Part shown: positions 1 through 64,000 of the stretch, piece after piece
Position numbering within the stretch: the stretch's first letter is position 1
Layout of the letters: each line of letters starts with the position of its first letter
Assembly (NCBI GenBank): GCA_963796955.1
Contig: CAWCNJ010000004.1
Coordinates: 160,001 to 224,000, forward strand
Origin: Endomicrobiales bacterium
GTDB lineage: Bacteria > Elusimicrobiota > Endomicrobiia > Endomicrobiales > JALOBY01
DNA length: 64,000 nt
Direction: 5' to 3'
Program-made: the position numbers and the translations under genes
The notes under the pieces: model-generated
Seen by the model: the letters and a program-made list of their open reading frames with translations, nothing else
Databases searched by the model: none
Told to the model about the DNA's origin: nothing

Positions 1-3000
1 CTCGCCCATGAGCGTATACCGCTACGATGCATTCGGTAACCTTACCAAACAGGGCGCTTTCCCCGTATACCTTACGAGCAACGAGCTAACGGGTCGTTTC
101 TCTTTCCGCAATCCTCCAGGAGCCGGTAACGAAGTAACCAGCGTGTATATAGGTCAGGGAGAAACTTCGGCTGATTTCTATTACTACGATGAAATGTCTT
201 CCCTGCCGGCGGGCGAAGACGGCCGCCCGGGCCAGTGGACGTTGACCGGTAACGCGGGTTTAACCCTTGCTGCGACCGCCTACCTTACCATCGTACCCGC
301 GGATACGACAAAATTGATGTATGATAATCCGCAGCGCACACTGATAGCCAACCGTCTGGTGGATGATGTCGGTGTTATACGCCCCTTCACGCTACAGCCG
401 CAGGATACGTACGGCAACCCGACCATCTCCACCACCAATTCGATCTTCGTGAAGTTAAGCACGGATCGCCTGTCTTCGCCGACGAATGATAATTACGGCT
501 TCTCGCTTTCGAGCACGCCATTCATACCCATAGGCAATGCGCTGGTAGAGATCACGACCGGCACCTATTACGTTAACCTGTATTACCGCGACACCCGCGC
601 CAGCAATAGCTACAGCCCTATTAACAGCAAGCCGGTGCTGCACGCGACCGAGATCCCCACTAAAGCCTGGGCGGTAGCCTCCCAGTATGTGAACGTACTG
701 CCCGATGCTATCACCAAGACGTCTATAATCTCGCCCGCACAACAGCTGACGGCCGGCGCCACATCGCAGCCCTTCCTGATCCAGACGCAGGATACGTATT
801 CCAACCCCTCGTCGGTCACGCCGGTGCAGTCCGATCCGGGTGAGAACGGCGTGCGCTACGTGCTGTGGAATAACTCCGCCGGCCACGAGGAATTCTGGTC
901 GTACGGTTATAACGACCATGCGTCAACCGGTGTCGCTAAGATCACGGTGGGCACGAACACCACCTACTTCTATATGGTGGATACACTTATGGGCAGTGCC
1001 ACGGTATATGCAGATGAAGACGGCTTCCTGCCCAGAGGCTGGGCAGGCGCTGCGGAAGGTTATACGGTCGTGGCCGCGCCGCCCTATAAACTGGTCATCG
1101 GCTCGCCCGTGCGCCGGCTTATCGCCGATACCACTATTCAGTATGATCCGGATTTTACGTATAACAGCACTACCGATACCTTTATTTCCGTGCAGACACA
1201 GGATTTCTACGGGAACGTTTCACCTGTTTCTTCCGTAACCATCGTTTCCGTTAAAACCGTCATGCCGCCTTCCATGCCGGGAGCCCAGATCTCCGCCGAT
1301 AATTTCAACTGGGTACCGGGGAACCCCTCGGACATGCCGCTTAATCTGAATATGGCGCCGGGAGAATCCACCGTTAAATTCTACTTTAAGGCCAAAATAG
1401 CAGGACTGGTGCCCATAGCGGCGACCGTGCCCGGTATGCAGCCCGCGACACAAAATGAAATAATTACGCCGGGCAAGATCGATTATTTCACCGTCGAACA
1501 CAACTTTACCGAAGCCAACCCGCTTTCCGTCCAGCTGCCGGGCGCCGTTTCGGTGCAGGCGCGGGATTATTACGGTAACGCCGCCAGCGGCGATCCGGTC
1601 AATGGAAATTACTACACGGGCACGGCGCTCTTCTGGACGAACGGTTCAACGGATACGGTAACGCTCAATCCATTAAGCTACACCTTTACCCAGAGCACCA
1701 GCACCTATCAGCCGATCGCCGGCCGCTTTATAAACCTGCAGGCGCGTGACCTGCGGCAGGAATACCTCAGGGTCGGGGCCACCGACCAGGTGAACCCGTT
1801 GATAAACGGCTGGACCAACGATCAGCGCGGCACCTGGGGCGATGTGGTTACTGCCGGTGTGGTCGTTACGCCCACCGATTTCGCGCCGGATCCGGATGAT
1901 TCATATAAGACCGGTTTCCTGGCGCAGAACCCCACCCTGCAACAGGGTGACGGTTGCATCACCAGTCGCCCTGCGCCGGTCGCCATGCTGCGCCTGCGTA
2001 TGGAAATTCAGCCTAAGGTCGTGGCCTCAACGGCCTCCTGGAACTACATTACCGTTACCCGGTACGGCACTCTGCGCTGGGACCAGATACGCAGCATAGA
2101 TATCTATCGCGACAGCGGCGGGGATACTTTTAACGGCGATACTGTGCTTGGTCAGCCCTGGACCGCGGCCGATACCTTTATCTCCAGCGCATCTTTCACC
2201 AACGGCAATGCGGACCTGGATATCCCCTTAAGCATTCCTCAGACTATCACGAAGACGCCTCAAACGTATTTCGTCGCCGTGCGCGTGGAACCTACCGCCG
2301 ACCCCGGTTCCACACTGGCCCTGGGCATTAAGAGCAATAAGATCATACTGGCGCCGGGCGGCGTGCTGCTGGCCAGCAATAATATACCGTGCATATCCAC
2401 CTATTCCGTTATCGCCGTGCGGCTTTCCGATGTGCTGGTCGATTACAAGAAGACGGACCCGATGTCCAACATTGCGGCCTATTACGACCCTGACGGCAAC
2501 GGCCCGCTGCCGTCGGCTAAACAAACTTCCGCGCCGCAGGGATACTTCGGCGTCGGCATGATGCGCTTCGGCCTGTGGACGCCGGAGCTGACGGCGCATC
2601 TTAAGACGTTGAAGGTCACCCAGCTCGGCACCGCCGATGATAAGGATATTATTTCCTGCACCCTGTATGAAGATACGAACCTTAACGGCACCTTCGAGCC
2701 GGCTACGGATATAGCGGTCTCGCCTGATGTGCCGATCAGCGGCGGCGTAGCTACCCTGCCGGTTAACAGCCTGCCCTTAGGCGTTAATCTTATAAACCAG
2801 ACCACGCATTACTATTTTGTGGTTTACCGCCTGGCGAACGGCGCCCAGGTCGGCCGCACCATCGGCGCTTCCCTCTCGGACTTTACGTTCCCCGACGGCC
2901 AGATAGCGGCCGCGGGTCCTGATGCCGCCAACTTCCCCGGACAGATCGCCGTGATGGCGCAAATGTCGTCGGATACACCTCTGATAGCCGCCACGCCGGA

Positions 3001-6000
3001 CACGCTGGTAATAGACGCTAAAACATCGGTGAACCCCGGCGTTGTCACGCAGGGTGACCAGAATGTGCCGATGATAAAGCTGCGCCTGCGCACCGATACC
3101 AGATCCCTTATCTGGCAGGGCTTGCGCGTAGACAGGCGTAATCAGTACGGACTGAACGTAGACAGCGACGTCTCGAACGTGAAAGTATGGTATGACACCT
3201 GCCAGGCAAGGCTCGCGCAGAACATGACGCCGCTTACGACCGGGTTGCTGCAGCTGACCACCACGTACGGCCTGGCGCCTTCCGGTAATCTTTTTATAGA
3301 TGACGAAGTGCTGACCTACGATTCCATCGTCGGCAGCGCGGTAAATCTGCCCGACGGTATCAGCACCTTTAGAGGCCTGTACAACACGACGCCCGCCACC
3401 CACAACATGAACACGACCGTAACGGGCACGGGTGACGGCATATTCAACCCGAATACCGACCAGCTTATTTCGCCGCCTTCTCCGCCGAGCATCCTGTTCT
3501 CGACCGGCGTGTCGCACATTACCATAACCGGCCCCAAGGGCGGCCAGGAACTGCTGGCCCAGGGCGTTGGTAAGGGTAAGACCTATTTCGTAACCTACGA
3601 TATAGACAACTTCGCGACGCTCGGCCAGACGTATCTTGGCCTGGATATAAAGACCACTGACTACTTTACGGTGAATACGCCGAAGATGGTTTCCAACCAG
3701 TCCCTGCCGGTATTCTGCGAGGTCGTAACGGTGAGAGAGTACGCCGACAAGGTAACCTTTACCCCCAGCGATACGACTCTGAAAGCCACCCTGTCACAGG
3801 CGGCTACCAACCAGCCGATAATCTCGTTTACGGCTCATACCGATAAGTCTGAGGCCACGTTCAAGAACATAATAGTGAGCCGCGCCGGCACCGGTTCGGA
3901 TTCGGATGTGACCGCGGTGCGTATATGGTACGACGGCAATAACGACGGACTGCTGAACCTGGGCACAACGCAGGATTATGTTATCGGCCAGGGCTCTTTC
4001 GGCAATGCCGGTGTACCGGGAGAAGCTTCAATAGACATATCGTCCATGTCCATGTTATTGGCAGGCTGCACTGTGACACCGGATATCTGGAGCAAGATAA
4101 CCACCACCGGGCGCGGCGCCAAACATTTCTTTGTAACGTATGATATCTCAAGCGTGGCTTTGCCGGAATACACGCTCGGCGCAACGCTTGCCGCGACTTC
4201 AAAAATACAGGTTTCCGATCCGAACTTCGTGGATACGGCCAACCTGCCGTTCACGTCGACGCTGCGCACGCTGGTGCCAAGCTCGCGCAATGTTACCATA
4301 ACCCCTGTGGCGCTTAACACAGCCTCGCTCGCCTCATCTGTGGGTGCGGCCGACAACCAGATATCTCTTAGCTCAGTGGCCAATTTCCCGGATATCGGCG
4401 CTCTGACGATAGATTCGGAAATAATCCTCTATACCAGCCGCGACACGCTCGCCAACACCGTCAGCGGCCTGACACGCGGCGCGTGGAATACGGTTGCAGC
4501 CGCACACACCGCCGGTTCATTTGTTTCCCGCAGCTACCTGCAGGGTACCGTGAACGCGCCGATGCTTAAACTGACCGCCGCCTGCGACGGCTTCCAGGTG
4601 CGCTGGTACCGCCTGAAACTGGACCGCATCGCGCCTACCGGCCTGAACGGCGTTGATGCCGACATTCACCAGATCCGAGTTTACAAAGATAACGGGGACG
4701 GCATACTTAACCGTGACGATTCAACGGGCCTGATAGGCGCCGACCAGCTGGTCTCAAGCGGTACGGCGGTATTCACCAACGGCTCGGTGCAAATAAACCT
4801 TTGCGGCGACGGCTCAAGCTACAACACCGATACCAAGCAGATTGAATCCTATTCATTGATAACAACGACCCCGACGGTATACTGGGTTACTATGGACATC
4901 GATCAGACCGCGACCATCGGCTCCAGCATCGGCATGGGCTGCCAGCTGTTCGATTATGTGCAGGTGGGCGCGACGCAGAGGAACGACGGCGTGCATAAGG
5001 TTGTCGACGGTCCTTCAGTGGTATACCCCGGCGACCCCTTCCCGTTCCGTTCCGGTTATGCCTTTGTGTACGGCACTATAGATAATTTAATGGTCAATTA
5101 TGACGCCCCGTCGCTGGCCAGCATTATGCAGAACGCCAAGAACGTGGCCGTTATGAGCTTTAACATGAAGACCGATCAAAATACGGCGATCTGGACCGGT
5201 GTGAAGCTGGACCTGACGGGTACCTGTATCGATAACGATATTTCGATCGTCAAGGTGTGGAGAGATCTGAACGGCAACCAGGTGTTCGACGTAGCCGATT
5301 CCACGCAGGACGCGTTCGGTAACTTTCCGGGCCTGTTGTCCTACGGTACGGAAAACTTTGCCAATCATACGGTCAATATTAAATTCAAAACTCCCCAGGT
5401 CATAGGTTCCACCCAGTCCATTACGTACTTTGTAACCATGGATATGAACTCTCTTGCCAAGGTCGGCCACACGGTGGGATTGTCCATCGCTAACACAGGA
5501 TACTTTACGGTAGATGTCCCCGACAAGGTCCAGCTGCTCAGGGCCGCCCCCTATACTTCGCCGGTAACGCCTATTTCGGAATATCCGGATACGGTTACCT
5601 TTGAGCCGTGGCCCTGGTTCGATCCGGTAAACAACAAAGACGTGCTCGCGGGCGTTACCACATCGCAGGGCAATAAGAACCTGACGGTGCTTAAGTTCCG
5701 TCTCAAGACCGATGTCGCGGAAGCGATCTGGGACCATATACGCATATCCCGTATCGGTATGGGCGCGCCGGGTATGCCGGTTAACGGCACGAACAGCGAT
5801 GTGCAGTACGTAAAGATCTACGCAGATTCGAACTTTAACGAATCGTTCGACGCCGGCGATACGTTAATAACTTCCGGTACCGACCAATTTACGTCCGACG
5901 CCATAGGACCGACGCTGGATATACCGCTTACCGTGCCGCAGACCTTACGGCCGACGCCGCAGGTCTACTTTGTGCTGTACGATATTTCTCCCACCGCCTA

Positions 6001-7995
6001 TGCCAACGATTCAGTCGGTATCCGCGTGCAGGATAAATCGTGGATAGCGGTGAGCACGCCCAATTTTGTCGCCCAATTCCCCATGACCACGCCGGCAACC
6101 CGCCGTTTAACGCGCAGGGTTACTTTGACAGCTCTATGTCTCAAATACTGCCGATCAGTATCAACGTGCAAAGCGCCAACGAGGCGCCGCTGGTCAAACT
6201 GCCGGGTGACACGAATGTGCCGATCTTACGTCTGCGTATGACGACCAGCATTAACAGCGCGGTGATCTCCTCCATTACGATCCACCAGACGGGCACTATT
6301 GAAACGTCGCCCGTGGATCCCACCTATTACAACGGCATGGGTGATGGCGATTTCTACCGGCTGAAATTGTGGGTGGACGACGGTGACGGCGTTTTCGATC
6401 CCACCAAAGATACGCTTGTTTCCGTTATGCCGCACCGCAAATGGGTATTGGATGCCGGCCTGAACCCGAACAGCACGCCTAACTTCGCGGCCAGTGTGGC
6501 TATCCTGCCTTGCGGCGTGACCATTGATGCCGCCGGTAAAACTTTCTATGTCACCGCCGATATCGGAACCCAGGACCTGGGCAACCGCACAACCTTCAGC
6601 CACAGTGCCGGCCTGCAGCTGCTTCGGTGGGAATCTATCACCGCGGTGCCCGCTTCCGTTGTTTCTAACGGCGGCAATACGTTCCCGTATAAATCGATCA
6701 ACCTCTCCATCGCCGATGTTTCCATCACATCGGTCGACGTGAGACCTGATGAGGCGGGAGTGCAGTCAGAAGGCTGGTGGAATTCCAATACCACCCTTGC
6801 CGCTTCATGGCAGATCATTAAAGTTAAAGACGCGCAGGTAACCTCTTATAAGGCTGCCGTCGGAACACGCCCTCTCGCCCAGGATGCGACGCTGGGCATC
6901 GGTTCGGCGGGTTGGATCAGCACCACGAACCAGAGCGTGCAGATAAGCGGCCTTGCGCTGAGCGAGCCGGTAGTGGTCTTCCTTGCGGAAGATTTCCTTA
7001 TAAATAATTCAAGCAGCTCTATTTCCGTGGAATACCCTGATGGACATCCGCTTAAGGGCGTTGCAAGCCCAACCGATAAGTTCGACCGCGCCGGGACCTT
7101 TGCGATCGGCTCGGAGATGATCTCGTACACCGATAAGACCTCTAATACTTTCTCGGGTATAAAACGCGGTGTTAACGGCACCATGGTGCAGGACCATTAT
7201 AAAGGCCAGCAGGTTACCAACAGTGCCTATTTCTTCAAAGTTAAAGCCATGACCAACCTGGCCGGTGAAACCCCGCAGGCCTTCGGCGTGATACGCATAG
7301 ACCTTACGGCACCTTCCGTTCCGACGAACGTTATGCCGGGTCCCGCGAAATCCGGCAAGCCGGAAGAAAGCGGTAAGTACGAACTTCAGTGGAGTAGTTC
7401 CAAAGATTATGAGTCAGGGGTGGCGGAATATGAGATCCAGGAACGTATGGACACGAGCCCCGTCTGGAAGACCATAAACGTGGTGGCCGGCGACAGGTTC
7501 TCAGATAATATCGGCGACAGCCTTGCCTTTGATGAAACCGGCACAGCCATACCCGATAAACCAAGATCAAAAGACCACTTCTATTATTACCGTATACGGG
7601 CCAAGAACAACGCGGGAACCTGGGGCGCCTGGTCGGCGGAATCGCAGCCGGCGGCGACAGGTTTGCCGTCTCAGGTGATCAGCTCGGTCTCCAATTTCCC
7701 GAACCCCGTAGATACTCGCAAGGGCGGCGAAGAAGGGAAAACAAATATCGTTTACATCCTCAATCAAGATGCCGAAGTGAGCATTACGCTCTACGACCTG
7801 CTCGGCTACTCAGTCTATTCCTGGACCTTCAGCCCCGGCCAGCTCGGCGGCAAGATGGGCGCCAACCGCATCCCATGGGACGGCACCAACGGCAGCGGCA
7901 TGAAGGTTGCCAAAGGCGGCTATATCGCTCAGATCAAAGTGAAATCCGACAAGGGCGTGGTCACCATCATCCGCAAGATCGGTATTATCCACTAA
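1..7995 (+). CDS. Giant repetitive secreted/surface protein (5'-partial, >2600 aa) with Ig-like repeat modules, Fn3-like domain and C-terminal FlgD-Ig/T9SS type A-like sorting domain; apparent frameshift at ~6079-6082
   Basis: ORF 8..6241 (frame open from the window edge) and ORF 6040..7995 share the same repeat type. Adding one C to the C-run at 6079-6082 fuses them (…VAQFP-HDHAGNPPF…). C-terminus reads NFPNP…YDLLG…WDGTN…VAKGGY…RKIGIIH. Confidence 0.85.
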
Positions 7996-8013
7996 AATTT
8001 GTACGTAACAAAG

Positions 8014-8053
8014 ACAAAGCCGGCTTACCTTTTTATGGGTATTCCGGCTTTGT
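8014..8053 (+). terminator. Hairpin, probable intrinsic terminator after the giant gene
   Basis: Inverted repeat acaaagccgg…ccggctttgt starting ~20 nt after the stop at 7995. Confidence 0.55.
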
Positions 8054-8351
8054 TGAAGACCCGTTTGCGGGGCGCCAGAAGCGCCTCGCCTCGGATCTTA
8101 CAGCCGGACGTTTTGTACCGCCGGTTATGGCGGACGACTGCCCCGAACTGCAACCACATTTAACCATAAACGGTCCTGTCGTACCATGCGGTTTCTCTCA
8201 AATTTACTGACTTGGAGTTTTCTGCGAGAAATTTGTCGGATCTTCAAAAATAATTATATAGATACGAAAGCATGGCATAGTTTGACTTAAACTCAATTAT
8301 TGAATATAATTGCGAAAAGAATATAGTCTTCTGTTGATCAAGGGGGGGAGT

Positions 8352-8882
8352 GTGAAACTGGTGCCTTTATGTCTGGCGCTTTTTGTTTTACAAAGCACAG
8401 TAGCGGTTTCAGCAGAAAGAATTTTAGTAAATTCAGGCGGCAGTGGAAAATCCTCACCAAAAATACTTTCTGTAAGCTTAAGTCCCTTCGCCCATGGATA
8501 CCGCGCAGTTTCGAAGGTCTCCATGCAGTTGGGCGGCCCGAAAAGAGCCGGCAGTTTCCTTCCCGATGCCAGTTTTGTTCTCCGTGACGTGTACGTATTC
8601 CCCAATCCAGCCAAAACAGGAAAAATGCCGACCATTCATGTTGAGGTAGGCGTAGCCGATCAGGTGCAACTGCATATATATGATATCGCAGGTGATCTTG
8701 TTCATAGTGTCGTCTTGTCTGATGCACCGCAAATAATAGATGATGGAACAGGTAAGGATTATGCCTATGAATATAAATGGGAAGACAATATAGCAAGCGG
8801 CGTCTATTTGTGTGTGGTGCGCGCTCAAAAATCTGGCTATGGTGATATAAATAAAACCATTAAGCTGGCGGTGATACGATGA
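8352..8882 (+). CDS. Small secreted protein consisting mostly of a T9SS type A-like C-terminal sorting domain
   Basis: GTG start after a G-rich RBS (ORF track opens at 8310), hydrophobic signal peptide, VYVFPNP…IYDIAG…YAYEYKW…ASGVYL…KLAVIR. Confidence 0.7.
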   Translation: MKLVPLCLALFVLQSTVAVSAERILVNSGGSGKSSPKILSVSLSPFAHGYRAVSKVSMQLGGPKRAGSFLPDASFVLRDVYVFPNPAKTGKMPTIHVEVGVADQVQLHIYDIAGDLVHSVVLSDAPQIIDDGTGKDYAYEYKWEDNIASGVYLCVVRAQKSGYGDINKTIKLAVIR

Positions 8883-9811
8883 AAAAATTAATTGTTGCGA
8901 TATTCACCATTGCTATAACAACCGGCTCAGGCTTTTGCGATAACACGACAGGTGCTGCCTTTTTAAAGATCGGTGTAGGCGGCCGGATCTCTGCTATGGG
9001 TTCAGCCGCGACCGCGATCGTTGACGATGCGAGCGCCATTTATTGGAACCCCGCGGGCACAGCCGATCTGCCTTTAAAAGAAGATCAGGTTATGTTCATG
9101 CATTCCCAGTGGCTGCAAGATACTACCTATGAATTTGCCGGCTTTGTTCACCCCACCTCTAACGGTGCTTTAGGCCTGGCGGTATCATACCTCGGCTGGG
9201 GCTCAATAGAAGGCCGGGATGATAACCGGCAGCTCACAAATTCTTTCTCGGCCTCGGATACGGCAGCGTATTTATCCAAAAGCGTCCGTTCCAGTTGGGG
9301 CAGTTACGGTGCAAATATCAAGTTGATCCAACAGAGAATAGAAACAGAACAAGCTTCGGGCCTAGCGGGAGATGTAGGCTGCAAAATATATAGGTCATCA
9401 TCTCCATTATCTTTTGGTCTGTCTATTCAGAACCTTGGCCCACAGATGCATTTTATCAGTGATGGGTTTAATGTGCCACTCTCAATAACGGCCGGGACAG
9501 GCTACTATTTTTGCGATAACCTTCTCGTCAGCGCTGATTTGCGTCGTGAGTTGTACGAAAACCGCAATAGCATAGCCTTTGGCGCCGAATATGTTGTCGC
9601 AAGCATCGTAAGTTTACGTGCAGGGTACCTGACTAAGATAAGTGAGACTGCTTCCGGTTCAGATGGAACCGGCAATGGCCTGCTTAATTATGCGGGCCTA
9701 GGTGGCGGCATCGGAGTCCAAATCCACAACCTACATTTTGATTACGCCATGGTCCCTTACGGCGCGCTTGGTGTAACTCAACGTATCTCAATAACGGCAT
9801 CTTTTAAATGA
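8879..9811 (+). CDS. PorV/PorQ-family outer-membrane beta-barrel protein
   Basis: Signal peptide, FLKIGVGGRISAMG…AIYWNPAG motif, terminal DYAMVPYGALGVTQRISITASF beta strands. Confidence 0.8.
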   Translation: MKKLIVAIFTIAITTGSGFCDNTTGAAFLKIGVGGRISAMGSAATAIVDDASAIYWNPAGTADLPLKEDQVMFMHSQWLQDTTYEFAGFVHPTSNGALGLAVSYLGWGSIEGRDDNRQLTNSFSASDTAAYLSKSVRSSWGSYGANIKLIQQRIETEQASGLAGDVGCKIYRSSSPLSFGLSIQNLGPQMHFISDGFNVPLSITAGTGYYFCDNLLVSADLRRELYENRNSIAFGAEYVVASIVSLRAGYLTKISETASGSDGTGNGLLNYAGLGGGIGVQIHNLHFDYAMVPYGALGVTQRISITASFK

Positions 9812-11637
9812 ATCGGATCAAACCATACATAGCCCCGCTAATAGTATTTATTCCATCGCTTGCCTTACGGTTTGTGTATTTCTCACATTTAAGGTTAAAT
9901 CAATTGTTAATGACTCCCTTTGCTGATGCCCGATATTATTACGACTGGGCGCTGTCAATTGCAAAAACTGGTGATTTGCTTGGCAAAGGTCCCTTCTTTC
10001 TTAACCCCGGCTACCCATACCTGCTTGCCTTGCTGCTAAAGATATTTGATTATAGTATACCCTCAATTATATTGTTTCAGTTTGTTGTGGGTGCGTTATC
10101 GGCAGTTCTAGTCTATTGCATTTCCAAAAAATTCCTGCCGGTGCGTTTTTCGGTAACTGCGGGCATTTTGTATGGTGTATGTTCTGTTCCGATGTTTTAT
10201 GAGGGTTTTTTGCTTACCTTTGTTTGGATAACGCTATTTAACTTGATAGCGATGCTGAGTGTTCTTAATACAGAGGGCAAAAACGCATGGAAATGGTTGG
10301 CGTTGGCCGGCCTAAACATAGGTCTTTCTGCCATATTTCGGCCAAATATATTGTTGCTTGTGCCATTGTGTGTTGGTTGGATGTGGTTTTACACCAGAGA
10401 AAGCATATTTAAAAGCCTTCTTATTTTTTTTCTACCTATATTCCTGGTCTTAGCCCCGGTAATAATACGGAACGTAGTTGTACTAGGAGAACCCGTGATT
10501 TCCAGTGTGAGTACCGGTATCAATTTGTACATCGGAAATAGTGAACATTCTGACGGTTCAAATATGGCTATTTTTAAACTTGCTCCCCTTGCTAGCTCGC
10601 CTAAACATATGCTTGATACCTTCAAACAGCTAGCAGAAAAAGATTCTAAGATATCTTTGTCTTACTCTCAGGTTGACCGTTATTGGGAGAGGCAGTCTCT
10701 GAACTGGATTTATAATAATAAAGCTCGTTCTCTTCATAATCTTGTGAATAAGTTTTTGTTGTTTGTAAATGCTCGAGAAATAGAAAGTAATGTGCCGTTC
10801 TATTTAACAAAAAAAGTGGTGTTCCCACTGGCGTTTTGTCCGGGTGTCGGATGGTTCATTCCTTTTGCTGTGGTTGGTTTTTTTGTTTTCTGGAGAGATA
10901 AGAATAGTATGTTGTTAAGGGCATTTTTTGCTGTCCAGATAACAACTGTACTGATTATTTTTATGCTTAGCGAGTATCGGGCTCCTGTAATACCAGTTCT
11001 TGTAATATTTGCAATGGCAGGAGCGTATTGGCTATATGGGAAAGCTAAGCAAAAAGACTATCAAGGAATCTCAATTGCCTCGTGTTTTTTCTTTGTTCTC
11101 GTATTTATCTCTAACTGGAATAGAGCATCAGCGGCGACCGCCGGTTCGACTCTTTGGGAAGGCAGGTATGCCATGCAGGCAGGTGATTACATGAAAGCTG
11201 AAGAGCTCTTTCGTAAATCAATTTCAATTGACAGGTCGAACGTGGCTGGATATCAATACTTAGGTATCCTATACTTTTCTAAAGGACAATTTACATTGGC
11301 ACGCCAATGTTTTGAAAAAACCATAAGCATTTCTCCGACAACAGAAACGTATATTAGTCTTGGAACCATAGCCTTGAGACAAAATGATGCAACATTGGCA
11401 AAGAAAAACTTTGAGAAGGCAGTGCTGCTCGATGTCGGGGATTCTCGGGCAATAGACGGTCTAGCATGTGCTGAGTTTCTGTTAGGTGCACAAGATCGCT
11501 CATACCAATTGTGGGAACATGCATTGCACATCGTGTCTGATGAGAAACAACGTTCTATGATATTGACCAATGTTGCACTTGCGGCGAAGCAAAACAAAAA
11601 ATTTAATGAGTTAATCGAACAAAACAAAGGGGGGTAA
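9808..11637 (+). CDS. GT-C fold (family 39/PMT-like) membrane glycosyltransferase with C-terminal TPRs
   Basis: DARYYYDWA, PGYPYLLA and RPN motifs, many TM helices, NLYIGN, C-terminal TPR repeats. Confidence 0.75.
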   Translation: MNRIKPYIAPLIVFIPSLALRFVYFSHLRLNQLLMTPFADARYYYDWALSIAKTGDLLGKGPFFLNPGYPYLLALLLKIFDYSIPSIILFQFVVGALSAVLVYCISKKFLPVRFSVTAGILYGVCSVPMFYEGFLLTFVWITLFNLIAMLSVLNTEGKNAWKWLALAGLNIGLSAIFRPNILLLVPLCVGWMWFYTRESIFKSLLIFFLPIFLVLAPVIIRNVVVLGEPVISSVSTGINLYIGNSEHSDGSNMAIFKLAPLASSPKHMLDTFKQLAEKDSKISLSYSQVDRYWERQSLNWIYNNKARSLHNLVNKFLLFVNAREIESNVPFYLTKKVVFPLAFCPGVGWFIPFAVVGFFVFWRDKNSMLLRAFFAVQITTVLIIFMLSEYRAPVIPVLVIFAMAGAYWLYGKAKQKDYQGISIASCFFFVLVFISNWNRASAATAGSTLWEGRYAMQAGDYMKAEELFRKSISIDRSNVAGYQYLGILYFSKGQFTLARQCFEKTISISPTTETYISLGTIALRQNDATLAKKNFEKAVLLDVGDSRAIDGLACAEFLLGAQDRSYQLWEHALHIVSDEKQRSMILTNVALAAKQNKKFNELIEQNKGG

Positions 11638-11641
11638 TGTT

Positions 11642-14152
11642 ATGGGAGCGATGCGGCGCTTTATCGTTTTGACGATAGTTGCAATGGTGTCTTACTTGGC
11701 GTGCCTTGGTGCCGCAGATGTCCCTCAAATGATGAACTTTCAAGGACAATTCTCTAGCGGGTCTATTACTCTAGATTTTTATATCTCTTCCGGCGCAACA
11801 ACCGGAATGCGGCTGCCAACAAGCAGCCCTTGGCACGAAACATTGTCTACATCAACTGCCGATGGTTATATCAGCTACCTGTTGGGCAGTCAAAGCGCGA
11901 TTCCTAAATCAATTTTCACAGATAGTTCGACGATACGATACCTTGAAATTGTAGAAAATAGCTCATCCCAATTTATGCAACTTGTCTCTGTCCCTTTTGC
12001 ATACAGGGCATCATTCTCCGACAACGCGATGTATGCTGAAAGTTTAGCAGGCGGCGCTACTATTTCAGGTGACTTAAATGTTTCTGGTTTAGTATCGATG
12101 AGTAGTGTAACAATCAATAGTGCGATTTTACGATCCGGAAGCACGGCATACGGCACAAATGCCAACACGCATATATGTCTTGGGGCCAACAGCATTACTG
12201 GAGATGTTAACAATTTCTCGTACTGTACGATCAGTGGGGGTTATGGTAACTATGCAAAAGGTGCGTATTCTTTCATTGGCGGTGGGCTAAATAACAGTGC
12301 TGGTTGTTATGGTTGGAGTGGTATAAACACTGTTATCGGTGGTGGTAGCTCGAATGTAGCAAAAGACGAATACTCGGCTATCTTAGGAGGCTGGAATAAT
12401 TCAAATGAAGGATATTGTTCGGCGATTGGTGGGGGACGAAACAACACTATAACCTATTCATCCCCGGAAAATGGCTATTACTCAACCATTCCAGGTGGCC
12501 GCGATAATGGGATAACTGGTAGTTACTGTTTTGCGGCTGGAAGGCGTGCCAAGGCTCAATCGGAAGGAGTATTCGCTTTATCAGATTCTCAAGATGCTGA
12601 TTTTGTTGTAAATTCAGACAATGTCTTTGGTTCACGCTTTAGTGGTGGCTATTGGTTTACTGGTGGGAATGTAGGTGTAGGAACAACCTCGCCTCAGTAT
12701 AAACTTCAAGTTAACGGACAATTTAGTTCAGGTAATTATTCGATATTTACATCCAGTTCGCTGGTTGGGGTAAAAGAAATTATCTTTCAGGATGGAACAA
12801 CACAAAACACTGCAAATATCCAATGGTCAGCAACTGGTAACGATATTTATCGGTCGGTAGGCAATGTTGGTATTGGTGTTCCCAATCCATCTGCGAAGTT
12901 AACCTTTGATGGTGGTTTATTGAGGTATGGAAGTTCTATGTTAGGCTCTGCGGCCAATACACATATTTGTCTTGGAATGGAAAGCACAACTGGCAGAACT
13001 ACTGGGTATAATGGGCAATACTGTACAATTACTGGTGGTTATTGTAACCAAGCAACTTCTGATTTTGCCGTTGTGGATGGTGGGCATCAAAATATAGCAT
13101 CAGGATATTCATCAAGAGTCCTTGGGGGTGAATATAATACGGCGGCTGGCGATCATTCATGCGCAATAGGAACGAAGGCTCAGGCGAACGCGCTCGGTTC
13201 CTTTGCATTAACAGATTCACAGTGGTCCTATTTTACCGTTAATTCAACTGATACATTCGGAGCAAGATTTCAGGGAGGTTATTGGTTGACCGGTGGTAAT
13301 GTTGGCATTGGGATTACCCCTAGCTCATCAACTTTAACGGTGAACGGTACAATTCTTGCAATTTCAAGTATTACCGCTGGCGCATTCGTTGGTAATGGCG
13401 CAGGGCTGACAAATCTTCCGGTTCCTGGGAATATGGTTACTGTTGATTCAATACAAACGATAACCGCGCAAAAGATATTTCAGAATTCCGTCGGGATTGG
13501 AACCGCTTCCCCAAGAACTACATTGGATGTTAATGGCGGCATAACCGCCGTCTCCAGCATCACCGCCTCCGGCGGATTCTACGGCAAAGCCTCAGGCTTG
13601 ACCGATCTACCTGTTTCTACAAATGTAGTAACAACTGACACCACTCAGAACATTTCAGGAAACAAGACCTTTACTGGAATAACTTTCGGTGTCGTGCCAA
13701 CAGGAACAGTTTTGCCTTATATAGTAAGCATATCGACGATGCCTGCGGGTTTCCTCTATTGCAACGGTCAGGTGGTTTCACGTTCGACCTACGCTACACT
13801 CTTTGCGCTTATCGGCACTGCTTTTGGTTCCGGTAACGGCAGTACTACATTTAATTTGCCTGATATGCGGGGAATGTTTCTCCGCGGAGTGGATGACGGA
13901 CGAGGATATGATTCTGAAGCTAACCGTGTAATAGGTTCTACGGAAACTGATACACTTCAAGGACATAAGCACTCAGTCCAAGCTCAAGTGGTGTCAGTAA
14001 GCAATGTTTATTTGCCCTTCACTCCTACTGCATGTCCTTTAGGAGATGGCAATACAGGTGTCCCTATATCCGATGGTATGAATGGGACCCCTCGTACATC
14101 TAAGGAAACTCGTCCACAGAACATAGCTATTGCTTATATCATCAAATACTAA
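11642..14152 (+). CDS. Secreted tail-fibre-like protein with Gly-rich GGxxN repeats and C-terminal phage tail-collar domain
   Basis: Signal peptide plus VPQMMNFQG, SVPFAYRA, repeated GNVGIGT, tail-collar motif GFLYCNGQVVSRSTYATLFALIG…FNLPDMRGMFLRG, ends ETRPQNIAIAYIIKY. Confidence 0.8.
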   Translation: MGAMRRFIVLTIVAMVSYLACLGAADVPQMMNFQGQFSSGSITLDFYISSGATTGMRLPTSSPWHETLSTSTADGYISYLLGSQSAIPKSIFTDSSTIRYLEIVENSSSQFMQLVSVPFAYRASFSDNAMYAESLAGGATISGDLNVSGLVSMSSVTINSAILRSGSTAYGTNANTHICLGANSITGDVNNFSYCTISGGYGNYAKGAYSFIGGGLNNSAGCYGWSGINTVIGGGSSNVAKDEYSAILGGWNNSNEGYCSAIGGGRNNTITYSSPENGYYSTIPGGRDNGITGSYCFAAGRRAKAQSEGVFALSDSQDADFVVNSDNVFGSRFSGGYWFTGGNVGVGTTSPQYKLQVNGQFSSGNYSIFTSSSLVGVKEIIFQDGTTQNTANIQWSATGNDIYRSVGNVGIGVPNPSAKLTFDGGLLRYGSSMLGSAANTHICLGMESTTGRTTGYNGQYCTITGGYCNQATSDFAVVDGGHQNIASGYSSRVLGGEYNTAAGDHSCAIGTKAQANALGSFALTDSQWSYFTVNSTDTFGARFQGGYWLTGGNVGIGITPSSSTLTVNGTILAISSITAGAFVGNGAGLTNLPVPGNMVTVDSIQTITAQKIFQNSVGIGTASPRTTLDVNGGITAVSSITASGGFYGKASGLTDLPVSTNVVTTDTTQNISGNKTFTGITFGVVPTGTVLPYIVSISTMPAGFLYCNGQVVSRSTYATLFALIGTAFGSGNGSTTFNLPDMRGMFLRGVDDGRGYDSEANRVIGSTETDTLQGHKHSVQAQVVSVSNVYLPFTPTACPLGDGNTGVPISDGMNGTPRTSKETRPQNIAIAYIIKY

Positions 14153-14176
14153 AGAAACGATTTCAAACTGAAGAAC

Positions 14177-14204
14177 TTGAAAAAAAAATGAATTCTGCTA
14201 TGAT
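14177..14204 (+). promoter_or_regulatory. Putative sigma70-type promoter for the riboswitch leader
   Basis: TTGAAA-16 nt-TATGAT with extended TGn before the -10, ~100 nt upstream of riboswitch 1. Confidence 0.4.
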
Positions 14205-14300
14205 TTAGTGAGTGAATTTGTTTTCATGGCAGAGCCAAAATAGCCATTGACGAAATCAGGGTTTTCTGCAATAGTATTAGTGAGGGAGTCCAGATTGATC

Positions 14301-14397
14301 CTTCGCATTGACGATAAAGGCAAACCAGATGAAAGTCTGGGGCGCAAAACCACGGGGCTTAAGATAGGGGCTATCTACGCCAGCCGGGTTACCGAAG
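14301..14397 (+). promoter_or_regulatory. c-di-GMP-I (GEMM) riboswitch aptamer 1
   Basis: AAAGGCAAAC-CAGAT-GAAA-GTCTG-GGGCGCAAAACC…CAGCCGGGTTACCGAA; P1 cttcg/cgaag; GAAA tetraloop on P2. Confidence 0.88.
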
Positions 14398-14460
14398 CAG
14401 ATGTTGTTCTGTAGCTGTTTTTCATTTTGGTGTCTCAGGTCGCATAAAGACCCCTATCTC

Positions 14461-14508
14461 AGGCTACTGTGGCTCAGATGTGATGAGCGATGGTAGTCTT
14501 TGTTTTTT
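14461..14508 (+). terminator. Intrinsic terminator, expression platform of riboswitch 1
   Basis: aggctactgt…atggtagtct stem followed by ttgtttttt. Confidence 0.65.
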
Positions 14509-14527
14509 GGTGGAACATGAAGCAATT

Positions 14528-14706
14528 GCTCTTTCAAACGAAGTTCCGACAAAGGCAAACCCGGTGAAAGCCGGGGACGCAAAGCCGCCTCGCATGATGC
14601 GAGGGTTCTACCCGAAAGGCGGGTGGAATACGGGTCTAAAACGACAGTCCGAAGTCCGAAGTCCGGAGTCCGGAGCATCGTTAAGACGGCCGGGTTACCG
14701 AAGAGC
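14528..14706 (+). promoter_or_regulatory. c-di-GMP-I (GEMM) riboswitch aptamer 2, expanded by insertions
   Basis: AAAGGCAAACCCGGTGAAAGCCGGGGACGCAAAGCC…ACGGGTCTAAA…GACGGCCGGGTTACCGAA; flanking gctcttt/gaagagc pairing. Confidence 0.8.
14646..14673 (+). repeat. Heptamer tandem repeat (AGTCCGR)x4 in the P3 loop of riboswitch 2
   Basis: agtccga agtccga agtccgg agtccgg. Confidence 0.9.
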
Positions 14707-14818
14707 TGAGAATCGTTTCCCCCGAAGAATAGGGGAGCCCAGACGATTTTTAGAAACAGTTAAGAGCACGCATAGCTTATATAATAAGCTACTCGCGCGC
14801 GAATTAACGAACTTAGGT

Positions 14819-14862
14819 AACCGGACTGCCAGACCCACACATGGCTGTTCGGTTTTTTGTTT
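14819..14862 (+). terminator. Intrinsic terminator, expression platform of riboswitch 2, just upstream of the first ORF
   Basis: aaccggactgcca…tggctgttcggtt stem followed by ttttgttt. Confidence 0.7.
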
Positions 14863-14879
14863 GAAAGGCGGAGAAGAAA

Positions 14880-15275
14880 ATGAAAACACGGTTCGCGATG
14901 AAAATGATGCTGTTGACGATCGGCCTGCTGCTGAACAGCTGGGGCGCCCCCCGTTTCACGGCCCAGCTCACGCAGCCGCTTGTTGTCAGCGTCACCAATT
15001 ACCCGAACCCGTTCGACAGCCGCTGCGAGAGGACCACCATCCTGCTCTCGCTGGCGCAGGAATCGCAGGTAAGCATTTCCATCTACGATCTGCTGGGTAA
15101 CATGGTGCGGCAGTTCCCTTCGATGAGCGAGGATGCCGGCACCACCAGCATTGTCTGGGATGGGACGAACGATGACAAGGAGAAAGTGGCAAAAGGCGGA
15201 TATCTGGTGCTGGTCGTGGCCAATAGTGAGGCCGGTACATCCCAGGTAATACGAAAGGTCGGCGTTTTGCATTAG
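14880..15275 (+). CDS. Signal peptide plus stand-alone FlgD-Ig/T9SS type A-like sorting domain
   Basis: NYPNPF…IYDLLG…WDGTND…VAKGGY…RKVGVLH; GGAG RBS. Confidence 0.8.
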   Translation: MKTRFAMKMMLLTIGLLLNSWGAPRFTAQLTQPLVVSVTNYPNPFDSRCERTTILLSLAQESQVSISIYDLLGNMVRQFPSMSEDAGTTSIVWDGTNDDKEKVAKGGYLVLVVANSEAGTSQVIRKVGVLH

Positions 15276-15285
15276 TGACAAAAAA

Positions 15286-16923
15286 ATGAAAAAGAAACTG
15301 GCAACCACCAATCTCATAGCGATCTTCAAGTCTCTGGCCTGCTGCGCCAAAGCGCTTGTGGTGGTTTGCGTTGTTCTCTTCGGACTTCTGATTTCGGACT
15401 CTGGACTGGTGTATGCCGACAACACCGGCGGCCAGGCTGGCCAGTTCCTTGCCTGGGGCGCCGGAGCCCGTTCTCTGGGGATGGGCGCGGCCTTCTTCGC
15501 TGTAGCTAATGACGCATCGGCAACATACTGGAACCCCGCCGGGCTGCCGCAGCTGGACCGCAAGGAGCTTATGGCGCTGCACGTAACGTTGTTCGCCGAT
15601 ACGACCTACGATTTTATTTCTTACGTACATCCGACGCCGAACCTGGGCGTTTTCGGTATAAACCTGACCCGTTTATATTCCACGGGATTTGAAAAAGTTA
15701 ACATCACGTTTGATTCCACAAAGACCGACATCGTCGACATTCAAAGCATGGGAACATTTGATGATTCCCAGACCGCCCTTACCCTGGCGTACGGCAAGAA
15801 TATCCGCGACGGCATTGCGATCGGCGGTTCGTTCAAGTATATAACCCACACGCTGGATACCTCAACGAACGGATTCGCTACCTTCGACGTAACATCGCTG
15901 GTGACCGGCGTAACTTCGGCGCTGCCGGACATGAAGATGGCCTTCGGCATAAACAACATCATGAGCAGCGCTTTCGGCGACACGGAAGACAAACTGCCGA
16001 TGATACTTCGCGCAGGCATTTCGCAGCCGTTCCTGAAGAACAAGCTGCTGCTTGCGGCCGATATGAACAAAGGCATGAGCTCGGACATGGAGTGGCACCT
16101 GGGCACCGAATACTGGCTGCTGAATTTCGCAGCATTGCGCGTGGGCTTTAAAGGCCAGCAGGGCATCAGCGAAACAACGGCCGGATTCGGTCTGAGATAC
16201 CGCGATTACGGATTTGACTATTCTTTCGGGCTGACGGATCTGGGTATGTCGCAGCGGGTGAGCGGTTCCTGGCGCTTCGGCCTCTCCGTGAACCAGAACA
16301 AGGAAGCCCTGGTTCGCCGCTACATTCAGGAAGGCATGGAAGCATACACCAAGGGTAATTTCCTTCTTGCGCTGAATCGCATGGAAGCGGCTCTTGACAT
16401 AGACCCGTCCAACAAGGACGTCCAGAAAATGTCTAAACGTCTGCAGATGGTCATAGGCTTTATACCGTCCGCCAAAGCTGAGAACGAGGAAGAGACGGCT
16501 ATCCGCAAGGGTGTGGCCGCCTTCACCGAGAACGATGACAAGGGCGCCATAAACGCCTTGCGCTACGCCTATTACAAGAACCCCGCGAACCTGAAAGTGC
16601 TGCACCTGTTGAACGCTATGGAAAAAGAAATGGGTATCAGTATCACACCGGTATATAAGGAAGAGGCGGCCGGCTTTACCATGCTGGATCAGAAAATTTA
16701 TGATGCGCGCCAGGCTATTATTGAAGGTAAATATGATCAGGCGCTGATCAAGTGCCAGGATATAATGAACCTGGAGCCGGAAAACGTGACCGCACTTGAA
16801 ATGATGGGTTCTGCCTTCTTCATGATGGACCAGCCGGAAAAGGCGAAGCAGGTATGGATGAAAGTGCTTGAGATAGATCCGTCGAACAAGGTGGTACCTG
16901 AGTTCCTTAATCAGTTGAAGTAA
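15286..16923 (+). CDS. PorV/PorQ-family beta-barrel fused to C-terminal TPR domains
   Basis: GAGARSLGMG…ATYWNPAGL, DYSFGLTDLGMSQRVSGSWRF, then TPRs (ALDIDPSN, LEPENVTA, LEIDPSN). Confidence 0.82.
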   Translation: MKKKLATTNLIAIFKSLACCAKALVVVCVVLFGLLISDSGLVYADNTGGQAGQFLAWGAGARSLGMGAAFFAVANDASATYWNPAGLPQLDRKELMALHVTLFADTTYDFISYVHPTPNLGVFGINLTRLYSTGFEKVNITFDSTKTDIVDIQSMGTFDDSQTALTLAYGKNIRDGIAIGGSFKYITHTLDTSTNGFATFDVTSLVTGVTSALPDMKMAFGINNIMSSAFGDTEDKLPMILRAGISQPFLKNKLLLAADMNKGMSSDMEWHLGTEYWLLNFAALRVGFKGQQGISETTAGFGLRYRDYGFDYSFGLTDLGMSQRVSGSWRFGLSVNQNKEALVRRYIQEGMEAYTKGNFLLALNRMEAALDIDPSNKDVQKMSKRLQMVIGFIPSAKAENEEETAIRKGVAAFTENDDKGAINALRYAYYKNPANLKVLHLLNAMEKEMGISITPVYKEEAAGFTMLDQKIYDARQAIIEGKYDQALIKCQDIMNLEPENVTALEMMGSAFFMMDQPEKAKQVWMKVLEIDPSNKVVPEFLNQLK

Positions 16924-17073
16924 AATATAAGAGTATCTAAAAGGATCTGGTTTAAAAAGATGCAACAGCTTACAAAAGTTTTTAAACAAAACACGCTGAA
17001 AAGCCCGACACTCTGTGAAAAAACAGGGAGCCGGCTTTTCATTGCCTTATACCATATTCAACAGGAGCTCATT

Positions 17074-18843
17074 ATGAAATTGGTCGCGCGGGCGCTGTTC
17101 TTCTGTCTGCTGGTGCTGATGCCGGCCTTTGCCGCATCCACCGACAACAGCGGCGGGGGTAAGACCGCCGAGATTTCATTGCTTGAACAGGAATCAAAAT
17201 TTGAGAAAGACAAGTCGGACTATCTTCAGCAGAACGTGGTAGACAAGATACTGGGGCCCGGCAACGCCGTGGTGATCGTTGACGTGGAGCTGGGCATAGA
17301 GACCAAAGTTACGAACCAGGGCGCGAAAGAGAAAAAAACCGAGCGCAAGAAGCGCCTCGGTGAAGTGGAATATCTGCTGCCCGGCGTGCCGAACCCGAAG
17401 TCTGTCGCGAACGAATCCCAGCCGGGCGAATCGAAAGAAGAGACGGGAGCCGCGGAAGAAACGAAAACAGAATCAAAAACGGTCATAAAGAAGCTGCAGG
17501 TAACGGTGCTTTACGATGAAAAAATAGTCCAGGAGAAACTGGATACCGTTAAAGAAGCTATTATAAATTTCCTTAAGCTGGACCCGAAGCGCGGCGACAA
17601 GATAGAGTTCAAGAAAACAAAATTCACCAGCGGATTCTTCGAAGAAATGATGAAGCCGCTGATACTGATTCCTCTTATCATAGCGCTGCTGGTATTGTTC
17701 TTTCTGTTCGGGCCGTTGGCCAGTTTTTTCCGCAATTATGTGCGTACGCTTGCTGAACACGGCGGAACAGAAGTTACCGTCGACTCAAAATTTGAAGGTG
17801 ATAAGGGCGATGAGGAAGGAGCCGGTGGCGCAGGCGGCGGTGGCGTGGGAGAAGGCATTCTCGGCGAAGGCGACGGTAAGAAATATATACCTTTTGAATA
17901 TATAAACGATGACAATCTGAAAAGGCTTGTCTATCTGGTAAAGCGCGAGCCGCCTGAAACGATATCGCTGGTGGTCAGCTACCTGAAGCCCGAGTACGTT
18001 AAGGAACTGCTGAACGCCCTGACACCGGAACTGCAGGCGAAGGTGGCCACCGAAATGGCGACGATCCGCTCGCTGGACATGGATGATGTTCAGAAAGTGG
18101 ATAACTACATAAAGGAAAAGATAGAGTTCCTTATCGGCGGATTGTATCACCTGCTTAACGTGCTTGATAAAGTAGACCCGATCACGCAGTCCAATATATT
18201 CGAATACCTTAAGAATGAAAAACCGGACCTGTATGAAATGGTGCGGAAATTCGTGCTGATGTTCGACGATATACCCAATTTCCCGGACCAGGCGATGCAG
18301 GTGATAATCCGCGAGCTTAAGACCCAGGATATGGCGAAAGCACTGCGCAACGCCGAGCCCGAGATCATGAACAAATTCCTTGCCAATATGTCGACGAACG
18401 CTTCCGCCATTTTAAAAGAAGAAATGGAGTACGGCAGGCCCCTTACCGATGCCGAGGTTGAGGAAGGCCGCAAACAGCTGATGGATGTGGTAAAGAAGCT
18501 GGAGGCGGAGAACAAAATATTCCTGCGCGAAAAGCCGAAGTCCGGCGTGCTGGAAGGCCTGGAGGCCGGTAGCAACGATAACACCAGCTACAACGAATAT
18601 TATCAGGCAGGCGTGGGTTCTTATGAAGCGGGGGAGTACGACGCGGCCTTGCCTTACCTTGAATACTGCACACAGCTGGATCCTACACAGCCGGCGGGCT
18701 TTCAATATCTGGGCGCTGCATATTACGCGCTTGGGCGTACCGCCGAAGCGGTAGCAGCGTACGAAAAAGTGGTTGAGCTGGACCCGACCAACGAAGAACT
18801 AAAAAACTGGCTTGCTTCGCAGAGCGCCAATAAACTCGCATAA
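17074..18843 (+). CDS. FliF-C-like ring domain - TM - FliG middle and C-terminal domains - TPR fusion protein
   Basis: AGGAG RBS before ATG 17074. FliF-like VDKILGPGNAVVIVDVEL…IKKLQVTVL…LDPKRGDKI; TM helix; FliG-M PFEYI…EPPETISLVVSYL; FliG-C MFDDI…FLANMS…ILKEEM…VEEGRKQL; terminal TPRs. Confidence 0.8.
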   Translation: MKLVARALFFCLLVLMPAFAASTDNSGGGKTAEISLLEQESKFEKDKSDYLQQNVVDKILGPGNAVVIVDVELGIETKVTNQGAKEKKTERKKRLGEVEYLLPGVPNPKSVANESQPGESKEETGAAEETKTESKTVIKKLQVTVLYDEKIVQEKLDTVKEAIINFLKLDPKRGDKIEFKKTKFTSGFFEEMMKPLILIPLIIALLVLFFLFGPLASFFRNYVRTLAEHGGTEVTVDSKFEGDKGDEEGAGGAGGGGVGEGILGEGDGKKYIPFEYINDDNLKRLVYLVKREPPETISLVVSYLKPEYVKELLNALTPELQAKVATEMATIRSLDMDDVQKVDNYIKEKIEFLIGGLYHLLNVLDKVDPITQSNIFEYLKNEKPDLYEMVRKFVLMFDDIPNFPDQAMQVIIRELKTQDMAKALRNAEPEIMNKFLANMSTNASAILKEEMEYGRPLTDAEVEEGRKQLMDVVKKLEAENKIFLREKPKSGVLEGLEAGSNDNTSYNEYYQAGVGSYEAGEYDAALPYLEYCTQLDPTQPAGFQYLGAAYYALGRTAEAVAAYEKVVELDPTNEELKNWLASQSANKLA

Positions 18844-18866
18844 AAGTTACTTTGGGAGACCAAAAA

Positions 18867-21800
18867 ATGGACATCTTTAAAAACAAAAAACCGGCTGAAG
18901 GGACCAACCCCCAGGTGGAGACGCCACGGATGGCAGAGCCCCAGCCGCCAACCGCGCAGCCGCCCGTTCCGGTGATTTCCGACAGCCAGGCTATGGCCGA
19001 GGCCAGGGCCCGCGCGCGTGAACAGTTGAACCTTATGGAGCAAAAGATCGCTCAGGAGCGCGAAGCCTGGTCGCATAAAGTCAAGGAAAAGGCCGAAGAG
19101 CAGGTTTCCTGCAACGCGAAGCTGGATATGCTGGTAAATCGTATCGCTCTTGAACGCGAGCGCCATGAAGCGGAGCTTGTCCTTATGCAGCAGAGCATCG
19201 ACAACGATCTTAAGTCTATCGACGCGGCGCTGGAAGCTGAGACCGCAAAATGGACGGAGCGCCTTTCGTTGAAGGATAAGGATATTGAAGATGCCAGGCA
19301 CCGCTCGGCCTTTGAAGAGACCCAGAAGAAAATAGAGTCTGAACAATCCCTGCGCGCTCTTAAAGTTGAAAAAGACGCGCTGGAACAAAAATTCAAAAGC
19401 CTGCAGCGCTCCATGCTGGAAGAACAAAATAAGTGGCTCGGCCAGATACGGCTGAAAGAAGAAGAGATCGTAAACCTTAAAACACAGATCGCGTTGCACG
19501 AAGAACAGATGAAAACCGACGAAGAAAAGAACACGTTGACCAGGAAGGAGTCGGAAGAAAACTGGCATACGCAGATAAAGGAGCTGGAGGAGCGCCTGGA
19601 TACCCAGCGCACCGACTGGACCCGCGTGCTCGCGAAAAAAGAAGAAGAGCTTTCAGCCATCAAAACAACGCTGGAGCAAAAACTTTCCACCCTTGCGATA
19701 GAGACCGAGCGCAAAGAGAACGATATCCGCCTTCTCAAGACCCGCATGGAAGAACGCATCAAGGCCGCCGAAGAATCCCTGAACGGAGAGAACGCGCGCT
19801 GGCAGCAGCTGCTGGGAGAACGCGATGAGGAGTTTAAAAAACTGCGCGTGGAGCTGATGCTGCGCGACAGTCAGGAAAAAACCGAACGCCAGAAAAAATA
19901 TCAGGACCTTAAAGACGCCGAATCCACCGCCTCCCGCCGGATCCGCGAGGCGAAACAAAAACTGGAAGATGAAAAACAGGTCTGGCAAAAGCGTATAAAC
20001 GATAAAGATGAAGAGCTGAAGAACCTCAAGATCCAGGCCGAGCTTAAGCTGAAAGATATCCAGGACGACCGGGCACTCCGGCAGCGCCGCGCTGAGGAAG
20101 AAAAATCAGCGCTCTCAGCCACGCTCGCAAGCTTGCAGGAAAAACTTGAAGAAGAACGCGTTACTCTGCAAAAAAGCGTTGCGGAAAAAGACGCGGAGAT
20201 AGAAACCTGCCAGCAGCAGTGGCAAAATACGCACGATGCGATGACCCGGGAAGGCGAAGCTCACATCAAAGAGCTGCGGGCGCAAAAAGACAGTTATGAA
20301 AGAGAAGTGCTTGCCCTGGAAGCCCAGCTGGCCCAGGAAAAACAGAAATGGAATACATTGATTCAGGAAAAGGACAAGCAGCTCTCTGTCGCGCGCGCCG
20401 AATATAACGCCAGAGAAGCGCTGGTGCACCAGGAACTGAATATACTGGAAGAACAGTTGCGCAAAGAGCAGCAGCCGCTGCTGCGACAGGTGCACGATAT
20501 TGAAGGAAAAGTAGGGGAATTGCAGCGCGCCGCCCAGATAGAGATATCGCACCGCGAGACCCAGAAAAAATCGTTACAGGATCAATTTCAACGCCGCGAA
20601 GAGAATCTGCGCCAGCGCCTGAATATTCAAATAGAGAAGATCAAGGATTCGGAAAATTCTCTCGCGGGCCGTGTTGCCGAAATAAAGGCGCATATGGACG
20701 CGCAGGGAAAAGAGGCGCAGTCAAGGCTTGAGGCTCTCGAAGAAGAAGGACGTCTGATCTCCGGACAGATGTCGCAGGAACATGAGCGGATAGAGGCTGA
20801 GAAAGCCAAGTTGTCTGAAAAATATTTGTCTGCCAAACTGGAACTTGAAGAGAGTATTAAAAAACTGGAAAACGAATACGACCTGATGCATACGACCTTG
20901 CAAGCTGAAATAGAGGAAAAGACCTCGGAACTTGCCGGCGAAGAGACCCGTCTGCACGCTGCCGAAGAAAGGATCGCAAAAGAAACAGCACAGCGCGAAA
21001 AAGAGTTCGCGGACCTTAAGGCCCGCGGCGACAGCCAGCTGGCGCAGCTGAGCGGCGAACTGGAAGCGCTTAAGAAACGCAATGACACCGATATACGTTC
21101 CCAGGTCGCCCAGCTGGAACTGCTGCGGCGCCAGGGCGCGGCGCGTGAGCAGGAGATGGCGGCGGATATAGAGGTCATCAGGCAGAACTCCGAGTCGGAA
21201 TTGAAACCCATGGCGGACCGCAAGGAGCAGCTGCGCTCACAGCTGGATTCCCTGCGCGCGCAGTCACAGACGAAACTGAAAGCCATCGACGGGCGCATTA
21301 GCGCGCTTCGGGCGCAGCATGACGCTATCGAAAAAGAATTCCTGGGCAGAAAGAACGTCGTCACGGAATCAATAAACGGTGTACAACGTGACAGTGAAGG
21401 AAAACTCCGCGCGCTTCAAAACGAACGCACGGAGCTGGAAGCTGCGTTTGCCCGCGAAATGTTGTTGAAGGAAGAAGAATTCTCAGCTCTCGAAAAAGAA
21501 GTGAACGGGCATGTGCAATTATTACAGCAAAAGAAGGATGCGGAGCGCGAAGAAGCCCGTATGCAGATGGAAAGCATGCGCGCCGACATAGACAAACTGT
21601 ATGAAGAAGTCTCGCGGGTTGAGACGGAATACCCGGAAATACTGGCCACGCGCCAGGAAGAACTGGTTTCTCTTGAAAAACAGGTCAATGAACGCGCGCA
21701 ATATTATCAGAAACAAACCCTTCAGGCGGAAAAATCGCTTGAGAATTATCAGCGTCGGGCCGAAAGCCGCATAGAGACCGTCCGGACGCAGCTGGACCAG

Positions 21801-23753
21801 ATGGTGGCGCGCCATAAGACAGAACTGTCCGTGCTGGAAGCGAAAATAACGGCGGTAAAGAAACAAACGGAAGAAAAAGAGAAGGCGCTCAACGACGAAC
21901 AGAACCGCGAAGGCCGCGTCTTCGTGGATGAAAAATACCGTCTGGAAAAACAGAAGGCCGAGCTGGAAGAAAAATTGAAAGATGTGACCTTCACTTCACG
22001 CGATCAGATAGGGAAAAAGGAAAAAGAGATCTCCGCCCTGCAGCTGGACCTGGCCGCCAAAGAACGCCTGTGGGAAGAGGCATGGCAGAAGAAGGAAATG
22101 GAGTTGGAAGCCGAGCGCGTCGTGCTGACCAGGGAGCAGGAAAGCCTTGAAGTCCGCCTGAAGAACGAGGAACAGATCTCTTCCAGCCGTCTGGCCCAGA
22201 AAGAGAACGAGATACATCAATATATGGCGCAGGCGGAGACACGGCTTAAGGCCCTTGAAGCCGACATCGAAGCTAAACGCGGCGCCTGGGACGAATCTAA
22301 AAAAGCGCTGGTAGAACAAATAACCGCCCATGAAGCGACGCTTGCGACACTGCAGCAGAATTGGCGCGAGAGCATGGCACGCAAGGACAAAGAACATACC
22401 GCGTTGAAGTCCAACCTCGAGTTCTGGGAACTGCGCACCAAGACCGAAGAAGAAAAACGCATGGCGGACTGGGAGAAGGAAAAATTCTCCCTGGAAGAGA
22501 AAGTAAAACACGTTACGGAGCAGATCTCTTCGCTGCAGTACGATTCAGCGGCCAAACTGGCCGAACGTGAAAAACAGCTTAACTCCGACAAAGAATCGGC
22601 ACGGCTGGCGGAGGAATCATCCGCCGCGCAGTGGCGTGAGACCGAGACGATGCTGAGCGGCCAGCGCGATTCCCTGATGCAGGAAGTTTCATCGTGGGAA
22701 AAGAAGATCAAGGACGAGACCGCGCAATATGAAAAGGAAAGCCGGGAGCTGGACAAGGATATTGAAAAACTGAAGCTGGAAAGCGCCCTGAAAGATGCCG
22801 GCATCCAGGCGAGTCGCCACAAACTTGAACGCGACTGGTTCAAGGCGCTGCGCCGGCTGGAAGGGCAGCTGGAGACCGTGAGCCGCCGTTACATCGAAGA
22901 AAAAGATTCCTGGACGGGTAAGATCCACCTGATCGAGGAAGAGATAAATACCTTCAAGGTGCGTCTTGGCATGCGCGAAGACCGCCGCCAGGCCGAGATC
23001 ACACGGCGCCAGGATGAACTGCGCAAGATAATCAACGAACTGGAGAACGAAGTGAAGGGTATGTACGCCAGATACAGCGACGCGGTGCTCGGCAAGAAGG
23101 AGTGGGTGACCAAGCGCAGCCAGCAGCTGGCAGAGCTTCGTGCCCAGCTGGCCGAGAAAGAAACCGTATGGCAGCGCGAGCAGTCGGCGAAAGAAGCTTC
23201 GCTGACCGGTGTCTTCGAGCAGTTCGGCTCCGATCTGTCGGACATGGAAAAGTCGCTGAAGGAAGAAACCGGTAAATTCGAAAAGCTGCTGGGACTGAAA
23301 CAGAAACAATTACAGAATATTATGGCGCAGATGGCCGGCAAGGAAGAGGAGCTGGTGCGCGAGCGTGAATTCAGTCAGAACACCTTAAGCAAATTGCATA
23401 CGAAAGCCGCGGAATTCAAGCAGCAGATAGAAGCTGAGTTGCGGGCTTTGTCGGCGGGCAAACAGGAACAGCGCTCCCATGTGCATATTTTTGACGAGGC
23501 GATGGAGCTGTACTCTCAACAGAACTTTGGCGCCGCCCTTGAACGGCTGGAAGCCCTGGTGAGCCAGCATCCGCGTTTCCCCGGCGCCCTGCAATATATG
23601 GCGCTGTGCAGCTTCGAACAGGGAAAACTTGCCGAGGCGGTGCAGTTCGCCGAACGGGCCTTCGAGCTCGACGGCAGCAATGAGTCTCTCAAGGAATGGA
23701 TACTACAACTCAAACAAGCGGCACGTTCACATATATCAGATTCTAATAATTAA
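18867..23753 (+). CDS. Giant coiled-coil protein with 61-residue periodicity and C-terminal TPR
   Basis: E/K/Q/R/L-rich ORF of ~1630 aa, Pro-rich N-terminus, Trp codons every 183 nt, terminal TPR (AFELDGSNESLKEW). Confidence 0.85.
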   Translation: MDIFKNKKPAEGTNPQVETPRMAEPQPPTAQPPVPVISDSQAMAEARARAREQLNLMEQKIAQEREAWSHKVKEKAEEQVSCNAKLDMLVNRIALERERHEAELVLMQQSIDNDLKSIDAALEAETAKWTERLSLKDKDIEDARHRSAFEETQKKIESEQSLRALKVEKDALEQKFKSLQRSMLEEQNKWLGQIRLKEEEIVNLKTQIALHEEQMKTDEEKNTLTRKESEENWHTQIKELEERLDTQRTDWTRVLAKKEEELSAIKTTLEQKLSTLAIETERKENDIRLLKTRMEERIKAAEESLNGENARWQQLLGERDEEFKKLRVELMLRDSQEKTERQKKYQDLKDAESTASRRIREAKQKLEDEKQVWQKRINDKDEELKNLKIQAELKLKDIQDDRALRQRRAEEEKSALSATLASLQEKLEEERVTLQKSVAEKDAEIETCQQQWQNTHDAMTREGEAHIKELRAQKDSYEREVLALEAQLAQEKQKWNTLIQEKDKQLSVARAEYNAREALVHQELNILEEQLRKEQQPLLRQVHDIEGKVGELQRAAQIEISHRETQKKSLQDQFQRREENLRQRLNIQIEKIKDSENSLAGRVAEIKAHMDAQGKEAQSRLEALEEEGRLISGQMSQEHERIEAEKAKLSEKYLSAKLELEESIKKLENEYDLMHTTLQAEIEEKTSELAGEETRLHAAEERIAKETAQREKEFADLKARGDSQLAQLSGELEALKKRNDTDIRSQVAQLELLRRQGAAREQEMAADIEVIRQNSESELKPMADRKEQLRSQLDSLRAQSQTKLKAIDGRISALRAQHDAIEKEFLGRKNVVTESINGVQRDSEGKLRALQNERTELEAAFAREMLLKEEEFSALEKEVNGHVQLLQQKKDAEREEARMQMESMRADIDKLYEEVSRVETEYPEILATRQEELVSLEKQVNERAQYYQKQTLQAEKSLENYQRRAESRIETVRTQLDQMVARHKTELSVLEAKITAVKKQTEEKEKALNDEQNREGRVFVDEKYRLEKQKAELEEKLKDVTFTSRDQIGKKEKEISALQLDLAAKERLWEEAWQKKEMELEAERVVLTREQESLEVRLKNEEQISSSRLAQKENEIHQYMAQAETRLKALEADIEAKRGAWDESKKALVEQITAHEATLATLQQNWRESMARKDKEHTALKSNLEFWELRTKTEEEKRMADWEKEKFSLEEKVKHVTEQISSLQYDSAAKLAEREKQLNSDKESARLAEESSAAQWRETETMLSGQRDSLMQEVSSWEKKIKDETAQYEKESRELDKDIEKLKLESALKDAGIQASRHKLERDWFKALRRLEGQLETVSRRYIEEKDSWTGKIHLIEEEINTFKVRLGMREDRRQAEITRRQDELRKIINELENEVKGMYARYSDAVLGKKEWVTKRSQQLAELRAQLAEKETVWQREQSAKEASLTGVFEQFGSDLSDMEKSLKEETGKFEKLLGLKQKQLQNIMAQMAGKEEELVREREFSQNTLSKLHTKAAEFKQQIEAELRALSAGKQEQRSHVHIFDEAMELYSQQNFGAALERLEALVSQHPRFPGALQYMALCSFEQGKLAEAVQFAERAFELDGSNESLKEWILQLKQAARSHISDSNN

Positions 23754-23775
23754 CTAACCCTTCAGGGAGGATGTC

Positions 23776-26700
23776 ATGGCCGACGAAAAGTTACCAAAAG
23801 TTCCACCGTTACCGCCCGCAAGACCAGCCGGGAGCGGACCAACCCCGCCGAAGCCGCCTATGCCGGGGGCCGGTGCCAACCCGCCCGCGGTGAAACCGGC
23901 GTTGCCGGGTAAGCCCGCGATAAATCCGGCGGCGGCGCCGCGCCCTATGCCCGGGCAGGCGGCTCGTCCTCCTGTGAACACCCAAACCCAGCGAAACGTA
24001 ACGCCGGCCCAGCCGTCCACCGGCTATTCTGAGGTTGACGATGCCCGCAACGCGCTGGAAGGCCAGATAAACGAACTGCAAAAACAACTGCAGTCCGAAC
24101 GCGAGAAGCTGCTGCTGCAGACCGTGCGCGCAAAGAAGAAGAAGCGATGTCGGCCAAAGTTGAAGAATCGATCAAGGATATTCAGGAACGTGTCCGCCGG
24201 GAAAAACGCGATCAGGAATTGCAGGAATCGCTGGCGAAGGCCGAAGCGTACAATAAAGAGATGGAGGCGCGCCTTGCCGCCGAGCGCCAGACCTGGGTGG
24301 AGACCCTTAAAACGCAGATCGGCCAGAAAGATTCGCAGGAAAAAGAAGTGGAATACCAGTTCGAGCTGCGCATGAAGGAGCTGGAACGCCGCTGGCATGA
24401 GGAAAAACTCGCCTGGTCGCAGGCCATCAAAGCGAAAGACGAAGAGGTGATACGTCTGCACCGTGAAAAAGAGAGCGCGGTAGGCGAAGAGCGCGCAGCT
24501 TCCGAGAAACGGGTAACCGAACTTACCCGGGAACGCGAGTCCCTGCAGCGTGAGCTGATCGATGTACGCGATGTACGCCAGGAAGAGCGCAGCTCGCTTC
24601 TGGAAAAACTTGAGGGCCGCGATAAGGAGTTCATGGGCCTGAAGGCCCAGCAGGCGATGCTGGTGACCCAGGTGCGCGAAGCTAAAGACAAACAGGACCA
24701 GATGCGCCAGCTGCTGGAAAAATTCCGCGCTGAAAAAGAGAACCTGCATTCGCTGCTGGAAAATAAGGATAAAGAGTTCTACCTGTTCAAAACGCAGTTC
24801 GCCCTCTACCAGACCCGCTCAAAATCGGAGCAGGAAAAGCTGCTTAAGGAACTGGTATTGTTCAAAGATCAGATGGGCAAGGACGCGCAGCAATATTCCA
24901 GCGTCCTGCGCGCCAAAGAAGAAGAGATGAACCTGCTGCGTCGCGCTAACGAAGGCAGGGAAAGCGAGATCCGTAACCAGTTGGAAAAGAAAGAACAGGA
25001 AGTCGCCTCAACGGCGGCGCAATACGAGGCTCGCATAAAAACGCGCGAAGCCGAACTGCGTTACGAACTGGAACGCAAGGAAACGGAACTTAAAGGTCAG
25101 ATAGTCCATATTGAAGAACAGGTCAGAGCGCGCGTCGGTGAAATTGAGAACCTGAAAGAACGTCATACCGAGCAGCTGCGCGCCAGGGACGGCGATATAA
25201 AGAGCGCGGCGGAAAAACTGGCGGCTATGCAGGTGGAAGTTGCCGTTGCCAGACAAAATACACAGTCCGCCGAACAGCGTATGGCGCTTGCACAATCAGA
25301 GGCTGCCAGGCTCAAGGAGATCATAGAAGAAAAAGAAGTTGACGCGGCTTCCGCACAGGCACAGTTCACCGCCCGCCTTGAGCAGGCTGCTTCCGAAGTG
25401 CGTCAGGCGACCGAACGCGAACAGGCGCTGCGCCTTGAGCTGGCTGTCGCCCGGCAGAACATGCAGGTTTTTGAAACCCGCATAGCAGCGGCGCAGTCGG
25501 AAGTTGCCGGGCTTAAAGAAGTGATCGCGAGAAAAGACGCTGAAGCTTCTGAGCGCCAATCGGAGTTCAGCTCACGCCTGGAGCAGGCGGCATCGCAGCT
25601 GCGCTCCGTGCAGGAACGGGAGCAGACGCTGAAAGTAGAACTGGCTTCTGCGGCCGCCGTGCGCCATGATCTTGAAAAAGCGGTGGAGAGAGAACACGAG
25701 GAAGCGGAGCGCCAAAAAGCTCAGATCGTTGAAAATGAAAATCTTTACCGGAACGGCTTATCCCAGAAAGATACGGTCATCAGCGCCAAAGAACTTGAAC
25801 TTGCCGGCATGCGTGAAACAATAGCGGCTCTTCGTATGGAACTGGTTAAAAACGAAAGTATGCAGCGCGAGCTTACCGTGGCGAATGACCGTCTTGACGT
25901 GGCATTATCCCAGGCAAACGCGGCCTTAAGCGATCGCGATATGCGCCTCGCCAGGGCCGGCGACAGGGAGAAGGGCCTTGCTGATACTATCAACGAACAT
26001 GTCAATGAATTGTCCGCTGTCCGCGCAAGCCTTGCCGCGGTTGAAAATGAAGCGGCCGCGTTGCGCGGCGCGATAACCGAACGGGACGGCCGGATAAAGG
26101 AAGGCGACCGCAAGGAAGACGAACTGCGCGCTCAACTCCTTTCGAAAGAAGGTGAGATCAACACCCTGCGCGAGACGATGCAGCAGCGCGAGGCGATGCT
26201 GGTGACGGTGCAGACCCAGGCCGAACGCCGCGAGAACGACATGAAGATCGCCTTCGCCCAGCGTGATGCCGAACTGAACAACCGCTGCGCGGCCCTTGAG
26301 GCGACGCTGGTTGAGAAAGACCGTTTCCTCGCCGGTTCCGCCGAAAAAGAACGCGCCTTATCGAACGCCCTGGCGAAAGAAGAGGAAAAAGTTTCCGAGC
26401 AGCTGGAACACGTGAGGGAACTTGTTTCAAGAGAGAACGAGCTCAAGATGTCTCTTAACCAGAAAGAGAACGCGTATGCCGCTGAACGCGCCGCGATAGA
26501 ATCGCGCATAGCGGAGCGCGACCGCCAGCTTACCCAGCAGGCGCAGGCGTTTGAGGCTGAGCGCAGAAAATACGAAGAAGCCGTCTCACGGGCGGAACGT
26601 TCATTGCAGGAAGCTTCAGCGGCCGCTCAGCTGCAGCTTGCCTCCCGTGAAAAAGAGATCGAACGCCTTAACAGCGCGGTAGCGGCCGCCCAGCATGCGG

Positions 26701-27848
26701 TCAATGCCGCCAAACAGGAAAACGCCCTGCATGAGCAGGAATTGCAGCTGGGCGCAAAACAGCGCGAAGCCGCTCTGCTTATTGATATAACCAACGCCCG
26801 GGAAAAAGCTAAGAAGGCCGAGCAGGTCCTCAGCGATTCTCAGCGTCAGCACCAGCATCTGCTGCTGTCACAGGAACAGAACGCGATGCAGCGCGAGGCG
26901 GCGTTGAGCGCGGAAAAGAACGCGGCAAAAGAGCTTCTGGCCGGCCTGAAAGCCGATAACGATACCCTGCGGCGCGAAGGCGAAAAAATGCTCGCCGAAG
27001 TGAACGCCAGTCAGCATCGCATGAACGAGGTAAAGGAATTATACGAGCGGCAGCTGAGAGCCAAGGAAGAAGATCTGGCCCAAATTAAGGCGAACAGGCT
27101 GGCGTTCGAAGACTCTGTGCGCCACCAGATCAATGAAGAATACCGCCGGCATCTGGAAGGGGTGCAGAGGGAAAAGCAGGACGGCGAACGCGCCTTCATG
27201 AACCAGATACAGACCCTGAGGGACACCATGCGTACCGACCTGCTGCACGTGCAGGAAACCATGACCCGCGACCACTCGCAGCTGGAACGCCAGCTGCAGG
27301 AAAAAGAGGCCCGGCTGCACGAACTCCAGCAGGCTTTAAAAGACGAAGCATTACGCGAGCAGGAACAGAAAACCGCCCTGGACAAGAATGTTGAGAGGGT
27401 GCGGGAAGAATACAAGGCATTGCTTGCAGAAGAAACAAGAAAACATGAAATGGAGCGCGATGTAATAGCGCGCAATACCAAGCATATAGACGATGAGTGT
27501 TCTTCGCTGCGCCAGAGAGCAGAGGGGCTAGCCTTTCAATTAAAACAGGCGAATGATACCCTGCAGGGGAAAAATAAGGAAGTCATGACCCTTCAGGAAA
27601 ATCTTGACACCCTGACCATTCAAAACAGGAAGCAGGCACAGTATTCTTCTAACGATGCCGCCGCGAAAACGGCTAAATTCGGCCCGGAAGACACCGTTAT
27701 ACTTGAGCCGCATGTTCCCCAGCCGCAGATCCAGCAGCCGGCGCCAGCAAAGCAGCGTAAACCGCTGATAGGCCGTATCTGGGATAATTTGAACGAACCC
27801 GTCATAGAGATCGGCGGAGATAACATGAAGAAGAAAGACCATGAATAA
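23776..27848 (+). CDS. Large coiled-coil protein with Pro-rich N-terminus (~1357 aa once the frameshift at ~24132 is corrected)
   Basis: GGAGG RBS before 23776. One missing A in gcaaagaa joins ORF 23776.. to ORF 24147..27848 (…VRAKEEEAMSAKVEE…). Confidence 0.8.
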
Positions 27849-28509
27849 CGAACTGCATAAGCTTAGAGAAAAATGGGAAGCGTCTTTCAGCGCTCTGGAA
27901 TGCACGGCGCGCGGTGCCGGCAGCAGCGATGCTTTCCGCAACAATGAATTCGCATTGCTGCGCGAGGAGGTGGGCGCGCTCAAGGCTGAACTGGTGGAAG
28001 CCAGGCGTGAGCGGGAAGCGTCCCGGTACGCGGACACCCGCGCGAGTGAGCTGGAAAACGCCATACGCCTGCAAACGCTGGACAACGAGAATAACAGGCG
28101 TGCTCTGGAAGAACTGTGCCGGAGCCGCGTTCAGGAAGAAAACCTTTCCGTCCAGGCGGCGGAAAAGGCGGCGAAAACGATCGCCGGTGAAAAAGAACGT
28201 GCCGAAAGCCTTGCCGAAGAATTGTTCTTTGCACGTGCCGAAAATGAGGCGTTACGGCAGCGTGTCGCGGCCGCCGATGCAGCCGCGTGCGATGCCCGCG
28301 CCGCAGCCGTGGAACGCGAGAAGTCATTTTCCGGCCTGCTTGAGCGGCTTAACCGCGCCGAATCAGAGTGTGAGCGCATCTCACAGAATTTTATCCAATA
28401 CCGGATGGAAATAATCACCCGCGGCAACAAAGAAGAACGCCATCGCCGCCATAGCGAGCCGGTCCTGGGTGAGAAGATCATATCCTGGCTGTCCAACAAA
28501 GAGCGTTAA
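27841..28509 (+). CDS. Coiled-coil hypothetical protein
   Basis: 222-aa heptad-rich ORF overlapping the upstream stop. Confidence 0.7.
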   Translation: MNNELHKLREKWEASFSALECTARGAGSSDAFRNNEFALLREEVGALKAELVEARREREASRYADTRASELENAIRLQTLDNENNRRALEELCRSRVQEENLSVQAAEKAAKTIAGEKERAESLAEELFFARAENEALRQRVAAADAAACDARAAAVEREKSFSGLLERLNRAESECERISQNFIQYRMEIITRGNKEERHRRHSEPVLGEKIISWLSNKER

Positions 28510-28529
28510 GACATAATTAAAGGGGAAGT

Positions 28530-31500
28530 ATGGGTCGATCGAGTAACTATTTATTCATTGCCCTTATCTTGTTGCTGGCCGGCTTTGTCGTTGCGTGGGC
28601 TGCGCCCGCTCCCGTCGGCGACCTTGCCGCTTCGTCGGCAGGCTATCGCCATATTACCCTGACCTGGAGCACGCCGTACGATGCGGCGGCTTCCACCACG
28701 CCTGCGTATTACGATCTGCGCTGCTCGACCACGACCCCCATTATAACGGCCGCGGACTGGAATAACTGCCCCTCTTCTCCGGTCTACCCCTATAATATTG
28801 TTTTCACAACGCAGGGTGTTTCAGCCGGCAGCCCTGTCTCGTTTTCGGTGACCGGGCTTACGAACGGCCGCACCTATTTCTTCGCCATCAAGTCTTCCAC
28901 CGATAATATTTCCTGGTCGGCGCTTGATACGTCGAGCCCTGAACCCTTTAATACTCCCTTCAATACGGTACCCTACACCCTTCAATCATACGATTTCCCG
29001 GCTGCCCGTTCTGAGGTCTATACTTCAACCCCCACGTTGACGTGGCACAGCGATACGGTAACGCCGGGTTCCGACGACAGCGTCTGGGGTGATTCCATAG
29101 TTACCTATACCGTTGAATTATCAACAGATGTTTCATTTGGTTTCCATTCATCCGAAGATGTTTCCATACCTTCTTATACCACATATCCGCTTGCTGAAAA
29201 TACCACGTATTACTGGCGTGTGCGACCGCACGACAGCGAGGGGCTTCAATCTGCCGGTTTCCTTGATCAGACGGACCGCTGGTTCATGGTCAATGCGAAA
29301 AAAGACGCGCCAACTCCCTTCAACCTGCTATTGCCGGCGAACCTGGATATCATCAACAACAATACGCCGTCCCTGCAATGGTCGGCCTCTACCTGCGCCG
29401 ATCCCATGCCGGAAGGCATTGTCTCGTATACCGTCCAGTACAGCACCAGCCCTACCTTCAATATTGTGTGCACCACCACGGTCGCGGCCCTGGCGGGATC
29501 TCCCTACGCGGTGCCGTCGGCCTTGATCGAGAATGCGCACTATTTCTGGCGGGTATACGCGGTCTCCGGCTCCGGTGTTTCAACGATGTCATCTTCCACC
29601 GGCACCTTTTGGGTCAATGCCATACATACGGGGCCCGGCATATTCGCGCCTGCCGGACCGCCAAACGCGTCGATCGTGCGGCTTTCCACGCCAACTATTT
29701 CCTGGAGCCCTTCGGCCGACCCGGATCCCGGCTCAGCGGTCGTTTATAACGTCATATATTCTTCCACCGATATTACGTTGAGCATGGATTATCACGTCAT
29801 CTCAGGCATTGGCACTACCTGGTATGTTCTGCCGCCGCTGCAGGACGGTGTTGTTTACTGGTGGCAGGTGCAGTCTGATGACGGGGCCGGCGGCCAGTAT
29901 CAAAGCACAGAATGGTCATTTTCCGTGCATGCGGTTAATGCGCCACCAACGCCGTTCGATCTGCTCAGCGCTTCAGGAACGGTCGCGACACTTAAACCTG
30001 CATTTTCCTGGCAGGCCGCCACTGACCCCGAGGGCGACGCCTTCTCCTATACAGTGCAATACACGACGACTGATTTCTCCGCGGCGGTTTCCTCAGCCGG
30101 GTTGCATGTCGCTTCTTTTACGCCGGCCGTTAATCTTACGGAAAATGCACAATATCTGTGGCGTGTGATGTCCGTAGACAGTTTCGGCGCGCAGCGTATG
30201 TCGAACCAGACCTGGCCGTTGGCTATAAATGCCAACCCCGAGCCGCCGCTGCCGTTCTCGCTTGTTTCACCGGCTGATCAGGCCCAGATAAGTTATCTTG
30301 CTCCTACGCTTATCTGGCAGGCGACAACCGATCCGGACCCGGGCGATTCTATCGCCGGTTATACCGTCAGATATTCGACTGCTCCCGATCTGAGCAATGC
30401 GGTTTCCGTAGCAGGAATTTCTGTCACCTCCTATACCGTCACGCCGCCGCTCACCGCGAACACCACCTATTTCTGGAGCGTGCGTGCGGTTGCCACGCAG
30501 AGCGGCCAGACGGACGCAGCGGCGATCCGCAGTTTTTTCGCGGTGAACCAGCCGCCGCTGGCCTTCTCGCTGCTCGCTCCTTCGGGCATCATTGCCACAC
30601 GCACGCCCACGCTTAACTGGCAGGCCGCGCCGGATCCGGAAGGCGATGCCGTAACCTACACGGTCCGCTACGCAACGAATGCGGCATTTGCCGGCGCCGT
30701 GTCGGTGTCCGGTATAACGAACAATTATTACACGACCCCCGCGCTGATAGAAGACGCCAGCTATTACTGGAAAGTTGATGCCGTCGATGTATGGGGGCAT
30801 GTGCGTAACTCAACGAACGTTCTGCCGATCGCCATTAACAGCATTGATTCACCCCCGGCGGTATTCGTCTTGATCTCCCCACCTGACGGCACGGTATGCG
30901 GGGTACGCCCTGTATTTTCCTGGCAGGCCTCATCGGATACCGATCCGGGCGACAGAGTTTCCTATGAGTTATGGTACTCCACTTCGCCGGTCTTTGCCTT
31001 TAAAACGGTGGTAGCTTCTCTTCCGGGAACCTCGTACACAACCGTCCAAAGCCTTATACCCGGCACGACCGTATACTGGAAAGTCAGCGCCCTGGACAAC
31101 GCCGGCAACCGTACGATGACAACCGCCTGGCGGACGTACATCTCTCAGGCAGAGCCGCCGGAGACACCCGCAAATTTTACCGCCATGTCCTCGGCTGATG
31201 GTCGCACGATCACGCTTACCTGGCAGGCGCCGGGTGCGAACGCCGATGGCTCAGCGTTGACACCTCTTGATGGTTTCTGTATTTACCGCGCCTACGATCT
31301 TAACGGCGTGCTGGCCTCAGTAACGCCTCTTATTATCCCTGCTGGCATGACCTCGTATACCGAGCAAATAGCCGCCGGCCAGACCGTGTATTATCAAGTG
31401 AGCGCAAGGAATATCCTTGGCGGTGAAAGCACCCGGTCCCGCGCTGTTTCAGCCGGCGCGCAGGGAGAACTTTTAAGCTACACGAATGATTGCGATCTGA

Positions 31501-32138
31501 TACTTTCGTGCCCGCCAAATGTGGTCCCCTCGTCCTATTCAGTCACGGTAAGCCGCGACGGCGCACTGGAATTCGGGAACGTTTTGCGTCATTATTCCGT
31601 GCACGTCGCTGCCGGCGGCGTCGAGCTGAAAAAATATGTGTTTTCAAAGCCGCTTACCATCTCGCTTAAGACGGACACCGCGATCCAGTCGCCGGCCGCC
31701 CATGCCCCGGTGCAGGCGCAACTCACCACGGGTATTTTCTGGCATAACGGCGTTGAATGGATCTACCTTGGCGGTGAAAACGCTTCCGGCGATATCAGCG
31801 TCAGGGCAAGTTCCGCGGGGGAATATGAATTGCGCGCCGTATCACGTTCATCTGAATTCCACGTTCTCTCTCACTGGCCGGCGATAATTACGCCGAACGG
31901 GGACGCCATCAACGATGAGTTCAACATCACATTTGAAAACCCCATGTCGGACGCGGTCTCCGGCGAGATTTACGACCTCCGGGGCGCGCGTATCGCGGAA
32001 ATGTCGGCCAAAACCGATACCTGGTATATTTGGAACGGCAGCGATGACAACGCCCTCAGGGTTGTCCCGGGAATATATATCTATCAGCTTAAAGTAGGCG
32101 AAAAACGTTACAACGGCACGGTGGTGGTGGCAAGGTGA
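28530..32138 (+). CDS. Secreted multi-Fn3/Ig-repeat adhesin with gliding-motility-associated (type B, CHU_C-like) C-terminal domain
   Basis: Signal peptide; about seven ~100-aa repeats P.F.L..P…TP.L.W…DPD/EGD…Y.WRV; C-terminus ITPNGDAINDEF…IYDLRG…WNG…PGIYIY…GTVVVAR. Confidence 0.82.
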   Translation: MGRSSNYLFIALILLLAGFVVAWAAPAPVGDLAASSAGYRHITLTWSTPYDAAASTTPAYYDLRCSTTTPIITAADWNNCPSSPVYPYNIVFTTQGVSAGSPVSFSVTGLTNGRTYFFAIKSSTDNISWSALDTSSPEPFNTPFNTVPYTLQSYDFPAARSEVYTSTPTLTWHSDTVTPGSDDSVWGDSIVTYTVELSTDVSFGFHSSEDVSIPSYTTYPLAENTTYYWRVRPHDSEGLQSAGFLDQTDRWFMVNAKKDAPTPFNLLLPANLDIINNNTPSLQWSASTCADPMPEGIVSYTVQYSTSPTFNIVCTTTVAALAGSPYAVPSALIENAHYFWRVYAVSGSGVSTMSSSTGTFWVNAIHTGPGIFAPAGPPNASIVRLSTPTISWSPSADPDPGSAVVYNVIYSSTDITLSMDYHVISGIGTTWYVLPPLQDGVVYWWQVQSDDGAGGQYQSTEWSFSVHAVNAPPTPFDLLSASGTVATLKPAFSWQAATDPEGDAFSYTVQYTTTDFSAAVSSAGLHVASFTPAVNLTENAQYLWRVMSVDSFGAQRMSNQTWPLAINANPEPPLPFSLVSPADQAQISYLAPTLIWQATTDPDPGDSIAGYTVRYSTAPDLSNAVSVAGISVTSYTVTPPLTANTTYFWSVRAVATQSGQTDAAAIRSFFAVNQPPLAFSLLAPSGIIATRTPTLNWQAAPDPEGDAVTYTVRYATNAAFAGAVSVSGITNNYYTTPALIEDASYYWKVDAVDVWGHVRNSTNVLPIAINSIDSPPAVFVLISPPDGTVCGVRPVFSWQASSDTDPGDRVSYELWYSTSPVFAFKTVVASLPGTSYTTVQSLIPGTTVYWKVSALDNAGNRTMTTAWRTYISQAEPPETPANFTAMSSADGRTITLTWQAPGANADGSALTPLDGFCIYRAYDLNGVLASVTPLIIPAGMTSYTEQIAAGQTVYYQVSARNILGGESTRSRAVSAGAQGELLSYTNDCDLILSCPPNVVPSSYSVTVSRDGALEFGNVLRHYSVHVAAGGVELKKYVFSKPLTISLKTDTAIQSPAAHAPVQAQLTTGIFWHNGVEWIYLGGENASGDISVRASSAGEYELRAVSRSSEFHVLSHWPAIITPNGDAINDEFNITFENPMSDAVSGEIYDLRGARIAEMSAKTDTWYIWNGSDDNALRVVPGIYIYQLKVGEKRYNGTVVVAR

Positions 32139-33709
32139 GATCTATGAACACTAAACGCATAACAAAGTGTTGCTTGATCCTGTTGGCAGTTACTACTGCC
32201 TGCTGCCTGCTCCCTGCTCCCTGCAGTTCCGCCTTTGACGAATATTTAACCGGCGCCCGGGTGCGCGCCATGGGCGGCGCATACGCGGCTCTTGCTGACG
32301 ACGTGAACGGGGTGCTCGGTCAGCCGGCGGCGTTGGCGAACCTGGCTGATACCCAGCTGTCTGTCAGCTACGGGCAGTTATATCTGGGACTTTCTGACGG
32401 AAGCAGGATCAGCGACAGCTCAATCCTTTTCGGTATGCCTGCCGGGAAACATTTTGGTATCGGCGCCGCTTACCAGTCCCTCTCCCTTAACAGTACCTAC
32501 AGTGAAAACACCGCGCTGCTTGCTGCGGGAGCGTCCATCTGTTCGGGCCTGCGTGCCGGCGCGGCCGCCAAAATGTTGACGGTTTCCTACGGCCATGACG
32601 GCTACACGGACCTCGATCCTGTTTTCGCCGGAGGAATGTCGAGATCGGCCATGGACGCTGATCTCGGTATTATCTGGCAGGCAACAGGTAAGATCTCTTT
32701 CGCGTATACCAGGAACAACCTGCTTGGCGCCGACCTCGGTCTGGCAGAAACGGCGCCGGTCACTGCGCGGGACATAGTTGCCCTCGGGTATCGGGAAGAG
32801 GATTTTACATTCGATCTTGAAGACCAGCAGGGCGGCTTGGAAAACCGCGTGGTCATTGGCATAGAAAAACTTCTTATTGATCATCTTCTGGCTCTCAGGC
32901 TGGGTTTTGGTTCCGGGAACAGGGATTACCGTAAAGTCAGCACCGGCTTTGGCTTCAATATGAAACAATTCTCCATTGACTACGCTTTTGAATATCCGCT
33001 GTCCGGCATCGAGGGAACATCCGGCACGCACTACCTTACTATCTGTACGCATTTTGGCGCGCATCAAACACCTGCGGTGGAACAATGCAAGATCATTTGC
33101 GAACCGAAAACGCCTGTACCCGTTCCGGCACCGCAAATACCGGCTCAAGCGGAGCTACAAAAGCCAGTCTGTCAGGAAGTAAAGCCTGTGCCCGTTGAAA
33201 AGACCGTGGTAACCCCGGCCCCTGAAACCTATATGGGCAGCGGCAAATTACAATTGCTCAATATGCTTCAATTGCAACAGTTCGCGGTGGCCCCGTCGAC
33301 AACACCTGTGGTGCAACCGCCGGCGGTTTCCAGCGCCGCTGTCGTGCCGGCTCCGATAAACGCCGTTGCGCAAAGCACGGCGCCGGCAAATACCGAAATA
33401 AAGGCTGTTGTCCCGGACGCCGCAGAAGAGGATACCGAGGAGCCGGCCGCGATCCAAAAGATCCCAAAAGCAAAGCCTGCAATAGAAAAGCCGTCTCCTG
33501 TTGATGATGAGCTGCGCCCGCGGACGCTGAACGGCCAGGCCCCGGGCAAATATACCGCCATTCACAGGGTCGTCTACGGGGATTCCCTGCCGTCGCTCGC
33601 TGAAAAATATTACCACGCCAAAGCGCGCTGGGTTGATATATACGAGGCTAATAAAGATAAGATCGAGAAGGGCACTCTGCAGGCCGGACAAATACTGATA
33701 ATCCCTTAG
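32135..33709 (+). CDS. PorP/SprF- or PorV-like beta-barrel with Pro/Ala linker and C-terminal LysM domain
   Basis: GARVRAMGGAYAALADD; FSIDYAFEYPLSGIEGTSGTHYL; LysM HRVVYGDSLPSLAEKYY…W..IYEAN…LQAGQILIIP. Confidence 0.8.
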   Translation: MRSMNTKRITKCCLILLAVTTACCLLPAPCSSAFDEYLTGARVRAMGGAYAALADDVNGVLGQPAALANLADTQLSVSYGQLYLGLSDGSRISDSSILFGMPAGKHFGIGAAYQSLSLNSTYSENTALLAAGASICSGLRAGAAAKMLTVSYGHDGYTDLDPVFAGGMSRSAMDADLGIIWQATGKISFAYTRNNLLGADLGLAETAPVTARDIVALGYREEDFTFDLEDQQGGLENRVVIGIEKLLIDHLLALRLGFGSGNRDYRKVSTGFGFNMKQFSIDYAFEYPLSGIEGTSGTHYLTICTHFGAHQTPAVEQCKIICEPKTPVPVPAPQIPAQAELQKPVCQEVKPVPVEKTVVTPAPETYMGSGKLQLLNMLQLQQFAVAPSTTPVVQPPAVSSAAVVPAPINAVAQSTAPANTEIKAVVPDAAEEDTEEPAAIQKIPKAKPAIEKPSPVDDELRPRTLNGQAPGKYTAIHRVVYGDSLPSLAEKYYHAKARWVDIYEANKDKIEKGTLQAGQILIIP

Positions 33710-33723
33710 AAAGGAGCAGTTCA

Positions 33724-35808
33724 ATGGACGACAACAAAAACGAATTTAACACGGGTTTTTCCGACCTCGACGCCGAGATCGGCAGGCTTAAAGCCGAGCT
33801 GGCCCACCAGGGTGACATGGTCGACCAGATACGGGTGCCCGCTTCCACCGGTGATTTTTGGGGACGCCGGATGGAAGAAGAGAAGAAATTGAACGAAAAG
33901 AAAATGCTGCTCGCCGAGGAAGAAAAGCGCGTGCTGGAAGCCAGGATGGCTTCTCAGCAGGAGCAGGTAAAAAAGTACAGCGAATCGCTTGCGGAACTTG
34001 AAAAGCGTTTCGAGCGCGAGGCTAAGGGCTGGGAAGAACGCCTTAAGGCAAAAGAGGCCGATCTGCTGCTGGAAAAGAACCGTATTTTCTGGGAAGAGAA
34101 ACTGCGCGAAACCGAACATGAGAATCACTCGCTGCTGCAGCAGGTAGCCCGTCTTAACGAAGCCATTACGCAGCTCAAAGACGAACAGAACGCCGATAAA
34201 CTTAAATATGAAACATCAACGACCGAGGAAAAACAGCTTAACGAAACGAAACTGCATGGCATGCAAAAAGAGATGGACGCCCTCCGGGAACGCGCCCTGG
34301 ACCTGCAGTCTCAGTTAGCCTCCGCCAGCGATCAGCTGCGCACGGCGAAAGAAGGCTACAACGCAATAAAAAGGGAATTGGAACAAAAAATAAACGACCT
34401 GATAGGCGAAAAGACGTCGCTCGGCGAGAAAATGAACCTGGTCATAAAACAATCCGATGAGGAACGGGCGAAGGTGGAACTGTGGGTGCGCAATGTAAAT
34501 ACCGGATTCGTGCAAAAGATCCGTCATTACATCGGGTCCCTGGAAGGCCTGGCCCATTTTATTTCAGACAGGCCGCCCAGCAAAGCGACGACCAGCTATC
34601 TGGAAAGTATCATTCAGGAACTTGAGGGTGAGACGGAAATGCACGCCACCAGCCTGAAGCTGGAATCGTATCAGCGCTCATTCGTGGCTGTGGACCTGCT
34701 GGTAAACGACGAAGCCGCGATGTGCCGCAAGATCCTTTCGGTTACGGTCTCTGAGACGAAGATCGCCACGCCCGGTAACTTGATGGCGATGATAGAAAAA
34801 GCCAAGCCGCAGGTGCTGCTGGTCTCAGGTATCTATTACAAAAAAGCTCTGGCCGTCAACCGCCGTTGGCCTTTCCTGCCGATCCTTATTTTCGGCTCGT
34901 TCGACAAAGAGGCTGAGCGCAGGCTTAACTCGGCCAGCATCAAGATCATCGCGCCCCCGTTCATGAGCGGTGATATCGCCGATATCATTTCGAGCGTAGC
35001 CCGTCACAGCATCGCCAGACCCGAATATTGGGAACGCATTCAGTCGAAGCGCAGTTACCTGGGAACCATTGTCATGGCGGGCGCACTGGCGTGCGGCCTG
35101 CTGGGCGGATATTACTTCAAGGATATCACCGGCGGGATCGGCGCCATGGTCTATACCGCGCGGCCATCCACCTATATTCCGCCCTATACGAACCCTTCAA
35201 ATATTTCCTTTGACGGCAAGAATATCTGGGTCTGCGACTGGTTCGGCCAAAGCATTTACAAGCACAGCGCCGACAGCAAGTTCAAGGTGGAACACATTTA
35301 TTTCTATCCTGGTAAGCATTTTACCGCGATCACCTGGCACAACGGGGTTCTGTGGACTGCCGACGCGTGGGATAACAAAGTCTACCGGCATAATAATGAC
35401 GACGACCTGTCTGTGGCCGAGACCTTTACCGTGCCGGAAATGTCCATTACCGGCCTTGCCTCTGACGGGAAATCGCTCTATTCCTGCGATACGGCCAGGG
35501 GTCAGATCTATAAGCACCGCCTGGACGCCACGTTGTCCATAGATGCGGTTTACGACACACCGGGCAAGAATCCCTGCGGCTTATTCTACGACGGAAAGAA
35601 TCTCTGGAGCGTTGACAGCAAAACCGACCGGATCTACCGCCATCGCATGGATGCCAAACTGACGCCGGAAGCCTCTTTCCTGATCCCTGAACTGTCGCAA
35701 AAACCCGGTATGATATCCGGCGTGGCGATCGACAACGGCATTCTATGGCTGACCTCGGAAAAATATGGAAAAGTGATGAGCTACCCCCTGAGGCTGGCGA
35801 AGCAGTAA
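33724..35808 (+). CDS. Coiled-coil - (pseudo-receiver-like) - TM - beta-propeller protein
   Basis: N-terminal coiled coil, single TM (YLGTIVMAGALACGLLGGYYF), repeats SFDGKNIWVCD / ASDGKSLYSCD / FYDGKNLWSVD. Confidence 0.75.
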   Translation: MDDNKNEFNTGFSDLDAEIGRLKAELAHQGDMVDQIRVPASTGDFWGRRMEEEKKLNEKKMLLAEEEKRVLEARMASQQEQVKKYSESLAELEKRFEREAKGWEERLKAKEADLLLEKNRIFWEEKLRETEHENHSLLQQVARLNEAITQLKDEQNADKLKYETSTTEEKQLNETKLHGMQKEMDALRERALDLQSQLASASDQLRTAKEGYNAIKRELEQKINDLIGEKTSLGEKMNLVIKQSDEERAKVELWVRNVNTGFVQKIRHYIGSLEGLAHFISDRPPSKATTSYLESIIQELEGETEMHATSLKLESYQRSFVAVDLLVNDEAAMCRKILSVTVSETKIATPGNLMAMIEKAKPQVLLVSGIYYKKALAVNRRWPFLPILIFGSFDKEAERRLNSASIKIIAPPFMSGDIADIISSVARHSIARPEYWERIQSKRSYLGTIVMAGALACGLLGGYYFKDITGGIGAMVYTARPSTYIPPYTNPSNISFDGKNIWVCDWFGQSIYKHSADSKFKVEHIYFYPGKHFTAITWHNGVLWTADAWDNKVYRHNNDDDLSVAETFTVPEMSITGLASDGKSLYSCDTARGQIYKHRLDATLSIDAVYDTPGKNPCGLFYDGKNLWSVDSKTDRIYRHRMDAKLTPEASFLIPELSQKPGMISGVAIDNGILWLTSEKYGKVMSYPLRLAKQ

Positions 35809-35814
35809 CGGACC

Positions 35815-36162
35815 TTATATTTTCAGTTTTGTGCCTTCCGAGTAAATTTTATCAAGGTTATAGAACCCCCGGGATTGCGGGGACATGATATGTATGACTA
35901 CTCCGCCATAGTCCAGCACGCTCCAGCTTACTGAATCCCTGCCGTCACAATACAGCGGCAGCAGGCCTTCGGTGTCTTTGAATTCCTGCATGATGGTTTG
36001 CCTGATGGCATTTACCTGTGTGGAACTGCCGGCTGAGGCGATAACTACGTAGTTGGCTTCCGAGGTGAGCTTTTGGATGTTAAGCGCCACAACCTCTTCG
36101 GCCTTTTTGTCATCCGCGATCTTTGCCGCAAATTTTGCCAACGTAAGAAAATTTCGTTTCAT
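35815..36162 (-). CDS. rsfS: Ribosome silencing factor
   Basis: DDKKAEEV, YVVIAS..S..QV.AI, WSVLDYGGVVIHIM…RGFYNLDKIY. Confidence 0.92.
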   Translation of the reverse strand: MKRNFLTLAKFAAKIADDKKAEEVVALNIQKLTSEANYVVIASAGSSTQVNAIRQTIMQEFKDTEGLLPLYCDGRDSVSWSVLDYGGVVIHIMSPQSRGFYNLDKIYSEGTKLKI

Positions 36163-36171
36163 TTAGTATTC

Positions 36172-37093
36172 CTATAGGTCCGTGCGCGCGCGGTTTAGTT
36201 TCTCGCGGTTAACTTCGTTCTCTCTGTTCTTTAAATTCTGGATCGACTCCGCCAGCTGTCCCGCGACAGCGGAAGTAATCAGGAATTGGTTCTTCCCGAA
36301 GGCGCCGGTCACCTGTCTGTTCCAAAGCCCTATAAAGCCGAGCATCGAGCCTTTCTTCATAATGGGTACTATCAACAGGGACTTCGCTCCCGCGAATGGC
36401 GGTAATTCCATTATCGTACCGGTATGGCACTGTTCCTTAGTACAGTCCTGTATCTCCTTAATGGCCGGCTCATTTTCCGGTATCGGCGCAGCAGCGGGGC
36501 CCGCGGCGCTGGGTCGAAGTCGTTGTTGAATTCATTGTGCAAATAAATAGCGCCGTCGGTAGCAGCGGGTATGGCCAGTTTCAATTCATCAAGCACCGCG
36601 CTGGTCATCGCGCGGATAGTAAAACTGTTGGCTATGATATTGCCGGTCTCGTAGACGGTCGCAAGCTCACGGCTGGTGTATTCAAGCCTGTCCATGGAAA
36701 CCTGAATAAGCCCCGAAAGTATCCGCAGGCCGGCCGATGCGTTCCTCGCTATGAACTCCGTAAATTCCGGGCGCGTATCGCAAGCAAAACGGAATCCCTG
36801 GTAGTTCTTGCTGTCGCGGTACGGGGGGCGTCCGCGAAAAAAGCCATCTCCCCGAATACCGAACCCTGTTCAAGTACCGCCAGCACCTTGCCGCTTTCAG
36901 GGCCGCGCTGTTTGGCTATCTCTATCTCTCCTGCTTCAATAATATAGAAGGCGTCGGCGGTCTGGCCCTCTTTAAAAATGGTGGTGTCAGCGTGCAGTTC
37001 AACGCGCTTTAATAACGTCATCAGCTGTGAAAGGAGCGACGGTTCTATGCCACGGAATATCGAAACGGTTTTCAGTAAAGATACAAGATCCAT
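36172..37093 (-). CDS. Cyclic-nucleotide-binding domain + GAF domain protein (two apparent frameshifts, ~36770 and ~36512)
   Basis: cNMP motif IFKEG…FYII…FGEMA…PRTATA and GAF motif SLLIVPI…GFIGLWN…F. Adding one C at each of two C-runs gives one continuous ORF. Confidence 0.75.
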
Positions 37094-37111
37094 ACATACC
37101 TCCGCATGCGA

Positions 37112-38278
37112 TTATTTGTCTTCCAGCGCGGGACAATCTTCGCCCAGGATCACCGATACATCTATCAGTCTTTTAGCGTCGTAGCGCGTTACCACTTCGC
37201 CGCAGGCAAGGCAGTCGCTGATCTTCTGCGCGGCCCGCAGGTTGCCGGTAAGGTCCTTAATAAGGGTCTTCTTCTGCCGGGTCGCGAAGTTACCGTAGTC
37301 CATCACGTCAAACCCCTGCTTGCGCAGCAGCCAGGCGACCTTTTCCGCGACATGGGGCCGGCCGGAAGCGTTCCAGACCTCTACTTTCATCTGCGGCCCC
37401 TGTGACACCGTCGCGGCGCCATTTTCAGGGAAAATTTTCGCAAGTAGTCCCATCGTGTTATCCTGATCTATTTCCCAAAAATTACCGTTCGTTGTGCCGG
37501 GCAGCTGGGCCAGGCGTAAATTCTTCTGCGAAAAATGCCGCGCCTCCAGCATGCAGACAAGAATATCCCAGGTATTAAGGTTTGTTTTTATATCTTTCGT
37601 GACGGTATAAACGATCTTTGGCATTGAAGCCAGCACCACCGGATTTTTAAGGCGGTCCAAAATAGCCTTGAAAAAATACTGCTGACGCAGCACGCGGCCA
37701 AGGTCTCCCGCTTTACTGCGGAAGCGAACGTATTCCAGCGCTTTTTGTCCGTCCAGGTGCTGCACGCCGGGTTCAAAATGTATGTGCAGTTTGCCGGCGG
37801 TGTCATCGTAATGCATCGGCTCTTCCACGTCGATGGTAACCCCGCCGATCATGTTTATAAATGTGCGGAAACTGGAATAGTCTATTTGCAGATAATAGGG
37901 CACCGCCACTTTGTTGGAGAACAATTCCTCTATGCCGGCCTGTACCTGCTGGCAGCAGTAGGCGTCATCCTTGCTTTTGCGCCAGTTGTAGGCGTATATC
38001 TCGTTTATCTTGTGCAGATTGTAGCCCTTCGGCGAGAAATGTGTGTCTCGCGGGATGGAGATAATATCCAGGAAGCGGCTCCGCGGATCGTAACTTGCGA
38101 ACATCATGGTGTCCGTATGCCTGGCGTAATCCACCAGGTCCGTGCCGAGGATCACGGCGTTTATGCGCTCGCCCCTGCGGATAGCCCTGGACAGCGGGCT
38201 TGTGTAACTGAAATAAATAGCAAATGCTATCAGCAGCGCGAAAGCAAGCAAAATGTAGTGAGGTGTTTTTAATTTCAT
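37112..38278 (-). CDS. LCP (LytR-CpsA-Psr) family protein with LytR C-terminal domain
   Basis: LGTD…TDTMM…SIPRDT…KINE.Y…ALEYVRFR…D.GR..RQQ; VEVWNASG…DVSVILGED. Confidence 0.9.
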   Translation of the reverse strand: MKLKTPHYILLAFALLIAFAIYFSYTSPLSRAIRRGERINAVILGTDLVDYARHTDTMMFASYDPRSRFLDIISIPRDTHFSPKGYNLHKINEIYAYNWRKSKDDAYCCQQVQAGIEELFSNKVAVPYYLQIDYSSFRTFINMIGGVTIDVEEPMHYDDTAGKLHIHFEPGVQHLDGQKALEYVRFRSKAGDLGRVLRQQYFFKAILDRLKNPVVLASMPKIVYTVTKDIKTNLNTWDILVCMLEARHFSQKNLRLAQLPGTTNGNFWEIDQDNTMGLLAKIFPENGAATVSQGPQMKVEVWNASGRPHVAEKVAWLLRKQGFDVMDYGNFATRQKKTLIKDLTGNLRAAQKISDCLACGEVVTRYDAKRLIDVSVILGEDCPALEDK

Positions 38279-38279
38279 G

Positions 38280-38849
38280 TCAGACCGTTTCATTCCATGT
38301 TAAGATCGCGGTGGGGTGCAGCCAGGCGTTTTTTTTAATACAAAAATCAAGTTTTACCTTTTCCGCCTCGCGCATCGCCAGTTCCAGATTCCTCATCGCC
38401 AGGCGCCGCAACTTGCTCACGCTCGCATAGCGGCGGTCCGGCGCTGTAATATCGGCAACATAAAGTATTTTCGCGAGCTTCGTCATACTCGGCCCGCCGA
38501 GCGTATGCTGGGCTATCGCGTCAAGTACATCACGTTTTGTTACCTTAAACTTCGTGCGCGCGATATGGGCGCTTATATAGCCGTGCAGCAAAGAGGGGTT
38601 ATGTTTAATTATCTCTTCCCGGCAGGGTGCCTCCACCCGATGCTTTTTTGCGTACGTTATCATCTGGTCTTTGCTGTAACCTTTGCCGGCGTCATGCAGC
38701 AGCGCCGCGAGCACCGCGTCTTTAATATCAACGCCGTGCTTTTGGGCAAGTATCGCGGCCACTTTGGCTGTCCCGATGGTATGCCGGTATCTGGCTGGTT
38801 GCAGATGCGAACTTAAATATTCAGCGATGGTTTCATGCAATGTTTTCAT
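38280..38849 (-). CDS. yqeK: HD-domain bis(5'-nucleosyl)-tetraphosphatase (symmetrical)
   Basis: RYRHT..V…A.LLHDAGK…LLHG…HT.G…KILYVAD; lies directly after nadD. Confidence 0.88.
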   Translation of the reverse strand: MKTLHETIAEYLSSHLQPARYRHTIGTAKVAAILAQKHGVDIKDAVLAALLHDAGKGYSKDQMITYAKKHRVEAPCREEIIKHNPSLLHGYISAHIARTKFKVTKRDVLDAIAQHTLGGPSMTKLAKILYVADITAPDRRYASVSKLRRLAMRNLELAMREAEKVKLDFCIKKNAWLHPTAILTWNETV

Positions 38850-39423
38850 AAAGTTGATGTTTGGTGATATATTCAGCTACAGGCTTTGCGACAAGCGTCT
38901 CAATGCTTTTGCCCGCTTCTATCCCGGCCCGAATCCCGGTTGAAGAAATACCAGGTATCTTTCCTGAAAGTTTAACTATTTTCCCGTCGAATATACGAGG
39001 CACTGTAAATTTTGTTCCGCTTCTCATGCCTGCCGCTACCGTACAGAGCTTCGATATCAGCTCAGGCCGTTTCCACCCGCCAAGCTCGTTAACGGAATCA
39101 CCGCCTACAATAAAGAATAGTTTTCCGCCAGGGAACCGTGCCCTAAAATATTTCAGTGTCTGCCACGTATATGTTGTCCCATTCCTTTCTAATTCAAAGC
39201 GCGAAACGTTGTCTTTTGTGTCGATGCACAACTGTAACATTTTTACGCGCTCACCTGCCGCGGCCAGCCTTCTCTCCAGCTTATGGGGCGGGCATTTCGC
39301 CGGCACAAAAAATATCGTATCCAGCCCTAATTGCTCCCGTGCCAGTTCCGCGAGCGCCAGATGCCCCACATGCACCGGGTCGAACGACCCCCCGAAAATA
39401 CCGATCCTTTTTGTTTCCGCCAT
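38833..39423 (-). CDS. nadD: Nicotinate-nucleotide adenylyltransferase
   Basis: IGIFGGSFDPVHVGH, PPHK, YTWQTL, FIVGGD, ISSTGIR. Confidence 0.95.
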   Translation of the reverse strand: MAETKRIGIFGGSFDPVHVGHLALAELAREQLGLDTIFFVPAKCPPHKLERRLAAAGERVKMLQLCIDTKDNVSRFELERNGTTYTWQTLKYFRARFPGGKLFFIVGGDSVNELGGWKRPELISKLCTVAAGMRSGTKFTVPRIFDGKIVKLSGKIPGISSTGIRAGIEAGKSIETLVAKPVAEYITKHQLYENIA

Positions 39424-39636
39424 ACCCACATTTTAGCAAATTCTGCACGCACCGCCAAACAACCCGTATAGCGCTTAATTATACTACTGTAATAATGTGA
39501 AAATAATAGATACATAATGTGAAAAACGTGTGAAATGTAACGACAAGAAAATTCGTAGTATGATTAACAAACGACGTTGCCGCGGTGGATTTAAACAGTG
39601 TGTGAGCTCTCTGCCTGTTTGTTCAATCAAAAAGTA

Positions 39637-39697
39637 TTGACAATGAAGAAATTTAATTGTATATAATATATGTACATATGTATATAAATTATGTACA
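39637..39697 (+). promoter_or_regulatory. Promoter (TTGACA…TATA) overlapped by two 19-bp near-palindromic operators
   Basis: TTGACA at 39637; tgtatataatatatgtaca at 39658-39676 and tgtatataaattatgtaca at 39679-39697. Confidence 0.65.
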
Positions 39698-39713
39698 AAT
39701 AGGAGATTGATGT

Positions 39714-40040
39714 ATGCTGGAATCGCTGTTTGGCAATAAGATTATCGAGAAGATCTTTTTTTACTTGCTGGTGTACGATAACGGATATATCCGGGGTATT
39801 TCCAATACATTTGAAGTTCCTGTGACTGGTGTTGTTCAGCAGTTGGATCGTCTTGAGAATGGTGGAGTCGTGGTAAGCCAGAAAAAGGGGAAGATACGGC
39901 TTTATCAGTTTAACCCGCGGTATCCGTTTTTGACCGAATTGAAAGTGTTCCTTCAACGGGCGATGGATGTGATGCCTCAGAGTGAGATAGAGAAATATTA
40001 CCGGATGCGCACAAGGCCGCGCAGGAAAGGGAAACCGTGA
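39714..40040 (+). CDS. Winged-helix DNA-binding protein (putative antitoxin/regulator)
   Basis: LESLFG…YIRGIS…VVQQLDRLENGGVV…G..RLYQFNP.YP; AGGAG RBS. Confidence 0.72.
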   Translation: MLESLFGNKIIEKIFFYLLVYDNGYIRGISNTFEVPVTGVVQQLDRLENGGVVVSQKKGKIRLYQFNPRYPFLTELKVFLQRAMDVMPQSEIEKYYRMRTRPRRKGKP

Positions 40041-40555
40041 TAGAGTGGAAAACTATCGATATTGAAGGTTTGGCGGTAGTAGTAAGCGCAGAACTCTCAA
40101 AGCACAATGTCGACGCCGTATTGGTTGGCGGCGCCTGCGTTTCCATATACTCGCATAACAAATATGAGTCTGCAGACCTGGATTATATTTCACATGCCGA
40201 GTTGAAAGAATTGGAAAGAATAATGCATGGAATAGGGTTTTACAAAAAAAGCGGCAGACATTTCGAGCACAGCGATTGTCCGCTTTTTGTTGAATTCCCG
40301 CCTCCCCCGGTGGCGATCGGCAAAGAAATGCCGATAACGAAGTTTAATCGTATGAAGACTGTGGTGCTGCTGACGCCGACTGACTGTGTTAAGGACAGGT
40401 TGGCGGCTTATTATCATTGGAATGATCCCCAGTCCCTTGAGCAGGCGCTGATGGTGGCACGGGCGCAGAAAATAGATATGAACAACATACGGAAGTGGTC
40501 GGAGAAAGAAGGCGCTGTGGAAAAGTTTACAAGATTCGAATCGTTGTTAAAATAG
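40037..40555 (+). CDS. Nucleotidyltransferase-fold protein (putative toxin, AbiEii/DUF6036-like)
   Basis: VLVGG…S.DLDY pol-beta NTase motif; GTGA overlap with the HTH gene. Confidence 0.65.
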   Translation: MIEWKTIDIEGLAVVVSAELSKHNVDAVLVGGACVSIYSHNKYESADLDYISHAELKELERIMHGIGFYKKSGRHFEHSDCPLFVEFPPPPVAIGKEMPITKFNRMKTVVLLTPTDCVKDRLAAYYHWNDPQSLEQALMVARAQKIDMNNIRKWSEKEGAVEKFTRFESLLK

Positions 40556-40575
40556 CGCTCGTGGGCACTCAGCGG

Positions 40576-40872
40576 TTACGACTTCTTAAAGAGTTTGTCC
40601 CATTTGGCTCGGGCGGTTGCAGCTGCATCTGCGGTGTTTTTAAGTGGCGGCGCACTTGTTTCCTTGAACTGGAATTCTTCGCAGAAATTGGCGCGTTCTT
40701 TGTTTAATACCGGTTCTATGCCGCGTTCTTTGCAATATGAGGCCGCGTGTTCGTCGAAATTTACGCAGTTGCGGCAGACGTGCAGGTCCTCGTTGCAGCG
40801 TTCACACGTTGCTCTTGTTGCGGGTTGACTTACGCCGTTCCATTCTGTGTTGCACTTCCAACAGAGTTTCAT
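40576..40872 (-). CDS. Small Cys-rich zinc-ribbon protein
   Basis: CWKC…CERC…LHVCRNC…C…NFCEEF; ends KWDKLFKK. Confidence 0.75.
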   Translation of the reverse strand: MKLCWKCNTEWNGVSQPATRATCERCNEDLHVCRNCVNFDEHAASYCKERGIEPVLNKERANFCEEFQFKETSAPPLKNTADAAATARAKWDKLFKKS

Positions 40873-40909
40873 AGAACTATTATAGCAAAATTCACAAAAG
40901 GCATAGTAT

Positions 40910-41425
40910 ATGATCCGCCGTATCCTTGTATTGGTGATCGCCGGTGTTTTAGCTGCCCTGCTTATCCGGGCTTATGTTGTTGAAGGTATTTATGTGGCGT
41001 CGGCTTCCATGGAGCCGACCCTGCCGGTGTGTGCTAATTTTTTTCTTGAAAAGATCACTATCAAGCTACATAACCCCGTGTATGGCGATATCGTTGTCTT
41101 TCCTTCACCGATAGCTGAAAACCATGATCTTATTAAACGTGTGATCGCCCTGCCGGGTGATACGATCGAGATAAAAGAGAAAGCGGTTTTCCGTAACGGT
41201 GTTCGCCTCGTTGAACCGTATGTGAAACATACCCGGCCGGGTGAGATCCTCGAGGGGGACAACCTTGGCCCGCTCGTTATTCCTAAAGGCATGATCTTTG
41301 TTATGGGTGATAACCGTGATGAATCGGGTGACAGCAGGGATTGGATAGATAAGAATACCGGCGAGCACATCTATTTTGTAGCGCTTGCAGCCATTAAGGG
41401 TAAGATTCTACAATTTCAGAACTAG
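40910..41425 (+). CDS. lepB: Signal peptidase I
   Basis: SASMEPTL, LIKRVIALPGD, FVMGDNRDESGDSR. Confidence 0.93.
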   Translation: MIRRILVLVIAGVLAALLIRAYVVEGIYVASASMEPTLPVCANFFLEKITIKLHNPVYGDIVVFPSPIAENHDLIKRVIALPGDTIEIKEKAVFRNGVRLVEPYVKHTRPGEILEGDNLGPLVIPKGMIFVMGDNRDESGDSRDWIDKNTGEHIYFVALAAIKGKILQFQN

Positions 41426-42201
41426 ATCGTCTGAATGTTCTTTGTCGCGACCCAGCCTTTTAACCCTTCCGCTTTTATCGAGATCGCCGTCCAATCGCCT
41501 TGCACGCTTAACACCTCTATGCTGCGTCCTTCAGGAAGGGAAAATCCCACGGTTTCGTTCATGTCGGGGCCGTTACGCACTTCGGCGGGGCCCGCGGTAA
41601 CTACGGCGTGGCGGGTGATAATTTCGTCCTGCACTTTCAGGGCTAATATACCGGCGCCGGCGGCAAACAGGATCGCAGAAAAGAAAACCGACCACAGGGC
41701 GGCGCGATAACCGCGGAAAAGCCATATCGTCCCAAGGATCACGCAAAAATAAAGAAGTATTATAGAGGCGACCGCGGCTTCGTTCAGAGAGACAAAACCG
41801 GTCAGGATAGAGAGCATGTACTGGGCAAATCCGGGATCGGGCTCACCCGCCGTCTGCCGGATGAAAGCGGCGTTGTAACGGATATCGCTGTCCCTTGGCG
41901 CCTGCCGCAACGCCCTTTCGTATGATATCAAAGCGAGACCCGGTTTCTGGGCCCGGTAATAGCTGTTGCCCAGATCGTACAACAATGCCGCGCTCGGTGT
42001 TCCTTTCGCGGCCAGGGCCTCATACATGGCCACCGCCTGATCGAACTTCCCTTCCTTATAAAACCCTGCCGCCTGATTAAAATCTGCAAGAGGATCTGCT
42101 ATAGCCGGTTTGGTATCAGGTTGGGCATGAGAGAGTCTTACTCCAGCCGTTGCGATCATCAATAGTGCAGCCAATAGAGTGATTATTTTTTTGTTATTCA
42201 T
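41422..42201 (-). CDS. batE: BatE-like TPR + TM + SH3b protein
   Basis: YDLGNSYYR…YERALR..PRD.DIRYN, two TMs, VRNGP…L.EG…GWV; last gene of the bat cluster. Confidence 0.75.
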   Translation of the reverse strand: MNNKKIITLLAALLMIATAGVRLSHAQPDTKPAIADPLADFNQAAGFYKEGKFDQAVAMYEALAAKGTPSAALLYDLGNSYYRAQKPGLALISYERALRQAPRDSDIRYNAAFIRQTAGEPDPGFAQYMLSILTGFVSLNEAAVASIILLYFCVILGTIWLFRGYRAALWSVFFSAILFAAGAGILALKVQDEIITRHAVVTAGPAEVRNGPDMNETVGFSLPEGRSIEVLSVQGDWTAISIKAEGLKGWVATKNIQTI

Positions 42202-44039
42202 TTAAATGCCTTGTCCAGCTTGCTTAATAATTTCGCGGTTTCGTTATAGGACGCCTGCATCATTTCCGGCGTAGTTTGCGTTGGGGCAAAACGCACCAGG
42301 TCGCATTCTTCCAGAAGTTTTGCCATGGAAACGCGCAGCTCTTCCGGAATGTTTCGTCCAGCCATCGCTTCGGAAAGTGCGGCGACAGTGGCGCCTTCAG
42401 GGGAAACATTCAATTTGTGCGCGATATATTCAGTCACAGAGCGGGAAAGGGCCGCATAAAATTGCTGCACGTCTTTATTCTTCAGTTCAACTGCCGCAGA
42501 CTTAAGATATTTTTTCGCCACACCGGAAGCGCTCAGGCTGCGGGCGAAGGCGACATCTCCTCTCAGCTTGCGCTGCCACAGATAGTAGCCGAGGGTAAGT
42601 ATCCCAAATGGCAGCGGCAGCGCCGCAAGAGCGAGATACAGATTATTTAACACCAGCGGGCCGGTGCCTTCCTGCCATTTGTTCAGCGTTTTAAGAAAGC
42701 GTATGTCACGGTTCACCAGCGTTACGGACGGCATGCCGAGTGAGCTCGGGGCGGCGTTCTGGCCGGCAGGCAGAGTGCTTTGCGCCGATGATGCCGTTGT
42801 TGTGTTGCCGGGTGCCACATCAAGCGTTATCGGTTTTGTAGAGGCTGTGCGGTATGCCTTTGTTTTCGGATCGAAGAAAGTAAACGACAATGCGGGTATT
42901 ATTTTCTTGCCGGGGGATAACGGCGAAAGCACTGATTTAAATACCTTTGAACCGCGCGCAGAGCCTGAGGTTACGGAATAATCGGCATTCGCCGTCGTAT
43001 CGTATTTCTTTATGTCCTGCCAGTTCGGCAGCACCGGCTCGGGGATGGTTTTTATATTGCCTTCTCCTGAAACTGTAAAGCTGAGCGTTATGGCGTCATT
43101 AACCTTTGTTTTGTTCTTATCGGTAACGGCGGAGACGGTATAATCGCCGACGGCCCCGTTGAAGTCAGCCGGTTTGCCGTCCGTCGGCAGGGCATGCACA
43201 TTTATTGTGATCGGCAGCGTTTTTAACGTAACGGTTTTGCCGCCGAACGCGTTCGCGAAAAAATCGTCCGAGAACGGGTCGCCGTTCAGCGACATCGCCT
43301 GTACCTGTATCAGCGCGGGGTCTATAGTTATAAGGCCGGCCTTAGTGGGGAACAGCAACACCTTCAGCTCGCTTACCGCGTAAGAAGTGCCGTTAACGGT
43401 AGTCTGGCCGTTAGTAGGTTTAAATTCTTCCATCCAAAAACCCTCGAAGGACGGCTTCTGGAACGCAGGATTGCTGGTAAGGCGCGCGCGGTAATAAAAC
43501 CGGAAGGTGTAGGTAAGCTGCTCGTTAACAAAACAGCTCTTTTTATCAACGTTAGCTTCAACGAAGATCTCTTTGTTCTGGGTGCTTTGCTGCGCGTTCT
43601 GCGTGCGCCTGTGGTTGTTAGAGTACTGTTGCTGCTGCCCGCCCGCCGCTGGCGCATTGCCGGCAGTCACTTTTATTCCTATGGGCTGTGTTTGCCAGGT
43701 CTTACCGCTGTCTTCCACAACGATCGGCGGAATAGTAAAGCTGCCCACGGCATTCGGCGTAAGCATATAATTGAATGTAATAGAGCCGGACATGTGCCCG
43801 TTAACCACGGATATGCTCTGTGACCTGCCCGATCCTGTAATAGTAAAATTGGAAAGTGCCGGGATTTTTGGTTCAGGAATAGAAACCGTATCGCCGCTAA
43901 CCTGCACCTGCAACACCGCCTGCTCATTCCTGCCAATAACAGTCCGGTCAAGCGAGGCCTCAATAGAGAGGTTTGCTGCTTGGACAACACTGACAACGGA
44001 TATTAAGAGGAGAACGGATAAATGAATTTTTGTCTTCAT
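42198..44039 (-). CDS. batD: BatD family protein
   Basis: SQSISVVNG, F.GAVG.Y, GEGNIK, DIRFLK, L..CD.VRFAP. Confidence 0.85.
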   Translation of the reverse strand: MKTKIHLSVLLLISVVSVVQAANLSIEASLDRTVIGRNEQAVLQVQVSGDTVSIPEPKIPALSNFTITGSGRSQSISVVNGHMSGSITFNYMLTPNAVGSFTIPPIVVEDSGKTWQTQPIGIKVTAGNAPAAGGQQQQYSNNHRRTQNAQQSTQNKEIFVEANVDKKSCFVNEQLTYTFRFYYRARLTSNPAFQKPSFEGFWMEEFKPTNGQTTVNGTSYAVSELKVLLFPTKAGLITIDPALIQVQAMSLNGDPFSDDFFANAFGGKTVTLKTLPITINVHALPTDGKPADFNGAVGDYTVSAVTDKNKTKVNDAITLSFTVSGEGNIKTIPEPVLPNWQDIKKYDTTANADYSVTSGSARGSKVFKSVLSPLSPGKKIIPALSFTFFDPKTKAYRTASTKPITLDVAPGNTTTASSAQSTLPAGQNAAPSSLGMPSVTLVNRDIRFLKTLNKWQEGTGPLVLNNLYLALAALPLPFGILTLGYYLWQRKLRGDVAFARSLSASGVAKKYLKSAAVELKNKDVQQFYAALSRSVTEYIAHKLNVSPEGATVAALSEAMAGRNIPEELRVSMAKLLEECDLVRFAPTQTTPEMMQASYNETAKLLSKLDKAFK

Positions 44040-44093
44040 AAAATGGGCTCGCACCCAAGCATCGTCAAACTCGAGGCTGTGTTGTTGTAAATG

Positions 44094-44747
44094 CTACCAA
44101 TCCTCTTCAGTCTTAGGCATCGGAGGCTGAGCAGCCCTCTTTTTCTTCAGAGAATTCTTATCCGCGTCATCAAAAGACTGCAAAATTCGCTTTGCATCTT
44201 CCTTGCTCATGCCGCCTTTTTTTTGGTCTTGCTGTTCTTCGTTTTTGTCTTTGTTCTGCTGTTTCTTATCCTGATCTTTCTTCTTGTCTTTCTGGTTCTT
44301 TTTTTGCGGCTGATTTTTTGCTTTTGAGATATATTCAAGATTGTATTTAGCGTCTTCGTCTTTAGGGTTAAGCTTCAAGGCTTTTTTATAGTAGTCCGCG
44401 GCCTCATCATTCTTCTGATTCTTAAAGGCGCTGTTGCCCAGATTGTAATATGCCCTTGAACGTACTATCGGGTTTTTGCTGCTAAGAGCTTTGTTGAACT
44501 CGCTCTGCGCGTCTTCAAGGCTGTTCGTTTTATAAAGCGCATCCCCAAGGTTGAAGTGCACTACGGAGTTGTTGGGGTTTGACATTTCGGCGTCGCGGTA
44601 TTTTTTAAGCGCACCGTCGTAATCGCTTTGTTTGTACAGTTTATTGCCGTCGTTTATGCTGCCGCCGGCACCGGCGAATGCGGGCGACGCAGCAGCAATA
44701 AACAATGATATCATTAAAAGACTTGGTTTTAAAAGTTTAAATTTCAT
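44094..44747 (-). CDS. batC: BatC-like TPR protein
   Basis: GNKLYK, FNLGDALYK, YYNLGN, DAKYNLE, K/Q-rich linker, MSKEDA.RIL, terminal DW. Confidence 0.82.
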   Translation of the reverse strand: MKFKLLKPSLLMISLFIAAASPAFAGAGGSINDGNKLYKQSDYDGALKKYRDAEMSNPNNSVVHFNLGDALYKTNSLEDAQSEFNKALSSKNPIVRSRAYYNLGNSAFKNQKNDEAADYYKKALKLNPKDEDAKYNLEYISKAKNQPQKKNQKDKKKDQDKKQQNKDKNEEQQDQKKGGMSKEDAKRILQSFDDADKNSLKKKRAAQPPMPKTEEDW

Positions 44748-45741
44748 TTTTCTTCGTTTCCGGTATCATAAATTCCACCAGCAACAGCAGCAGGCCGAAG
44801 AACAGGAAATACTGATAACGGTCTTCCAGCTGGCGGTTCATTTTTGATGAGCGTTTAGAATGCTCCAGGGCGCCAAGGTCGCTGAGCAGACGGCTGTTGT
44901 CAATATTGCCGTCGATAGCGCGGAAATATTCGCCGCCGGTACTTGAGGCCATCTTAAGCAGCAGGCTTTCGTCCATCTTGGACATTACGACCGTTCCCTT
45001 CTTATCTTTTTTGTAGCCCGCGAATTTTCCTGATTCATCCGTGAGTGGTATCGGTTCGCCCTGCGGATTGCCAAAACCGATCGTATAGATCTTTATGCCC
45101 TGGCTGGCGGCGGTCGCCGCGGCGCCTTCGGGGTCAGAATGATGATCTTCACCGTCTGTCAGCAAAACTATCGCTTTTGATTTCGGCGCCGTTTTTTCAA
45201 GCCCTTTGGTAGCCAGGTTTATTGCGCTGCCAATGGATGTGCCTGGCATCGGTATAAGGTTCGCATCCATTATCTGCAAGAAAAGTATAGCCCCCGAGGT
45301 GTCCAGCGTTAAGGGGCACTGCCAGAACGATGTGCCCGCGAAGGCAATAATGCCTATGCGGTTGCCCTGCAATTGCTGCACCAGCTGGGAAAGCAGCATC
45401 TTCGCTTTTTCAATACGCGAAGGTTTTGTGTCCTGAGCCAGCATGCTGGTGGATACATCTACGCAGATAACGATATCGGAAGTGTTCTGTGTTACCTCTA
45501 CAAGCTTAGTGCCGAACTGCGGGCGTGCGAGCGCCAGTATGCAAAAGAAAAGCGCTGCGGAAAGAAGGATAAAACGAACAAGCCTCAGGCGCGGGTTCGT
45601 GTTAGAAAGTCTGCGCACCAGGGGTAGCTCGCCCCAGACAGCCAGCGACTTGTTCGTTGACCCTATAATATAAATGTAGAGAAATCCCAGTAAAGGTATT
45701 GTTATCAGCAAAAATAATGCCATCGGGTTCGCGAAATCCAT
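44737..45741 (-). CDS. batB: BatB-like VWA domain protein
   Basis: LARPQFG, DVSTSM MIDAS, CPLTLD, LTDGEDH. Confidence 0.85.
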   Translation of the reverse strand: MDFANPMALFLLITIPLLGFLYIYIIGSTNKSLAVWGELPLVRRLSNTNPRLRLVRFILLSAALFFCILALARPQFGTKLVEVTQNTSDIVICVDVSTSMLAQDTKPSRIEKAKMLLSQLVQQLQGNRIGIIAFAGTSFWQCPLTLDTSGAILFLQIMDANLIPMPGTSIGSAINLATKGLEKTAPKSKAIVLLTDGEDHHSDPEGAAATAASQGIKIYTIGFGNPQGEPIPLTDESGKFAGYKKDKKGTVVMSKMDESLLLKMASSTGGEYFRAIDGNIDNSRLLSDLGALEHSKRSSKMNRQLEDRYQYFLFFGLLLLLVEFMIPETKKNEI

Positions 45742-45742
45742 G

Positions 45743-46729
45743 TTACGGTAAGGTCCTCAGCCAGGTGTAGCGTAGCGCAAGTTCCAGCGCCAGCAGTATA
45801 GCTGCAAGAAATAGATATATGTGGAACTTTTCGGTATAACTTGTATGCTTCAGAGCTTTGATATCCGTTTTTTCCAGGCTGTCTATCTGGTGGAAAATGT
45901 CCTGCAGGGAACGGGTGTCCGTGGCGCGGAAATAGCGGCCGTTCGTAGTTTCGGCGATCTTCGCGAGCATATCTTCGTCAAGGTCGTTGTCCGGCAGCCG
46001 CACCAGCTGCCTGCCGAAGGGGGTGTCCACCGGGTAAAGCGCGCCGCCGGGCGCGCCGCAGCCGATAGTGTAGATCTTAATGTCCAATGCGGCGGCGGCC
46101 TGCGCGGCGGTCATCGGGTCTATCTCGCCGCGGTTGTTGCGGCCGTCGGTAAGCAGTATCATCACCTTGCTCTTGCCGGGTGTGTTCTTTATGCGGTTAG
46201 TTGCTGTGGCAATGGCGGAACCTATCGCCGTGCCGTCCACCTCCGTCATATCAACTTCCGCCTGGTCCAGAAAATTAAGCAGGGCTTCGTGGTCTATCGT
46301 CAAGGGGCACTGGGTATAGGCCATTCCGCCGAAAACAACTATACCGATACGGTCGTGGCTGCGGGAATTAACGAATTCTTTTGCCACATCCCGTGCTGCC
46401 TCAAAACGGTTCTTCGGCTGAAAATCCAGCGCCTTCATGCTGGAAGAGGTGTCCAGTATCATCATGATGTCTATGCCGCTGTTAGATATCTCCTCGGTAT
46501 TCTTGCCGACCTGCGGGCGGGCCATCGCGATGATCAGCAGTGCCAGCACGCCATACCTCAGATAGTCGGGCACATTGCGCAACCTGGCGCGCAGCGACGG
46601 AGCTATGCTCTCCAGTGGTTTGGTGTTTGAAAATACCATGCGCGCCTTTGCCAGATACTTCCACCGGTACCAGAAGATCAGCGGCAGGGCCAGCAATAGA
46701 TATAGGAAATTAGGGTTTGCGAAATGCAT
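45743..46729 (-). CDS. batA: BatA-like VWA domain protein
   Basis: MARPQ, DTSSSM MIDAS, GTAIG, LLTDGRNN, YFRATD. Confidence 0.87.
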   Translation of the reverse strand: MHFANPNFLYLLLALPLIFWYRWKYLAKARMVFSNTKPLESIAPSLRARLRNVPDYLRYGVLALLIIAMARPQVGKNTEEISNSGIDIMMILDTSSSMKALDFQPKNRFEAARDVAKEFVNSRSHDRIGIVVFGGMAYTQCPLTIDHEALLNFLDQAEVDMTEVDGTAIGSAIATATNRIKNTPGKSKVMILLTDGRNNRGEIDPMTAAQAAAALDIKIYTIGCGAPGGALYPVDTPFGRQLVRLPDNDLDEDMLAKIAETTNGRYFRATDTRSLQDIFHQIDSLEKTDIKALKHTSYTEKFHIYLFLAAILLALELALRYTWLRTLP

Positions 46730-46730
46730 G

Positions 46731-47651
46731 TTAGATACCGGTGCTTTCAAATATAAGATTCACTATCGTTCTGGCGCGTGCCAGCTCCGCGCTGCATTCG
46801 GCGGCTTCCGGGCGATATTTGGCGAATTTTACCAGATCGCAGTTATCAAATAATTCTCTTACGGGCATCGTAATTTTAAGTTCTTTAACGGCACCTCTTA
46901 GCTGGGAAAAGATCTCACTGGTGGTCCTGTCCAGCGTTTCTATGTTGTAAACAGTGCCCAGATAGGTGCGCACGATATCAGACAACGCACTATAGTATTC
47001 CTTGATACGTCCTTCGCCGACCGGGCCTGAATTCTCAAGTTGTGCAAGTTCCTCAAGCGCCACCTCATGAGGCGGCCGTGCGGGAACCGCGGGTTCCGTG
47101 GTGCCTCCGGCGGCAGCAAGACGTCTTTGGCGGAGATAGAACCATATGCCGGCTATCGCCAGAACTAGAATTAAAATTATGAACGGCCACAGGTTTATCA
47201 GCGCCAGCGGCGGCTTGATATCGCGGATATCTCCCTGATCGCCGTATTTATCCAGCACGCTCTCTACGGGTATTGTCGTCGAGCTTGTCGAAATATTTGA
47301 AACAGCGCCGGTTGAGCTGGTAAAGCTATACGCCAGCTCCGGCACCACAATGGCGCCGGTGGAAAACGCAATGAGAGAGTAGGTGATATCCTGAGAAGTG
47401 TTACCTGATTTTGTTTGCGCCGACGCTACTTTCATGTCGGCGACCGACCATTGGCCGATCTCCACAGGTTTTTCCGGGGGTGTCAGTTTTGAGCCGGCAG
47501 GGTACGTGAGCGTTACAGTATAATGGATGGGGTCGCCGACGGTAATGACTTTTTTCTCGGCGGAAGCGCTGACCGTTATATCTGATGCGACGGCGAGAGA
47601 TAGGGATAGTATTAACGCTACTATGGCCAACAATGATCGTTTCATGGTCAT
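46731..47651 (-). CDS. Bat-cluster membrane-anchored hypothetical protein
   Basis: Signal peptide, DIRDIKPP + TM, ALEEL..L, TT.EI, DLVKFAKY. Confidence 0.75.
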   Translation of the reverse strand: MTMKRSLLAIVALILSLSLAVASDITVSASAEKKVITVGDPIHYTVTLTYPAGSKLTPPEKPVEIGQWSVADMKVASAQTKSGNTSQDITYSLIAFSTGAIVVPELAYSFTSSTGAVSNISTSSTTIPVESVLDKYGDQGDIRDIKPPLALINLWPFIILILVLAIAGIWFYLRQRRLAAAGGTTEPAVPARPPHEVALEELAQLENSGPVGEGRIKEYYSALSDIVRTYLGTVYNIETLDRTTSEIFSQLRGAVKELKITMPVRELFDNCDLVKFAKYRPEAAECSAELARARTIVNLIFESTGI

Positions 47652-48529
47652 CTGCTCTGTCTTTTCTCGCGCTTTCTGAAAAATTTAACCAGCGGCATTA
47701 TGTAGGGTACGTTCGTGGCAAGGGGTATCATGTCCACGCGCGCGCGACTTATCAGGGCGCTGGTCTCTTCGTCTTGAAGACGCCGTAACTCTATATATCG
47801 ATCGGTAACGCGCCGGTCTGAAGTGTCAACGCATACCGTCGTGCCCCGTTCGTTATCGTAAAGGTCTATCAATCCCACGGGCGGCAAGGTTTTTTCCCTG
47901 GGATCGTCTATTTTCACAGCTATAAGATCGTGGCGTTTACCGGTAACACGCAGCGCTTTTTCATATCCCTGGCCGTCAAAATCCGAAAGCACGAAGACCA
48001 CGGCTTTGCGACGCCATATCTCGTTAAGGTATTGCAGTGCCATCTCCAGGTTCGTTGCGGTCCCTTCGGGTTTAAAGAAGAGTATCTCCCGCACAAGGCG
48101 CATAATATGGTTGCGGCCTTTTTTGGGAAGCACAACTTTTTCTATACGGTCGGTGAACATTACCATGCCAACCCGGTCGTTGTTCTTGATAGCAGAAAGT
48201 GCGAGGATGGAGGCGATCTCGGCCGCAAGTTCGGCCTTAAATTTATTCTTCGTGCCAAAGCGCAGGCTGGCAGAGGCGTCCACCAGCAGTATCACCGTCA
48301 TCTCACGCTCTTCAGTAAAGCGTTTTACAAAAGGATGGCCGTATCGGGCGGTCACGTTCCAGTCAATAGTGCGTATATCGTCGCCGGGAGTGTATTCGCG
48401 CACCTCGGCAAATTCCATACCGCGGCCCTTAAAGACGCTCGAATACTGCCCGGCAAACATTTCGTTAACCAGTTTGCCGGAACGTATTTCTATACGGCGT
48501 ATTTGTTTGAGAATTTCTTTTGGAATCAT
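47648..48529 (-). CDS. DUF58 family protein (MoxR-associated)
   Basis: FKGRGMEFAEVREY.PGDDIR.IDWNVTAR, F.EERE, DASASL; start at MIPKEIL. Confidence 0.92.
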   Translation of the reverse strand: MIPKEILKQIRRIEIRSGKLVNEMFAGQYSSVFKGRGMEFAEVREYTPGDDIRTIDWNVTARYGHPFVKRFTEEREMTVILLVDASASLRFGTKNKFKAELAAEIASILALSAIKNNDRVGMVMFTDRIEKVVLPKKGRNHIMRLVREILFFKPEGTATNLEMALQYLNEIWRRKAVVFVLSDFDGQGYEKALRVTGKRHDLIAVKIDDPREKTLPPVGLIDLYDNERGTTVCVDTSDRRVTDRYIELRRLQDEETSALISRARVDMIPLATNVPYIMPLVKFFRKREKRQSR

Positions 48530-48716
48530 ATTACTTAAATCCCCGTGATGGCGGTTGTCACAGGGGAATCGGGCTTCCCCTCCGGGGACTTGGTCGCTGT
48601 CGTGCCTATGCGGCACGCCATGACGCTCGGTCGCCGCCCATCCGAATATCCAGTTTCGCTGGCCAAACAATGCAATTTCTTCACCCGACACCCCTGCGCC
48701 AACCTTGGTTTGGGTG

Positions 48717-49706
48717 TTAGGGAACTGGAACGCCGTCAAAAACCTGTTTGACAATATCGTCACTCGTCATATCTTCGGCTTCAGCTTCATACGTCATGAT
48801 AACTCTGTGTCGAAGAACGTCCGGGCCTATTGTCTTTACATCTTCCGGTGTTACGTAACCCCTGCCTTGCAGGAATGCATACGCTTTGGCTGCCTGCGCA
48901 AGATAGATCGTTGCTCTTGGCGAACCTCCGTAAGCTATTAACGGTTTCAGGTTCTCAAGGCCGAAGGAGGCCGGCTCGCGTGTCGCGAAAACTATGTCTA
49001 CGATGTAATTCTTAACTTTATCATCAGTATATATCTTGGCAACGGTGTGGCGAGCTCTCTTGATATCTTCAGGGCCGATAACAGGACTTACTTTGAGCAT
49101 GTCATCAGAGGTCATGCGCTCCAATATCATTTTTTCTTCATCGCGCTTCGGATACGTTATCTTCAGCTTCATCATAAAGCGGTCAACCTGCGCTTCAGGC
49201 AGCGGATATGTTCCTTCCTGCTCTATGGGGTTTTGCGTCGCCAGCACCAGGAATGGTTCTTCCAGAGGATACGTTGTATCGCCAATCGTTACCTGACGCT
49301 CCTGCATAGCTTCCAGCAGGGCGCTTTGCACTTTAGCCGGAGCACGGTTAATTTCGTCGGCAAGTATTATATTGCTGAAGACGGGCCCTTTTTTTACGGA
49401 GAATGAAGCCGAGGCCGGGTTATAAACCAGCGTACCCACAAGGTCCGCCGGCAAAAGGTCGGGGGTGAACTGTATGCGCTGGAATTTGGTTTTCATCGCC
49501 GATGCAAGCGTCTTAACCGCCAGCGTTTTTGCAAGGCCGGGCACGCCTTCCAGCAGTATGTGTCCGTTCGCCAGAATGCTTATCACCATGCGCTCCAGCA
49601 AATACTGCTGGCCCACGATCACCTTGCTCATCTCGTTCATCAGCTGAGCGGTGAAAACACTTTCCTGTTTTACCAGCTCGTTTATCTCTTTAATGTCCAT
49701 CGCCAT
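48717..49706 (-). CDS. moxR: MoxR family AAA+ ATPase
   Basis: LLEGVPGLAKT, RIQFTPDLLPAD, DEINRAPAKVQSALLEAM, LPEAQVDRF; GGAGG RBS. Confidence 0.95.
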   Translation of the reverse strand: MAMDIKEINELVKQESVFTAQLMNEMSKVIVGQQYLLERMVISILANGHILLEGVPGLAKTLAVKTLASAMKTKFQRIQFTPDLLPADLVGTLVYNPASASFSVKKGPVFSNIILADEINRAPAKVQSALLEAMQERQVTIGDTTYPLEEPFLVLATQNPIEQEGTYPLPEAQVDRFMMKLKITYPKRDEEKMILERMTSDDMLKVSPVIGPEDIKRARHTVAKIYTDDKVKNYIVDIVFATREPASFGLENLKPLIAYGGSPRATIYLAQAAKAYAFLQGRGYVTPEDVKTIGPDVLRHRVIMTYEAEAEDMTSDDIVKQVFDGVPVP

Positions 49707-49746
49707 ACCGTCCCTCCGGTTTTTACTTATATGCATTCTGTGCTTT

Positions 49747-49872
49747 CGGTTGGGCATCCGGTTTTTCGGCGAGTATTTTCAGAGTGTGTCGCTTCTCGAG
49801 GCCCTCGTCATGAAACGCAGTTTCAGAGGGCCGTTCTGAAAATATCGAGCCGGAAAACAGCATGCTCAACCG
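49747..49872. other. ~126-nt long imperfect hairpin (candidate structured RNA or leader)
   Basis: Nested inverted repeats cggttg.gcat/atgc.caaccg, ttttcggc/gccggaaa, tattttcaga/tctgaaaata, ggccctc/gagggcc, tgaaac/gtttca. Confidence 0.55.
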
Positions 49873-49912
49873 TTATACTATAATTTAAGACAAAAGTTTT
49901 TAAAAAAAAGTT

Positions 49913-51178
49913 TCACTGCCGTATCTGCCCTGTGCCATGCACGATGTATTTTGTAGTCGTAAGTTCTTTTACGCCCATGGTGCCGCGGGCGTGCAGTTTT
50001 TGCGTAGACGTCCCTATCTCGGCGCCAAGGCCGAAAACGCCGCCGTCGTGCATTCTGGTTGAGGCGTTGTGCAATACGGCCGCAGCGTCCACATCCCGCA
50101 GGAACTCGTCGGCAGCCGCCTGGTCGTTCGTTACTATGGCTTCGGAATGGCCGGAACCGTGCGCGTTTATGTGGTCAATGGCTTCTCTCAGCGAACCGAT
50201 TATTTTTGCCGAGACTATAAGGCCCAGATATTCTTCATCCCAGTCCTTGTCGGTCGCCAGCTTCACGTCCGGCACTATCTTTTTCGTCAGGGCGCAGCCG
50301 CGTACTTCAACGCCGGCATCGAAATATGATTTGCAAAGGTCAGGCATCAGTTTGTTGGCCACCGCTTCATGCACCAGCAGGGATTCCATGGCGTTACAAA
50401 CGCCGGGCCTCTGGCATTTCGCGTTCAAGGCAATGCTTTTTGCCATAGCAAGATCGGCATCTTTATCAATGTAGACGTGGCAAAGTCCTTTGCCGTGGGC
50501 AAGCACCGGAACGGTAGCGTTCTCGCGCACCGCCCGTATCATCTCTGCGCCGCCGCGCGGTATCACCAGGTCTACAAGGGAATCCAGCTTGATCAGATCC
50601 ATTATCGCCTGCCGGTCGGTCGTGGGAATAAATTGAATCGCGCCTTCGGGCATGCCGAACTTGTACCCGGCCTCGGTGATTATTTTCACCAGTATGTGAT
50701 TGGAGTTCACGGCTTCGGAGCCGCCGCGCAGTATTATCGCGTTGCCGGCTTTAAGGCACAGGCCCGCCGCGTCTACGGTCACATTCGGCCTTGATTCGTA
50801 GATCATCGCTATTACGCCAAGCGGCACGCGCACTTGCTGCACGTGAATGCCGGAGGGCGGGGTCCAGTCCTTTATTATCTCGCCTACCGGGTCTTCCTGC
50901 GCGGCTACTTCACGAAGGCCTCTCGCCACATCGTTGAGACGCGCTTCATTGAGCGTCAGGCGGTCGATCAGCGCCTCGCTCATGGATGATTCTTTCGCGG
51001 CTTCAACATCTATCTCATTTTGAAACAGTATCTCGTCTTTTTGTTTTATCAAAGCATCGGCCATGCCTTTAAGAATGGCGGCTTTCTTTTCCGATGAAAG
51101 AATACCCATGTGGCGGCTCGCCGCCTTGGCGTCGGATGCGATCTTGATTATCATTTGATGCAATTCTTTTGTATCCAT
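49913..51178 (-). CDS. proA: Glutamate-5-semialdehyde dehydrogenase
   Basis: RVPLGVIAMIYESRPNVT, LRGGSEA, VCNAMESLL, NASTR..DG…G.GAEIG.STQKLHARG. Confidence 0.96.
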   Translation of the reverse strand: MDTKELHQMIIKIASDAKAASRHMGILSSEKKAAILKGMADALIKQKDEILFQNEIDVEAAKESSMSEALIDRLTLNEARLNDVARGLREVAAQEDPVGEIIKDWTPPSGIHVQQVRVPLGVIAMIYESRPNVTVDAAGLCLKAGNAIILRGGSEAVNSNHILVKIITEAGYKFGMPEGAIQFIPTTDRQAIMDLIKLDSLVDLVIPRGGAEMIRAVRENATVPVLAHGKGLCHVYIDKDADLAMAKSIALNAKCQRPGVCNAMESLLVHEAVANKLMPDLCKSYFDAGVEVRGCALTKKIVPDVKLATDKDWDEEYLGLIVSAKIIGSLREAIDHINAHGSGHSEAIVTNDQAAADEFLRDVDAAAVLHNASTRMHDGGVFGLGAEIGTSTQKLHARGTMGVKELTTTKYIVHGTGQIRQ

Positions 51179-53091
51179 TAAGCCCCCTTGATCCAATTCA
51201 ATAATCCGCCTGCCAGTAATATTTCTTTCTGCCGCGGCGTCAGGTCGTATATCGCTTTTATTGTCTTAGAACCCGACTTAAGCAGCAGTTTGTTGTTCTT
51301 GGAACTAAAGGCGGCCGGCACATCTCCAAAATCCAGCGTATCGCCGACGGTTATTTTGTCGTAATCAGACTGCTCTTCAAAGGTCAGCGGCAAAATGCCG
51401 AAGTTTATCAGGTTCGCCAGATGTATGCGGGCAAATGATTTTACCAGTACCGCGCGTATACCCAGGTACCGGGGGGCAAGGGCGGCATGTTCGCGCGATG
51501 AACCCTGGCCGTAGTTCTCTCCGCCTACGATAACACCATTGCCGCCTTCCTTTGCCCGTTTCACGAAGTCCTTGTCCACTGCTGTAAAGCAGTATTCAGA
51601 GATCGCAGGTAAATTGGAGCGCAGCGGCAATATCTTCGCTCCTGCCGGCATTATGTGGTCGGTCGTAATATTGTCGCCAACTTTCAGCATGACCGTTGCC
51701 GACAGGTCTTTCTCCATTTTAGGGAACTTTGGCAGCGGCGCGATGTTCGGCCCGCGCAGCACCGCTATCTTCGCCGGTGTTTTTGAAGGCATTTGGAACA
51801 GCTTTTCATCCACAAGAAATGAAACGGGCAGTTTTACTACCGGTTTTTTGCCGAGTTTGTTCGGGTCCGTTATTTTTCCGGTCAGGGCGGCAGCGACCGC
51901 TACTTCCGGCGAGCAGAGGTACACTTGCGCGTTCTTCGTGCCGCTACGGCCTTCGAAGTTGCGGTTGAAGGTACGCAGGCTTACCGCGCCCGTTGAAGGA
52001 GCCTGACCCATGCCGATGCAGGGGCCGCAGGCATTCTCAAGGATACGCGCGCCCGCTGATATCATATCGGCAAGGGCGCCGTTGTCGGCAAGCATGGTGA
52101 CTACCTGTCGCGATCCCGGGGAGATAACCAGGCTTACCATCGGGTCTATCTTTTTGCCTTTAAGCACCTTGGCCACCAGCATCATGTCCGCAAGCGAACT
52201 GTTGGTGCATGAGCCAATGGCTACCTGCTGCACCGGCGTGCCCGCAACCTCGGAAACTTTCTTAACATTGTCGGGGCTGTGCGGCAAAGCTATAAGCGGC
52301 TTAAGAGTGTTAAGGTCGATATCAATGCGTTCGTCGTATGCGGCATTTTTATCGGCAGCCATGGCTGTAAAGTCTTTCGTTCGTTTTTGCATGGTCAGGA
52401 ATTTTTTCGTAGTGACGTCAGAGGGGAACAGGGTAGTTGTTGAACCCAGTTCGGTTCCAAGGTTTGTGATAGTTGCGCGTTCCGGAACGGAAAGAGTTGC
52501 TACGCCGGGCCCTGTAAATTCAAATATTTTTCCGCGCCCGCCTTTTACCGTTAAACGGCGCAGCAGTTCCAGCATAATATCTTTCGCGCTGGTCCAGCCC
52601 TGTAATTTTCCTGTTAAACGTACCTCAACGATGTTCGGCATAGTTATATAGAACGGCTGGCCGGCCATGGCGCATGCCACATCTAACCCGCCCGCTCCAA
52701 AGGCAAGCATGCCGATACCGCCGCCCGTGGGGGTGTGTGAATCCGAACCAATTAATGTTTTGCCCGGTACGCCGAAACGTTCCAGGTGCACCTGGTGGCA
52801 AATGCCGTTCCCGGCGGGGGAAAACCGGATGCCGTATTTGGCCGCGATGCTCTGCAAAAAGCGGTGGTCGTCGGCGTTCTCAAAACCGGATTGTAATGTA
52901 TTATGGTCAACGTAGCTGACGGAAAGTTCAGTTTTAACTTTTGGTATACCCATAGCCTCGAACTGCAAATAGGCCATCGTCCCGGTAGCGTCCTGCGTAA
53001 GCGTCTGGTCAATTTTCAAACCGATCTCGCTGCCAACGTTCATTTCGCCGCTTACCAGGTGCGCTTTAAGTATTTTCTGAGCCAAATTCAT
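51178..53091 (-). CDS. Aconitate hydratase (~640-aa type)
   Basis: QDATGT, DHN, GICHQVH, DSHT, GSCTNS, CGPCIG, NRNFEGR, TTDHI, NYGQGSSREHA. Confidence 0.93.
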   Translation of the reverse strand: MNLAQKILKAHLVSGEMNVGSEIGLKIDQTLTQDATGTMAYLQFEAMGIPKVKTELSVSYVDHNTLQSGFENADDHRFLQSIAAKYGIRFSPAGNGICHQVHLERFGVPGKTLIGSDSHTPTGGGIGMLAFGAGGLDVACAMAGQPFYITMPNIVEVRLTGKLQGWTSAKDIMLELLRRLTVKGGRGKIFEFTGPGVATLSVPERATITNLGTELGSTTTLFPSDVTTKKFLTMQKRTKDFTAMAADKNAAYDERIDIDLNTLKPLIALPHSPDNVKKVSEVAGTPVQQVAIGSCTNSSLADMMLVAKVLKGKKIDPMVSLVISPGSRQVVTMLADNGALADMISAGARILENACGPCIGMGQAPSTGAVSLRTFNRNFEGRSGTKNAQVYLCSPEVAVAAALTGKITDPNKLGKKPVVKLPVSFLVDEKLFQMPSKTPAKIAVLRGPNIAPLPKFPKMEKDLSATVMLKVGDNITTDHIMPAGAKILPLRSNLPAISEYCFTAVDKDFVKRAKEGGNGVIVGGENYGQGSSREHAALAPRYLGIRAVLVKSFARIHLANLINFGILPLTFEEQSDYDKITVGDTLDFGDVPAAFSSKNNKLLLKSGSKTIKAIYDLTPRQKEILLAGGLLNWIKGA

Positions 53092-53134
53092 CCAATTCTC
53101 CTGTGCTTGTCTTATAGTAGGCGCGTTAATTATA

Positions 53135-55727
53135 TCATTTTTGCTTAGTTGAGAATACCATCTGGTTTTCTCTTACGTCGGCGACAACGGTTGAGCCTTC
53201 TTTGATATCGCCTGAAAGCAGTTTTTGGGATAGCGGGTCCAGTAAACTGCGCTGCAGGGCTCTTTTGAGCGGGCGGGCGCCGTATACCGGATCATAACCC
53301 TCTTTTGCCAGAAAGTTATGGGCGTTCTTTGTAAGTTCCAGATGTATCTTTTTGTGGTCAAGCCTGGTTTGCACCAGCGCCAGCTGTATGTCTATAATGT
53401 GCTGTAATTGTTCGGCGCCAAGGCGGCCGAAGATAACTTATATCATCGATCCTGTTCAGAAATTCCGGTTTGAATTGCGCCTGCAATGCCGCCATGACCT
53501 GTTTTCTCATCTCTTCCGGTTTTGTGGTTTCCAGAATATATGATGAACCGACGTTGGAGGTCATGATAATAACGGTGTTCTTAAAATCAACGGTGCGACC
53601 CTGGCTGTCGGTAAGCCTGCCTTCCTCAAGAATCTGAAGGAAAATATTAAAGACATCGGGGTGAGCTTTTTCTACTTCATCAAAAAGCAGCACGGCGTAG
53701 GGGCGGCGGCGCACGGCCTCCGTTAACTGGCCGCCTTCCTCAAAGCCGACATAGCCCGGGGGCGCGCCGATAAGGCGGGCGACGGCGTGCTTTTCCATAT
53801 ACTCGCTCATGTCGATGCGCACCAGGTTCTTTTCATCGTCGAAAAGGAATTGTGCCAGCGCCTTGGCGAGTTCTGTTTTACCGACACCGGTGGGGCCCAT
53901 AAATATGAATGAACCGATAGGCCGGTTCGGATCGGAAAGGCCCGAGCGGGACCTTCGCACCGCGTTGGCCACGGCATTTATCGCTTCCTCCTGGCCGACA
54001 ACACGCTCTCTCAGTCGTTCTTCCATCTTAAGCAGCTTAGCCGTCTCGCCTTCCATCATGCGCGACAGCGGTATTCCTGTCCACTTACTTACAACTTCCG
54101 CTATATCCTCGTCGGAAACCTCTTCTTTAAGCATGCGGGTATCTTTTTGAAGGGTCTCGAGTTTTGTATTAGCATCGTCCATGGCTTTTTGGGCCTGCGG
54201 TATTTTGCCGTAGCGGATCTCAGAAACAGCGTTAAGGTCTCCGCCACGCTCGGCTTTCTGTTCTTCAAGCTTCAGGTTTTCCAGCTCTCCTTTCATCTTC
54301 CTTATTTTGCCTATGGCCTCTTTTTCTTTAAGCCAGTGTTTTTTCATCACGGCGGAGCGATCTGTTAAGCCTTTCAGCTCGTCTTCTATTTTTGCAAGGC
54401 GTTCTTTTGAGATCGCGTCCGATTCTTTTTTCACGGCCTGGCGCTCTATCTCCAGCTGCATTATCTTGCGTTCCACTTCGTCCAGCTCCAGCGGCATGGA
54501 GTCTATCTCTATGCGCAGGCGGCTGGCGGCCTCGTCGATAAGATCAATAGCCTTGTCCGGCAGGAACCGGTCTGCGATATAGCGGTGGCTCAGGGTTGCT
54601 GCGGCTACCAGCGCAGAATCTTTAATGCGCACGCCGTGATGGACCTCGTAGCGTTCCTTCAAGCCGCGCAATATCGCTATGGTGTCGTTCACCGTCGGTT
54701 CGCCGACGTATATAGTCTGGAATCTGCGTTCAAGTGCCGCGTCTTTCTCAATGTGTTTGTGGTATTCATCAAGCGTGGTCGCGCCCACCATGCGCAGTTC
54801 GCCGCGCGCCAGCATGGGCTTAAGCATATTGGCGGCATCTACCGCGCCTTCGGCGGCGCCAGCCCCCACGATAGTGTGCAGTTCGTCGATGAAAAGTATT
54901 ATACTGCCGCCGGCCGCCTGTATTTCTTTTAACACCGCTTTAAGACGATCTTCAAATTCGCCGCGGTATTTGGCGCCGGCTACCAGCGCTCCCATATCCA
55001 GAGAGATAACTTTCTTATCTTTAAGCGTTTCCGGAATATCACCCGATATTATCCGTTGCGCAAGGCCTTCAACGATCGCTGTTTTGCCGACGCCCGGCTC
55101 GCCTATCAGCACCGGGTTGTTCTTGGTCCGGCGGCTGAGCACCTGAATAGTACGCCGTATTTCATCGTCGCGGCCGATGACCGGGTCAAGCTTGCCTTTG
55201 CGGGCAAGGTCGGTAAGGTCGCGGCTGTATTTTTCTATAGCCTGATATTTCTGTTCCGCATTCTGGTCGGTAATACGCTGGCTGCCGCGAATTTCCTGCA
55301 GCGCCTCCAGCACCGCCTGCTTAGTTATGCCGGCCTGTTTTAAAATGGCGGCCGCGTACGTAGTGCCTTCTTCTATAATGCCCAGCAGCAGGTGCTCGGT
55401 GGCAACGAACTCATCCTTCAGCTCCGTCGCTTCTTTTTGTGCCTGGGAAAAAATAGTGTTGGTGGTGTTCGAAACATAGAACTGGCCGCCGCTGACCGTT
55501 GCCCGTTTAGCAAGGTCCTGCTGCAGCAACGCGGTAAGTTTTTCCGGTGTCTGCGGGGAGAGGGTGGGTATCTTTCCCAGCAGCGGGGCCACGACGCCCT
55601 CATCCTGTTTCAGCAGCGCACTGAGTAGATGTTCCGCCGTAAGTTCCTGGTGGTGGTAACCTCCGGCGATATCCTGGGCTTCGGCAATGGCTTCCTGGGC
55701 CTTTATGGTGAATTTATTGAGGTTCAT
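53135..55727 (-). CDS. clpB: ATP-dependent chaperone ClpB (apparent +1 frameshift at ~53438)
   Basis: Two AAA modules ([16 protein letters not shown]), long middle coiled-coil domain; C-terminal [13 protein letters not shown] in a second frame. Confidence 0.93.
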
Positions 55728-55824
55728 AATATTCTCCGTCACTAAAATGTTATAATTGGCACTCACATACCACGAGTGCTATTTTAGCACAGCAGCTCTA
55801 TTTTGTCAAGAGTTCGGCAGGGGT

Positions 55825-56574
55825 TCAGGAAGGTTTTACAGGGATGACAAGGGCGGTATATTTTTTTACCAGGTCTATCAGCGTGCCCGGATCAAAGGGT
55901 TTTTGAAGACAGAGATAGCCGCCTTTGTTGACTATGTTGGCGGTATTCTGGTCGCTCTCTGCGCCATTCATCATGACGACGCTGGTGTCAGGATTGATAT
56001 TTTTGATCTGCTGGTAAAGTTCCAGGCCGTTGACATCCGGCAGCTTCATGTTCAGCAATATAACTTTGTATTGGTCGCCTTTCATTTCATTAATAGCCTG
56101 CGCGCCAGTCGGCGCGGTTTTCACCGCGAACCCGTTGCCCCCGAGTATCTTCGACAATGATTCGGCGAAGCGCACATCGTCATCAACTATTAAAATAGCA
56201 TTTTTGTTCTTCAGGTTCTTTATGGTCTCTATAATGTTCTCAATGTTTACCGGTTTGCTCATGCAGGCATAGGCGCCTTCACGCAGCGCTTTTTTGATCA
56301 ACTCTTCTTCGGCGAACGCGGTCATCATGAAAACTACGGTTGTGGGGCTGGATTGTTTTATATGCATGAACAGATCAACGCCGTTCATTCCCGGCATGCG
56401 GATGTCAAGAAATGCGATATTGAAGGTTGTCGTTTTGGCTGCCTCTACCGCCTTCAGGGGATCACCAAAACTGGTAACGGTATAGCCTTCCATCTCGAAG
56501 ATGCCCGCCATCGTCTCGCGCATGGATTCCTGATCATCTACCACCAGAATGTGTATGGAGCTGTTGTCGGTCAT
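55825..56574 (-). CDS. Tandem receiver-domain response regulator
   Basis: REC1 VVDD…LDIRMP…T…KP; REC2 IVDDD…LNMKLP…KPF; no output domain. Confidence 0.88.
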   Translation of the reverse strand: MTDNSSIHILVVDDQESMRETMAGIFEMEGYTVTSFGDPLKAVEAAKTTTFNIAFLDIRMPGMNGVDLFMHIKQSSPTTVVFMMTAFAEEELIKKALREGAYACMSKPVNIENIIETIKNLKNKNAILIVDDDVRFAESLSKILGGNGFAVKTAPTGAQAINEMKGDQYKVILLNMKLPDVNGLELYQQIKNINPDTSVVMMNGAESDQNTANIVNKGGYLCLQKPFDPGTLIDLVKKYTALVIPVKPS

Positions 56575-56595
56575 GTGGTTCCTCGCAGGGCAAAA

Positions 56596-57309
56596 TTATG
56601 GGAGCGTTTCCTCGAACTCTTTTTCTACCGCCTCTTTCTGATCTGCCAGCGGGTCCGTCGAATTTTTTATGCCGTCGCACGATTCCAGCAGGGCGACGCG
56701 CTTTTCCAGTTCCTTCTGTTCCTTCAGGACCAGCCGTATCGCATCGGCCACAGGGTCGGGCAGGTTCGCGTGCTGCAACAGGTCTGACCCTTTGACGTTA
56801 TTCTTAATGCCAACCCGGGCCGGTATGCCGACGGCAGTTGAGTGCGGCGGCACGTTATGCAACACGACCGAGCCCGCCCCGACTTTTGAATGTTCGCCCA
56901 GCGTTATCGCGCCCAGCACCACCGCGTTCGTGCCCACGATAACATGGTCGCCCAGCGTCGGGTGGCGTTTTTTCTTTTCGGACGATGTTCCGCCAAGGAC
57001 CACGCCTTTGTAGAGCAGCACATCATCGCCTATTTCCGCTGTCTCGCCGATAACCACGCCCATGCCGTGATCAATAAAGAACCTGCGCCCGATAGTGGCG
57101 CCCGGGTGTATCTCTATACCGGTTAAAAAACGGCCCAGATGCGAGACCATTCTTGCTAACAAAAAAAGTTTTTTCCCATAGAGCCAGTGCGCTATACGGT
57201 GTGCCCACAAGGCATGAAGCCCCGGGTAGCAGGTCAGCACTTCTAAATAGGAGCGTGCCGCCGGATCTCTATGGAACACATTATTAATATCTTCAATTAT
57301 ATTCAGCAT
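56596..57309 (-). CDS. cysE: Serine O-acetyltransferase
   Basis: [41 protein letters not shown]. Confidence 0.95.
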
Positions 57310-57391
57310 ACCCAGAGTTTAATACATATTAACTATATTTTCAACAGGTGCTATTGCGTTATGGGATAAAAGTTGCTATATTCCTTCTAAT

Positions 57392-59410
57392 ATGGTTAAC
57401 CAAGACGACAGTTGCGGCATAAAGAGCTCGCGTTTTGCGCGGCTGAAAGATCTGATAATCGGCAAGTCCCATAATCCGTACGACTCTTCTCTGTACGAGA
57501 AACTCTCCCTTATCGCCTTCTTTGCCTGGGTAGGTCTTGGCGCCGACGGCCTGTCCTCGTGTTGTTACGGCCCCTCCGAAGCTTTCGCGGCGCTCGGCAG
57601 CCATATCTATTTAAGCATATTCGTCGCACTAGGTTCCGCCGTTACTATCCTGGTCATCTCTGCCAGCTATTCCCAGATCATTGAGCTTTTTCCCCATGGC
57701 GGCGGCGGTTATGTGGTTGCCAGTAAGCTGCTGACCCCGGAGCTCGGCATGATCTCCGGCTGCGCCCTGATGATAGACTACGTACTTACGATCACGGTTT
57801 CCATTGCCAGCGGCGCCGACGCTATTTTCAGTTTTCTGCCCATGTGGATGCTTTCGATAAAAATGGAATTCGCCATCTGCATACTGCTGGTGTTGATAGT
57901 GCTTAATCTGCGCGGTGTCAAAGAATCGGTTTTACCGCTGGTGCCCATATTCCTTACTTTTATCGCGGCGCATGTGTTCATCGTAATTTACGCGCTCTTC
58001 ACCCACGCCGGTTCGTCGGTCGCTATTACCCATTCTATTGCTAATGATATCCGCGTCTCCCACTCGCAAATAGGTTTATGGGGAATGTTCATAATCCTGC
58101 TGCGTTCCTACAGCATGGGCGCGGGAACCTATACCGGTATAGAGGCCGTCAGCAACGGCATGCCGGCGCTGAGGGAACCGCGTGTTAAGACCGCCAAACG
58201 CACTATGCAGTATATGGCATTTTCTCTCACGTTCATGGTGTTGGGCTTGATGCTTGCCTACCTGTTCTACAATGTAAGCCCTCAGGTAGGAAAGACCCTG
58301 AATGCCGTCTTGTTCGAAAAAGTAACTACCGGCTGGGGCGGGTGGGGGCGAACCCTGGTGCTGGTCGCCCTTATTTCAGAGGCGGTTCTTCTTTTTGTCG
58401 CCGCGCAGACGGGTTTTTTAGGCGGGCCCATGGTGTTGTCCAGTATGTCTTTGGACCGCTGGTTCCCTACCAGGTTCGCCATGTTGTCCGATCGTTTTGT
58501 CAATCAAAACGGGGTGATAATTATGGGCCTTGCGGCCCTGGTGGTGCTGGTGGCAACCCGCGGCTCGGTTACCTTTCTGGTGGTTCTCTACTCCATCAAT
58601 GTGTTCATCACGTTCTCGCTCTCACAACTGGGTATGGTGCGGCATTGGTGGTCCGTGCGGTCTAAAGAGAAAGGTTGGAAAAAGCGCATTATCATCAACG
58701 GCGTCGGCTTGCTGATGACAACCTTCATACTGATATCCATGGTCGTGATAAAATTTGACGAAGGCGGCTGGATAACCCTGCTTATTACCGGCGCCTTGAT
58801 AGGTATCTCGGTTTTTATAAAGAACCATTATTTCAAGACCGCCAAGCTGCTGCGCCGTCTCAATTCGCTGGTGACGGCGGTCGGACCCATACCGGGCACG
58901 AATGCGGAAGGGGACGTAACCGAGATCCCGCAGCCCAAAAGTGAATTTGACGCCAATTCTAAAACGGCCATCCTGCTGGTCAGCGGTTTTAACGGCTTGG
59001 GGCTGCATACGTTGTTCGCGCTGATCAGGCTTTTCGGTGCAACCTTCAAGAACATCATCTTCGTACAAGTCGGTGTTATAGATTCCGGCAATTTTAAGGG
59101 CGAAGAAGAGGTGTGCCGCCTTGAACAGGAAGTCAACGACGACATTGCAAAATATGTTAATTACTGCCGCTCGCAGGGCTTTCTTTCCGACGGTATAGCG
59201 CTGATAGGGACGGGTGTTGCCGACGAGGTAGATAAACTCATGCCGCGCATACAGGAACAATTCCCCAACGCGGTATTTTTCGGCGGCCAGCTGGTGTTCC
59301 CGGAAGAAACCTACATTACCCGCTTGTTGCATAACTATACGGTTTTCGCTTTGCAGAGAAAGTTTTACGCGCAGGGCATACCGTTCGTGATGCTGCCCAT
59401 ACGTGTCTGA
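57392..59410 (+). CDS. APC-family transporter, KimA/YdaO-like
   Basis: ADGLSS..YGP, FPHGGGGYVV, DYVLT..VS, NLRGVKES, TGIEAVSNG, ~12 TMs plus cytosolic C-terminal domain. Confidence 0.85.
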   Translation: MVNQDDSCGIKSSRFARLKDLIIGKSHNPYDSSLYEKLSLIAFFAWVGLGADGLSSCCYGPSEAFAALGSHIYLSIFVALGSAVTILVISASYSQIIELFPHGGGGYVVASKLLTPELGMISGCALMIDYVLTITVSIASGADAIFSFLPMWMLSIKMEFAICILLVLIVLNLRGVKESVLPLVPIFLTFIAAHVFIVIYALFTHAGSSVAITHSIANDIRVSHSQIGLWGMFIILLRSYSMGAGTYTGIEAVSNGMPALREPRVKTAKRTMQYMAFSLTFMVLGLMLAYLFYNVSPQVGKTLNAVLFEKVTTGWGGWGRTLVLVALISEAVLLFVAAQTGFLGGPMVLSSMSLDRWFPTRFAMLSDRFVNQNGVIIMGLAALVVLVATRGSVTFLVVLYSINVFITFSLSQLGMVRHWWSVRSKEKGWKKRIIINGVGLLMTTFILISMVVIKFDEGGWITLLITGALIGISVFIKNHYFKTAKLLRRLNSLVTAVGPIPGTNAEGDVTEIPQPKSEFDANSKTAILLVSGFNGLGLHTLFALIRLFGATFKNIIFVQVGVIDSGNFKGEEEVCRLEQEVNDDIAKYVNYCRSQGFLSDGIALIGTGVADEVDKLMPRIQEQFPNAVFFGGQLVFPEETYITRLLHNYTVFALQRKFYAQGIPFVMLPIRV

Positions 59411-59496
59411 TCTTTACACAAAACCGTTGTAAATTCAGTGTTAAGTGGTATAATACTAGTGTTCGATGCCAGTGTCCCATGCAGAGGAGACCGATC

Positions 59497-60771
59497 ATGT
59501 GCCCGTCATTGCTGATCCGTAAAATTGGGAGTTGCGCTCTTTTTGTTGTTCTGATCTCCGCCGCGTGCGGGTGGGCGCGGGAAGACGCGTACACGACCCT
59601 GGCAACTGAACTTTCTACCGTATCTGAAACCATTCAAAATCCCAAGATCGCTATTATCCCTTTTACCTATGTGGACAAACGCCAGTCTCCGGCGGGAATT
59701 GTCATCTCCGAGCGCCTTACCACCAGAATGGTCAGGCTGAAAAAATGCACGATCGTGGAACGCCAGATGCTTGAAGATGTTATGAAGGAACTTCACCTTG
59801 AAGCGACGGGCGTCATAGACGCTGCCCACACCAAAGAGATCGGCAAGATGCTGGGCGTTGACGCCATTATTTCCGGCTCGCTGATGGATATTTCCGACAA
59901 CCGCGTTGAGGTTAACGCACGGGTGGTAAAGACCGAGACCGCGGAGGTCGTGACCACTTCTTCCGTCGACCTTGACCGTGATTGGGAGAATACCCAGGGG
60001 CAGGCGCCGCAACCGGAATACCAGCAGGCGGTCTACAAAAAGAGCGAGGCAGCCGAAGTATCCGAGACTTATTCTGCACCAGTGCGCTCTTCGCGTCCGT
60101 CGCCGGTTGACGGTTTCTTCGATATTTTTACGGGCGGCGGCAGCGGCACAATAGACCTGACACTGTCAAATAGCGCTTCTCCTTTGACCACCGCGAACAT
60201 CGGCTTTAACCTGCCGGCTCCCACGTATTCGCTCAAACTAACCGGCGTAAAAACCGAGGCCGGCTCTCCTCCTCTGATAGGTTTGCGCGTGGGCGGTTTC
60301 GGGAAATATTTTGGCGGAGACTTGGAAATGTCGTACTATACTCAGCACATCGCTATCCAATCGAATTCGTCATATTATTTTACGAAAGACGATTATTTGA
60401 CGGTGGGGGTATTCAATTTGCTGACCGGCGATATCTTTCTGCGGTATCCCGGTAAATACTTACAGCCTTATGTCGGCATGGGTTTTGGTATGACATTGAA
60501 CTCTGTAACATCGCCGTATATGTACGGCTATAATGGCTCCTCTACGTACACGCGTGGCATGAACGATATAGGTATCGGCTTCACGTTCAGAACACCGATA
60601 GGGATCAGGCTTATGCTCGGTGATTTCGGCTGCGTGTTCCTTGAAACCCGCCCCACCAAGAATACCTTCACTTTTGACCGGGGCATAAATAATGAAAAAG
60701 ATACCGTTTCAATGGATACGACCTTTACCATTATAGGCTACTCGGCCAGATTTGGCACTCCTTCCCGTTAA
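59497..60771 (+). CDS. FlgO/CsgG-like domain fused to an outer-membrane beta-barrel-like region
   Basis: KIAIIPF…ISERLTT…IVER..L..V..E…IGKMLGVDAIISGS; later PYVGMGFG and amphipathic strands. Confidence 0.7.
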   Translation: MCPSLLIRKIGSCALFVVLISAACGWAREDAYTTLATELSTVSETIQNPKIAIIPFTYVDKRQSPAGIVISERLTTRMVRLKKCTIVERQMLEDVMKELHLEATGVIDAAHTKEIGKMLGVDAIISGSLMDISDNRVEVNARVVKTETAEVVTTSSVDLDRDWENTQGQAPQPEYQQAVYKKSEAAEVSETYSAPVRSSRPSPVDGFFDIFTGGGSGTIDLTLSNSASPLTTANIGFNLPAPTYSLKLTGVKTEAGSPPLIGLRVGGFGKYFGGDLEMSYYTQHIAIQSNSSYYFTKDDYLTVGVFNLLTGDIFLRYPGKYLQPYVGMGFGMTLNSVTSPYMYGYNGSSTYTRGMNDIGIGFTFRTPIGIRLMLGDFGCVFLETRPTKNTFTFDRGINNEKDTVSMDTTFTIIGYSARFGTPSR

Positions 60772-60792
60772 AAAGATAGTAAACTAAAAATT

Positions 60793-60827
60793 AAAACCAC
60801 TCTGTCAAAAGACGGGGTGGTTTTTTT
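60793..60827 (+). terminator. Intrinsic terminator
   Basis: aaaaccactctgtc-aaaa-gacggggtggtttt followed by a T-run. Confidence 0.8.
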
Positions 60828-60913
60828 ATCAGTGATAACGGGACGCCGGATAATCGCAAGGTTGGGAACATTTAGTAAACTATACTTACGAATATAGTGC
60901 CAAAGGAGGAATT

Positions 60914-61465
60914 ATGGCTACCGAAAAAATGACGGTGCTGGATAAGAAGGCCGCGGCTGATGAAATGATGAAAAAGTATATGCAGCTTGGTACGCCGGTG
61001 GCGGAACATAGGCTGCTTGCGAAGATGGCGGGAAAGTGGACCGCTAAAATTAAATCGTGGATGGAGCCGGGCGCACAAGCCATGGAAGGCACCGGGACCA
61101 GCGAAGGCAAAATGATACTTGAAGGACGTTTCCTTGCGCACACCGAAACCTGGGATCAGGAGATGATGGGCAGACATTATATGGGCATGGGCGTTATGGG
61201 CTTTGACAACCATACAAAAAAATACGTCTCCACCTGGTTCGACAACATGGGCACCTCGATCCTGTTCTTTGAAGAAGTGCCCACGATGGACAAAGATTCC
61301 ATGGTCATGGAAGCCCGCCACATGGACGCTATCCAGGGTCTGGTGACCTACCGCACGGTAGAAACAACGATCGATAGCGACAACTACCGGCTGGAGCTGT
61401 ATGTGGTAGACAAGAACAATATGGAATTCAAGATGATGGATACGTTGTACACAAGAATGCAATAG
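60914..61465 (+). CDS. DUF1579 family protein
   Basis: TP..EH..L….GKW, G.G..GFDN..KKYVSTW.DNMGT. Confidence 0.8.
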   Translation: MATEKMTVLDKKAAADEMMKKYMQLGTPVAEHRLLAKMAGKWTAKIKSWMEPGAQAMEGTGTSEGKMILEGRFLAHTETWDQEMMGRHYMGMGVMGFDNHTKKYVSTWFDNMGTSILFFEEVPTMDKDSMVMEARHMDAIQGLVTYRTVETTIDSDNYRLELYVVDKNNMEFKMMDTLYTRMQ

Positions 61466-61481
61466 GAATTAGTTTAAGGTT

Positions 61482-61572
61482 TCGGCGGCTCAGGATATTC
61501 GGTCGTCCCCTTCGGGGACTCCCTCATTTCGCTCGCCGCTAAACTGCATCGGCGGCTCAGGATATTCGGTCG
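61482..61572. repeat. 24-bp direct repeat flanking a small hairpin
   Basis: tcggcggctcaggatattcggtcg at 61482-61505 and 61549-61572; gtcccc-ttc-ggggac hairpin between them. Confidence 0.85.
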
Positions 61573-62693
61573 CGGAAGCGGATGGCGGCGAGGGAAGTTA
61601 CGGCTACAAAAAATACCACGGTAATGGCGACGTTCGTCCAGACCAGTTCGGGGTTGGCGCCTTTAAGCATGACGTTGCGTACTATCTGGACGAAGTAGGT
61701 GAGCGGGTCCAGATGTGCTGTGGCCCGTATGAACGCGGGCATGTTCTCTATGGGGAACATGATGCCGGACAATAATATCGCCGGAAAGATAAACAGGAAC
61801 GAGCCCATCATGGCTTGCTGCTGATTTTTCGCTATGGTAGAGATGAAGATACCGATCCCGACGGCGGTGCTCACGAACATCAGGGCCGCCAGTATCAGCA
61901 GCAGCAGGGAACCTCTCAGCGGCACGCCGAATATTAAAAACCCCCCGGCCGTTACCAGCAGCGCGTTGACCACGCCCATCACAATGAAGGGGAAAGATTT
62001 CCCGAGGATTATCTCCAGCGGGCGCACGGGTGCTGCTATTATGGTCTCGAAGGTGCCCAGCTCTTTCTCCCTGGCAAGCGACATGCTGGAAAGCATAACG
62101 GTGGTAATGCACATGATCATAACAATAATGCCCGGTACCATGAAAAACGCTGTCTCCATGGTCGGGTTATACAAGAACCGTGTGTCAAAAACTACTGCCG
62201 GGCGCAGCCGGGCCTGCGAGAGTTTGTCTTGAGAGAATTGCAGCGTTATAAGGCGGAAATAATTTTCTATCGCCCGTGCCTTGGTCGTGTTCTGGGCGTC
62301 TATCAGTAGTTGAATGCGGGCTGCATGGCCGGAGCCAAAGGGTTCGCCCCTGCCGATGGCTTTGGTAAGGCCGCCCGGCGGCATGATCGCTACGGCATCG
62401 GCGGCGCCCGATCTCAAATAATCTTGCGGCGTTGTTTTTGAAGAACTCGGCAGAATGAACCAGCCTGAGGCGTAAAGCCGGTCATGCAGCTGGCGGGCCA
62501 CAACATCACTTGGTTCAAAAACAAATGAAAGTTTTAAATTCTTGAATTCGTTCGAGATCGCGTAACCGAAAAGCGTCAGCTGCACCACCGGAACCACCAG
62601 CAAAAATATCCTCATCACCGGATCGCGCAACACCTGCGCGAATTCCTTCTTAAAAAATCCTTTAATAACGCGATGGTCTATATTCATGTTCAT
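61557..62693 (-). CDS. ABC-2 type transporter permease (YbhR-like)
   Basis: KEF.QV.RD, LYNP, AREKELGTFE, LLSG..FPIENMP. Confidence 0.9.
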   Translation of the reverse strand: MNMNIDHRVIKGFFKKEFAQVLRDPVMRIFLLVVPVVQLTLFGYAISNEFKNLKLSFVFEPSDVVARQLHDRLYASGWFILPSSSKTTPQDYLRSGAADAVAIMPPGGLTKAIGRGEPFGSGHAARIQLLIDAQNTTKARAIENYFRLITLQFSQDKLSQARLRPAVVFDTRFLYNPTMETAFFMVPGIIVMIMCITTVMLSSMSLAREKELGTFETIIAAPVRPLEIILGKSFPFIVMGVVNALLVTAGGFLIFGVPLRGSLLLLILAALMFVSTAVGIGIFISTIAKNQQQAMMGSFLFIFPAILLSGIMFPIENMPAFIRATAHLDPLTYFVQIVRNVMLKGANPELVWTNVAITVVFFVAVTSLAAIRFRDRIS

Positions 62694-62695
62694 GA

Positions 62696-63817
62696 TTAAG
62701 GTTCAATATCCCTTTTAAAGCGTTTTGAGGCGGCGACTAACAGCAGTACGCTCATGAAGGCCAGCACAAGGAAGGGGACCATAAGGTCCAGAAGGCCGGC
62801 TCCCTTAAGCATGATACCTCGTACTATCTGCATGAACCAGCGCTGAGGAAGCAGCATGGTAAGGCCCCTGAAAAACATGGGCATGCTTTCTATCGGGAAA
62901 ATGAAGCCCGATAAAAGCAGCGACGGCATAAGGCCTATTATCAAAGATGCCTGCATTGCTTTTTGCTGCTGGCGGGCGGTGATGGATATCATGAGACCGA
63001 TCGCCAGGGCGATAAATGTGAACAATACGCAGGCGACGCCAAAAAGCAGGTAGCTGCCCTGGAACGGTATCGAGAAGACCATTTGCGCCATGGCCAGCAC
63101 CAGTACTATGCCGCTTAAACCCAGGACCGCATAAGGAAGTATCTTGCCGATTATAACCTCCAATGGTGTTACCGGAGTCGATAGCAGCATCTCCATGGAA
63201 CCATTCTCCCATTCCCGGGCTATGGTAAGAGCGGTCAATAAAATAGAGAGCAAACCGGTGACTACTACAATTAGGCCGGGTACCACGAACCATTGAGTAT
63301 TGAGTTCCGGATTATAAAGAAAACGCGTGATCACGGGGATCGGGTCGTGAGTCGTTACTCCGGTCAGCTTTGAGGAAGCCGCTACCTGCAGCTGTGCCAG
63401 ATAGCCGCCGATAACCCCTGCCTTTGTATTGTCCGAACCGTCCAGCAGGATCTGCACGTTCGCCGGCGCCCCTGTTTGTATCTTTTTTTCGAACTCCGGC
63501 TCTATGATCAGCGCCGTCGAGACCCGTTCGGATTCTATAGCGCCGATAGGGCTCAGTCCCTCCGGCGTGCCGGTCGGGATGAAATATTCGCTCGCGGCGA
63601 AGGTCTGCACCAGTTCGCGGGACTGCTCGGTGCGGTCCCTGTCGAAAACGGCAAGTTTTATATTACGAAAATTAAAATCTATCGTAAATCCAAAGAATGC
63701 CACCAGTATCACCGGAACGCCCACCGCCATGGCGATGGTAAAAGGATCCCGTAACACATGCATTACTTCCTTGCGGGCGATGGCGAGCGCTCTGGCCGGA
63801 ACGAAAGAACCGTTCAT
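62696..63817 (-). CDS. ABC-2 type transporter permease (YbhS-like)
   Basis: KE..H..RDP, LDGSD, YNPEL…VPGL, AREWENGSME, SGFIFPI.SMP. Confidence 0.9.
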   Translation of the reverse strand: MNGSFVPARALAIARKEVMHVLRDPFTIAMAVGVPVILVAFFGFTIDFNFRNIKLAVFDRDRTEQSRELVQTFAASEYFIPTGTPEGLSPIGAIESERVSTALIIEPEFEKKIQTGAPANVQILLDGSDNTKAGVIGGYLAQLQVAASSKLTGVTTHDPIPVITRFLYNPELNTQWFVVPGLIVVVTGLLSILLTALTIAREWENGSMEMLLSTPVTPLEVIIGKILPYAVLGLSGIVLVLAMAQMVFSIPFQGSYLLFGVACVLFTFIALAIGLMISITARQQQKAMQASLIIGLMPSLLLSGFIFPIESMPMFFRGLTMLLPQRWFMQIVRGIMLKGAGLLDLMVPFLVLAFMSVLLLVAASKRFKRDIEP

Positions 63818-64000
63818 CTTGAGTCTCCTTCCACTAACCGCATGAAAACGTCTTCCAATGATGGAGTAATGACCCCTGAGCTGTAACCCTGCGGCAGGGA
63901 GCGCCGTATCTTTTCGACGGAGTCTTTGCTTTTCGTGACGGCATGATAGCGTAATCCCATGGGCCAGAAACGGGCGACCTCGCTGTCTGCCGACAAATGA
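63814..64000 (-). CDS. C-terminal fragment of ABC transporter ATP-binding subunit (runs off the window)
   Basis: PSLEDVF C-terminal motif; overlaps the permease start. Confidence 0.7.
   Translation of the reverse strand, partial: HLSADSEVARFWPMGLRYHAVTKSKDSVEKIRRSLPQGYSSGVITPSLEDVFMRLVEGDSR

Follow-up and report, generated by a model that had tools for sequence, protein, structure and literature searches.

The window analysed here, 64,000 nucleotides of an Endomicrobiales genome, contains a nine-gene locus which we interpret, with moderate confidence, as the TPR-tailed form, regulated by c-di-GMP riboswitches, of a rotor-stator family that is independent of flagella and spread across the phylum Elusimicrobiota. 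In our best reading, this rotor-stator system is tied to T9SS-like outer-membrane barrels and to cargo with C-terminal sorting domains (CTDs). An uncultured bacterium without a flagellum that retains fused flagellar ring and torque-receiving parts, encoded under c-di-GMP control together with secretion-type outer-membrane barrels, surface adhesins and giant coiled coils, points to an undescribed envelope machine. A 2022 preprint mentions “enigmatic” motAB/fliG in Elusimicrobiota without flagella; we found nothing else on the system in print. The locus is composed of a leader and of nine tightly spaced open reading frames (g1 to g9; 14880-35808) located 3' of two riboswitches:

14177..14204, + strand: candidate promoter-like site (TTGAAA, 16-nt spacer, TG-TATGAT; consensus scan only, 10/12 matches)
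14309-14396, + strand: c-di-GMP-I aptamer 1 (RF01051, 84 bits, E 4.3e-15, full model 1-87)
14544-14702, + strand: c-di-GMP-I aptamer 2, in tandem, with a long insertion (RF01051, 45.8 bits, E 9.3e-06)
14706..14753, + strand: strong hairpin directly 3' of aptamer 2, with a U run at its end (-25.1 kcal/mol, z -4.35)
14819..14863, + strand: second hairpin, followed by UUUUUUGUUUG (-21.6 kcal/mol, z -2.11; 6/200 shuffles as stable)
14880..15275, + strand: g1, 131-aa secreted protein with a signal peptide and a T9SS type-A CTD only
15286..16923, + strand: g2, outer-membrane PorV/PorQ-family barrel with C-terminal TPR (NF033709, Pfam TPR)
16960..18843, + strand: g3, FliF(RBM3/collar)-TM-FliG(M,C)-TPR fusion (Pfam, AlphaFold, Foldseek)
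18852..23753, + strand: g4, giant cytoplasmic coiled coil of 1633 aa, belonging to no family except for a C-terminal TPR
23776..27848, + strand: g5, coiled coil of ~1357 aa in two frames, 23776-24375 and 24147-27848, owing to a -1 break at ~24130-24135
27841..28509, + strand: g6, 222-aa helical protein (ORF overlapping g5 by 8 nt), poorly conserved
28530..32138, + strand: g7, 1202-aa secreted Fn3/Ig-repeat protein with a type-B-like (CHU_C) sorting domain at its end
32135..33709, + strand: g8, PorP/SprF-like outer-membrane barrel with a Pro-rich linker and a C-terminal LysM (Pfam)
33724..35808, + strand: g9, bitopic membrane protein (AlphaFold model, mean pLDDT 76.3)

The intergenic distances from g1 to g9 amount to +10, +36, +8, +22, -8, +20, -4 and +14 nt, in agreement with an earlier sequence-only reading which had described nine co-directional genes with small gaps or overlaps. 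The domains named there were recovered by Pfam and NCBIfam and, for the propeller of g9, by a structure model and Foldseek. The two c-di-GMP-I riboswitches proposed to head the cluster are likewise confirmed, as an Rfam cmscan of the whole window returned exactly two matches, both c-di-GMP-I on the + strand (gathering score 35), and aptamer 1 was found again in a whole-genome Rfam scan. The promoter-like site lies ~100 nt 5' of aptamer 1. The hairpin following aptamer 2, whose stability was reached by 0/200 shuffled controls, is a candidate expression platform or terminator and was left uncalled by a simple terminator scan of the leader; the second hairpin with UUUUUUGUUUG, placed just 5' of the g1 ribosome-binding site, is a weak candidate. 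Aptamers of the c-di-GMP-I or c-di-GMP-I-GGC type are found upstream in 12/20 orthologous loci, in tandem in 7/20, and three of these loci also contain MotAB.

The key component of the locus is g3, for which Pfam reports FliG_C (95.6 bits), FliG_M (49.9 bits), YscJ_FliF_C (25.0 bits, cut-off 23.8) and TPR, the FliG_N domain being missing. Its start is likely at position 17074 (589 aa), since the orthologues begin at about residue 39. The AlphaFold model (mean pLDDT 81.7) matches FliG MC crystal structures in Foldseek with E 2.8e-12 and the RBM3/collar subunits of FliF rings (6sd1, 6scn, 7bk0, 8z5v and others) with ~E 6e-4 and a probability of 1.00. Ahead of g3, the sequence of g1 shows a signal peptide as well as the motif YPNPF and matches TIGR04183 (29.6 bits, cut-off 23) and FlgD_ig (42.5 bits), and g2 combines a barrel at residues ~50-336 (NF033709, 125 bits, cut-off 90, residues 51-336) with a presumably periplasmic TPR region of ~200 aa (TPR_2 and TPR_19).

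Downstream of g3, the Pro-rich N-terminus of g4, which shows no signal peptide in its sequence, is accompanied by about eight 61-aa repeats (residues 43-530) carrying a W motif, the W residues 73, 134, 195, 256, 317, 378 and 500 being set on an exact 61-residue spacing, and a TPR_16 match occupies residues 1547-1606. The W motif occurs six times in the 896,470 residues of the long frames of the genome, each time in g4 or g5; g5 also has a PPLP/Pro-rich N-terminal region and a C-terminal W..LN.P.I motif. No Pfam or NCBIfam family was matched by g6. In g7, Ig_Rha78A_N (95.4 bits), fn3 (88.5 bits) and CHU_C (37 bits, cut-off 27) were detected together with a TPNGDAIND motif in the tail and a TIGR04131 match of 22.3 bits, under the cut-off of 35. 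The g8 barrel, whose start overlaps g7 by 4 nt, matches PF11751 (PorP_SprF; 29.1 bits, cut-off 22.3), LysM (27 bits) and, under the cut-off, PorV_fam (40.5 bits). In the g9 model, residues 12-316 form a coiled coil on the cytoplasmic side and residues 320-427 a (beta-alpha)5 domain; a TM helix (446-463) then leads to a beta-propeller in the periplasm (482-690). HMM searches gave only weak propeller matches, and Foldseek identified five- and six-bladed propellers, among them glutaminyl cyclase (2iwa) with E 4.9e-12 and a target TM-score of 0.68.

The arrangement recurs in 18/20 orthologous loci from other genomes and is more than chance: g2 immediately precedes the fusion gene in 18/20 (40-69% identity), the g1 position is filled by a CTD protein in 16/20, and synteny of g1-g2-g3 extends from class to class. 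Within the nine-gene cluster, the phylum-wide core is limited to g1-g2-g3 and a g5-like coiled coil (16/20 loci); g4 (10/20, MotAB being nearby in none of those 10), g7 (6/20), g8 (5/20) and g9 (2/20, only 8 homologous clusters) are class-level, and g6 is unconserved, with no BLAST match at E 1e-5 in any of the 20 loci. This gradient would also fit an assembly of separate modules, in which the riboswitches and g1-g2-g3-(g4)-g5 constitute the motor unit, g7-g8 an adhesin of the ordinary type-B-CTD kind together with a PorP/SprF-like protein as its carrier, and g9 an unrelated gene, sharing only a transcript or a location. Stand-alone pairs of type-B CTD cargo and PorP-like barrel are reportedly a known arrangement in Bacteroidota (PMC9143113), and further such pairs exist elsewhere in the present genome. 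However, the genes overlap or are 4-22 nt apart, no terminator was called in a scan covering the leader, the coiled coil of g9 contains W and is similar to the motif of g4 and g5 without satisfying its strict pattern, and three loci of the short fusion type (L061, L067, L073) join CHU_C cargo and PorP-like barrels with fusion and MotAB. We therefore regard mere co-location as quite unlikely and retain the linked rotor-stator system.

Family searches of the whole genome (2.10 Mb assembled, 81% complete) gave no match to FlhA, FliMN_C, Flg_bb_rod or Flagellin_N, and Pfam found nothing flagellar among 25 further ORFs of the window, which extends the previously reported lack of flagellar genes in the 64 kb to the assembly. 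A flagellar gene set deficient only in fliF/fliG was looked for in the same data and does not exist there, FlhA, FliMN, rod and flagellin all being absent. With synteny conserved as well, the description of the locus as a conserved chimera outside the flagellum stands. A distant SprA homologue is present (TIGR04189, 157.7 bits); searches of five genomes for GldM, GldL and GldN gave no match, as was also the case for the control genomes.

The fusion, previously called an orphan, has company: FliF-FliG fusions are present in the genome as three paralogues, along with two sets of MotA-MotB-MotB, and a genetic link connects the family to MotAB stators of the flagellar type, which had been missed because they lie outside the operon, the two MotA_ExbB matches being on contigs other than that of the window. 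Short fusion paralogues are directly flanked by MotA-MotB-MotB in 17/20 loci, and TPR-type operons of other classes include MotA-MotB in 10/20. Two clades, each with a support of 100, appear in the MotA tree, one comprising all 10 TPR-operon MotAs and 7 unlinked MotA-MotB pairs from the present class, the other all 18 short-operon MotAs. On this phylogeny, the TPR-tailed fusion has its own MotA clade, in-operon in other classes and unlinked in this class. Such tracking of rotor types by MotA clades, combined with stator adjacency, is the pattern expected if the contact between stator and FliG_C is under selection. PorV-like barrels accompany 18/20 short-type loci and giant CTD proteins 7/20.

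As judged from its family matches, the fusion-linked stator is of the flagellar type: the NCBIfam models of MotA, PomA and MotP are matched over their full length with 193-207 bits, no TolQ/ExbB model is among the matches listed, and the charged loop KR..QEE aligns with rotor-facing residues of PomA. This argues against a Tol-Pal-like envelope maintenance system, in which MotAB would replace TolQR, the fusion TolA, a PD40 protein TolB and the TPR barrel CpoB or Pal. Such a replacement might be suspected from the TolB-like PD40 propeller proteins located between PorV-TPR barrel and fusion at both other loci of the genome, and from the lack of any TolQ/ExbB-type match in this genome. However, all five fusion-carrying relatives searched possess, besides their MotAs, at least one separate TolQ/ExbB-type gene each (209-226 aa), Pfam finds no PD40 gene in the window operon, and what constantly accompanies the fusion is CTD cargo and PorV-like barrels; we consider this explanation very improbable.

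Across the phylum, the fusion family comprises 215 homologous protein clusters, whose source names are only Elusimicrobia/Endomicrobia and one Omnitrophica. The fusion was detected in 105/301 sampled Elusimicrobiota genomes and 66/98 genera, FlhA in 6/301 genomes and in 3/105 fusion-positive ones. Flagellar-type MotA is found in 111/301 genomes, of which 102 coincide with the 105 fusion-positive ones (compared by hand), counts that overstate the support since related genomes are non-independent samples. SprA-like genes occur also in families without the fusion, as in family f2 with SprA-like genes in 18/89 genomes versus the fusion in 1/89.

The ~1357-aa g5 cannot be read as one open frame, as had been assumed, due to a one-base shift near 24130-24135; its conserved W-motif core takes up the second frame as far as residue ~110. 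All 16 relatives possessing g5 encode it as one intact ORF (723-1244 aa), and in the alignment their frame continues across the break (...LLLQTVRAKEEEA...). Moreover, tblastn did not find a MotA of the TPR-operon clade in the assembly, the only matches being the two short-clade genes with 36-42% identity. Given also the missing in-operon MotAB, the window copy may be incomplete or decaying, or the 81%-complete assembly may be faulty. In the extreme case, the system would be functional in relatives but encode nothing functional here. Loss does occur, as indicated by the near-absence of the fusion from two large families (1/89 and 1/88 genomes). However, the other eight genes are intact, g3 is stop-free and 59-66% identical to its nearest orthologues, the g5 break concerns a single base within a run of A, and the missing 19% of the genome could hide a 1.5-kb motAB pair. 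Complete decay is thus improbable in our view.

Consistent with the genomic data we propose what seems the likeliest scenario for ring formation, rotation and envelope coupling. The single g3 chain combines a periplasmic, ring-building FliF RBM3/collar, a membrane helix, the cytoplasmic, torque-receiving FliG M and C domains and a short TPR tail, and would assemble into an inner-membrane ring. MotA/MotB units of the flagellar type, from the clade dedicated to the TPR rotor type and in this class encoded elsewhere in the genome, would push on the FliG_C face with an ion gradient as power. The periplasmic collar would couple to the g2 barrel, probably via the periplasmic TPR tail of the latter, and g2 would hold or shuttle proteins with T9SS-type sorting domains, namely g1 here and giant adhesins at paralogous loci. 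A scaffold formed by the g3 TPR tail and the W-motif coiled coils of g4, g5 and the cytoplasmic part of g9 would replace the FliM/FliN C ring. The adhesin g7, its presumed carrier g8 with LysM as wall anchor, and g9 are class-level additions. The tandem riboswitches presumably control transcription of the gene set, which would fit the deployment or movement of surface proteins in attachment, gliding or secretion. Of the trans-envelope chimeric machine proposed earlier, the data show which domains are present, that gene order and riboswitch are conserved, that flagellar genes are lacking, and that rotor type and stator clade match in distribution and phylogeny. Ring formation and rotation, all protein contacts, including those that would join ring, scaffold and outer membrane, and the role in adhesion, gliding or secretion are what we infer.

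The comparison with flagellar FliG bears on the question of rotation. The equivalent of the acidic pair D288/D289 (E. coli) reads EE in 15/21 TPR-type fusions, and none of the 21 lacks an acidic residue there. In contrast, the R281 equivalent is basic in 0/43 aligned members, and in paralogue C of the genome, which adjoins MotAB, the acidic pair reads QM; the classical electrostatic interface is thus only half preserved. EPPE replaces EHPQ in the FliM-binding motif of the fusion. These deviations might reflect a static platform, in which coiled coils and a FliF/FliG-like ring that does not rotate serve as a fixed envelope-spanning anchor or polar adhesin scaffold, tethered to peptidoglycan by MotB/LysM. 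The lack of FliM/N, the wall-binding LysM of g8, which suits a fixed more than a moving adhesin, the scaffold-like giant coiled coils with TPR ends and the window operon without a stator gene would agree with that. However, the full-length MotA with its retained charged loop, its adjacency to the fusion and the matching of stator clades to rotor types speak against a static ring, which we rate as unlikely. In the favoured rotor-stator system, the rotor face of FliG is partly kept, in particular its acidic pair.

The nine + strand genes g1 to g9 (14880 to 35808) follow each other at an intergenic spacing of -8 to +36 nt, in agreement with the tight co-directional packing described in the sequence-only reading, and rsfS on the opposite strand (35815-36162) is the next gene downstream, so that the cluster ends there. 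The third product, g3, had been described as a fusion of FliF and FliG parts, an assignment on which Pfam, the AlphaFold model (pLDDT 81.7) and Foldseek agree. Within ~590 aa the chain runs from a YscJ_FliF_C domain through a membrane helix into FliG_M, FliG_C and a TPR tail. Both FliG domains pass their Pfam cut-offs (FliG_M 49.9 bits, cut-off 25; FliG_C 95.6 bits, cut-off 23.3), and YscJ_FliF_C reaches 25.0 bits against a cut-off of 23.8, the two paralogues of the same genome scoring 40.6 and 39.8 bits. Foldseek related the cytoplasmic part to FliG MC (1lkv, E 2.8e-12) and the periplasmic domain, of the order alpha-beta-beta-alpha-beta, to the RBM3/collar of solved FliF rings (6sd1 and others, probability 1.00, E ~6e-4). 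The FliG equivalog TIGR00207 is matched with 113.9 bits at model positions 112-326 only and its cut-off of 226.7 is not reached; FliG_N stays below its cut-off (19.2 versus 25 bits) in a stretch overlapping the FliG_M region, and the FliF RBM1/RBM2 family (Pfam YscJ_FliF, PF01514) is not among the Pfam matches of g3 at E 0.01.

The functional surfaces of FliG are retained to different degrees. When g3 is aligned with Thermotoga maritima FliG (3ajc), EPPE stands in the place of EHPQ, part of the EHPQR motif of FliG_M, the FliM-binding surface. In the torque helix, with E. coli FliG numbering placed on the family alignment by our own reading, the equivalent of K264 is R, those of D288/D289 are EE, that of R281 is N and that of R297 is T. 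The R281 equivalent is never basic among the 43 family members aligned. The acidic pair is EE in 15 of 21 TPR-type sequences (orthologues with the tail of g3), g3 included, whereas most short-type sequences (paralogues without the tail) keep one acidic residue (QE or EQ) and the paralogue on contig 6 has QM. For E. coli, the pairs MotA R90 with FliG D288/D289 and MotA E98 with FliG R281 are given in PMC12505986 and are also named in PMC7564593. As far as can be judged from the alignment, the torque interface is read as half-conserved, remodelled rather than lost.

A check of the whole genome for flagellar genes, proposed in the sequence-only reading, gave no match to FlhA (PF00771), FliMN_C (PF01052), rod (PF00460) or flagellin (PF00669) in an assembly of 2.10 Mb and 11 contigs that is 81% complete; each of these searches matched in 4 of 14 control genomes. 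Among the 301 Elusimicrobiota genomes sampled, FlhA occurs in 6, and FlhA and the fusion together in only 3. A "clear absence" of flagellar genes in Elusimicrobia is noted in a passage of a paper on neighbouring phyla (PMC7031533). The assignment of g3 as the fliF/fliG of a true flagellum was rejected on account of these missing families and the rarity of FlhA.

The fusion family is present in 105 of the 301 genomes and in 66 of 98 genera and is nearly missing from two large families (1/89 and 1/88 genomes). The description of g3 as an orphan does not hold, as its own genome contains three fusion paralogues, in the window, on contig 6 and on contig 7. The contig-6 fusion has MotA-MotB-MotB directly behind it and a TolB-like PD40/Fn3 protein ahead, in a region that also holds a CHU_C protein and a PorV-like TPR barrel; the contig-7 fusion is preceded by a 1011-aa protein with a C-terminal sorting domain (CTD), a PorV-TPR barrel and a PD40/Fn3 protein. 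At both loci the TolB-like PD40 propeller + Fn3 protein lies between the PorV-TPR barrel and the fusion (L004 5489-7381; L005 11597-13168); the window operon has no such protein, and a periplasmic propeller is found there in g9. In addition, a 23S rRNA intervening-sequence protein, a bAvd-like four-helix bundle, is encoded at the contig-7 locus (L004 3534-3899), where its gene separates the giant CTD protein from the PorV-TPR barrel. In a quick fusion tree, not a careful maximum-likelihood one, a branch with support 99 separates all 21 TPR-type proteins from the remaining sequences, and the two other paralogues of the genome are sisters. Another genome encodes a very divergent fusion of 473 aa, ~24% identical to g3, whose operon also contains Fn3-CHU_C cargo, a PorP-like barrel and MotA-MotB-MotB (L073 40-8128), so that the family has more subtypes than these two.

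The suggested comparison of gene neighbourhoods, made on 20 TPR-type and 20 short-type loci from other genomes, showed that synteny is kept. At the TPR-type loci, the barrel gene g2 lies beside g3 in 18, CTD proteins like g1 and coiled-coil proteins like g5 are each found in 16, the giant coiled-coil gene g4 in 10, the adhesin g7 in 6, the barrel g8 in 5 and g9 in 2, while the helical g6 is poorly conserved (0/20 loci with a match). The short-type fusion is flanked by MotA-MotB-MotB in 17 loci, accompanied by a PorV-like barrel in 18 and by a giant type-A CTD protein in 7. That the cluster consists of separate modules which merely share a location would suit the sparse retention of g7 to g9; we regard this explanation as decidedly unlikely.

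The distribution of stator genes follows that of the fusion. A flagellar-type MotA query matched in 111 of 301 genomes and covered 102 of the 105 fusion-positive ones (genome lists compared by hand); 3 of the 9 genomes that have MotA but not the fusion are flagellated. The MotA proteins are full length with the four-TM flagellar architecture, and their best NCBIfam matches are MotA, PomA and MotP at 193-207 bits, below the equivalog cut-offs of 237-394, with no TolQ/ExbB model listed; PDB entries of MotA and PomA are matched at E 1e-46 to 1e-55. Four MotB genes encode MotB_plug and OmpA domains. A charged MotA loop, KR..QEE, aligns with the charged residues of PomA that face the rotor.

The MotA tree consists of two deep clades with support 100 each. 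One contains all 10 MotAs of TPR-type operons together with 7 unlinked MotA-MotB pairs from genomes of the window's class, in which TPR-type operons have no stator; the other contains all 18 MotAs of short-type operons and both MotAs of the window's own genome. Since the clades follow the operon types, a separate stator clade belongs to each rotor type, and the unlinked pairs imply that the stator moved out of the operon in the window's class. MotA-MotB is found downstream in 10 of the 20 TPR-type loci, none of them with a clear g4. None of the MotA and MotB genes of the own genome lies inside the window, and tblastn of its assembly with two TPR-clade MotAs returned just the two short-clade genes (36-42% identity); the cognate stator of g3 thus either lies in the 19% of the genome that the assembly lacks or has been lost. 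Contig 3 carries an isolated MotA-MotB-MotB set (154622-159511; L069 8623-13512) that belongs to the short-operon clade; behind it come genes for an HTH response regulator, a REC-GAF-histidine kinase and a single-domain receiver. This set may serve the contig-7 rotor, which has no adjacent stator. A FliF-FliG ring acting as a non-rotating scaffold would be compatible with the altered torque helix; we consider it unlikely next to the charged MotA loop and the matched stator clades. A Tol-Pal-like role, or a replacement of Tol-Pal by the system, was set aside as exceedingly improbable because separate TolQ/ExbB-type genes exist in 5/5 relatives searched.

The outer-membrane components are related to those of the Bacteroidota type IX secretion system (T9SS) at the family level. 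g1 was correctly recognised as a CTD-only protein, consisting of a signal peptide and a T9SS type-A sorting domain (TIGR04183 29.6 versus a cut-off of 23) and nothing more. g2, described as a PorV-like barrel with TPR, belongs to the PorV/PorQ family (NF033709 125.2 bits, cut-off 90, residues 51-336) and falls below every equivalog model (PorV NF033710 41.3 versus 250; PorQ 40.4 versus 220; PorV2 71.3 versus 325). Its C-terminal TPR tail comprises ~200 aa and should be periplasmic, because both ends of PorV/PorQ-type barrels face the periplasm. g7 is composed of Fn3/Ig repeats and a type-B-like tail which passes CHU_C (37, cut-off 27) and fails TIGR04131 (22.3, cut-off 35). For the SprF/PorP-like character of g8 the models disagree, PF11751 scoring above its cut-off (29.1 bits, cut-off 22.3) and TIGR03519 below (21 bits, cut-off 90.55). 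The gene lies directly behind g7, with its CHU_C tail, and shares 4 nt with the 3' end of that cargo gene. Its product also has a LysM domain, which speaks for a g7 adhesin that is fixed in place and not moved. In Bacteroidota, according to PMC12635249, outer-membrane carriers such as SprF are coupled via a periplasmic C-tail to a motor-driven inner track; by analogy, the TPR tail of g2 could act towards the g3 collar as the carrier C-tail does towards the track.

On contig 8 of the same genome, a 1820-aa distant SprA/Sov homologue (L070 3444-8906; TIGR04189 157.7 bits, cut-off 200) is encoded divergently from lptF/lptG and near a REC-GGDEF diguanylate cyclase. Weak SprA_N matches occur in 62 of 301 genomes of the phylum, fusion-less families included. 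GldM, GldL and GldN gave no matches in 5 genomes, a search of unproven sensitivity as the 14 control genomes gave none either. A complete Bacteroidota-type T9SS is hence not recognised, the SprA-like protein lying below cut-off and the GldL/GldM/GldN search lacking a positive control.

The leader of the cluster contains the following elements:

14177-14204, promoter-like site ahead of the aptamers
14309-14396, + strand, c-di-GMP-I aptamer 1 (Rfam RF01051, 84 bits, gathering score 35, model 1-87 of 87)
14544-14702, + strand, c-di-GMP-I aptamer 2 (Rfam RF01051, 45.8 bits, gathering score 35, model 1-87 of 87)

The two riboswitches noticed in the sequence are thereby verified over the full model, and they are the sole Rfam matches in the whole 64-kb window. 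Folding revealed a strong hairpin after the second aptamer (-25.1 kcal/mol, z -4.35) and a weaker hairpin with a U run directly before g1, while a simple terminator scan reported no + strand terminator in the leader. Aptamers for c-di-GMP lie upstream of 12 of the 20 TPR-type loci and are tandem in 7. The own genome has three in total; the third is found on contig 4 at 112735-112796, ~47 kb upstream of the window, ahead of genes for a HEAT-repeat protein (257 aa) and a giant protein with Ig-like repeats (at least 3255 aa). Accordingly, all three lead surface-protein or envelope loci, and from their placement the contig-6 and contig-7 rotor loci are outside riboswitch control. The genes upstream of the leader (8-14152, + strand) are a separate surface-protein group. 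Besides a 2077-aa protein without Pfam match, they encode a barrel of the UPF0164/PorV-like type at 8879-9811, a TPR-containing PMT_2 glycosyltransferase at 9808-11637 and, at 11642-14152, a protein of 836 aa that carries a phage tail collar domain. On the - strand, 41422-49757 holds a MoxR AAA_3 / DUF58 / BatA-BatB VWA / TPR / BatD operon.

Three cytoplasmic coiled-coil proteins had been postulated. This is consistent with the long helical stretches, the Pro-rich N-termini and the lack of signal peptides in g4 and g5 and with the helical g6; g5, however, is not one frame, owing to a one-base shift in a short A run near 24132, and is uninterrupted in 16 relatives. g4 (1633 aa) ends in a C-terminal TPR and contains about eight repeats of 61 residues, all of which bear the motif W-x3-[LIVM]-x2-[KR]-acidic-x-acidic-[LIVMF]. 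The motif is also present in the conserved core of g5, and all 6 of its matches in the 896,470 residues of the genome's long reading frames fall in g4 and g5. Orthologues of g5 share an N-terminal motif, K-K..P-K..PPLP, and, behind a highly variable coiled coil, a short C-terminal one, W..LN.P.I.I (window 27755-27848). Prediction of a complex between g3 270-589 (FliG M, C and TPR) and the g5 core (1-115) scored 0.00 against a mark of 0.32, which is no answer and counts neither way. For g9, the proposed coiled-coil/TM/propeller composition agrees with the structure model (pLDDT 76.3), which adds a (beta-alpha)5 domain between the coiled coil and the single membrane helix, and with Foldseek, which confirmed the propeller; the (beta-alpha)5 domain is receiver-like by secondary-structure order alone, the fold search being dominated by propeller matches. 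The interrupted g5 and the missing cognate stator could be taken for signs of a decaying copy in the window's organism, which we judge to be very unlikely.

Altogether, we favour, with somewhat more confidence than doubt, a flagellum-independent rotor-stator machine that serves outer-membrane barrel-cargo pairs, the window encoding its c-di-GMP-controlled, TPR-tailed variant with W-motif coiled coils in the place of the C ring. More tentatively, and as a possibility rather than an expectation, Elusimicrobiota might have built a second rotary engine from flagellar parts. Therein, dedicated MotAB clades would turn the FliF-FliG ring to power, instead of GldLM, a T9SS-like PorV/PorP conveyor with CTD adhesins; the TPR form would be gated by c-di-GMP and its C ring replaced by a lattice of giant W-repeat coiled coils, through which many rotors may be linked or braked. 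It is also conceivable that the system is an extant relative of the pre-flagellar rotor-stator module.

To our knowledge, FliG and the FliF ring occur solely as flagellar parts, and the described non-flagellar motors of the MotA family (Tol, Ton, GldLM, Agl and Zor) all lack both. A conserved multi-copy FliF-FliG/MotAB module in a mostly flagellum-less phylum, wired here to secretion-type outer-membrane barrels and giant adhesins, would therefore represent a new class of ion-driven envelope machine. It would bear on the origin of the flagellar motor, namely whether the rotor-stator core existed before, or apart from, the export apparatus, on how bacteria outside Bacteroidota energise T9SS-like cargo handling and on c-di-GMP switching of surface behaviour in uncultured lineages, and it provides structural work with a compact FliF-FliG chain of natural origin. 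What the window adds is a riboswitch-led, TPR-tailed operon type that has a stator clade to itself, coiled-coil proteins whose W repeat is confined to g4/g5 within the genome and the observation that in its class the stator is no longer part of the operon. New here are the two stator clades matched to two rotor types, the stator's departure in the class and absence from the own assembly, the restriction of the W repeat to g4/g5, the order of domains in g9 and the frame break of g5.

Part of this has been noticed before. A preprint (10.1101/2022.07.08.499144) states that most free-living Elusimicrobiota have no structural flagellar genes yet numerous homologues of motAB, flbD and fliG, and it calls their role "unclear" or "enigmatic". 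Its passages on MotA, FliG and flagella do not mention the FliF-FliG fusion, PorV/CTD operons, coiled coils, the riboswitch or stator clades. The MotAB-evolution paper PMC12505986 has no occurrence of "Elusimicrob", and neither the fusion nor the operon with its coiled coils was found described in the literature searched.

With the flagellar motor core the system shares FliG_M, FliG_C and YscJ_FliF_C, a model that fits FliG MC and FliF RBM3 subunits, linked MotA/MotB that are flagellar by best match, a charged loop in MotA and, in the FliG part of g3, the acidic pair. Unlike that core, it has no export gate, rod, hook, filament or FliM/N; g3 is a single chain in which FliF RBM1/2 and FliG_N are gone and a TPR tail is added, the R281 equivalent is lost and EHPQ is changed to EPPE; the fusion is surrounded by genes for PorV-like barrels, CTD cargo and giant coiled coils, and one genome contains multiple paralogous rotors. 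Engineered head-to-tail FliF-FliG fusions of Salmonella and Vibrio still form MS rings, as PMC10941966 and PMC11481574 report, so that a covalent FliF-FliG chain is compatible with ring assembly; g3 matches PDB 8z4d ([quoted passage not shown]). Those constructs contain both proteins at full length (945 aa) within a complete flagellum, whereas g3 is natural, shorter and encoded in a genome without one.

Resemblance to the Bacteroidota T9SS/gliding machinery, which is made up of the GldLM/PorLM motor, the GldKN/PorKN track, the SprA/Sov translocon, the PorV shuttle and SprF-SprB carrier-cargo pairs, consists in the PorV/PorQ-family barrel, the PorP/SprF-like barrel straight after a type-B-like CTD adhesin, the type-A CTD protein, the distant SprA homologue elsewhere in the genome and carriers with periplasmic C-terminal extensions (here TPR on g2 and LysM on g8). 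It differs in the ion-driven motor beside the barrels, MotAB plus a putative FliF-FliG ring and not GldLM, in PorV, PorP and SprA equivalog models that are all below cut-off and in the host phylum, Elusimicrobiota. Finally, Myxococcus Agl-Glt, Tol, Ton, GldLM and Zor are ion-driven 5:2 motors of the MotA/TolQ family serving envelope-spanning complexes devoted to surface movement or to work at the outer membrane; a further likeness is the involvement of large cytoplasmic partners of the coiled-coil type. Those motors are TolQR/ExbBD-like and push periplasmic rods or TolA/TonB-like arms, and we know of none with a FliG/FliF rotor; the stator described here, in contrast, belongs to a flagellar MotAB clade, and its likely target is the cytoplasmic FliG_C.

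Follow-up and report, generated by a model that had tools for sequence, protein, structure and literature searches.

FliG and MotAB are textbook flagellar parts. The locus described here raises the question of what a gene that joins parts of FliF and FliG in one chain is doing in a genome (a MAG, 81% complete) that yielded no genes for a flagellar export gate, FliM/FliN, rod, hook, or filament, and in which FHIPEP, YscJ_FliF, FliMN_C, and Flagellin_N all failed to give a match. The gene, here called gene C, occupies 17074..18843 on the + strand of the window, i.e., the whole stretch of 64,000 nucleotides that was analyzed. The answer we favor, with moderate confidence, is that its product serves as the rotor subunit in an envelope machine of the Elusimicrobiota that works without a flagellum and is driven by a flagellar-type MotA/MotB stator.

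Domain order and fold of the gene C product

The open frame around gene C spans 16960..18843 (+). An AGGAG was found 7-11 nt 5′ of the ATG at 17074, and the product then starts with the signal-peptide-like sequence MKLVARALFFCLLVLMPAFAAS; upstream of the ATG at 16960, no comparable AGGAG-type site was present. The ATG at 17074 is therefore the likelier start, and it gives a FliF(RBM3/collar)-TM-FliG(M+C)-TPR protein of 589 amino acids, an assignment based on the ORF, Pfam, AlphaFold2 (AF2) models, and fold searches. All the parts of the protein named below are encoded on the + strand. Reading of the sequence suggested a signal-peptide-like N-terminus at residues 1-20 (17074..17133), with a basic n-region, a hydrophobic core, and an AFA-A site. 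AF2 models and fold searches placed a periplasmic RBM3 plus β-collar domain at residues 31-182 (17164..17619), with the element order helix, long strand, loop, long strand, helix, and strand. The periplasmic part had space for this single domain in the model, and no match to RBM1/RBM2 (Pfam YscJ_FliF) was detected in gene C. A transmembrane helix followed at about residues 196-219 (17659..17730), a hydrophobic stretch within the AF2 helix 195-229 in which L211 and P214 were invariant among 45 aligned homologues. Next came a Gly/acidic linker, disordered with pLDDT <50, at residues 232-267 (17767..17874). This linker occupied the place of the FliF C-tail and FliG-N and led straight into FliG-M, with just 45-50 disordered residues between the transmembrane helix and that domain in the AF2 model. 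The FliG middle domain was located at residues 284-351 (17923..18126; Pfam FliG_M 3.2e-13, 50.2 bits, and alignment to 1lkv) and the FliG C-terminal torque domain at residues 378-484 (18205..18525; Pfam FliG_C 2.7e-27, 95.6 bits), both above the Pfam cut-off, and the AF2 model showed FliG helices at 279-478. The sole FliG_N match, of 19.5 bits (cut-off 25), fell on 298-343 within FliG_M. On TIGR00207, the NCBIfam FliG equivalog, the protein scored 114.1 bits, below the cut-off of 226.7. The chain ended with a cytoplasmic two-repeat TPR module at residues 504-588 (18583..18837), which was recognized by Pfam TPR_2, TPR_1, and TPR_19 over 510-580, was modeled as TPR helices over 504-588 with pLDDT >90, and matched TPR structures at Z about 14. 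A sequence-only reading had proposed a natural FliF-C::FliG-MC::TPR fusion without FliG-N, and Pfam, AF2, and the fold searches confirmed this domain order. Mis-assembly of separate fliF and fliG genes was ruled out, as the same fusion was found in 80/80 independent loci.

On residues 57-184, Pfam YscJ_FliF_C gave an E-value of 2.4e-5 and 25.2 bits (cut-off 23.8); the paralogues scored 40.6 and 39.8 bits. When the periplasmic part was folded alone and compared with 48,161 chains by VIA-align, the FliF RBM3/collar ranked first. Three FliF MS-ring entries led, at Z 12.8, 11.8, and 11.2, the last with an rmsd of 1.8 Å over 98 residues, and were followed by PrgK (7.7) and SpoIIIAG (7.4). In agreement, the top 18 Foldseek matches were FliF without exception, so that the proposed ring-building fold was recovered by both methods. 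A profile search of the PDB returned SpoIIIAG (6.6e-4) and FliF (0.005), and a single-sequence search of the PDB with this part gave no relevant match.

For the cytoplasmic part, the top 13 Foldseek matches were all FliG, the structural Z-scores were 15-18, and the alignment to Thermotoga FliG (1lkv) had an E-value of 8.5e-34 and 30% identity. The FliG-C model superposed on 1qc7_B at Z 15.8 (rmsd 1.2 Å over 89 residues) and on 8ucs_H, FliG-C bound to MotAB, at Z 15.5 (1.2 Å over 88 residues); the torque-domain fold is essentially that of FliG-C in the MotAB-bound state. An MgtE-like regulator was considered and rejected: MgtE_N matched at 7e-7 (30.1 bits) on 400-453, inside the 95.6-bit FliG_C match, and neither CBS nor MgtE membrane domains were found in gene C with Pfam. 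By Pfam, Foldseek, and Z-scores, FliG fits this part far better than MgtE-N, as the sequence-only reading had supposed.

Torque helix, collar motif, and stators

The torque helix NMSTNASAILKEEMEYGRPLT, residues 438-458 (18385..18447, +), was located by the 1lkv alignment and the homologue columns. With respect to Thermotoga FliG, the arginine of 'SKR' was replaced by N442 and that of 'GPVR' by T458, and K-D-E read K448-E449-E450. Based on the enteric motif quoted in the earlier reading, we take 442, 449/450, and 458 to be the equivalents of E. coli R281, D288/D289, and R297. The 1lkv alignment thus bore out what had been aligned by hand, i.e., both arginines replaced and the acidic pair kept, and the homologue columns showed these changes to be real and family-wide. 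Position 442 was never basic in the 45 aligned homologues (G in 27, N in 15, S in 3) and was G, N, or S in 80/80 loci, while position 458 was T or S in 41/45. E449, the D288-equivalent, was kept in 45/45, the D289-equivalent was E in 38/45, and K or R was found at 448 in 43/45. The described change of EHPQ, the FliM-docking motif of FliG-M, to EPPE was likewise upheld, residue by residue, at positions 292-295; E292 was present in 44/45 homologues and P294 in 41/45, and the H and Q positions varied.

A second conserved element was the proline motif YLLPGVPNPKSV, residues 100-111 (17371..17406, +), which sits within a collar loop that is elsewhere variable and disordered. All 45 homologues had P103 and P106, and conservation was at least 90% for G104 and P108; in the domain alignment, P83 and P86 were invariant in 74 sequences that included both paralogues.

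Stators of the MotB(plug) type accompany the gene C family, in most lineages within the same operon. The MotA of these relatives matched Clostridium MotA 6ysf at E 2.9e-51 and PomA at 1.6e-45, and reached 1e-60 on the NCBIfam MotA/PomA models, below their equivalog cut-offs; the operon MotB carried plug and OmpA domains. The MotA R90-equivalent was K or R in 48/48 sequences, and at the E98-equivalent, 37 of the 48 had Q and 11 had E. It had been suggested from the loss of the arginines that the ring might engage a different stator, and this suggestion was not supported, since in most of the phylum the gene lies in one operon with a flagellar-type MotA and MotB. No TolQ/ExbB-type paralogue was found in this genome, and a TolQR/ExbBD-type partner was rejected. 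The earlier interpretation therefore stood in its fusion architecture, ring-building fold, and torque-helix changes, and was not supported in its proposal of a different stator.

The genome of the window itself is less straightforward. It carries two MotA-MotB-MotB′ operons away from the gene C cluster, one of them orphan, and two further FliF-FliG paralogues. Their MotA proteins are mutual sisters (51% identity) and are not part of the clade formed by the MotAs of TPR-type fusion loci, with which they share 35-40% identity; a MotA of the type cognate to these fusions was not found in this genome (81% complete). The window contained no stator gene, and the 10-kb surroundings of the 15 loci of its clade (L006-L020) contained none either. 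Moreover, neither arginine of the flagellar torque interface remains, and the short paralogue directly beside MotA in this genome reads K-Q-M, with the acidic residue gone too, so charge pairing cannot be the whole story. All these points count against the rotor reading. Two more do so: ring formation, rotation, and every protein contact are what we infer, and the family was drawn from MAGs throughout.

An alternative for this lineage, whose 15 loci have no stator gene within 10 kb, is a non-rotating scaffold. Under this explanation, which we judge unlikely, gene C, as a ring or as single copies, would engage no stator and would use its TPR and FliG-like armadillo repeats to anchor the giant coiled-coil proteins to the membrane. 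The absence of motAB from the cluster in 15/15 loci, where an extra 1633-aa gene D is found instead, the cognate-type MotA not found in the genome, and the loss of both torque-helix arginines are in its favor. So is the similar terminal TPR module common to genes B, C, and D: that of gene C resembles the C-terminus of gene D (33% identity, E 2e-15) and that of gene B (28% identity, E 3e-11). However, the torque helix is under strong constraint, as N-M-S, K448, E449, M451, and Y453 are kept in the window's clade as in the stator-linked clades. The FliG-C fold lies within 1.2 Å of the stator-bound form, two complete stator operons are kept, and MotB_plug occurs in 70/71 family genomes.

Conserved neighborhood and spread in the phylum

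Searches with the gene C protein gave 191 relatives at E <= 1e-3; for the 120 of them that were listed, query coverage was 52-100%. The family shows 34-91% identity across the phylum, with a mean column identity of 44% over 45 aligned sequences and invariant columns in every domain. At the genomic level, 193 relatives were found, and the best 80 came nearly all from records titled Elusimicrobia or Endomicrobia. Among these best 80 of 193, the same-strand order was A (36), B (68), C (80), an E-like coiled coil (61), MotA (49), and MotB (44); these counts are lower bounds because contig ends cut many loci. One operon (L080), for example, reads PorV-TPR, FliF-FliG-TPR, a 927-aa coiled coil, MotA, and MotB (MotB_plug and OmpA). 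A word-based homologue search with the short paralogue returned 8 hits, too few for taxonomy.

In a sample of 201 genomes of the phylum, all of them MAGs, FliG_C was present in 71, MotB_plug in 77, and FHIPEP in 5. MotB_plug was found in 70 of the 71 genomes with FliG_C, and 66 of these 71 had no FHIPEP (FlhA); genomes with the gene C family are thus mostly without a flagellar export gate. By the listed coordinates, a MotB_plug gene lay <=12 kb downstream on the same strand for 30/68 long and 38/72 short FliG_C frames, and for 0/6 frames of canonical length.

That gene C is a decaying, functionless remnant of a lost flagellum is highly improbable. The other flagellar genes are missing from its genome (81% complete), few members of the phylum are flagellated (5/201), and the accessible part of a survey reports that, among species without motility, 11% have rotor proteins without filament genes and discusses remnants (PMC12199754), all of which would suit such an origin. 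Nevertheless, the frame is intact and its identity and invariant columns extend across the phylum, with two to six family copies per genome and a conserved operon order. The flagellated relative G064 carries a complete canonical fliF-fliG cluster plus both fusion operons; in the canonical FliG of this relative, EHPQ and the arginine are both retained, and identity to the FliG part of gene C is 26%. The fusion family has an invariant loop motif of its own, and no PGxP was found in the canonical FliF of G064.

The genes around gene C are all on the + strand. Gene A (14880..15275) encodes a 131-aa secreted protein with hardly anything beyond a T9SS type-A C-terminal sorting domain (Pfam FlgD_ig 6.4e-11 and Por_Secre_tail 2.3e-5; NCBIfam TIGR04183, 29.6 bits, cut-off 23), and a relative of it precedes the PorV-like gene in 36/80 loci. 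Gene B (15286..16923) encodes an outer-membrane PorV/PorQ-family barrel, at about residues 50-336, with a C-terminal TPR extension at about 340-545. It was assigned by NCBIfam NF033709 (125.2 bits, cut-off 90) and Pfam UPF0164 and TPR, and its mean column identity was 52% over 34 homologues. Downstream, gene D (18852..23753) encodes a 1633-aa coiled-coil protein, as judged by Pfam, with a Pro-rich N-terminus, a C-terminal TPR, and no signal peptide; relatives lie 3′ of the FliF-FliG gene in 20/80 loci, chiefly in the window's clade. Gene E (23776..27848) combines a Pro-rich N-terminus with a conserved stretch of about 100-150 aa and a long coiled coil. In the window, it spans two overlapping frames, 23776-24375 and 24147-27848; in 61/80 loci, the first 100-150 residues from the ATG at 24147 are conserved 3′ of the FliF-FliG gene. 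Gene F (27841..28509), whose start overlaps the end of gene E, encodes a 222-aa coiled-coil protein with no family match; at E <= 1e-5, the 80 loci gave no relative of it. Among sequencing runs checked for 14880-19800, one DNA run was listed, with a small share, and no RNA run. Further cargo/barrel pairs are present in the window at 8310-9811 and 28530-33709.

This neighborhood bears on a sharper version, rather than the opposite, of the favored explanation, in which the motor powers a type-IX-like surface-protein system. MotAB and the FliF-FliG ring would take the role that the GldLM/PorLM motor has in Bacteroidota, and the ring would turn against the PorV/TPR barrel, moving or releasing CTD surface proteins, and the output would be gliding, a surface conveyor, or secretion. 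We give this version a fairly low probability. Gene B exceeds the PorV/PorQ cut-off and precedes gene C directly in 68/80 loci, gene A is a bare type-A sorting domain, and the extra cargo/barrel pairs of the window point the same way. Moreover, at each of the three FliF-FliG loci of the genome, a CTD-tailed protein is encoded together with a TPR-tailed barrel of PorV- or PorP-like type: genes A and B in the window, a FlgD_ig-tailed protein of 1011 aa and a PorV+TPR barrel on C7, and a CHU_C-tailed protein and a PorP/SprF-like barrel with TPR on C6. An 1820-aa Sov/SprA-like ORF on contig 8 matched TIGR04189 at E 2.4e-46, but its 157.7 bits are under the cut-off of 200, and Pfam SprA_N scored 24.4 on it, below 27. 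Against this version, PorV-family proteins occur in 182/201 genomes, including 58/58 of family f19 and 45/64 of f2, where FliG_C was found in 0/58 and 1/64, respectively. The outer-membrane link is therefore not specific at the family level, which also weakens its use for the rotor reading, and CTD sorting is independent of the fusion in the phylum. The contact between the products of genes B and C is putative; a complex prediction with gene B 335-545 and gene C 25-192 scored 0.13 against a mark of 0.32 and weighs neither way. A search for GldL, GldM, and GldN in the genome (81% complete) found none, with a 14.6-bit match for GldM, and ring genes of the GldK/N type were likewise not identified. 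The controls were silent too for TIGR03513 and TIGR03523, and the absence therefore carries no inference.

The proposed machine and its relation to known systems

In the favored explanation, a stator-driven rotor, copies of gene C would assemble via RBM3 into a ring, as do SpoIIIAG and FliF, the latter with about 33-35 subunits, and the covalent FliF-FliG link would dispense with the joint between the FliF tail and FliG-N. Wall-anchored (MotB) MotA pentamers would push the torque helix across a reduced charge interface. The contact kept would be that of FliG K448/E449 with the conserved K/R at the MotA R90-equivalent, and the second flagellar pair, FliG R281 and MotA E98, would have been lost from both partners. 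The cytoplasmic TPR pair would lie at the docking place of FliM/FliN, where it probably holds the coiled-coil protein E and, in the window's clade, D; the proposal that TPRs replace FliM/FliN docking is plausible, with no FliMN_C found in the genome and only E and P of EHPQ conserved. At the collar tip, the invariant LPGxPxP loop is the likely periplasmic output or adaptor site, perhaps directed towards the TPR arm of the upstream PorV-family outer-membrane protein. In the window's lineage, the two MotA-MotB-MotB′ operons of the genome are the candidate stators for gene C.

A more far-reaching proposal is that of a third type of machine on flagellar-type stators: a free-standing rotary FliF-FliG ring that reaches the outer membrane via the proline-loop collar and the PorV/TPR barrel, that moves or delivers surface proteins in gliding or as a conveyor, and that possibly stems from a rotor-stator core as old as or older than the flagellum. 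We consider this doubtful. As the FliG part is 26% identical to the canonical FliG of the phylum and 30% identical to that of Thermotoga, it may descend from such a core, and if so, a type III export apparatus is not required for torque to be generated.

A full-text search of main texts found no paper describing this FliF-FliG-TPR architecture or operon. The accessible text of a 2022 preprint calls the fliG/motAB homologues of non-flagellated Elusimicrobiota enigmatic (10.1101/2022.07.08.499144), and in the main text of an mBio 2025 MotAB survey, as far as available, 'Elusimicrob' is absent and 'FliG' appears once, on stator-rotor contacts in E. coli. If the rotor reading is true, this is a new use of the rotary motor, with a conserved, multi-copy torque core, comprising the ring-building domain, torque domain, and stator, retained in a mostly flagellum-free phylum. 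It could explain movement or surface remodeling in non-flagellated Elusimicrobiota, including the magnetosome-bearing ones reported in the part of the preprint available (10.1101/2022.07.08.499144). Gene C would be a natural minimal rotor, FliF and FliG in one chain, and because one of the two classical charge pairs remains, it is a simple object for structures of stator-rotor coupling. It also bears on an old question, namely whether the origin of the rotor-stator module was independent of the type III export apparatus.

The flagellar core is the closest known system. The RBM3/collar fold matches Vibrio and Salmonella FliF at Z 11-13, FliG-M and FliG-C fold as in Thermotoga FliG at 30% identity, MotA and MotB (plug, OmpA) share the operon of most gene C relatives, and the family retains the torque helix's acidic residue as well as the basic one of MotA. 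In contrast to the separate FliF and FliG of the flagellum, gene C is one polypeptide, without RBM1, RBM2, FliG-N, or the FliF C-tail. In its family, EHPQ is reduced to E-x-P-x, both torque-helix arginines have been replaced, and MotA mostly has glutamine in place of the partner glutamate; further differences are a TPR tail, the invariant LPGxPxP collar loop, and neighbors that encode a PorV-family barrel and coiled-coil proteins. Laboratory FliF-FliG fusion and deletion mutants of Salmonella are said to still assemble rotors. Engineered fusions resemble gene C in that a covalent link is compatible with ring assembly, and the 945-residue chain of the Vibrio FliF-FliG fusion (MS-ring cryo-EM, PDB 8z4d/8z4g) matches it in both the FliF and FliG parts; these fusions differ in joining full-length FliF to full-length FliG within a complete flagellum. 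The sporulation-channel ring of SpoIIIAG shares an RBM with a β insertion that builds a large ring and is the best sequence-profile match of the periplasmic domain (E 6.6e-4; fold Z 7.4), but it has no FliG part and no stator, and is structurally less similar than FliF RBM3.

A natural single-chain FliF-FliG fusion is described for the Chlamydiaceae, bacteria thought to be non-flagellated, in the accessible text of Bergeron 2016 (PeerJ, PMC4768692). According to that text, it combines a signal sequence with a shortened periplasmic region that contains ring-building motifs, and its cytoplasmic end resembles FliG; it is about 330 aa long, with RBM2, one RBM-like stretch, and a FliG-M-like region alone, and without the SpoIIIAG-like domain, i.e., RBM3. 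Compared by this description, gene C is the converse, with the RBM3/collar only, FliG-M plus FliG-C, a TPR tail, and the MotAB link. The T9SS and gliding machinery of Bacteroidota differs in its motor, GldL5M2 with a periplasmic GldM arm there and MotAB with a FliG-bearing ring here, and the PorV-family genes of this phylum also occur in fusion-free relatives. The likeness lies in an ion-driven motor of the MotAB/ExbBD superfamily tied to PorV/PorP barrels and CTD surface proteins, and this genome encodes PorV-family, PorP/SprF-like, and type A/B CTD proteins, together with the SprA-like candidate that scored below its cut-off.

Domain make-up and fold of the gene C protein

The FliF-FliG-TPR gene of the window, gene C, is enclosed by an open frame at 16960–18843 (+). 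Since ATG 17074 has AGGAG 7–11 nt upstream and its product starts with a signal-peptide-like sequence, while ATG 16960 has no such site, the gene was taken as 17074–18843 (+; 589 aa, P0001). Pfam analysis of the product placed YscJ_FliF_C at residues 57–184 (E 2.4e-5; 25.2 bits against a cut-off of 23.8), FliG_M at 284–351 (3.2e-13), FliG_C at 378–484 (2.7e-27), and TPR repeats at 510–580. An AlphaFold2 model built with 45 homologues (mean pLDDT 77.5) showed a periplasmic helix-strand-loop-strand-helix-strand unit, a helix at 195–229, a disordered Gly/acidic stretch at 232–267, FliG-like helices at 279–478, and TPR helices at 504–588. When the whole model was compared with the PDB by Foldseek, the first 13 matches were FliG, the best being 1lkv (E 3.4e-12, 30% identity), and these were followed by FliF MS-ring entries at about 3e-4 and then by TPR proteins. 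The FliG-C part aligned with Thermotoga FliG-C 1qc7_B at a Z of 15.8 (rmsd 1.2 Å over 89 residues) and with 8ucs_H, the FliG-C chain of a MotAB-FliG complex, at a Z of 15.5 (1.2 Å over 88 residues). MgtE_N matched only at 7e-7 and inside the FliG_C match, and with FliG leading both analyses, the cytoplasmic part is assigned to FliG and not to MgtE-N.

Because FliG and TPR matches filled the structure list of the whole model, the periplasmic domain was folded alone (74 sequences, pLDDT 71.3) and aligned, without Foldseek, to 48,161 PDB representatives. The top three were all FliF MS-ring structures: 8z5v_A (Z 12.8), 6scn_A (Z 11.8), and 8z4d_1 (Z 11.2; rmsd 1.8 Å over 98 residues, FliF residues 255–452). 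FliF was well ahead of the next-ranked PrgK (7.7), SpoIIIAG (7.4), and EscJ (7.2), which are themselves ring-building motifs. Foldseek on the lone domain returned FliF in its first 18 entries (8e-7 to 1e-5), and the sequence profile matched SpoIIIAG at 6.6e-4 and FliF at 0.005–0.07. In the predicted structure, two long strands (65–82 and 129–148) and the loop between them are of the RBM3/β-collar topology. The sequence-only reading had proposed a natural fusion of a FliF ring-building segment, FliG-M, FliG-C, and TPRs, and this architecture is borne out by Pfam, the model, and the fold matches, including the ring-building nature of the periplasmic part.

The two collar strands are joined by a variable and charged loop that is predicted to be disordered; within it lies a short conserved motif, (Y/F)-x-L-P-G-(V/I)-P-x-P, whose P103 and P106 are invariant. 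The motif is also found in the two other FliF-FliG proteins of the same genome (the short paralogues), and P83 and P86 in the numbering of the domain alignment are invariant across 74 sequences that include both paralogues. PGxP is absent from the entire canonical FliF of the flagellated relative G064. A linear motif so conserved at the tip of a ring collar resembles a docking site. Peptides of this kind are bound by TPR domains, and we hypothesize that the predicted periplasmic TPR arm of the upstream barrel, gene B, could be its partner.

Gene order in relatives and distribution in the phylum

A search of 5.8 billion proteins retrieved 191 relatives of the gene C protein. The 120 relatives listed show 34–100% identity over 52–100% of the query, and most are about 600 aa long, with 11 below 550 aa. 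The names given by their sources, where any, are Elusimicrobia/Endomicrobia proteins, annotated as 'FliG C-terminal domain-containing', 'tetratricopeptide repeat protein', or 'flagellar motor switch protein FliG'. With one genome per species, 193 genomic stretches code for a relative; the best 80 of these are nearly all titled Elusimicrobia, Elusimicrobiota, or Endomicrobia, with one Ignavibacteria and four 'bacterium'. By these sequence matches, gene C is a member of a family and not an accident.

Comparison of the window proteins with the best 80 of the 193 loci (tblastn, E ≤ 1e-5) showed a single gene order that recurs along the same strand: a small CTD protein bearing a T9SS-type sorting domain (at least 36 of 80 loci), a PorV-like barrel with a TPR tail (at least 68), the FliF-FliG-TPR gene (80), a coiled-coil protein sharing the first 100–150 residues of gene E (at least 61), MotA (at least 49), and MotB (at least 44), the neighbor counts being lower bounds because many loci stop at contig edges. 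In the relative L080, for instance, PorV-TPR (530 aa), FliF-FliG-TPR (641 aa), and the coiled coil (927 aa) are followed by MotA (265 aa), MotB with MotB_plug and OmpA domains (212 aa), and a 235-aa protein without known identity, and a sub-group of loci (e.g., L042) carries FliF-FliG-TPR, MotA, and MotB only. The L080 MotA matched Clostridium sporogenes MotA (E 2.9e-51) as well as Vibrio PomA (1.6e-45), and is therefore a flagellar-type stator subunit and not of the TolQ/ExbB type. The earlier suggestion that the ring engages a different stator was thus not sustained.

The genomes that hold the family mostly lack the flagellar export gate. The window's source genome (2.1 Mb, 11 contigs, 81% complete) gave no match to the export gate FHIPEP (FlhA), YscJ_FliF, FliMN_C, or Flagellin_N, and as controls these matched in four or five known flagellates. 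Among 201 sampled genomes of the phylum, FliG_C was found in 71, MotB_plug in 77, and FHIPEP in 5. By family, FliG_C occurred in 1 of 122 genomes of two large families and in 69 of 78 genomes of the remaining ones. MotB_plug accompanied FliG_C in 70 of the 71 genomes and FHIPEP was absent from 66 of them, a co-occurrence to be read as a pattern and not as a statistic, because the sampled relatives are not independent. Seven genomes had MotB_plug without FliG_C; as 74 of all 77 MotB_plug matches pass the family cut-off, no more than three of the seven can lie below it.

The FliG_C frames in the sample are mostly 470–710 aa, compared with 335–356 aa for canonical FliG. As linkage we counted, among the matches listed (150 of 167 FliG_C and 150 of 228 MotB_plug matches), a same-strand MotB_plug no more than 12 kb downstream of a FliG_C frame. 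Of the frames of 600 aa or more, 30 of 68 were linked in this way; of those of 381–599 aa, 38 of 72 were, 14 of these 38 being followed by two MotB genes; and of six canonical-length frames none was. That the fusion is a remnant of a flagellum was considered and rejected, because G064, one of the five flagellated genomes, holds a canonical cluster (flgB, flgC, a 525-aa fliF, and a 334-aa fliG) alongside both fusion operons. One of these encodes FliF-FliG-TPR (647 aa), MotA, and MotB; the other comprises a PorV-like gene, a 402-aa gene, FliF-FliG (494 aa), MotA, and two MotB genes. In the canonical FliG of G064, both EHPQ and the arginine are retained. Its identity to the FliG part of gene C is 26%, compared with about 30% between that part and Thermotoga FliG and 30% between it and a short paralogue of the source genome.

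Torque-helix residues and their stator counterparts

Residue equivalences were taken from a HMMER alignment of gene C to Thermotoga FliG (E 8.5e-34). EPPE stands opposite EHPQ, and gene C NMSTNASAILKEEMEYGRPLT stands opposite Thermotoga NMSKRAAALLKDELEYMGPVR; the first arginine of the torque helix is replaced by N442, K-D-E by K448-E449-E450, and the last arginine by T458. The same correspondences had been called by hand in the sequence-only reading, namely an acidic pair kept and both arginines lost. From the motif quoted there and general knowledge, we take these positions to be those of E. coli R281, D288/D289, and R297. In 45 aligned homologues, position 442 is G in 27, N in 15, and S in 3, and basic in none; position 448 is K in 39, R in 4, and Q in 2; E449 is invariant (45 of 45); position 450 is E in 38, S in 5, and other residues in two; and position 458 is T in 31, S in 10, and other residues in four. 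Within the EHPQ equivalent, 44 homologues retain E292 and 41 retain P294, and the other two positions are variable. Where the first arginine would stand, all 80 related loci encode G, N, or S.

On the stator side, we aligned 48 MotA sequences, 46 encoded downstream of TPR-type fusions and two from the source genome, with PomA, whose R88 and E96 we presume to be the equivalents of E. coli R90 and E98. The residue at R88 is K in 36 and R in 12, and that at E96 is Q in 37 and E in 11. In the available text of PMC12505986, the flagellar pairing rule joins R90 with D288/D289 and E98 with R281. Therefore, the MotA half of the R281 pair is mostly lost too, and the MotA half of the E449 pair is kept. 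Such matched loss and retention is the pattern expected of jointly constrained partners. Against a simple charge-pair reading, however, 11 MotAs retain the glutamate while their FliF-FliG partners are without the arginine, and the short paralogue on contig 6, directly beside a MotA, has K-Q-M at the acidic positions.

The window's lineage, a proposed mechanism, and known systems

In the window, gene C is part of an array of nine consecutive genes on the + strand (14880–35808; gaps of −8 to about 150 nt), preceded by a 730-bp gap with promoter-like sites. Genes A (14880–15275) and B (15286–16923) lie upstream of C (17074–18843), and downstream are D (18852–23753), E (23776–27848), F (27841–28509), an fn3/CHU_C protein (28530–32138), a PorP/SprF-like protein with LysM (32135–33709), and a coiled-coil/TM/propeller protein (33724–35808). 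This last product (694 aa) starts with a coiled coil of about 300 aa, has one TM helix predicted around residue 480, and ends in a β-propeller (weak SGL match). A similar two-repeat TPR module ends B (16663–16920), C (18556–18840), and D (23454–23750), all on the + strand; that of C is 33% identical to that of D (E 2e-15) and 28% to that of B (3e-11). The module of B should be periplasmic and those of C and D cytoplasmic. Gene E consists of two overlapping frames, 23776–24375 and 24147–27848 (+): its Pro-rich N-terminal ORF becomes out-of-frame Arg/Lys-rich junk where the long coiled-coil frame opens, near a AAGAAGAAGAAG run at 24133–24144. The split is probably an assembly frameshift or a real one; in relatives such as L080 the counterpart is a single continuous 927-aa gene. 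Elsewhere in the window, we observed an ORF of more than 2079 aa without Pfam match that runs past the window start (2–6241, +), an 836-aa repeat protein with a terminal phage tail collar domain (11642–14152, +; E 2.4e-21), and a BatA-BatD/MoxR-type operon (41422–49757, −) with an AAA_3 ATPase, DUF58, a BatD-like protein, two VWA/BatA proteins, a TPR protein, BatD, and a TPR-SH3 protein.

The window's lineage is an exception to the motAB linkage. In its 15 nearest loci (L006–L020, 42–62% identity; tblastn), no MotA or MotB was found within 10 kb, and instead they carry a second, giant coiled-coil gene like D. For this clade, both observations would fit a ring that serves as a non-rotating scaffold, a reading that we regard as improbable. 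The source genome has three FliG_C frames and two MotA_ExbB loci. On contig 6, a CHU_C-tailed protein, a PorP/SprF-like barrel with TPR, three ABC-transporter genes, and a TolB-like PD40+fn3 protein precede a 505-aa FliF-FliG without TPR, MotA, MotB, a second MotB, and a glycosyltransferase; on contig 7, a 546-aa FliF-FliG stands behind a FlgD_ig-tailed protein, a PorV barrel with TPR, and a PD40+fn3 protein, in that order. In both, the signal-peptide TolB-like PD40 propeller+fn3 protein overlaps the start of the short FliF-FliG gene (L088 7596–9167; L087 5489–7381), which suggests translational coupling. As TolQ/ExbB was not found in this 81% complete genome, and both MotA_ExbB-family loci are MotA-type, the short systems might do a Tol-like job. 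Contig 3 carries, at L089 8622–13511, an orphan MotA-MotB-MotB operon and, after it, genes for an HTH-receiver protein, a receiver-GAF-histidine kinase, and a lone receiver domain, which may control stator supply. The two MotAs of the genome are 51% identical to each other and 35–40% identical to those linked to TPR-type fusions elsewhere. Both branch outside the clade of the latter, and they are at most candidate stators of the window's copy.

The system is probably a flagellar rotor-stator core re-used outside a flagellum. In this mechanism, RBM3 would drive ring assembly of the gene C protein, and the single TM helix and flexible linker would set a FliG-MC crown under the membrane. Wall-fixed MotA5B2 units would turn the ring via the torque helix, the cytoplasmic TPR pair would replace the FliM/FliN interface and hold the coiled-coil proteins, and the collar loop may transmit movement in the periplasm. 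All three FliF-FliG loci of the source genome are accompanied by CTD-tagged proteins and PorV/PorP-family barrels, and this company points to surface-protein handling. The fusion cannot be the general engine of CTD sorting, because 182 of 201 genomes of the phylum carry PorV-family genes, some of them in lineages that lack the fusion. Type-IX-like pairs, here outside Bacteroidota, lie at 8310–9811 and 28530–33709 (+); in one, a PorV/PorQ-family barrel (151.6 bits) comes after a type-A CTD protein, and in the other the PorP/SprF-like barrel with LysM comes after a 1202-aa fn3 protein that ends in a CHU_C type-B tail. Contig 8 of the source genome holds a Sov/SprA-like 1820-aa ORF (L090 1443–6905; E 2.4e-46, below the cut-off).

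According to the available text of a 2022 preprint on magnetotactic Elusimicrobiota (10.1101/2022.07.08.499144), most free-living members of the phylum, without flagellar structural genes, have motAB, flbD, and fliG homologues, whose role is called 'unclear' and 'enigmatic'; that text does not describe a FliF-FliG fusion or its operon. Beyond it and Bergeron 2016, a full-text literature search of incomplete coverage returned nothing more specific. The natural FliF-FliG fusion of Chlamydiaceae, as presented in the available text of the latter (PMC4768692), is a different one, composed of RBM2 and an RBM-like stretch with a FliG-M-like end only.

Follow-up and report, generated by a model that had tools for sequence, protein, structure and literature searches.

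As a rule, a long coiled coil can absorb indels, and a very long one that is conserved at a fixed length and phase raises the question of what that length serves. Such a protein, here termed CC1, is encoded in an Endomicrobiales bacterium of the phylum Elusimicrobiota (assembly GCA_963796955.1, contig CAWCNJ010000004.1, positions 160,001 to 224,000), in a stretch of 64,000 nucleotides that was analysed as a whole and is called the window below. All coordinates are those of the window, and all features described lie on its forward (+) strand. Throughout the phylum, the CC1 rod of ~1,500 residues is held in length and phase and changes only in quanta of 244 residues (~36 nm). The reading considered best here, to which a probability of about one half is assigned, is that CC1 serves as a molecular ruler (a spacer of fixed length or a periodic scaffold) in a flagellum-free, rotor-like envelope machine built from FliF and FliG domains.

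The open reading frame of CC1 opens at a TTG codon (18852), but its likely start is the ATG at 18867, and the initial MDIFKNKK then fits the N-terminus of the family. From this ATG, the gene (18867-23753) encodes 1,628 residues. The N-terminal motif and a proline-rich linker (aa 1-47; 18867-19007) form the region to which ordinary indels in the N-terminal part of homologues are confined, and the consensus MxFFKKK is common to the homologues in alignments A1 and A2. This is followed by an array of 24 repeats of 61 residues (aa 48-1511; 19008-23399), predicted to be a continuous alpha-helix, and by a C-terminal tetratricopeptide repeat (TPR) domain (23490-23669). The latter makes CC1 a TPR-domain protein, with a TPR_19 match above the curated Pfam cut-off (26.6 bits versus 25; aa 1553-1605 in a 1,633-residue numbering) and a TPR_16 score slightly below its own (32.1 versus 32.7 bits); TPR is the sole family that CC1 matches in Pfam and NCBIfam. 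No transmembrane or signal segment was found, and the protein is cytoplasmic. As a side observation, short matches limited to the TPR domain occur in five small genomes of one genus (g11); the two inspected (G028 and G034) lie in ORFs of 566-601 aa that have no coiled-coil neighbour.

An earlier note, made from the letters of the window alone, had proposed at least 22 gap-free repeats of 61 residues from eleven codons lying in one frame, and the codons are as described: nine are TGG, that at 20166 is CTG (Leu), that at 22728 is TAT (Tyr), and each is followed by a context of the type x3-[LI]-x2-[KR]-[DE]-x-[ED]. The number of repeats in fact reaches 24. In a leave-one-out register test, a shift of zero was the best of 61 shifts in 23 of the 24 repeats and second best in repeat 23; a 25th window falls where the TPR region starts and does not count as a repeat, so that the array comprises 24 x 61 = 1,464 residues. 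Autocorrelation of the whole protein (BLOSUM62) gives scores of 0.39 to 0.21 at lags 183, 61, 122, 244, 366 and 305, whereas the next-best lag outside the multiples of 61, 208, scores only 0.06. All six multiples rank on top in the N-terminal third. In the middle third (aa 541-1100), where a peak had also been expected, lags 61, 183, 366, 244 and 305 occupy the top five places, and 122 comes tenth. Noise affects the long lags in the last 400 residues, where 366 is 6th, 183 7th, 122 10th and 61 12th. In addition, nine of the 22 Trp residues share one position modulo 61 (binomial P ~2e-9, Bonferroni-corrected). The strong divergence of the DNA repeats, likewise pointed out there, is borne out by a nucleotide identity of 35.8% and by the failure of Tandem Repeats Finder to detect a 183-nt array in the CC1 DNA; amino-acid identity between repeats is 15.8% in register and 8.0% out of register.

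The period is also that of the helix. Hydrophobicity shows a Fourier peak at 3.59 residues with a power of 21.5 (at most 2.8 in CC2, the neighbouring coiled coil), and each unit contains 17 core steps (61/17 = 3.59), including three 4-4 steps, which agrees with the proposed composition of four heptads and three hendecads. CC1 thus has the seam of constant period (3.5-3.67 residues) that characterises heptad-plus-hendecad coiled coils. Within the unit, core spacing is 18+18+25, and Gly plus Pro do not exceed 0.10 in any column. For repeats 1-4, AlphaFold 2 (AF2) predicts one unbroken helix over residues 2-243 of 244 (pLDDT 89.9), consistent with a continuous helix along the array. A homodimer prediction for two copies of repeats 1-4 from a 30-row alignment, run without controls, scored 0.01 and 0.00 (mark, 0.42) and is counted neither for nor against self-association; that the helices wind into a multi-chain coiled coil is what we infer. 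The giant, nearly straight helix of coiled-coil type suggested by the earlier note is therefore retained, while its estimate of ~1340 residues and ~200 nm is revised to 1,464 residues and, if fully extended, ~217 nm, with one repeat every ~9.06 nm. This length is an upper bound, because conserved prolines may kink or joint the rod, and a low-confidence AF2 model of a longer segment breaks at two of them.

The family to which CC1 belongs has 35 members found, all from Elusimicrobiota, with identities down to ~20%, and the period is kept in all of them. An exhaustive HMMER search returned 38 proteins in total, of which those inspected belong to the same Elusimicrobiota-type family. A pattern search of genome contigs confirmed two loci among 600 pattern matches, so few because degenerate patterns of this kind are too common in coiled coils. 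In three sets of homologues, the six top autocorrelation lags are multiples of 61 in 7 of 7, 7 of 7 and 16 of 17 proteins, and across the 35 members, 663 of 719 repeat-HMM matches lie in a single register per protein. When aligned by MAFFT, 30 four-repeat blocks show no gaps, nor do 11 sequences from across the phylum over 1,178 residues at 20-35% identity. In 12 close homologues, rod indels are limited to two blocks of 244 residues and one single-residue gap, and no indel of 7 or 11 residues occurs in repeats 1-20. The register is not absolutely invariant: besides the homologue with that gap, 9 of the 35 members are shifted by -1, -3 or -4 residues near the C-terminal end, within the last 2-4 repeats.

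Whether the lengths of homologues differ by multiples of 61, as the earlier note had suggested, has a stricter answer: every change of at least one repeat is of 244 residues, precisely 4 x 61, so that forms with 24, 28 and 32 repeats result, and one protein (G106) carries an extra 244-residue block relative to all four of its family mates. The inserted blocks resemble ancient duplications: at a distance of four repeats, stretches share 26-34% identity. A 244-residue level of similarity is weak and present in some lineages only; lag 244 is the strongest of all in several lineages. A 244-residue super-repeat was also considered for the CC1 of the window itself and rejected, as identity at repeat distance 4 (0.16) is not above that at other distances.

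The surroundings of the gene point to a membrane-associated machine. Two tandem c-di-GMP-I riboswitch aptamers (Rfam RF01051, gathering score 35 bits) at 14309-14396 (84 bits) and 14544-14702 (45.8 bits) lie upstream of the operon that includes CC1. The first gene of a four-gene core (15286-16923; 545 aa), whose order is kept in five other genomes, encodes an outer-membrane barrel with an N-terminal hydrophobic segment and a C-terminal TPR; its Pfam matches are to UPF0164 and TPR, and the UPF0164-matching domain is better described as PorV/PorQ family (NCBIfam NF033709, 125 bits versus a cut-off of 90), for which reason, among others, a spirochaete origin suggested by the UPF0164 match was rejected. 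Directly upstream of CC1 lies the gene (16960-18843; 627 aa) for a membrane protein in which FliF_C, FliG_M, FliG_C and TPR domains are fused (Pfam YscJ_FliF_C 25.0, FliG_M 49.9 and FliG_C 95.6 bits, plus TPR), with hydrophobic segments at aa 35-61 and ~226-261 and a match to Thermotoga maritima FliG (3ajc) at E = 7.6e-34. Its TPR and that of CC1 share 29% identity (E = 6.4e-9) and are paralogous. An ORF with FliG_C adjoins the rod gene in four of five distant genomes; in the fifth (G083), the rod gene is present and no FliG_C match was found on the same contig. The genome holds three FliF-FliG fusions, one of which adjoins MotA and two MotB genes. This MotA, the only one next to a FliF-FliG paralogue, lies on another contig, and the CC1 operon contains no stator genes. 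FlhA and flagellin genes were not found in the genome, which is 81% complete.

CC1 is followed by CC2, a second coiled-coil gene (23776-27848, deposited as two frames, 23776-24375 and 24147-27848). Its product has a proline-rich N-terminus, an ordinary heptad coiled coil and a conserved C-terminal W..LNEP[VI]IEI, and its autocorrelation contains no 61-residue peak. Six CC2 orthologues, from the same genomes as CC1, show 80 gap blocks of arbitrary length. The CC2 end is overlapped by an ORF of 222 aa (27841-28509) without family or transmembrane segment. Further downstream are genes for a surface protein with fn3/Ig domains (28530-32138; Pfam fn3 88.5 bits) and a C-terminal CHU_C domain of the type IX secretion type-B kind (37 bits), for a PorP/SprF-like membrane protein with LysM (32135-33709; Pfam PorP_SprF 29.1 and LysM 27 bits), and, as the last same-strand gene of the run, for a 694-aa, partly coiled-coil cytoplasmic protein (33724-35808) without a transmembrane segment.

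Taken with this gene order, the evolutionary pattern is the ground on which a ruler function is proposed. Length in the CC1 family is conserved, and quantised, independently of sequence, which is one mark of molecular rulers as a functional class (CCDC39/40, nebulin and tape-measure proteins). Non-core conservation is lowest in repeats 9-14 (0.34-0.44) and higher in repeats 1-6 (0.56-0.65) and 17-22 (0.45-0.65); a length that is kept while the central repeats drift would be the pattern predicted for a ruler or spacer. According to this proposal, CC1 would be a cytoplasmic alpha-helical coiled-coil rod of 24 phase-locked units with 17 helical turns each, oligomerised and extended as one rod. 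Its ends are conserved, at the N-terminus as the FFKKK motif plus repeats 1-6 and at the C-terminus as repeats 17-22 plus the TPR, and would dock to the ring of the FliF-FliG-TPR protein encoded upstream; the centre between them drifts in sequence and holds its length. In lineages that have 28 or 32 repeats, the reach would then be longer by steps of 36 nm. A caveat is that all length changes come in fours, which could stem from the mode of duplication and not from functional need.

Two known proteins offer parallels. Nebulin is built of 35-residue modules arranged in seven-module super-repeats along the actin thin filament and is not a coiled coil. CC1 resembles it in having two levels (61 and 244 residues) and in changing length by whole super-repeats, but the 244-residue level of CC1 is visible only as proline-delimited blocks and insertion units. 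A functional parallel is with CCDC39/CCDC40 (FAP59/FAP172), described in PMC5909927, which cites Oda et al. 2014, as a long coiled coil that forms the 96-nm axonemal ruler and whose length sets the repeat for other complexes. CC1 has evolved as one would expect of a ruler of this kind, its length conserved and its sequence free. However, CCDC39/CCDC40 are eukaryotic proteins on microtubule doublets, proven to be rulers by length engineering, while CC1 is not homologous to them and is known here from sequence.

The alternative that survives best, although it is unlikely, is that CC1 is a self-assembling cytoskeletal filament, comparable to bacterial proteins of the intermediate-filament type, whose rods pack laterally, offset along the axis by 61 residues or whole multiples of that number, into striated filaments or sheets, the period keeping rods in register rather than measuring a distance. 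The surface of the unit speaks in its favour, since a signature (W21, K28, E/D29, E31, K/R36, K/R42-E43 and E49, at 0.57-2.2 bits each) recurs every 61 residues beyond the needs of the hydrophobic core, and the conserved N-terminal peptide and C-terminal TPR might permit head-to-tail joining. Myosin-type charge zones were sought and rejected, the smoothed net charge being near zero around the unit, and the absence of such long-range zones weighs against this packing. Moreover, orthologue conservation varies by repeat, so that the repeats are non-equivalent, whereas simple staggered packing favours equivalence; and the CC1 gene is tied to that of a membrane ring protein instead of standing alone. 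The natural comparison is with Scy and FilP of Streptomyces, which, like CC1, are very long cytoplasmic coiled coils of bacteria with a heptad-plus-hendecad unit and ~3.6 residues per turn. The Scy unit is reportedly 51 residues long (attributed to Walshaw et al. 2010), unlike the 61 residues of CC1; CC1 shows no sequence-family relationship to Scy/FilP in Pfam or NCBIfam, and it differs from them in its C-terminal TPR, its FliF-FliG operon and its Elusimicrobiota host. For Scy or FilP, we know of no report that the register is free of indels across a phylum or that length changes in quanta. The repeat-related terms looked for are absent from the Scy paper PMC3718342, and FilP, a bacterial coiled-coil protein, is stated in PMC6599971 to assemble into striated filaments, which lends the filament alternative a precedent.

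Quite unlikely is a second alternative, in which CC1 doubles back, or has joints at its prolines, and so forms a segmented or antiparallel bundle reminiscent of SMC/Rad50 arms or of spectrin-like segments; the object would then measure about half the length or less, and the period would keep the arms in register. A Pro codon at repeat 9, column 2 (r9c2; aa 537; 20475-20477) is invariant in alignments A1 and A2 and occurs in 22 of 26 tabulated members, if r10c2 is counted in the two rows (P0004 and G043) where the start of the first repeat was assigned one repeat early. Another at r13c2 (aa 781; 21207-21209) follows exactly 244 residues later, and the 28-repeat forms carry one more at r17c2, which means that prolines mark off the 244-residue blocks. 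A third (r15c22; aa 923; 21633-21635) is invariant in A1, A2 and A5, and a further conserved proline lies at r23c19. These prolines leave near-equal arms, r1c1-r9c2 (489 residues) and r15c22-r23c19 (485 residues), on either side of a variable centre; the zones of higher conservation, r1-r6 and r17-r22, lie roughly as mirror images of each other; the 18+18+25 core spacing is, by our own arithmetic, identical when read either way; and repeat number changes by even counts only. In an AF2 model of r4c1-r23c19 (1,178 aa, 11-row alignment), the helix is broken near two of the conserved prolines, with aa 537 falling in one break and aa 923 adjoining the other. However, with a mean pLDDT of 62.6 and a pTM of 0.28, this model has too low a confidence to choose between an extended and a folded-back rod, and the high-confidence four-repeat model is a single straight helix. 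The 28- and 32-repeat forms, moreover, have no proline at their new midpoint. As for SMC/Rad50 proteins, their arms are likewise long coiled coils of conserved length, but CC1 has neither hinge nor ATPase head and no match to the SMC family in NCBIfam or Pfam, and its repeats are periodic in sequence whereas SMC arms are not. Weak matches to NCBIfam SMC models were obtained for CC2 and the 694-aa ORF, those of the ORF being SMC-arm-like and its only ones.

A more dynamic role for CC1 is hardly probable. As a rack, track or drive-shaft of a non-flagellar rotary motor, the ~217-nm rod would present W-x3-L-x2-K-E-x-E-I sites as teeth every 9.06 nm that mesh with the TPR ring of the FliF-FliG rotor, whose rotation would move or wind the rod; alternatively, the rod would space motors that carry giant adhesins of the type IX style. 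The likeness to the flagellar motor core (FliF MS-ring, FliG and MotAB) lies in the upstream FliF_C-FliG_M-FliG_C fusion; CC1 itself shows no homology to flagellar components in Pfam or NCBIfam, and no flagellar motor described so far is known to contain a counterpart of it.

Least probable of all is a frozen accident, in which an ancient 61- or 244-residue unit was duplicated in a coiled coil that, like any long one, resists indels, and the period measures nothing: tandem duplication does generate repeat arrays, and both the prominence of lag 244 in several lineages and the duplicate-like inserted blocks agree with it, but the adjacent CC2, of similar size, composition and divergence in the same genomes, is riddled with gaps, indels of 7 or 11 residues, which would leave the coiled coil of CC1 intact, are nevertheless missing from repeats 1-20 of the 12 close homologues, and the register holds phylum-wide at ~20% orthologue identity although the repeats themselves have diverged beyond recognition in DNA.

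To return to the ruler proposal, the literature searched contains no description of the CC1 family or of its 61-residue coiled-coil period. Among the matches listed, nothing on the family emerged from work on FliG/MotA paralogues in non-flagellated bacteria, on hendecads or the bacterial cytoskeleton, or on Scy/FilP and a 51-residue unit, and nothing relevant from work on Elusimicrobia and FliG, as judged by title and the start of the abstract; the text of a study of MotAB evolution (PMC12505986) mentions neither Elusimicrobia nor TPR. CC1 appears to be a hitherto undescribed component of the Elusimicrobiota machines that employ FliF-FliG and MotAB without a flagellum, and it bears on the way in which rotor components of the flagellum are put to other uses. 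Nature supplies three calibrated versions, of 24, 28 and 32 units, and if CC1 is a ruler or scaffold, cryo-electron tomography across them should reveal a structure that scales in 36-nm steps, making the ruler directly testable. In protein design, the 61-residue (18+18+25) unit offers a naturally evolved model for building straight rods of defined register, with addresses spaced 9 nm apart. As arithmetic and not as evidence, 17 teeth at 9.06 nm would form a circle of ~49 nm, the size of a C-ring.

The open reading frame of CC1, the rod gene, spans window 18852-23753 on the + strand, encloses the interval originally flagged and translates into 1,633 residues rich in E, K, Q and L. Because homologues open with M-x-F-F-K-K-K, the true start is almost certainly, judging from sequence, the ATG at 18867 (MDIFKNKK), which would give a protein of 1,628 residues. 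All 11 codons listed in the earlier note as markers of a 61-residue period share the CC1 frame (nine TGG, CTG at 20166 and TAT at 22728), each followed by the motif context claimed for it, and nine of the 22 Trp residues have the same position modulo 61 (corrected binomial P ~2e-9). Whole-protein BLOSUM62 autocorrelation places lags 183, 61, 122, 244, 366 and 305 on top (0.39-0.21; next lag, 0.06), and the six multiples of 61 also lead in the N-terminal third. The middle third (aa 541-1100) lacks the Trp marker, and the first reading had no evidence there; the 61-residue peak that it proposed to look for in the middle repeats is present, with 61, 183, 366, 244 and 305 as the top five lags and 122 tenth. 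Long lags are noisy in the last 400 residues, with 366, 183, 122 and 61 ranking 6th, 7th, 10th and 12th.

In a leave-one-out register test, in which each 61-residue window was scored against the others at 61 shifts, shift 0 won for every one of the 24 repeats except repeat 23, where it came second, and the 25th window failed because the TPR region starts there. The array therefore comprises 24 x 61 = 1,464 residues (aa 48-1511 of 1,628; window 19008-23399, + strand), in keeping with the previously suggested minimum of 22 repeats. Tandem Repeats Finder detected no DNA repeat of this 183-nt period in CC1, and the repeats are as diverged as had been noticed, with inter-repeat identities of 35.8% for nucleotides and 15.8% for amino acids (8.0% out of register); the period therefore persists solely at the protein level.

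CC1 is almost wholly helical, with a hydrophobic seam and a sequence that recur every 61 residues. Unit columns were derived from the aligned rod (window aa 48-1500 and equivalents) by stacking five full-length homologues of alignment A1, and then from 120 repeats of five genomes. Columns 3, 7, 10, 14, 21 (Trp), 25, 32, 35, 39, 46 and 57 are strongly hydrophobic, and columns 17, 28, 42/43, 50, 53 and 60/61 more weakly so. The resulting 17 core steps per 61 residues, three of them 4-4 steps, correspond to the four heptads and three hendecads deduced earlier, in the order 18+18+25. Fourier analysis of hydrophobicity gives a single sharp peak at 3.59 residues (61/17 = 3.588) with a power of 21.5, compared with at most 2.8 in the neighbouring coiled coil, and Gly plus Pro does not exceed 0.10 in any column. 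Outside the core, conserved charges occur at K28, E/D29, E31, K/R36, K/R42-E43 and E49. AlphaFold2 models repeats 1-4 as one helix across residues 2-243 (mean pLDDT 89.9). The core composition, with I and L mixed at a-like positions and d-like ones rich in L, hints weakly at a parallel dimer. An alpha-helix rises by ~0.148 nm per residue, at which value an extended CC1 would measure ~9.06 nm per unit, ~36 nm per 244-residue block and ~217 nm over the full array. That such units build a staggered, self-assembling filament is possible but on balance improbable; no long-range charge zoning was found along the unit in the 120 repeats from five genomes.

Length and phase of CC1 are held phylum-wide. 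The proposed check that homologue lengths differ by multiples of 61 yielded a stricter rule, since changes of at least one repeat always come in four-repeat (244-residue) units. When five full-length orthologues (30-36% identity) are aligned with MAFFT, the rod shows only two gap blocks, each of exactly 244 residues, and twelve close homologues give the same pattern plus one single-residue gap (in P0012, close to the rod's C-terminal end). G106, a member from a different family of this class, exceeds each of its four retrieved relatives by a single block of exactly 244 residues and is otherwise indel-free in the rod. Thirty four-repeat blocks align gap-free in 244 columns, and, cut in register, 11 sequences drawn from the whole phylum (20-35% identical to that of the window) do so over 1,178 residues. 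Complete frames fall into three length classes (~1,533-1,663, ~1,851-1,874 and ~2,098-2,111 residues) corresponding to 24, 28 and 32 repeats. With a repeat HMM, 663 of 719 matches lie in one register per protein, the off-register ones mostly shifted by 18, 25, 36 or 43, which are pseudo-periods within the unit. As exceptions, nine of 35 members, mostly distant, are consistently shifted by -1, -3 or -4, in the last 2-4 repeats only. In alignment A2, two sequences of 21% identity show small compensating MAFFT gaps of 3, 4 and 7 residues.

CC2, the second coiled coil, encoded by the next gene downstream, resembles CC1 in size and composition. Its orthologues, taken from the same genomes and about as similar to one another (30-34% identity), are interrupted internally by 80 distinct gap blocks, whose lengths are arbitrary, and no 61-residue autocorrelation peak was found in it (top lags 14, 67 and 7). 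A simple long-coiled-coil filter applied to the whole genome was passed only by CC1 and CC2, with CC1 alone being 61-periodic. Indel scarcity is therefore no general trait of coiled coils in these organisms.

Prolines of CC1 occupy fixed addresses across members. They lie at r9c2 (repeat 9, column 2), r13c2 (exactly 244 residues on), r15c22 and often r23c19 in 24-repeat forms; at r9c2, r13c2, r17c2, r19c22 and r27c19 in 28-repeat forms; and at r9c2, r21c2, r23c22 and r31c19 in the 32-repeat form. The inserted blocks are thus proline-delimited units of the central region. These blocks contain runs with 26-34% identity at repeat distance 4 and look like old duplications, as far as sequence can tell; in the window's own CC1, inter-repeat identity ruled out repeat distance 4 as special. 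Non-core conservation among orthologues is 0.34-0.44 in repeats 9-14, on the whole higher in repeats 17-22 (0.45-0.65), and 0.56-0.65 in repeats 1-6, so that CC1 consists of two conserved ends and a centre that keeps its length and not its sequence. AlphaFold2 renders the 1,178-residue stretch as mostly helix, with the r9c2 and r15c22 prolines among its break points, but at a confidence too low (pLDDT 62.6, pTM 0.28) to tell a straight rod from a jointed or folded-back one. Overall, a folded or jointed architecture is regarded as rather unlikely.

Full-length homologues occur in seven other genomes of the same order (41 related genomes searched). Among 5.8 billion proteins, a word-indexed search returned nine matches with E <=1e-20, and exhaustive HMMER with the first 1,200 residues against 1.84 billion representatives gave only 38 proteins at E <=1e-3. 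By profile search, the gene is present in 28 of 401 Elusimicrobiota genomes (20 among the 293 with a completeness of at least 90%); homologous records include Elusimicrobia and Endomicrobiales MAGs (n=2), and source databases annotate the homologues merely as 'tetratricopeptide repeat protein'. The period is retained in all homologues tested: in three overlapping sets (35 unique sequences), multiples of 61 are the six top lags in 7/7, 7/7 and 16/17 members, and five of the six in the 17th sequence of the third set. One homologue (G003:C3, locus L016) is divided between frames of 1,563/1,573 and 310 residues, has several in-frame stops in its final portion, and represents either a pseudogene or poor assembly.

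The CC1 gene is tied to that of a membrane protein, a 627-residue FliF-FliG-TPR fusion encoded 23 nt 5' of it and composed, in order, of an N-terminal hydrophobic segment, the FliF C-terminal ring domain, a second hydrophobic segment, the FliG middle and C-terminal domains and a TPR. No hydrophobic segment was found in CC1, which is therefore cytoplasmic; its C-terminal end is a TPR domain sharing 29% identity with that of the fusion (E = 6.4e-9). A PorV/PorQ-family barrel carrying a TPR tail is encoded upstream of the fusion and is preceded by ~600-900 nt by tandem c-di-GMP-I riboswitch aptamers (window 14309-14396, 84 bits, and 14544-14702, 45.8 bits; both + strand), suggesting that the whole CC1 operon may respond to c-di-GMP. 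On the 3' side, overlapping or at most 22 nt apart, the same strand carries in succession CC2, a 222-aa ORF, an fn3/Ig protein bearing a CHU_C type-IX sorting domain, a PorP/SprF-LysM protein and a partly coiled-coil protein of 694 aa. The order PorV-TPR, FliF-FliG-TPR, CC1, CC2 recurs in five other genomes. An ORF with FliG_C adjoins CC1 in four of five distant genomes, the exception (G083) carrying a canonical-length 335-aa FliG at another site. The window's genome (81% complete) encodes three FliF-FliG fusions, and downstream of one of them lie MotA and two MotB genes; FlhA and flagellin were not found in this genome.

On the preferred reading, the CC1 helix would pair into a coiled coil, extend as a rod and dock by its conserved ends (the TPR and the N-terminal region) to a rotor-like ring, where it would set a distance or present sites at 9-nm intervals. 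The strongest argument for such a spacer or ruler is the pairing of a drifting central sequence with an untouchable central length, a pattern that parallels CCDC39/40, the coiled-coil ruler of cilia (PMC5909927). The boldest reading casts CC1 as a rack, track or shaft that the TPR-studded rotor would engage; it fits all observations, takes its sole support from synteny and must be considered a long shot. No description of a 61-residue coiled-coil repeat or of the CC1 family was found among the open-access papers and preprints that the searches listed, the nearest described systems being the long-period coiled coils Scy and FilP, whose unit is 51 residues, ruler proteins and SMC arms. By unit length and family searches, CC1 belongs neither to the Scy/FilP type nor to the SMC family. 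It is best called a novel form of long-period coiled-coil rod, for which the evidence for selected length and phase is unusually strong; a frozen accident as the source of the period is ranked least likely.

As deposited, CC2 occupies two frames (window 23776-24375 and 24147-27848), with its proline-rich N-terminal part (MADEKLPKVPPLPP...) in one and the remainder in the other; they join within an (AAG)4 run (junction ~24131-24146), which reflects a one-base error of assembly or else a genuine frameshift. CC2 proteins open with a PPPLPG-type proline-rich segment and carry a conserved W..LNEP[VI]IEI motif ~10-20 residues before the end (window 27780-27848; homologues in loci L013-L018), a candidate ligand for a cytoplasmic TPR domain.

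In the fusion (window 16960-18843, aa ~470-490), the torque-helix stretch nmstnasailkeemey aligns with nmskraaallkdeley of T. maritima FliG (3ajc), retaining the acidic pair (EE for DE) and replacing the basic pair K-R by T-N. The residues of this stretch that presumably meet the stator follow the E. coli numbering quoted in PMC12505986. Two further FliF_C-FliG_M-FliG_C fusions lack a TPR (G000:C6:179152-182814, L021; G000:C7:3869-8991, L022); each is preceded by a PD40/fn3 periplasmic protein and has a signal-bearing protein with a TPR tail nearby, the C7 copy of which scores as PorV, and downstream of the C6 fusion come MotA and two MotB/OmpA genes. In window 28530-33709, the CHU_C domain of the fn3/Ig protein is of the type-IX type-B sorting kind and the PorP/SprF-like protein is fused to LysM, which ties the rotor-like genes to a type-IX style of handling surface proteins. 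Window 8000-14200 has low GC (0.41-0.46 vs 0.50-0.57 in the rest of the window) and encodes a second UPF0164/PorV-like ORF, a PMT_2 glycosyltransferase with TPR and an 836-aa protein with a phage tail collar domain. The first ORF of the window (8-6241; 2,077 aa; no Pfam match) is the last of seven consecutive giant ORFs (965-3,542 aa; G000:C4:114211-166238), rich in Gly and Pro and poor in E, K, R and Q, which probably encode giant surface proteins.
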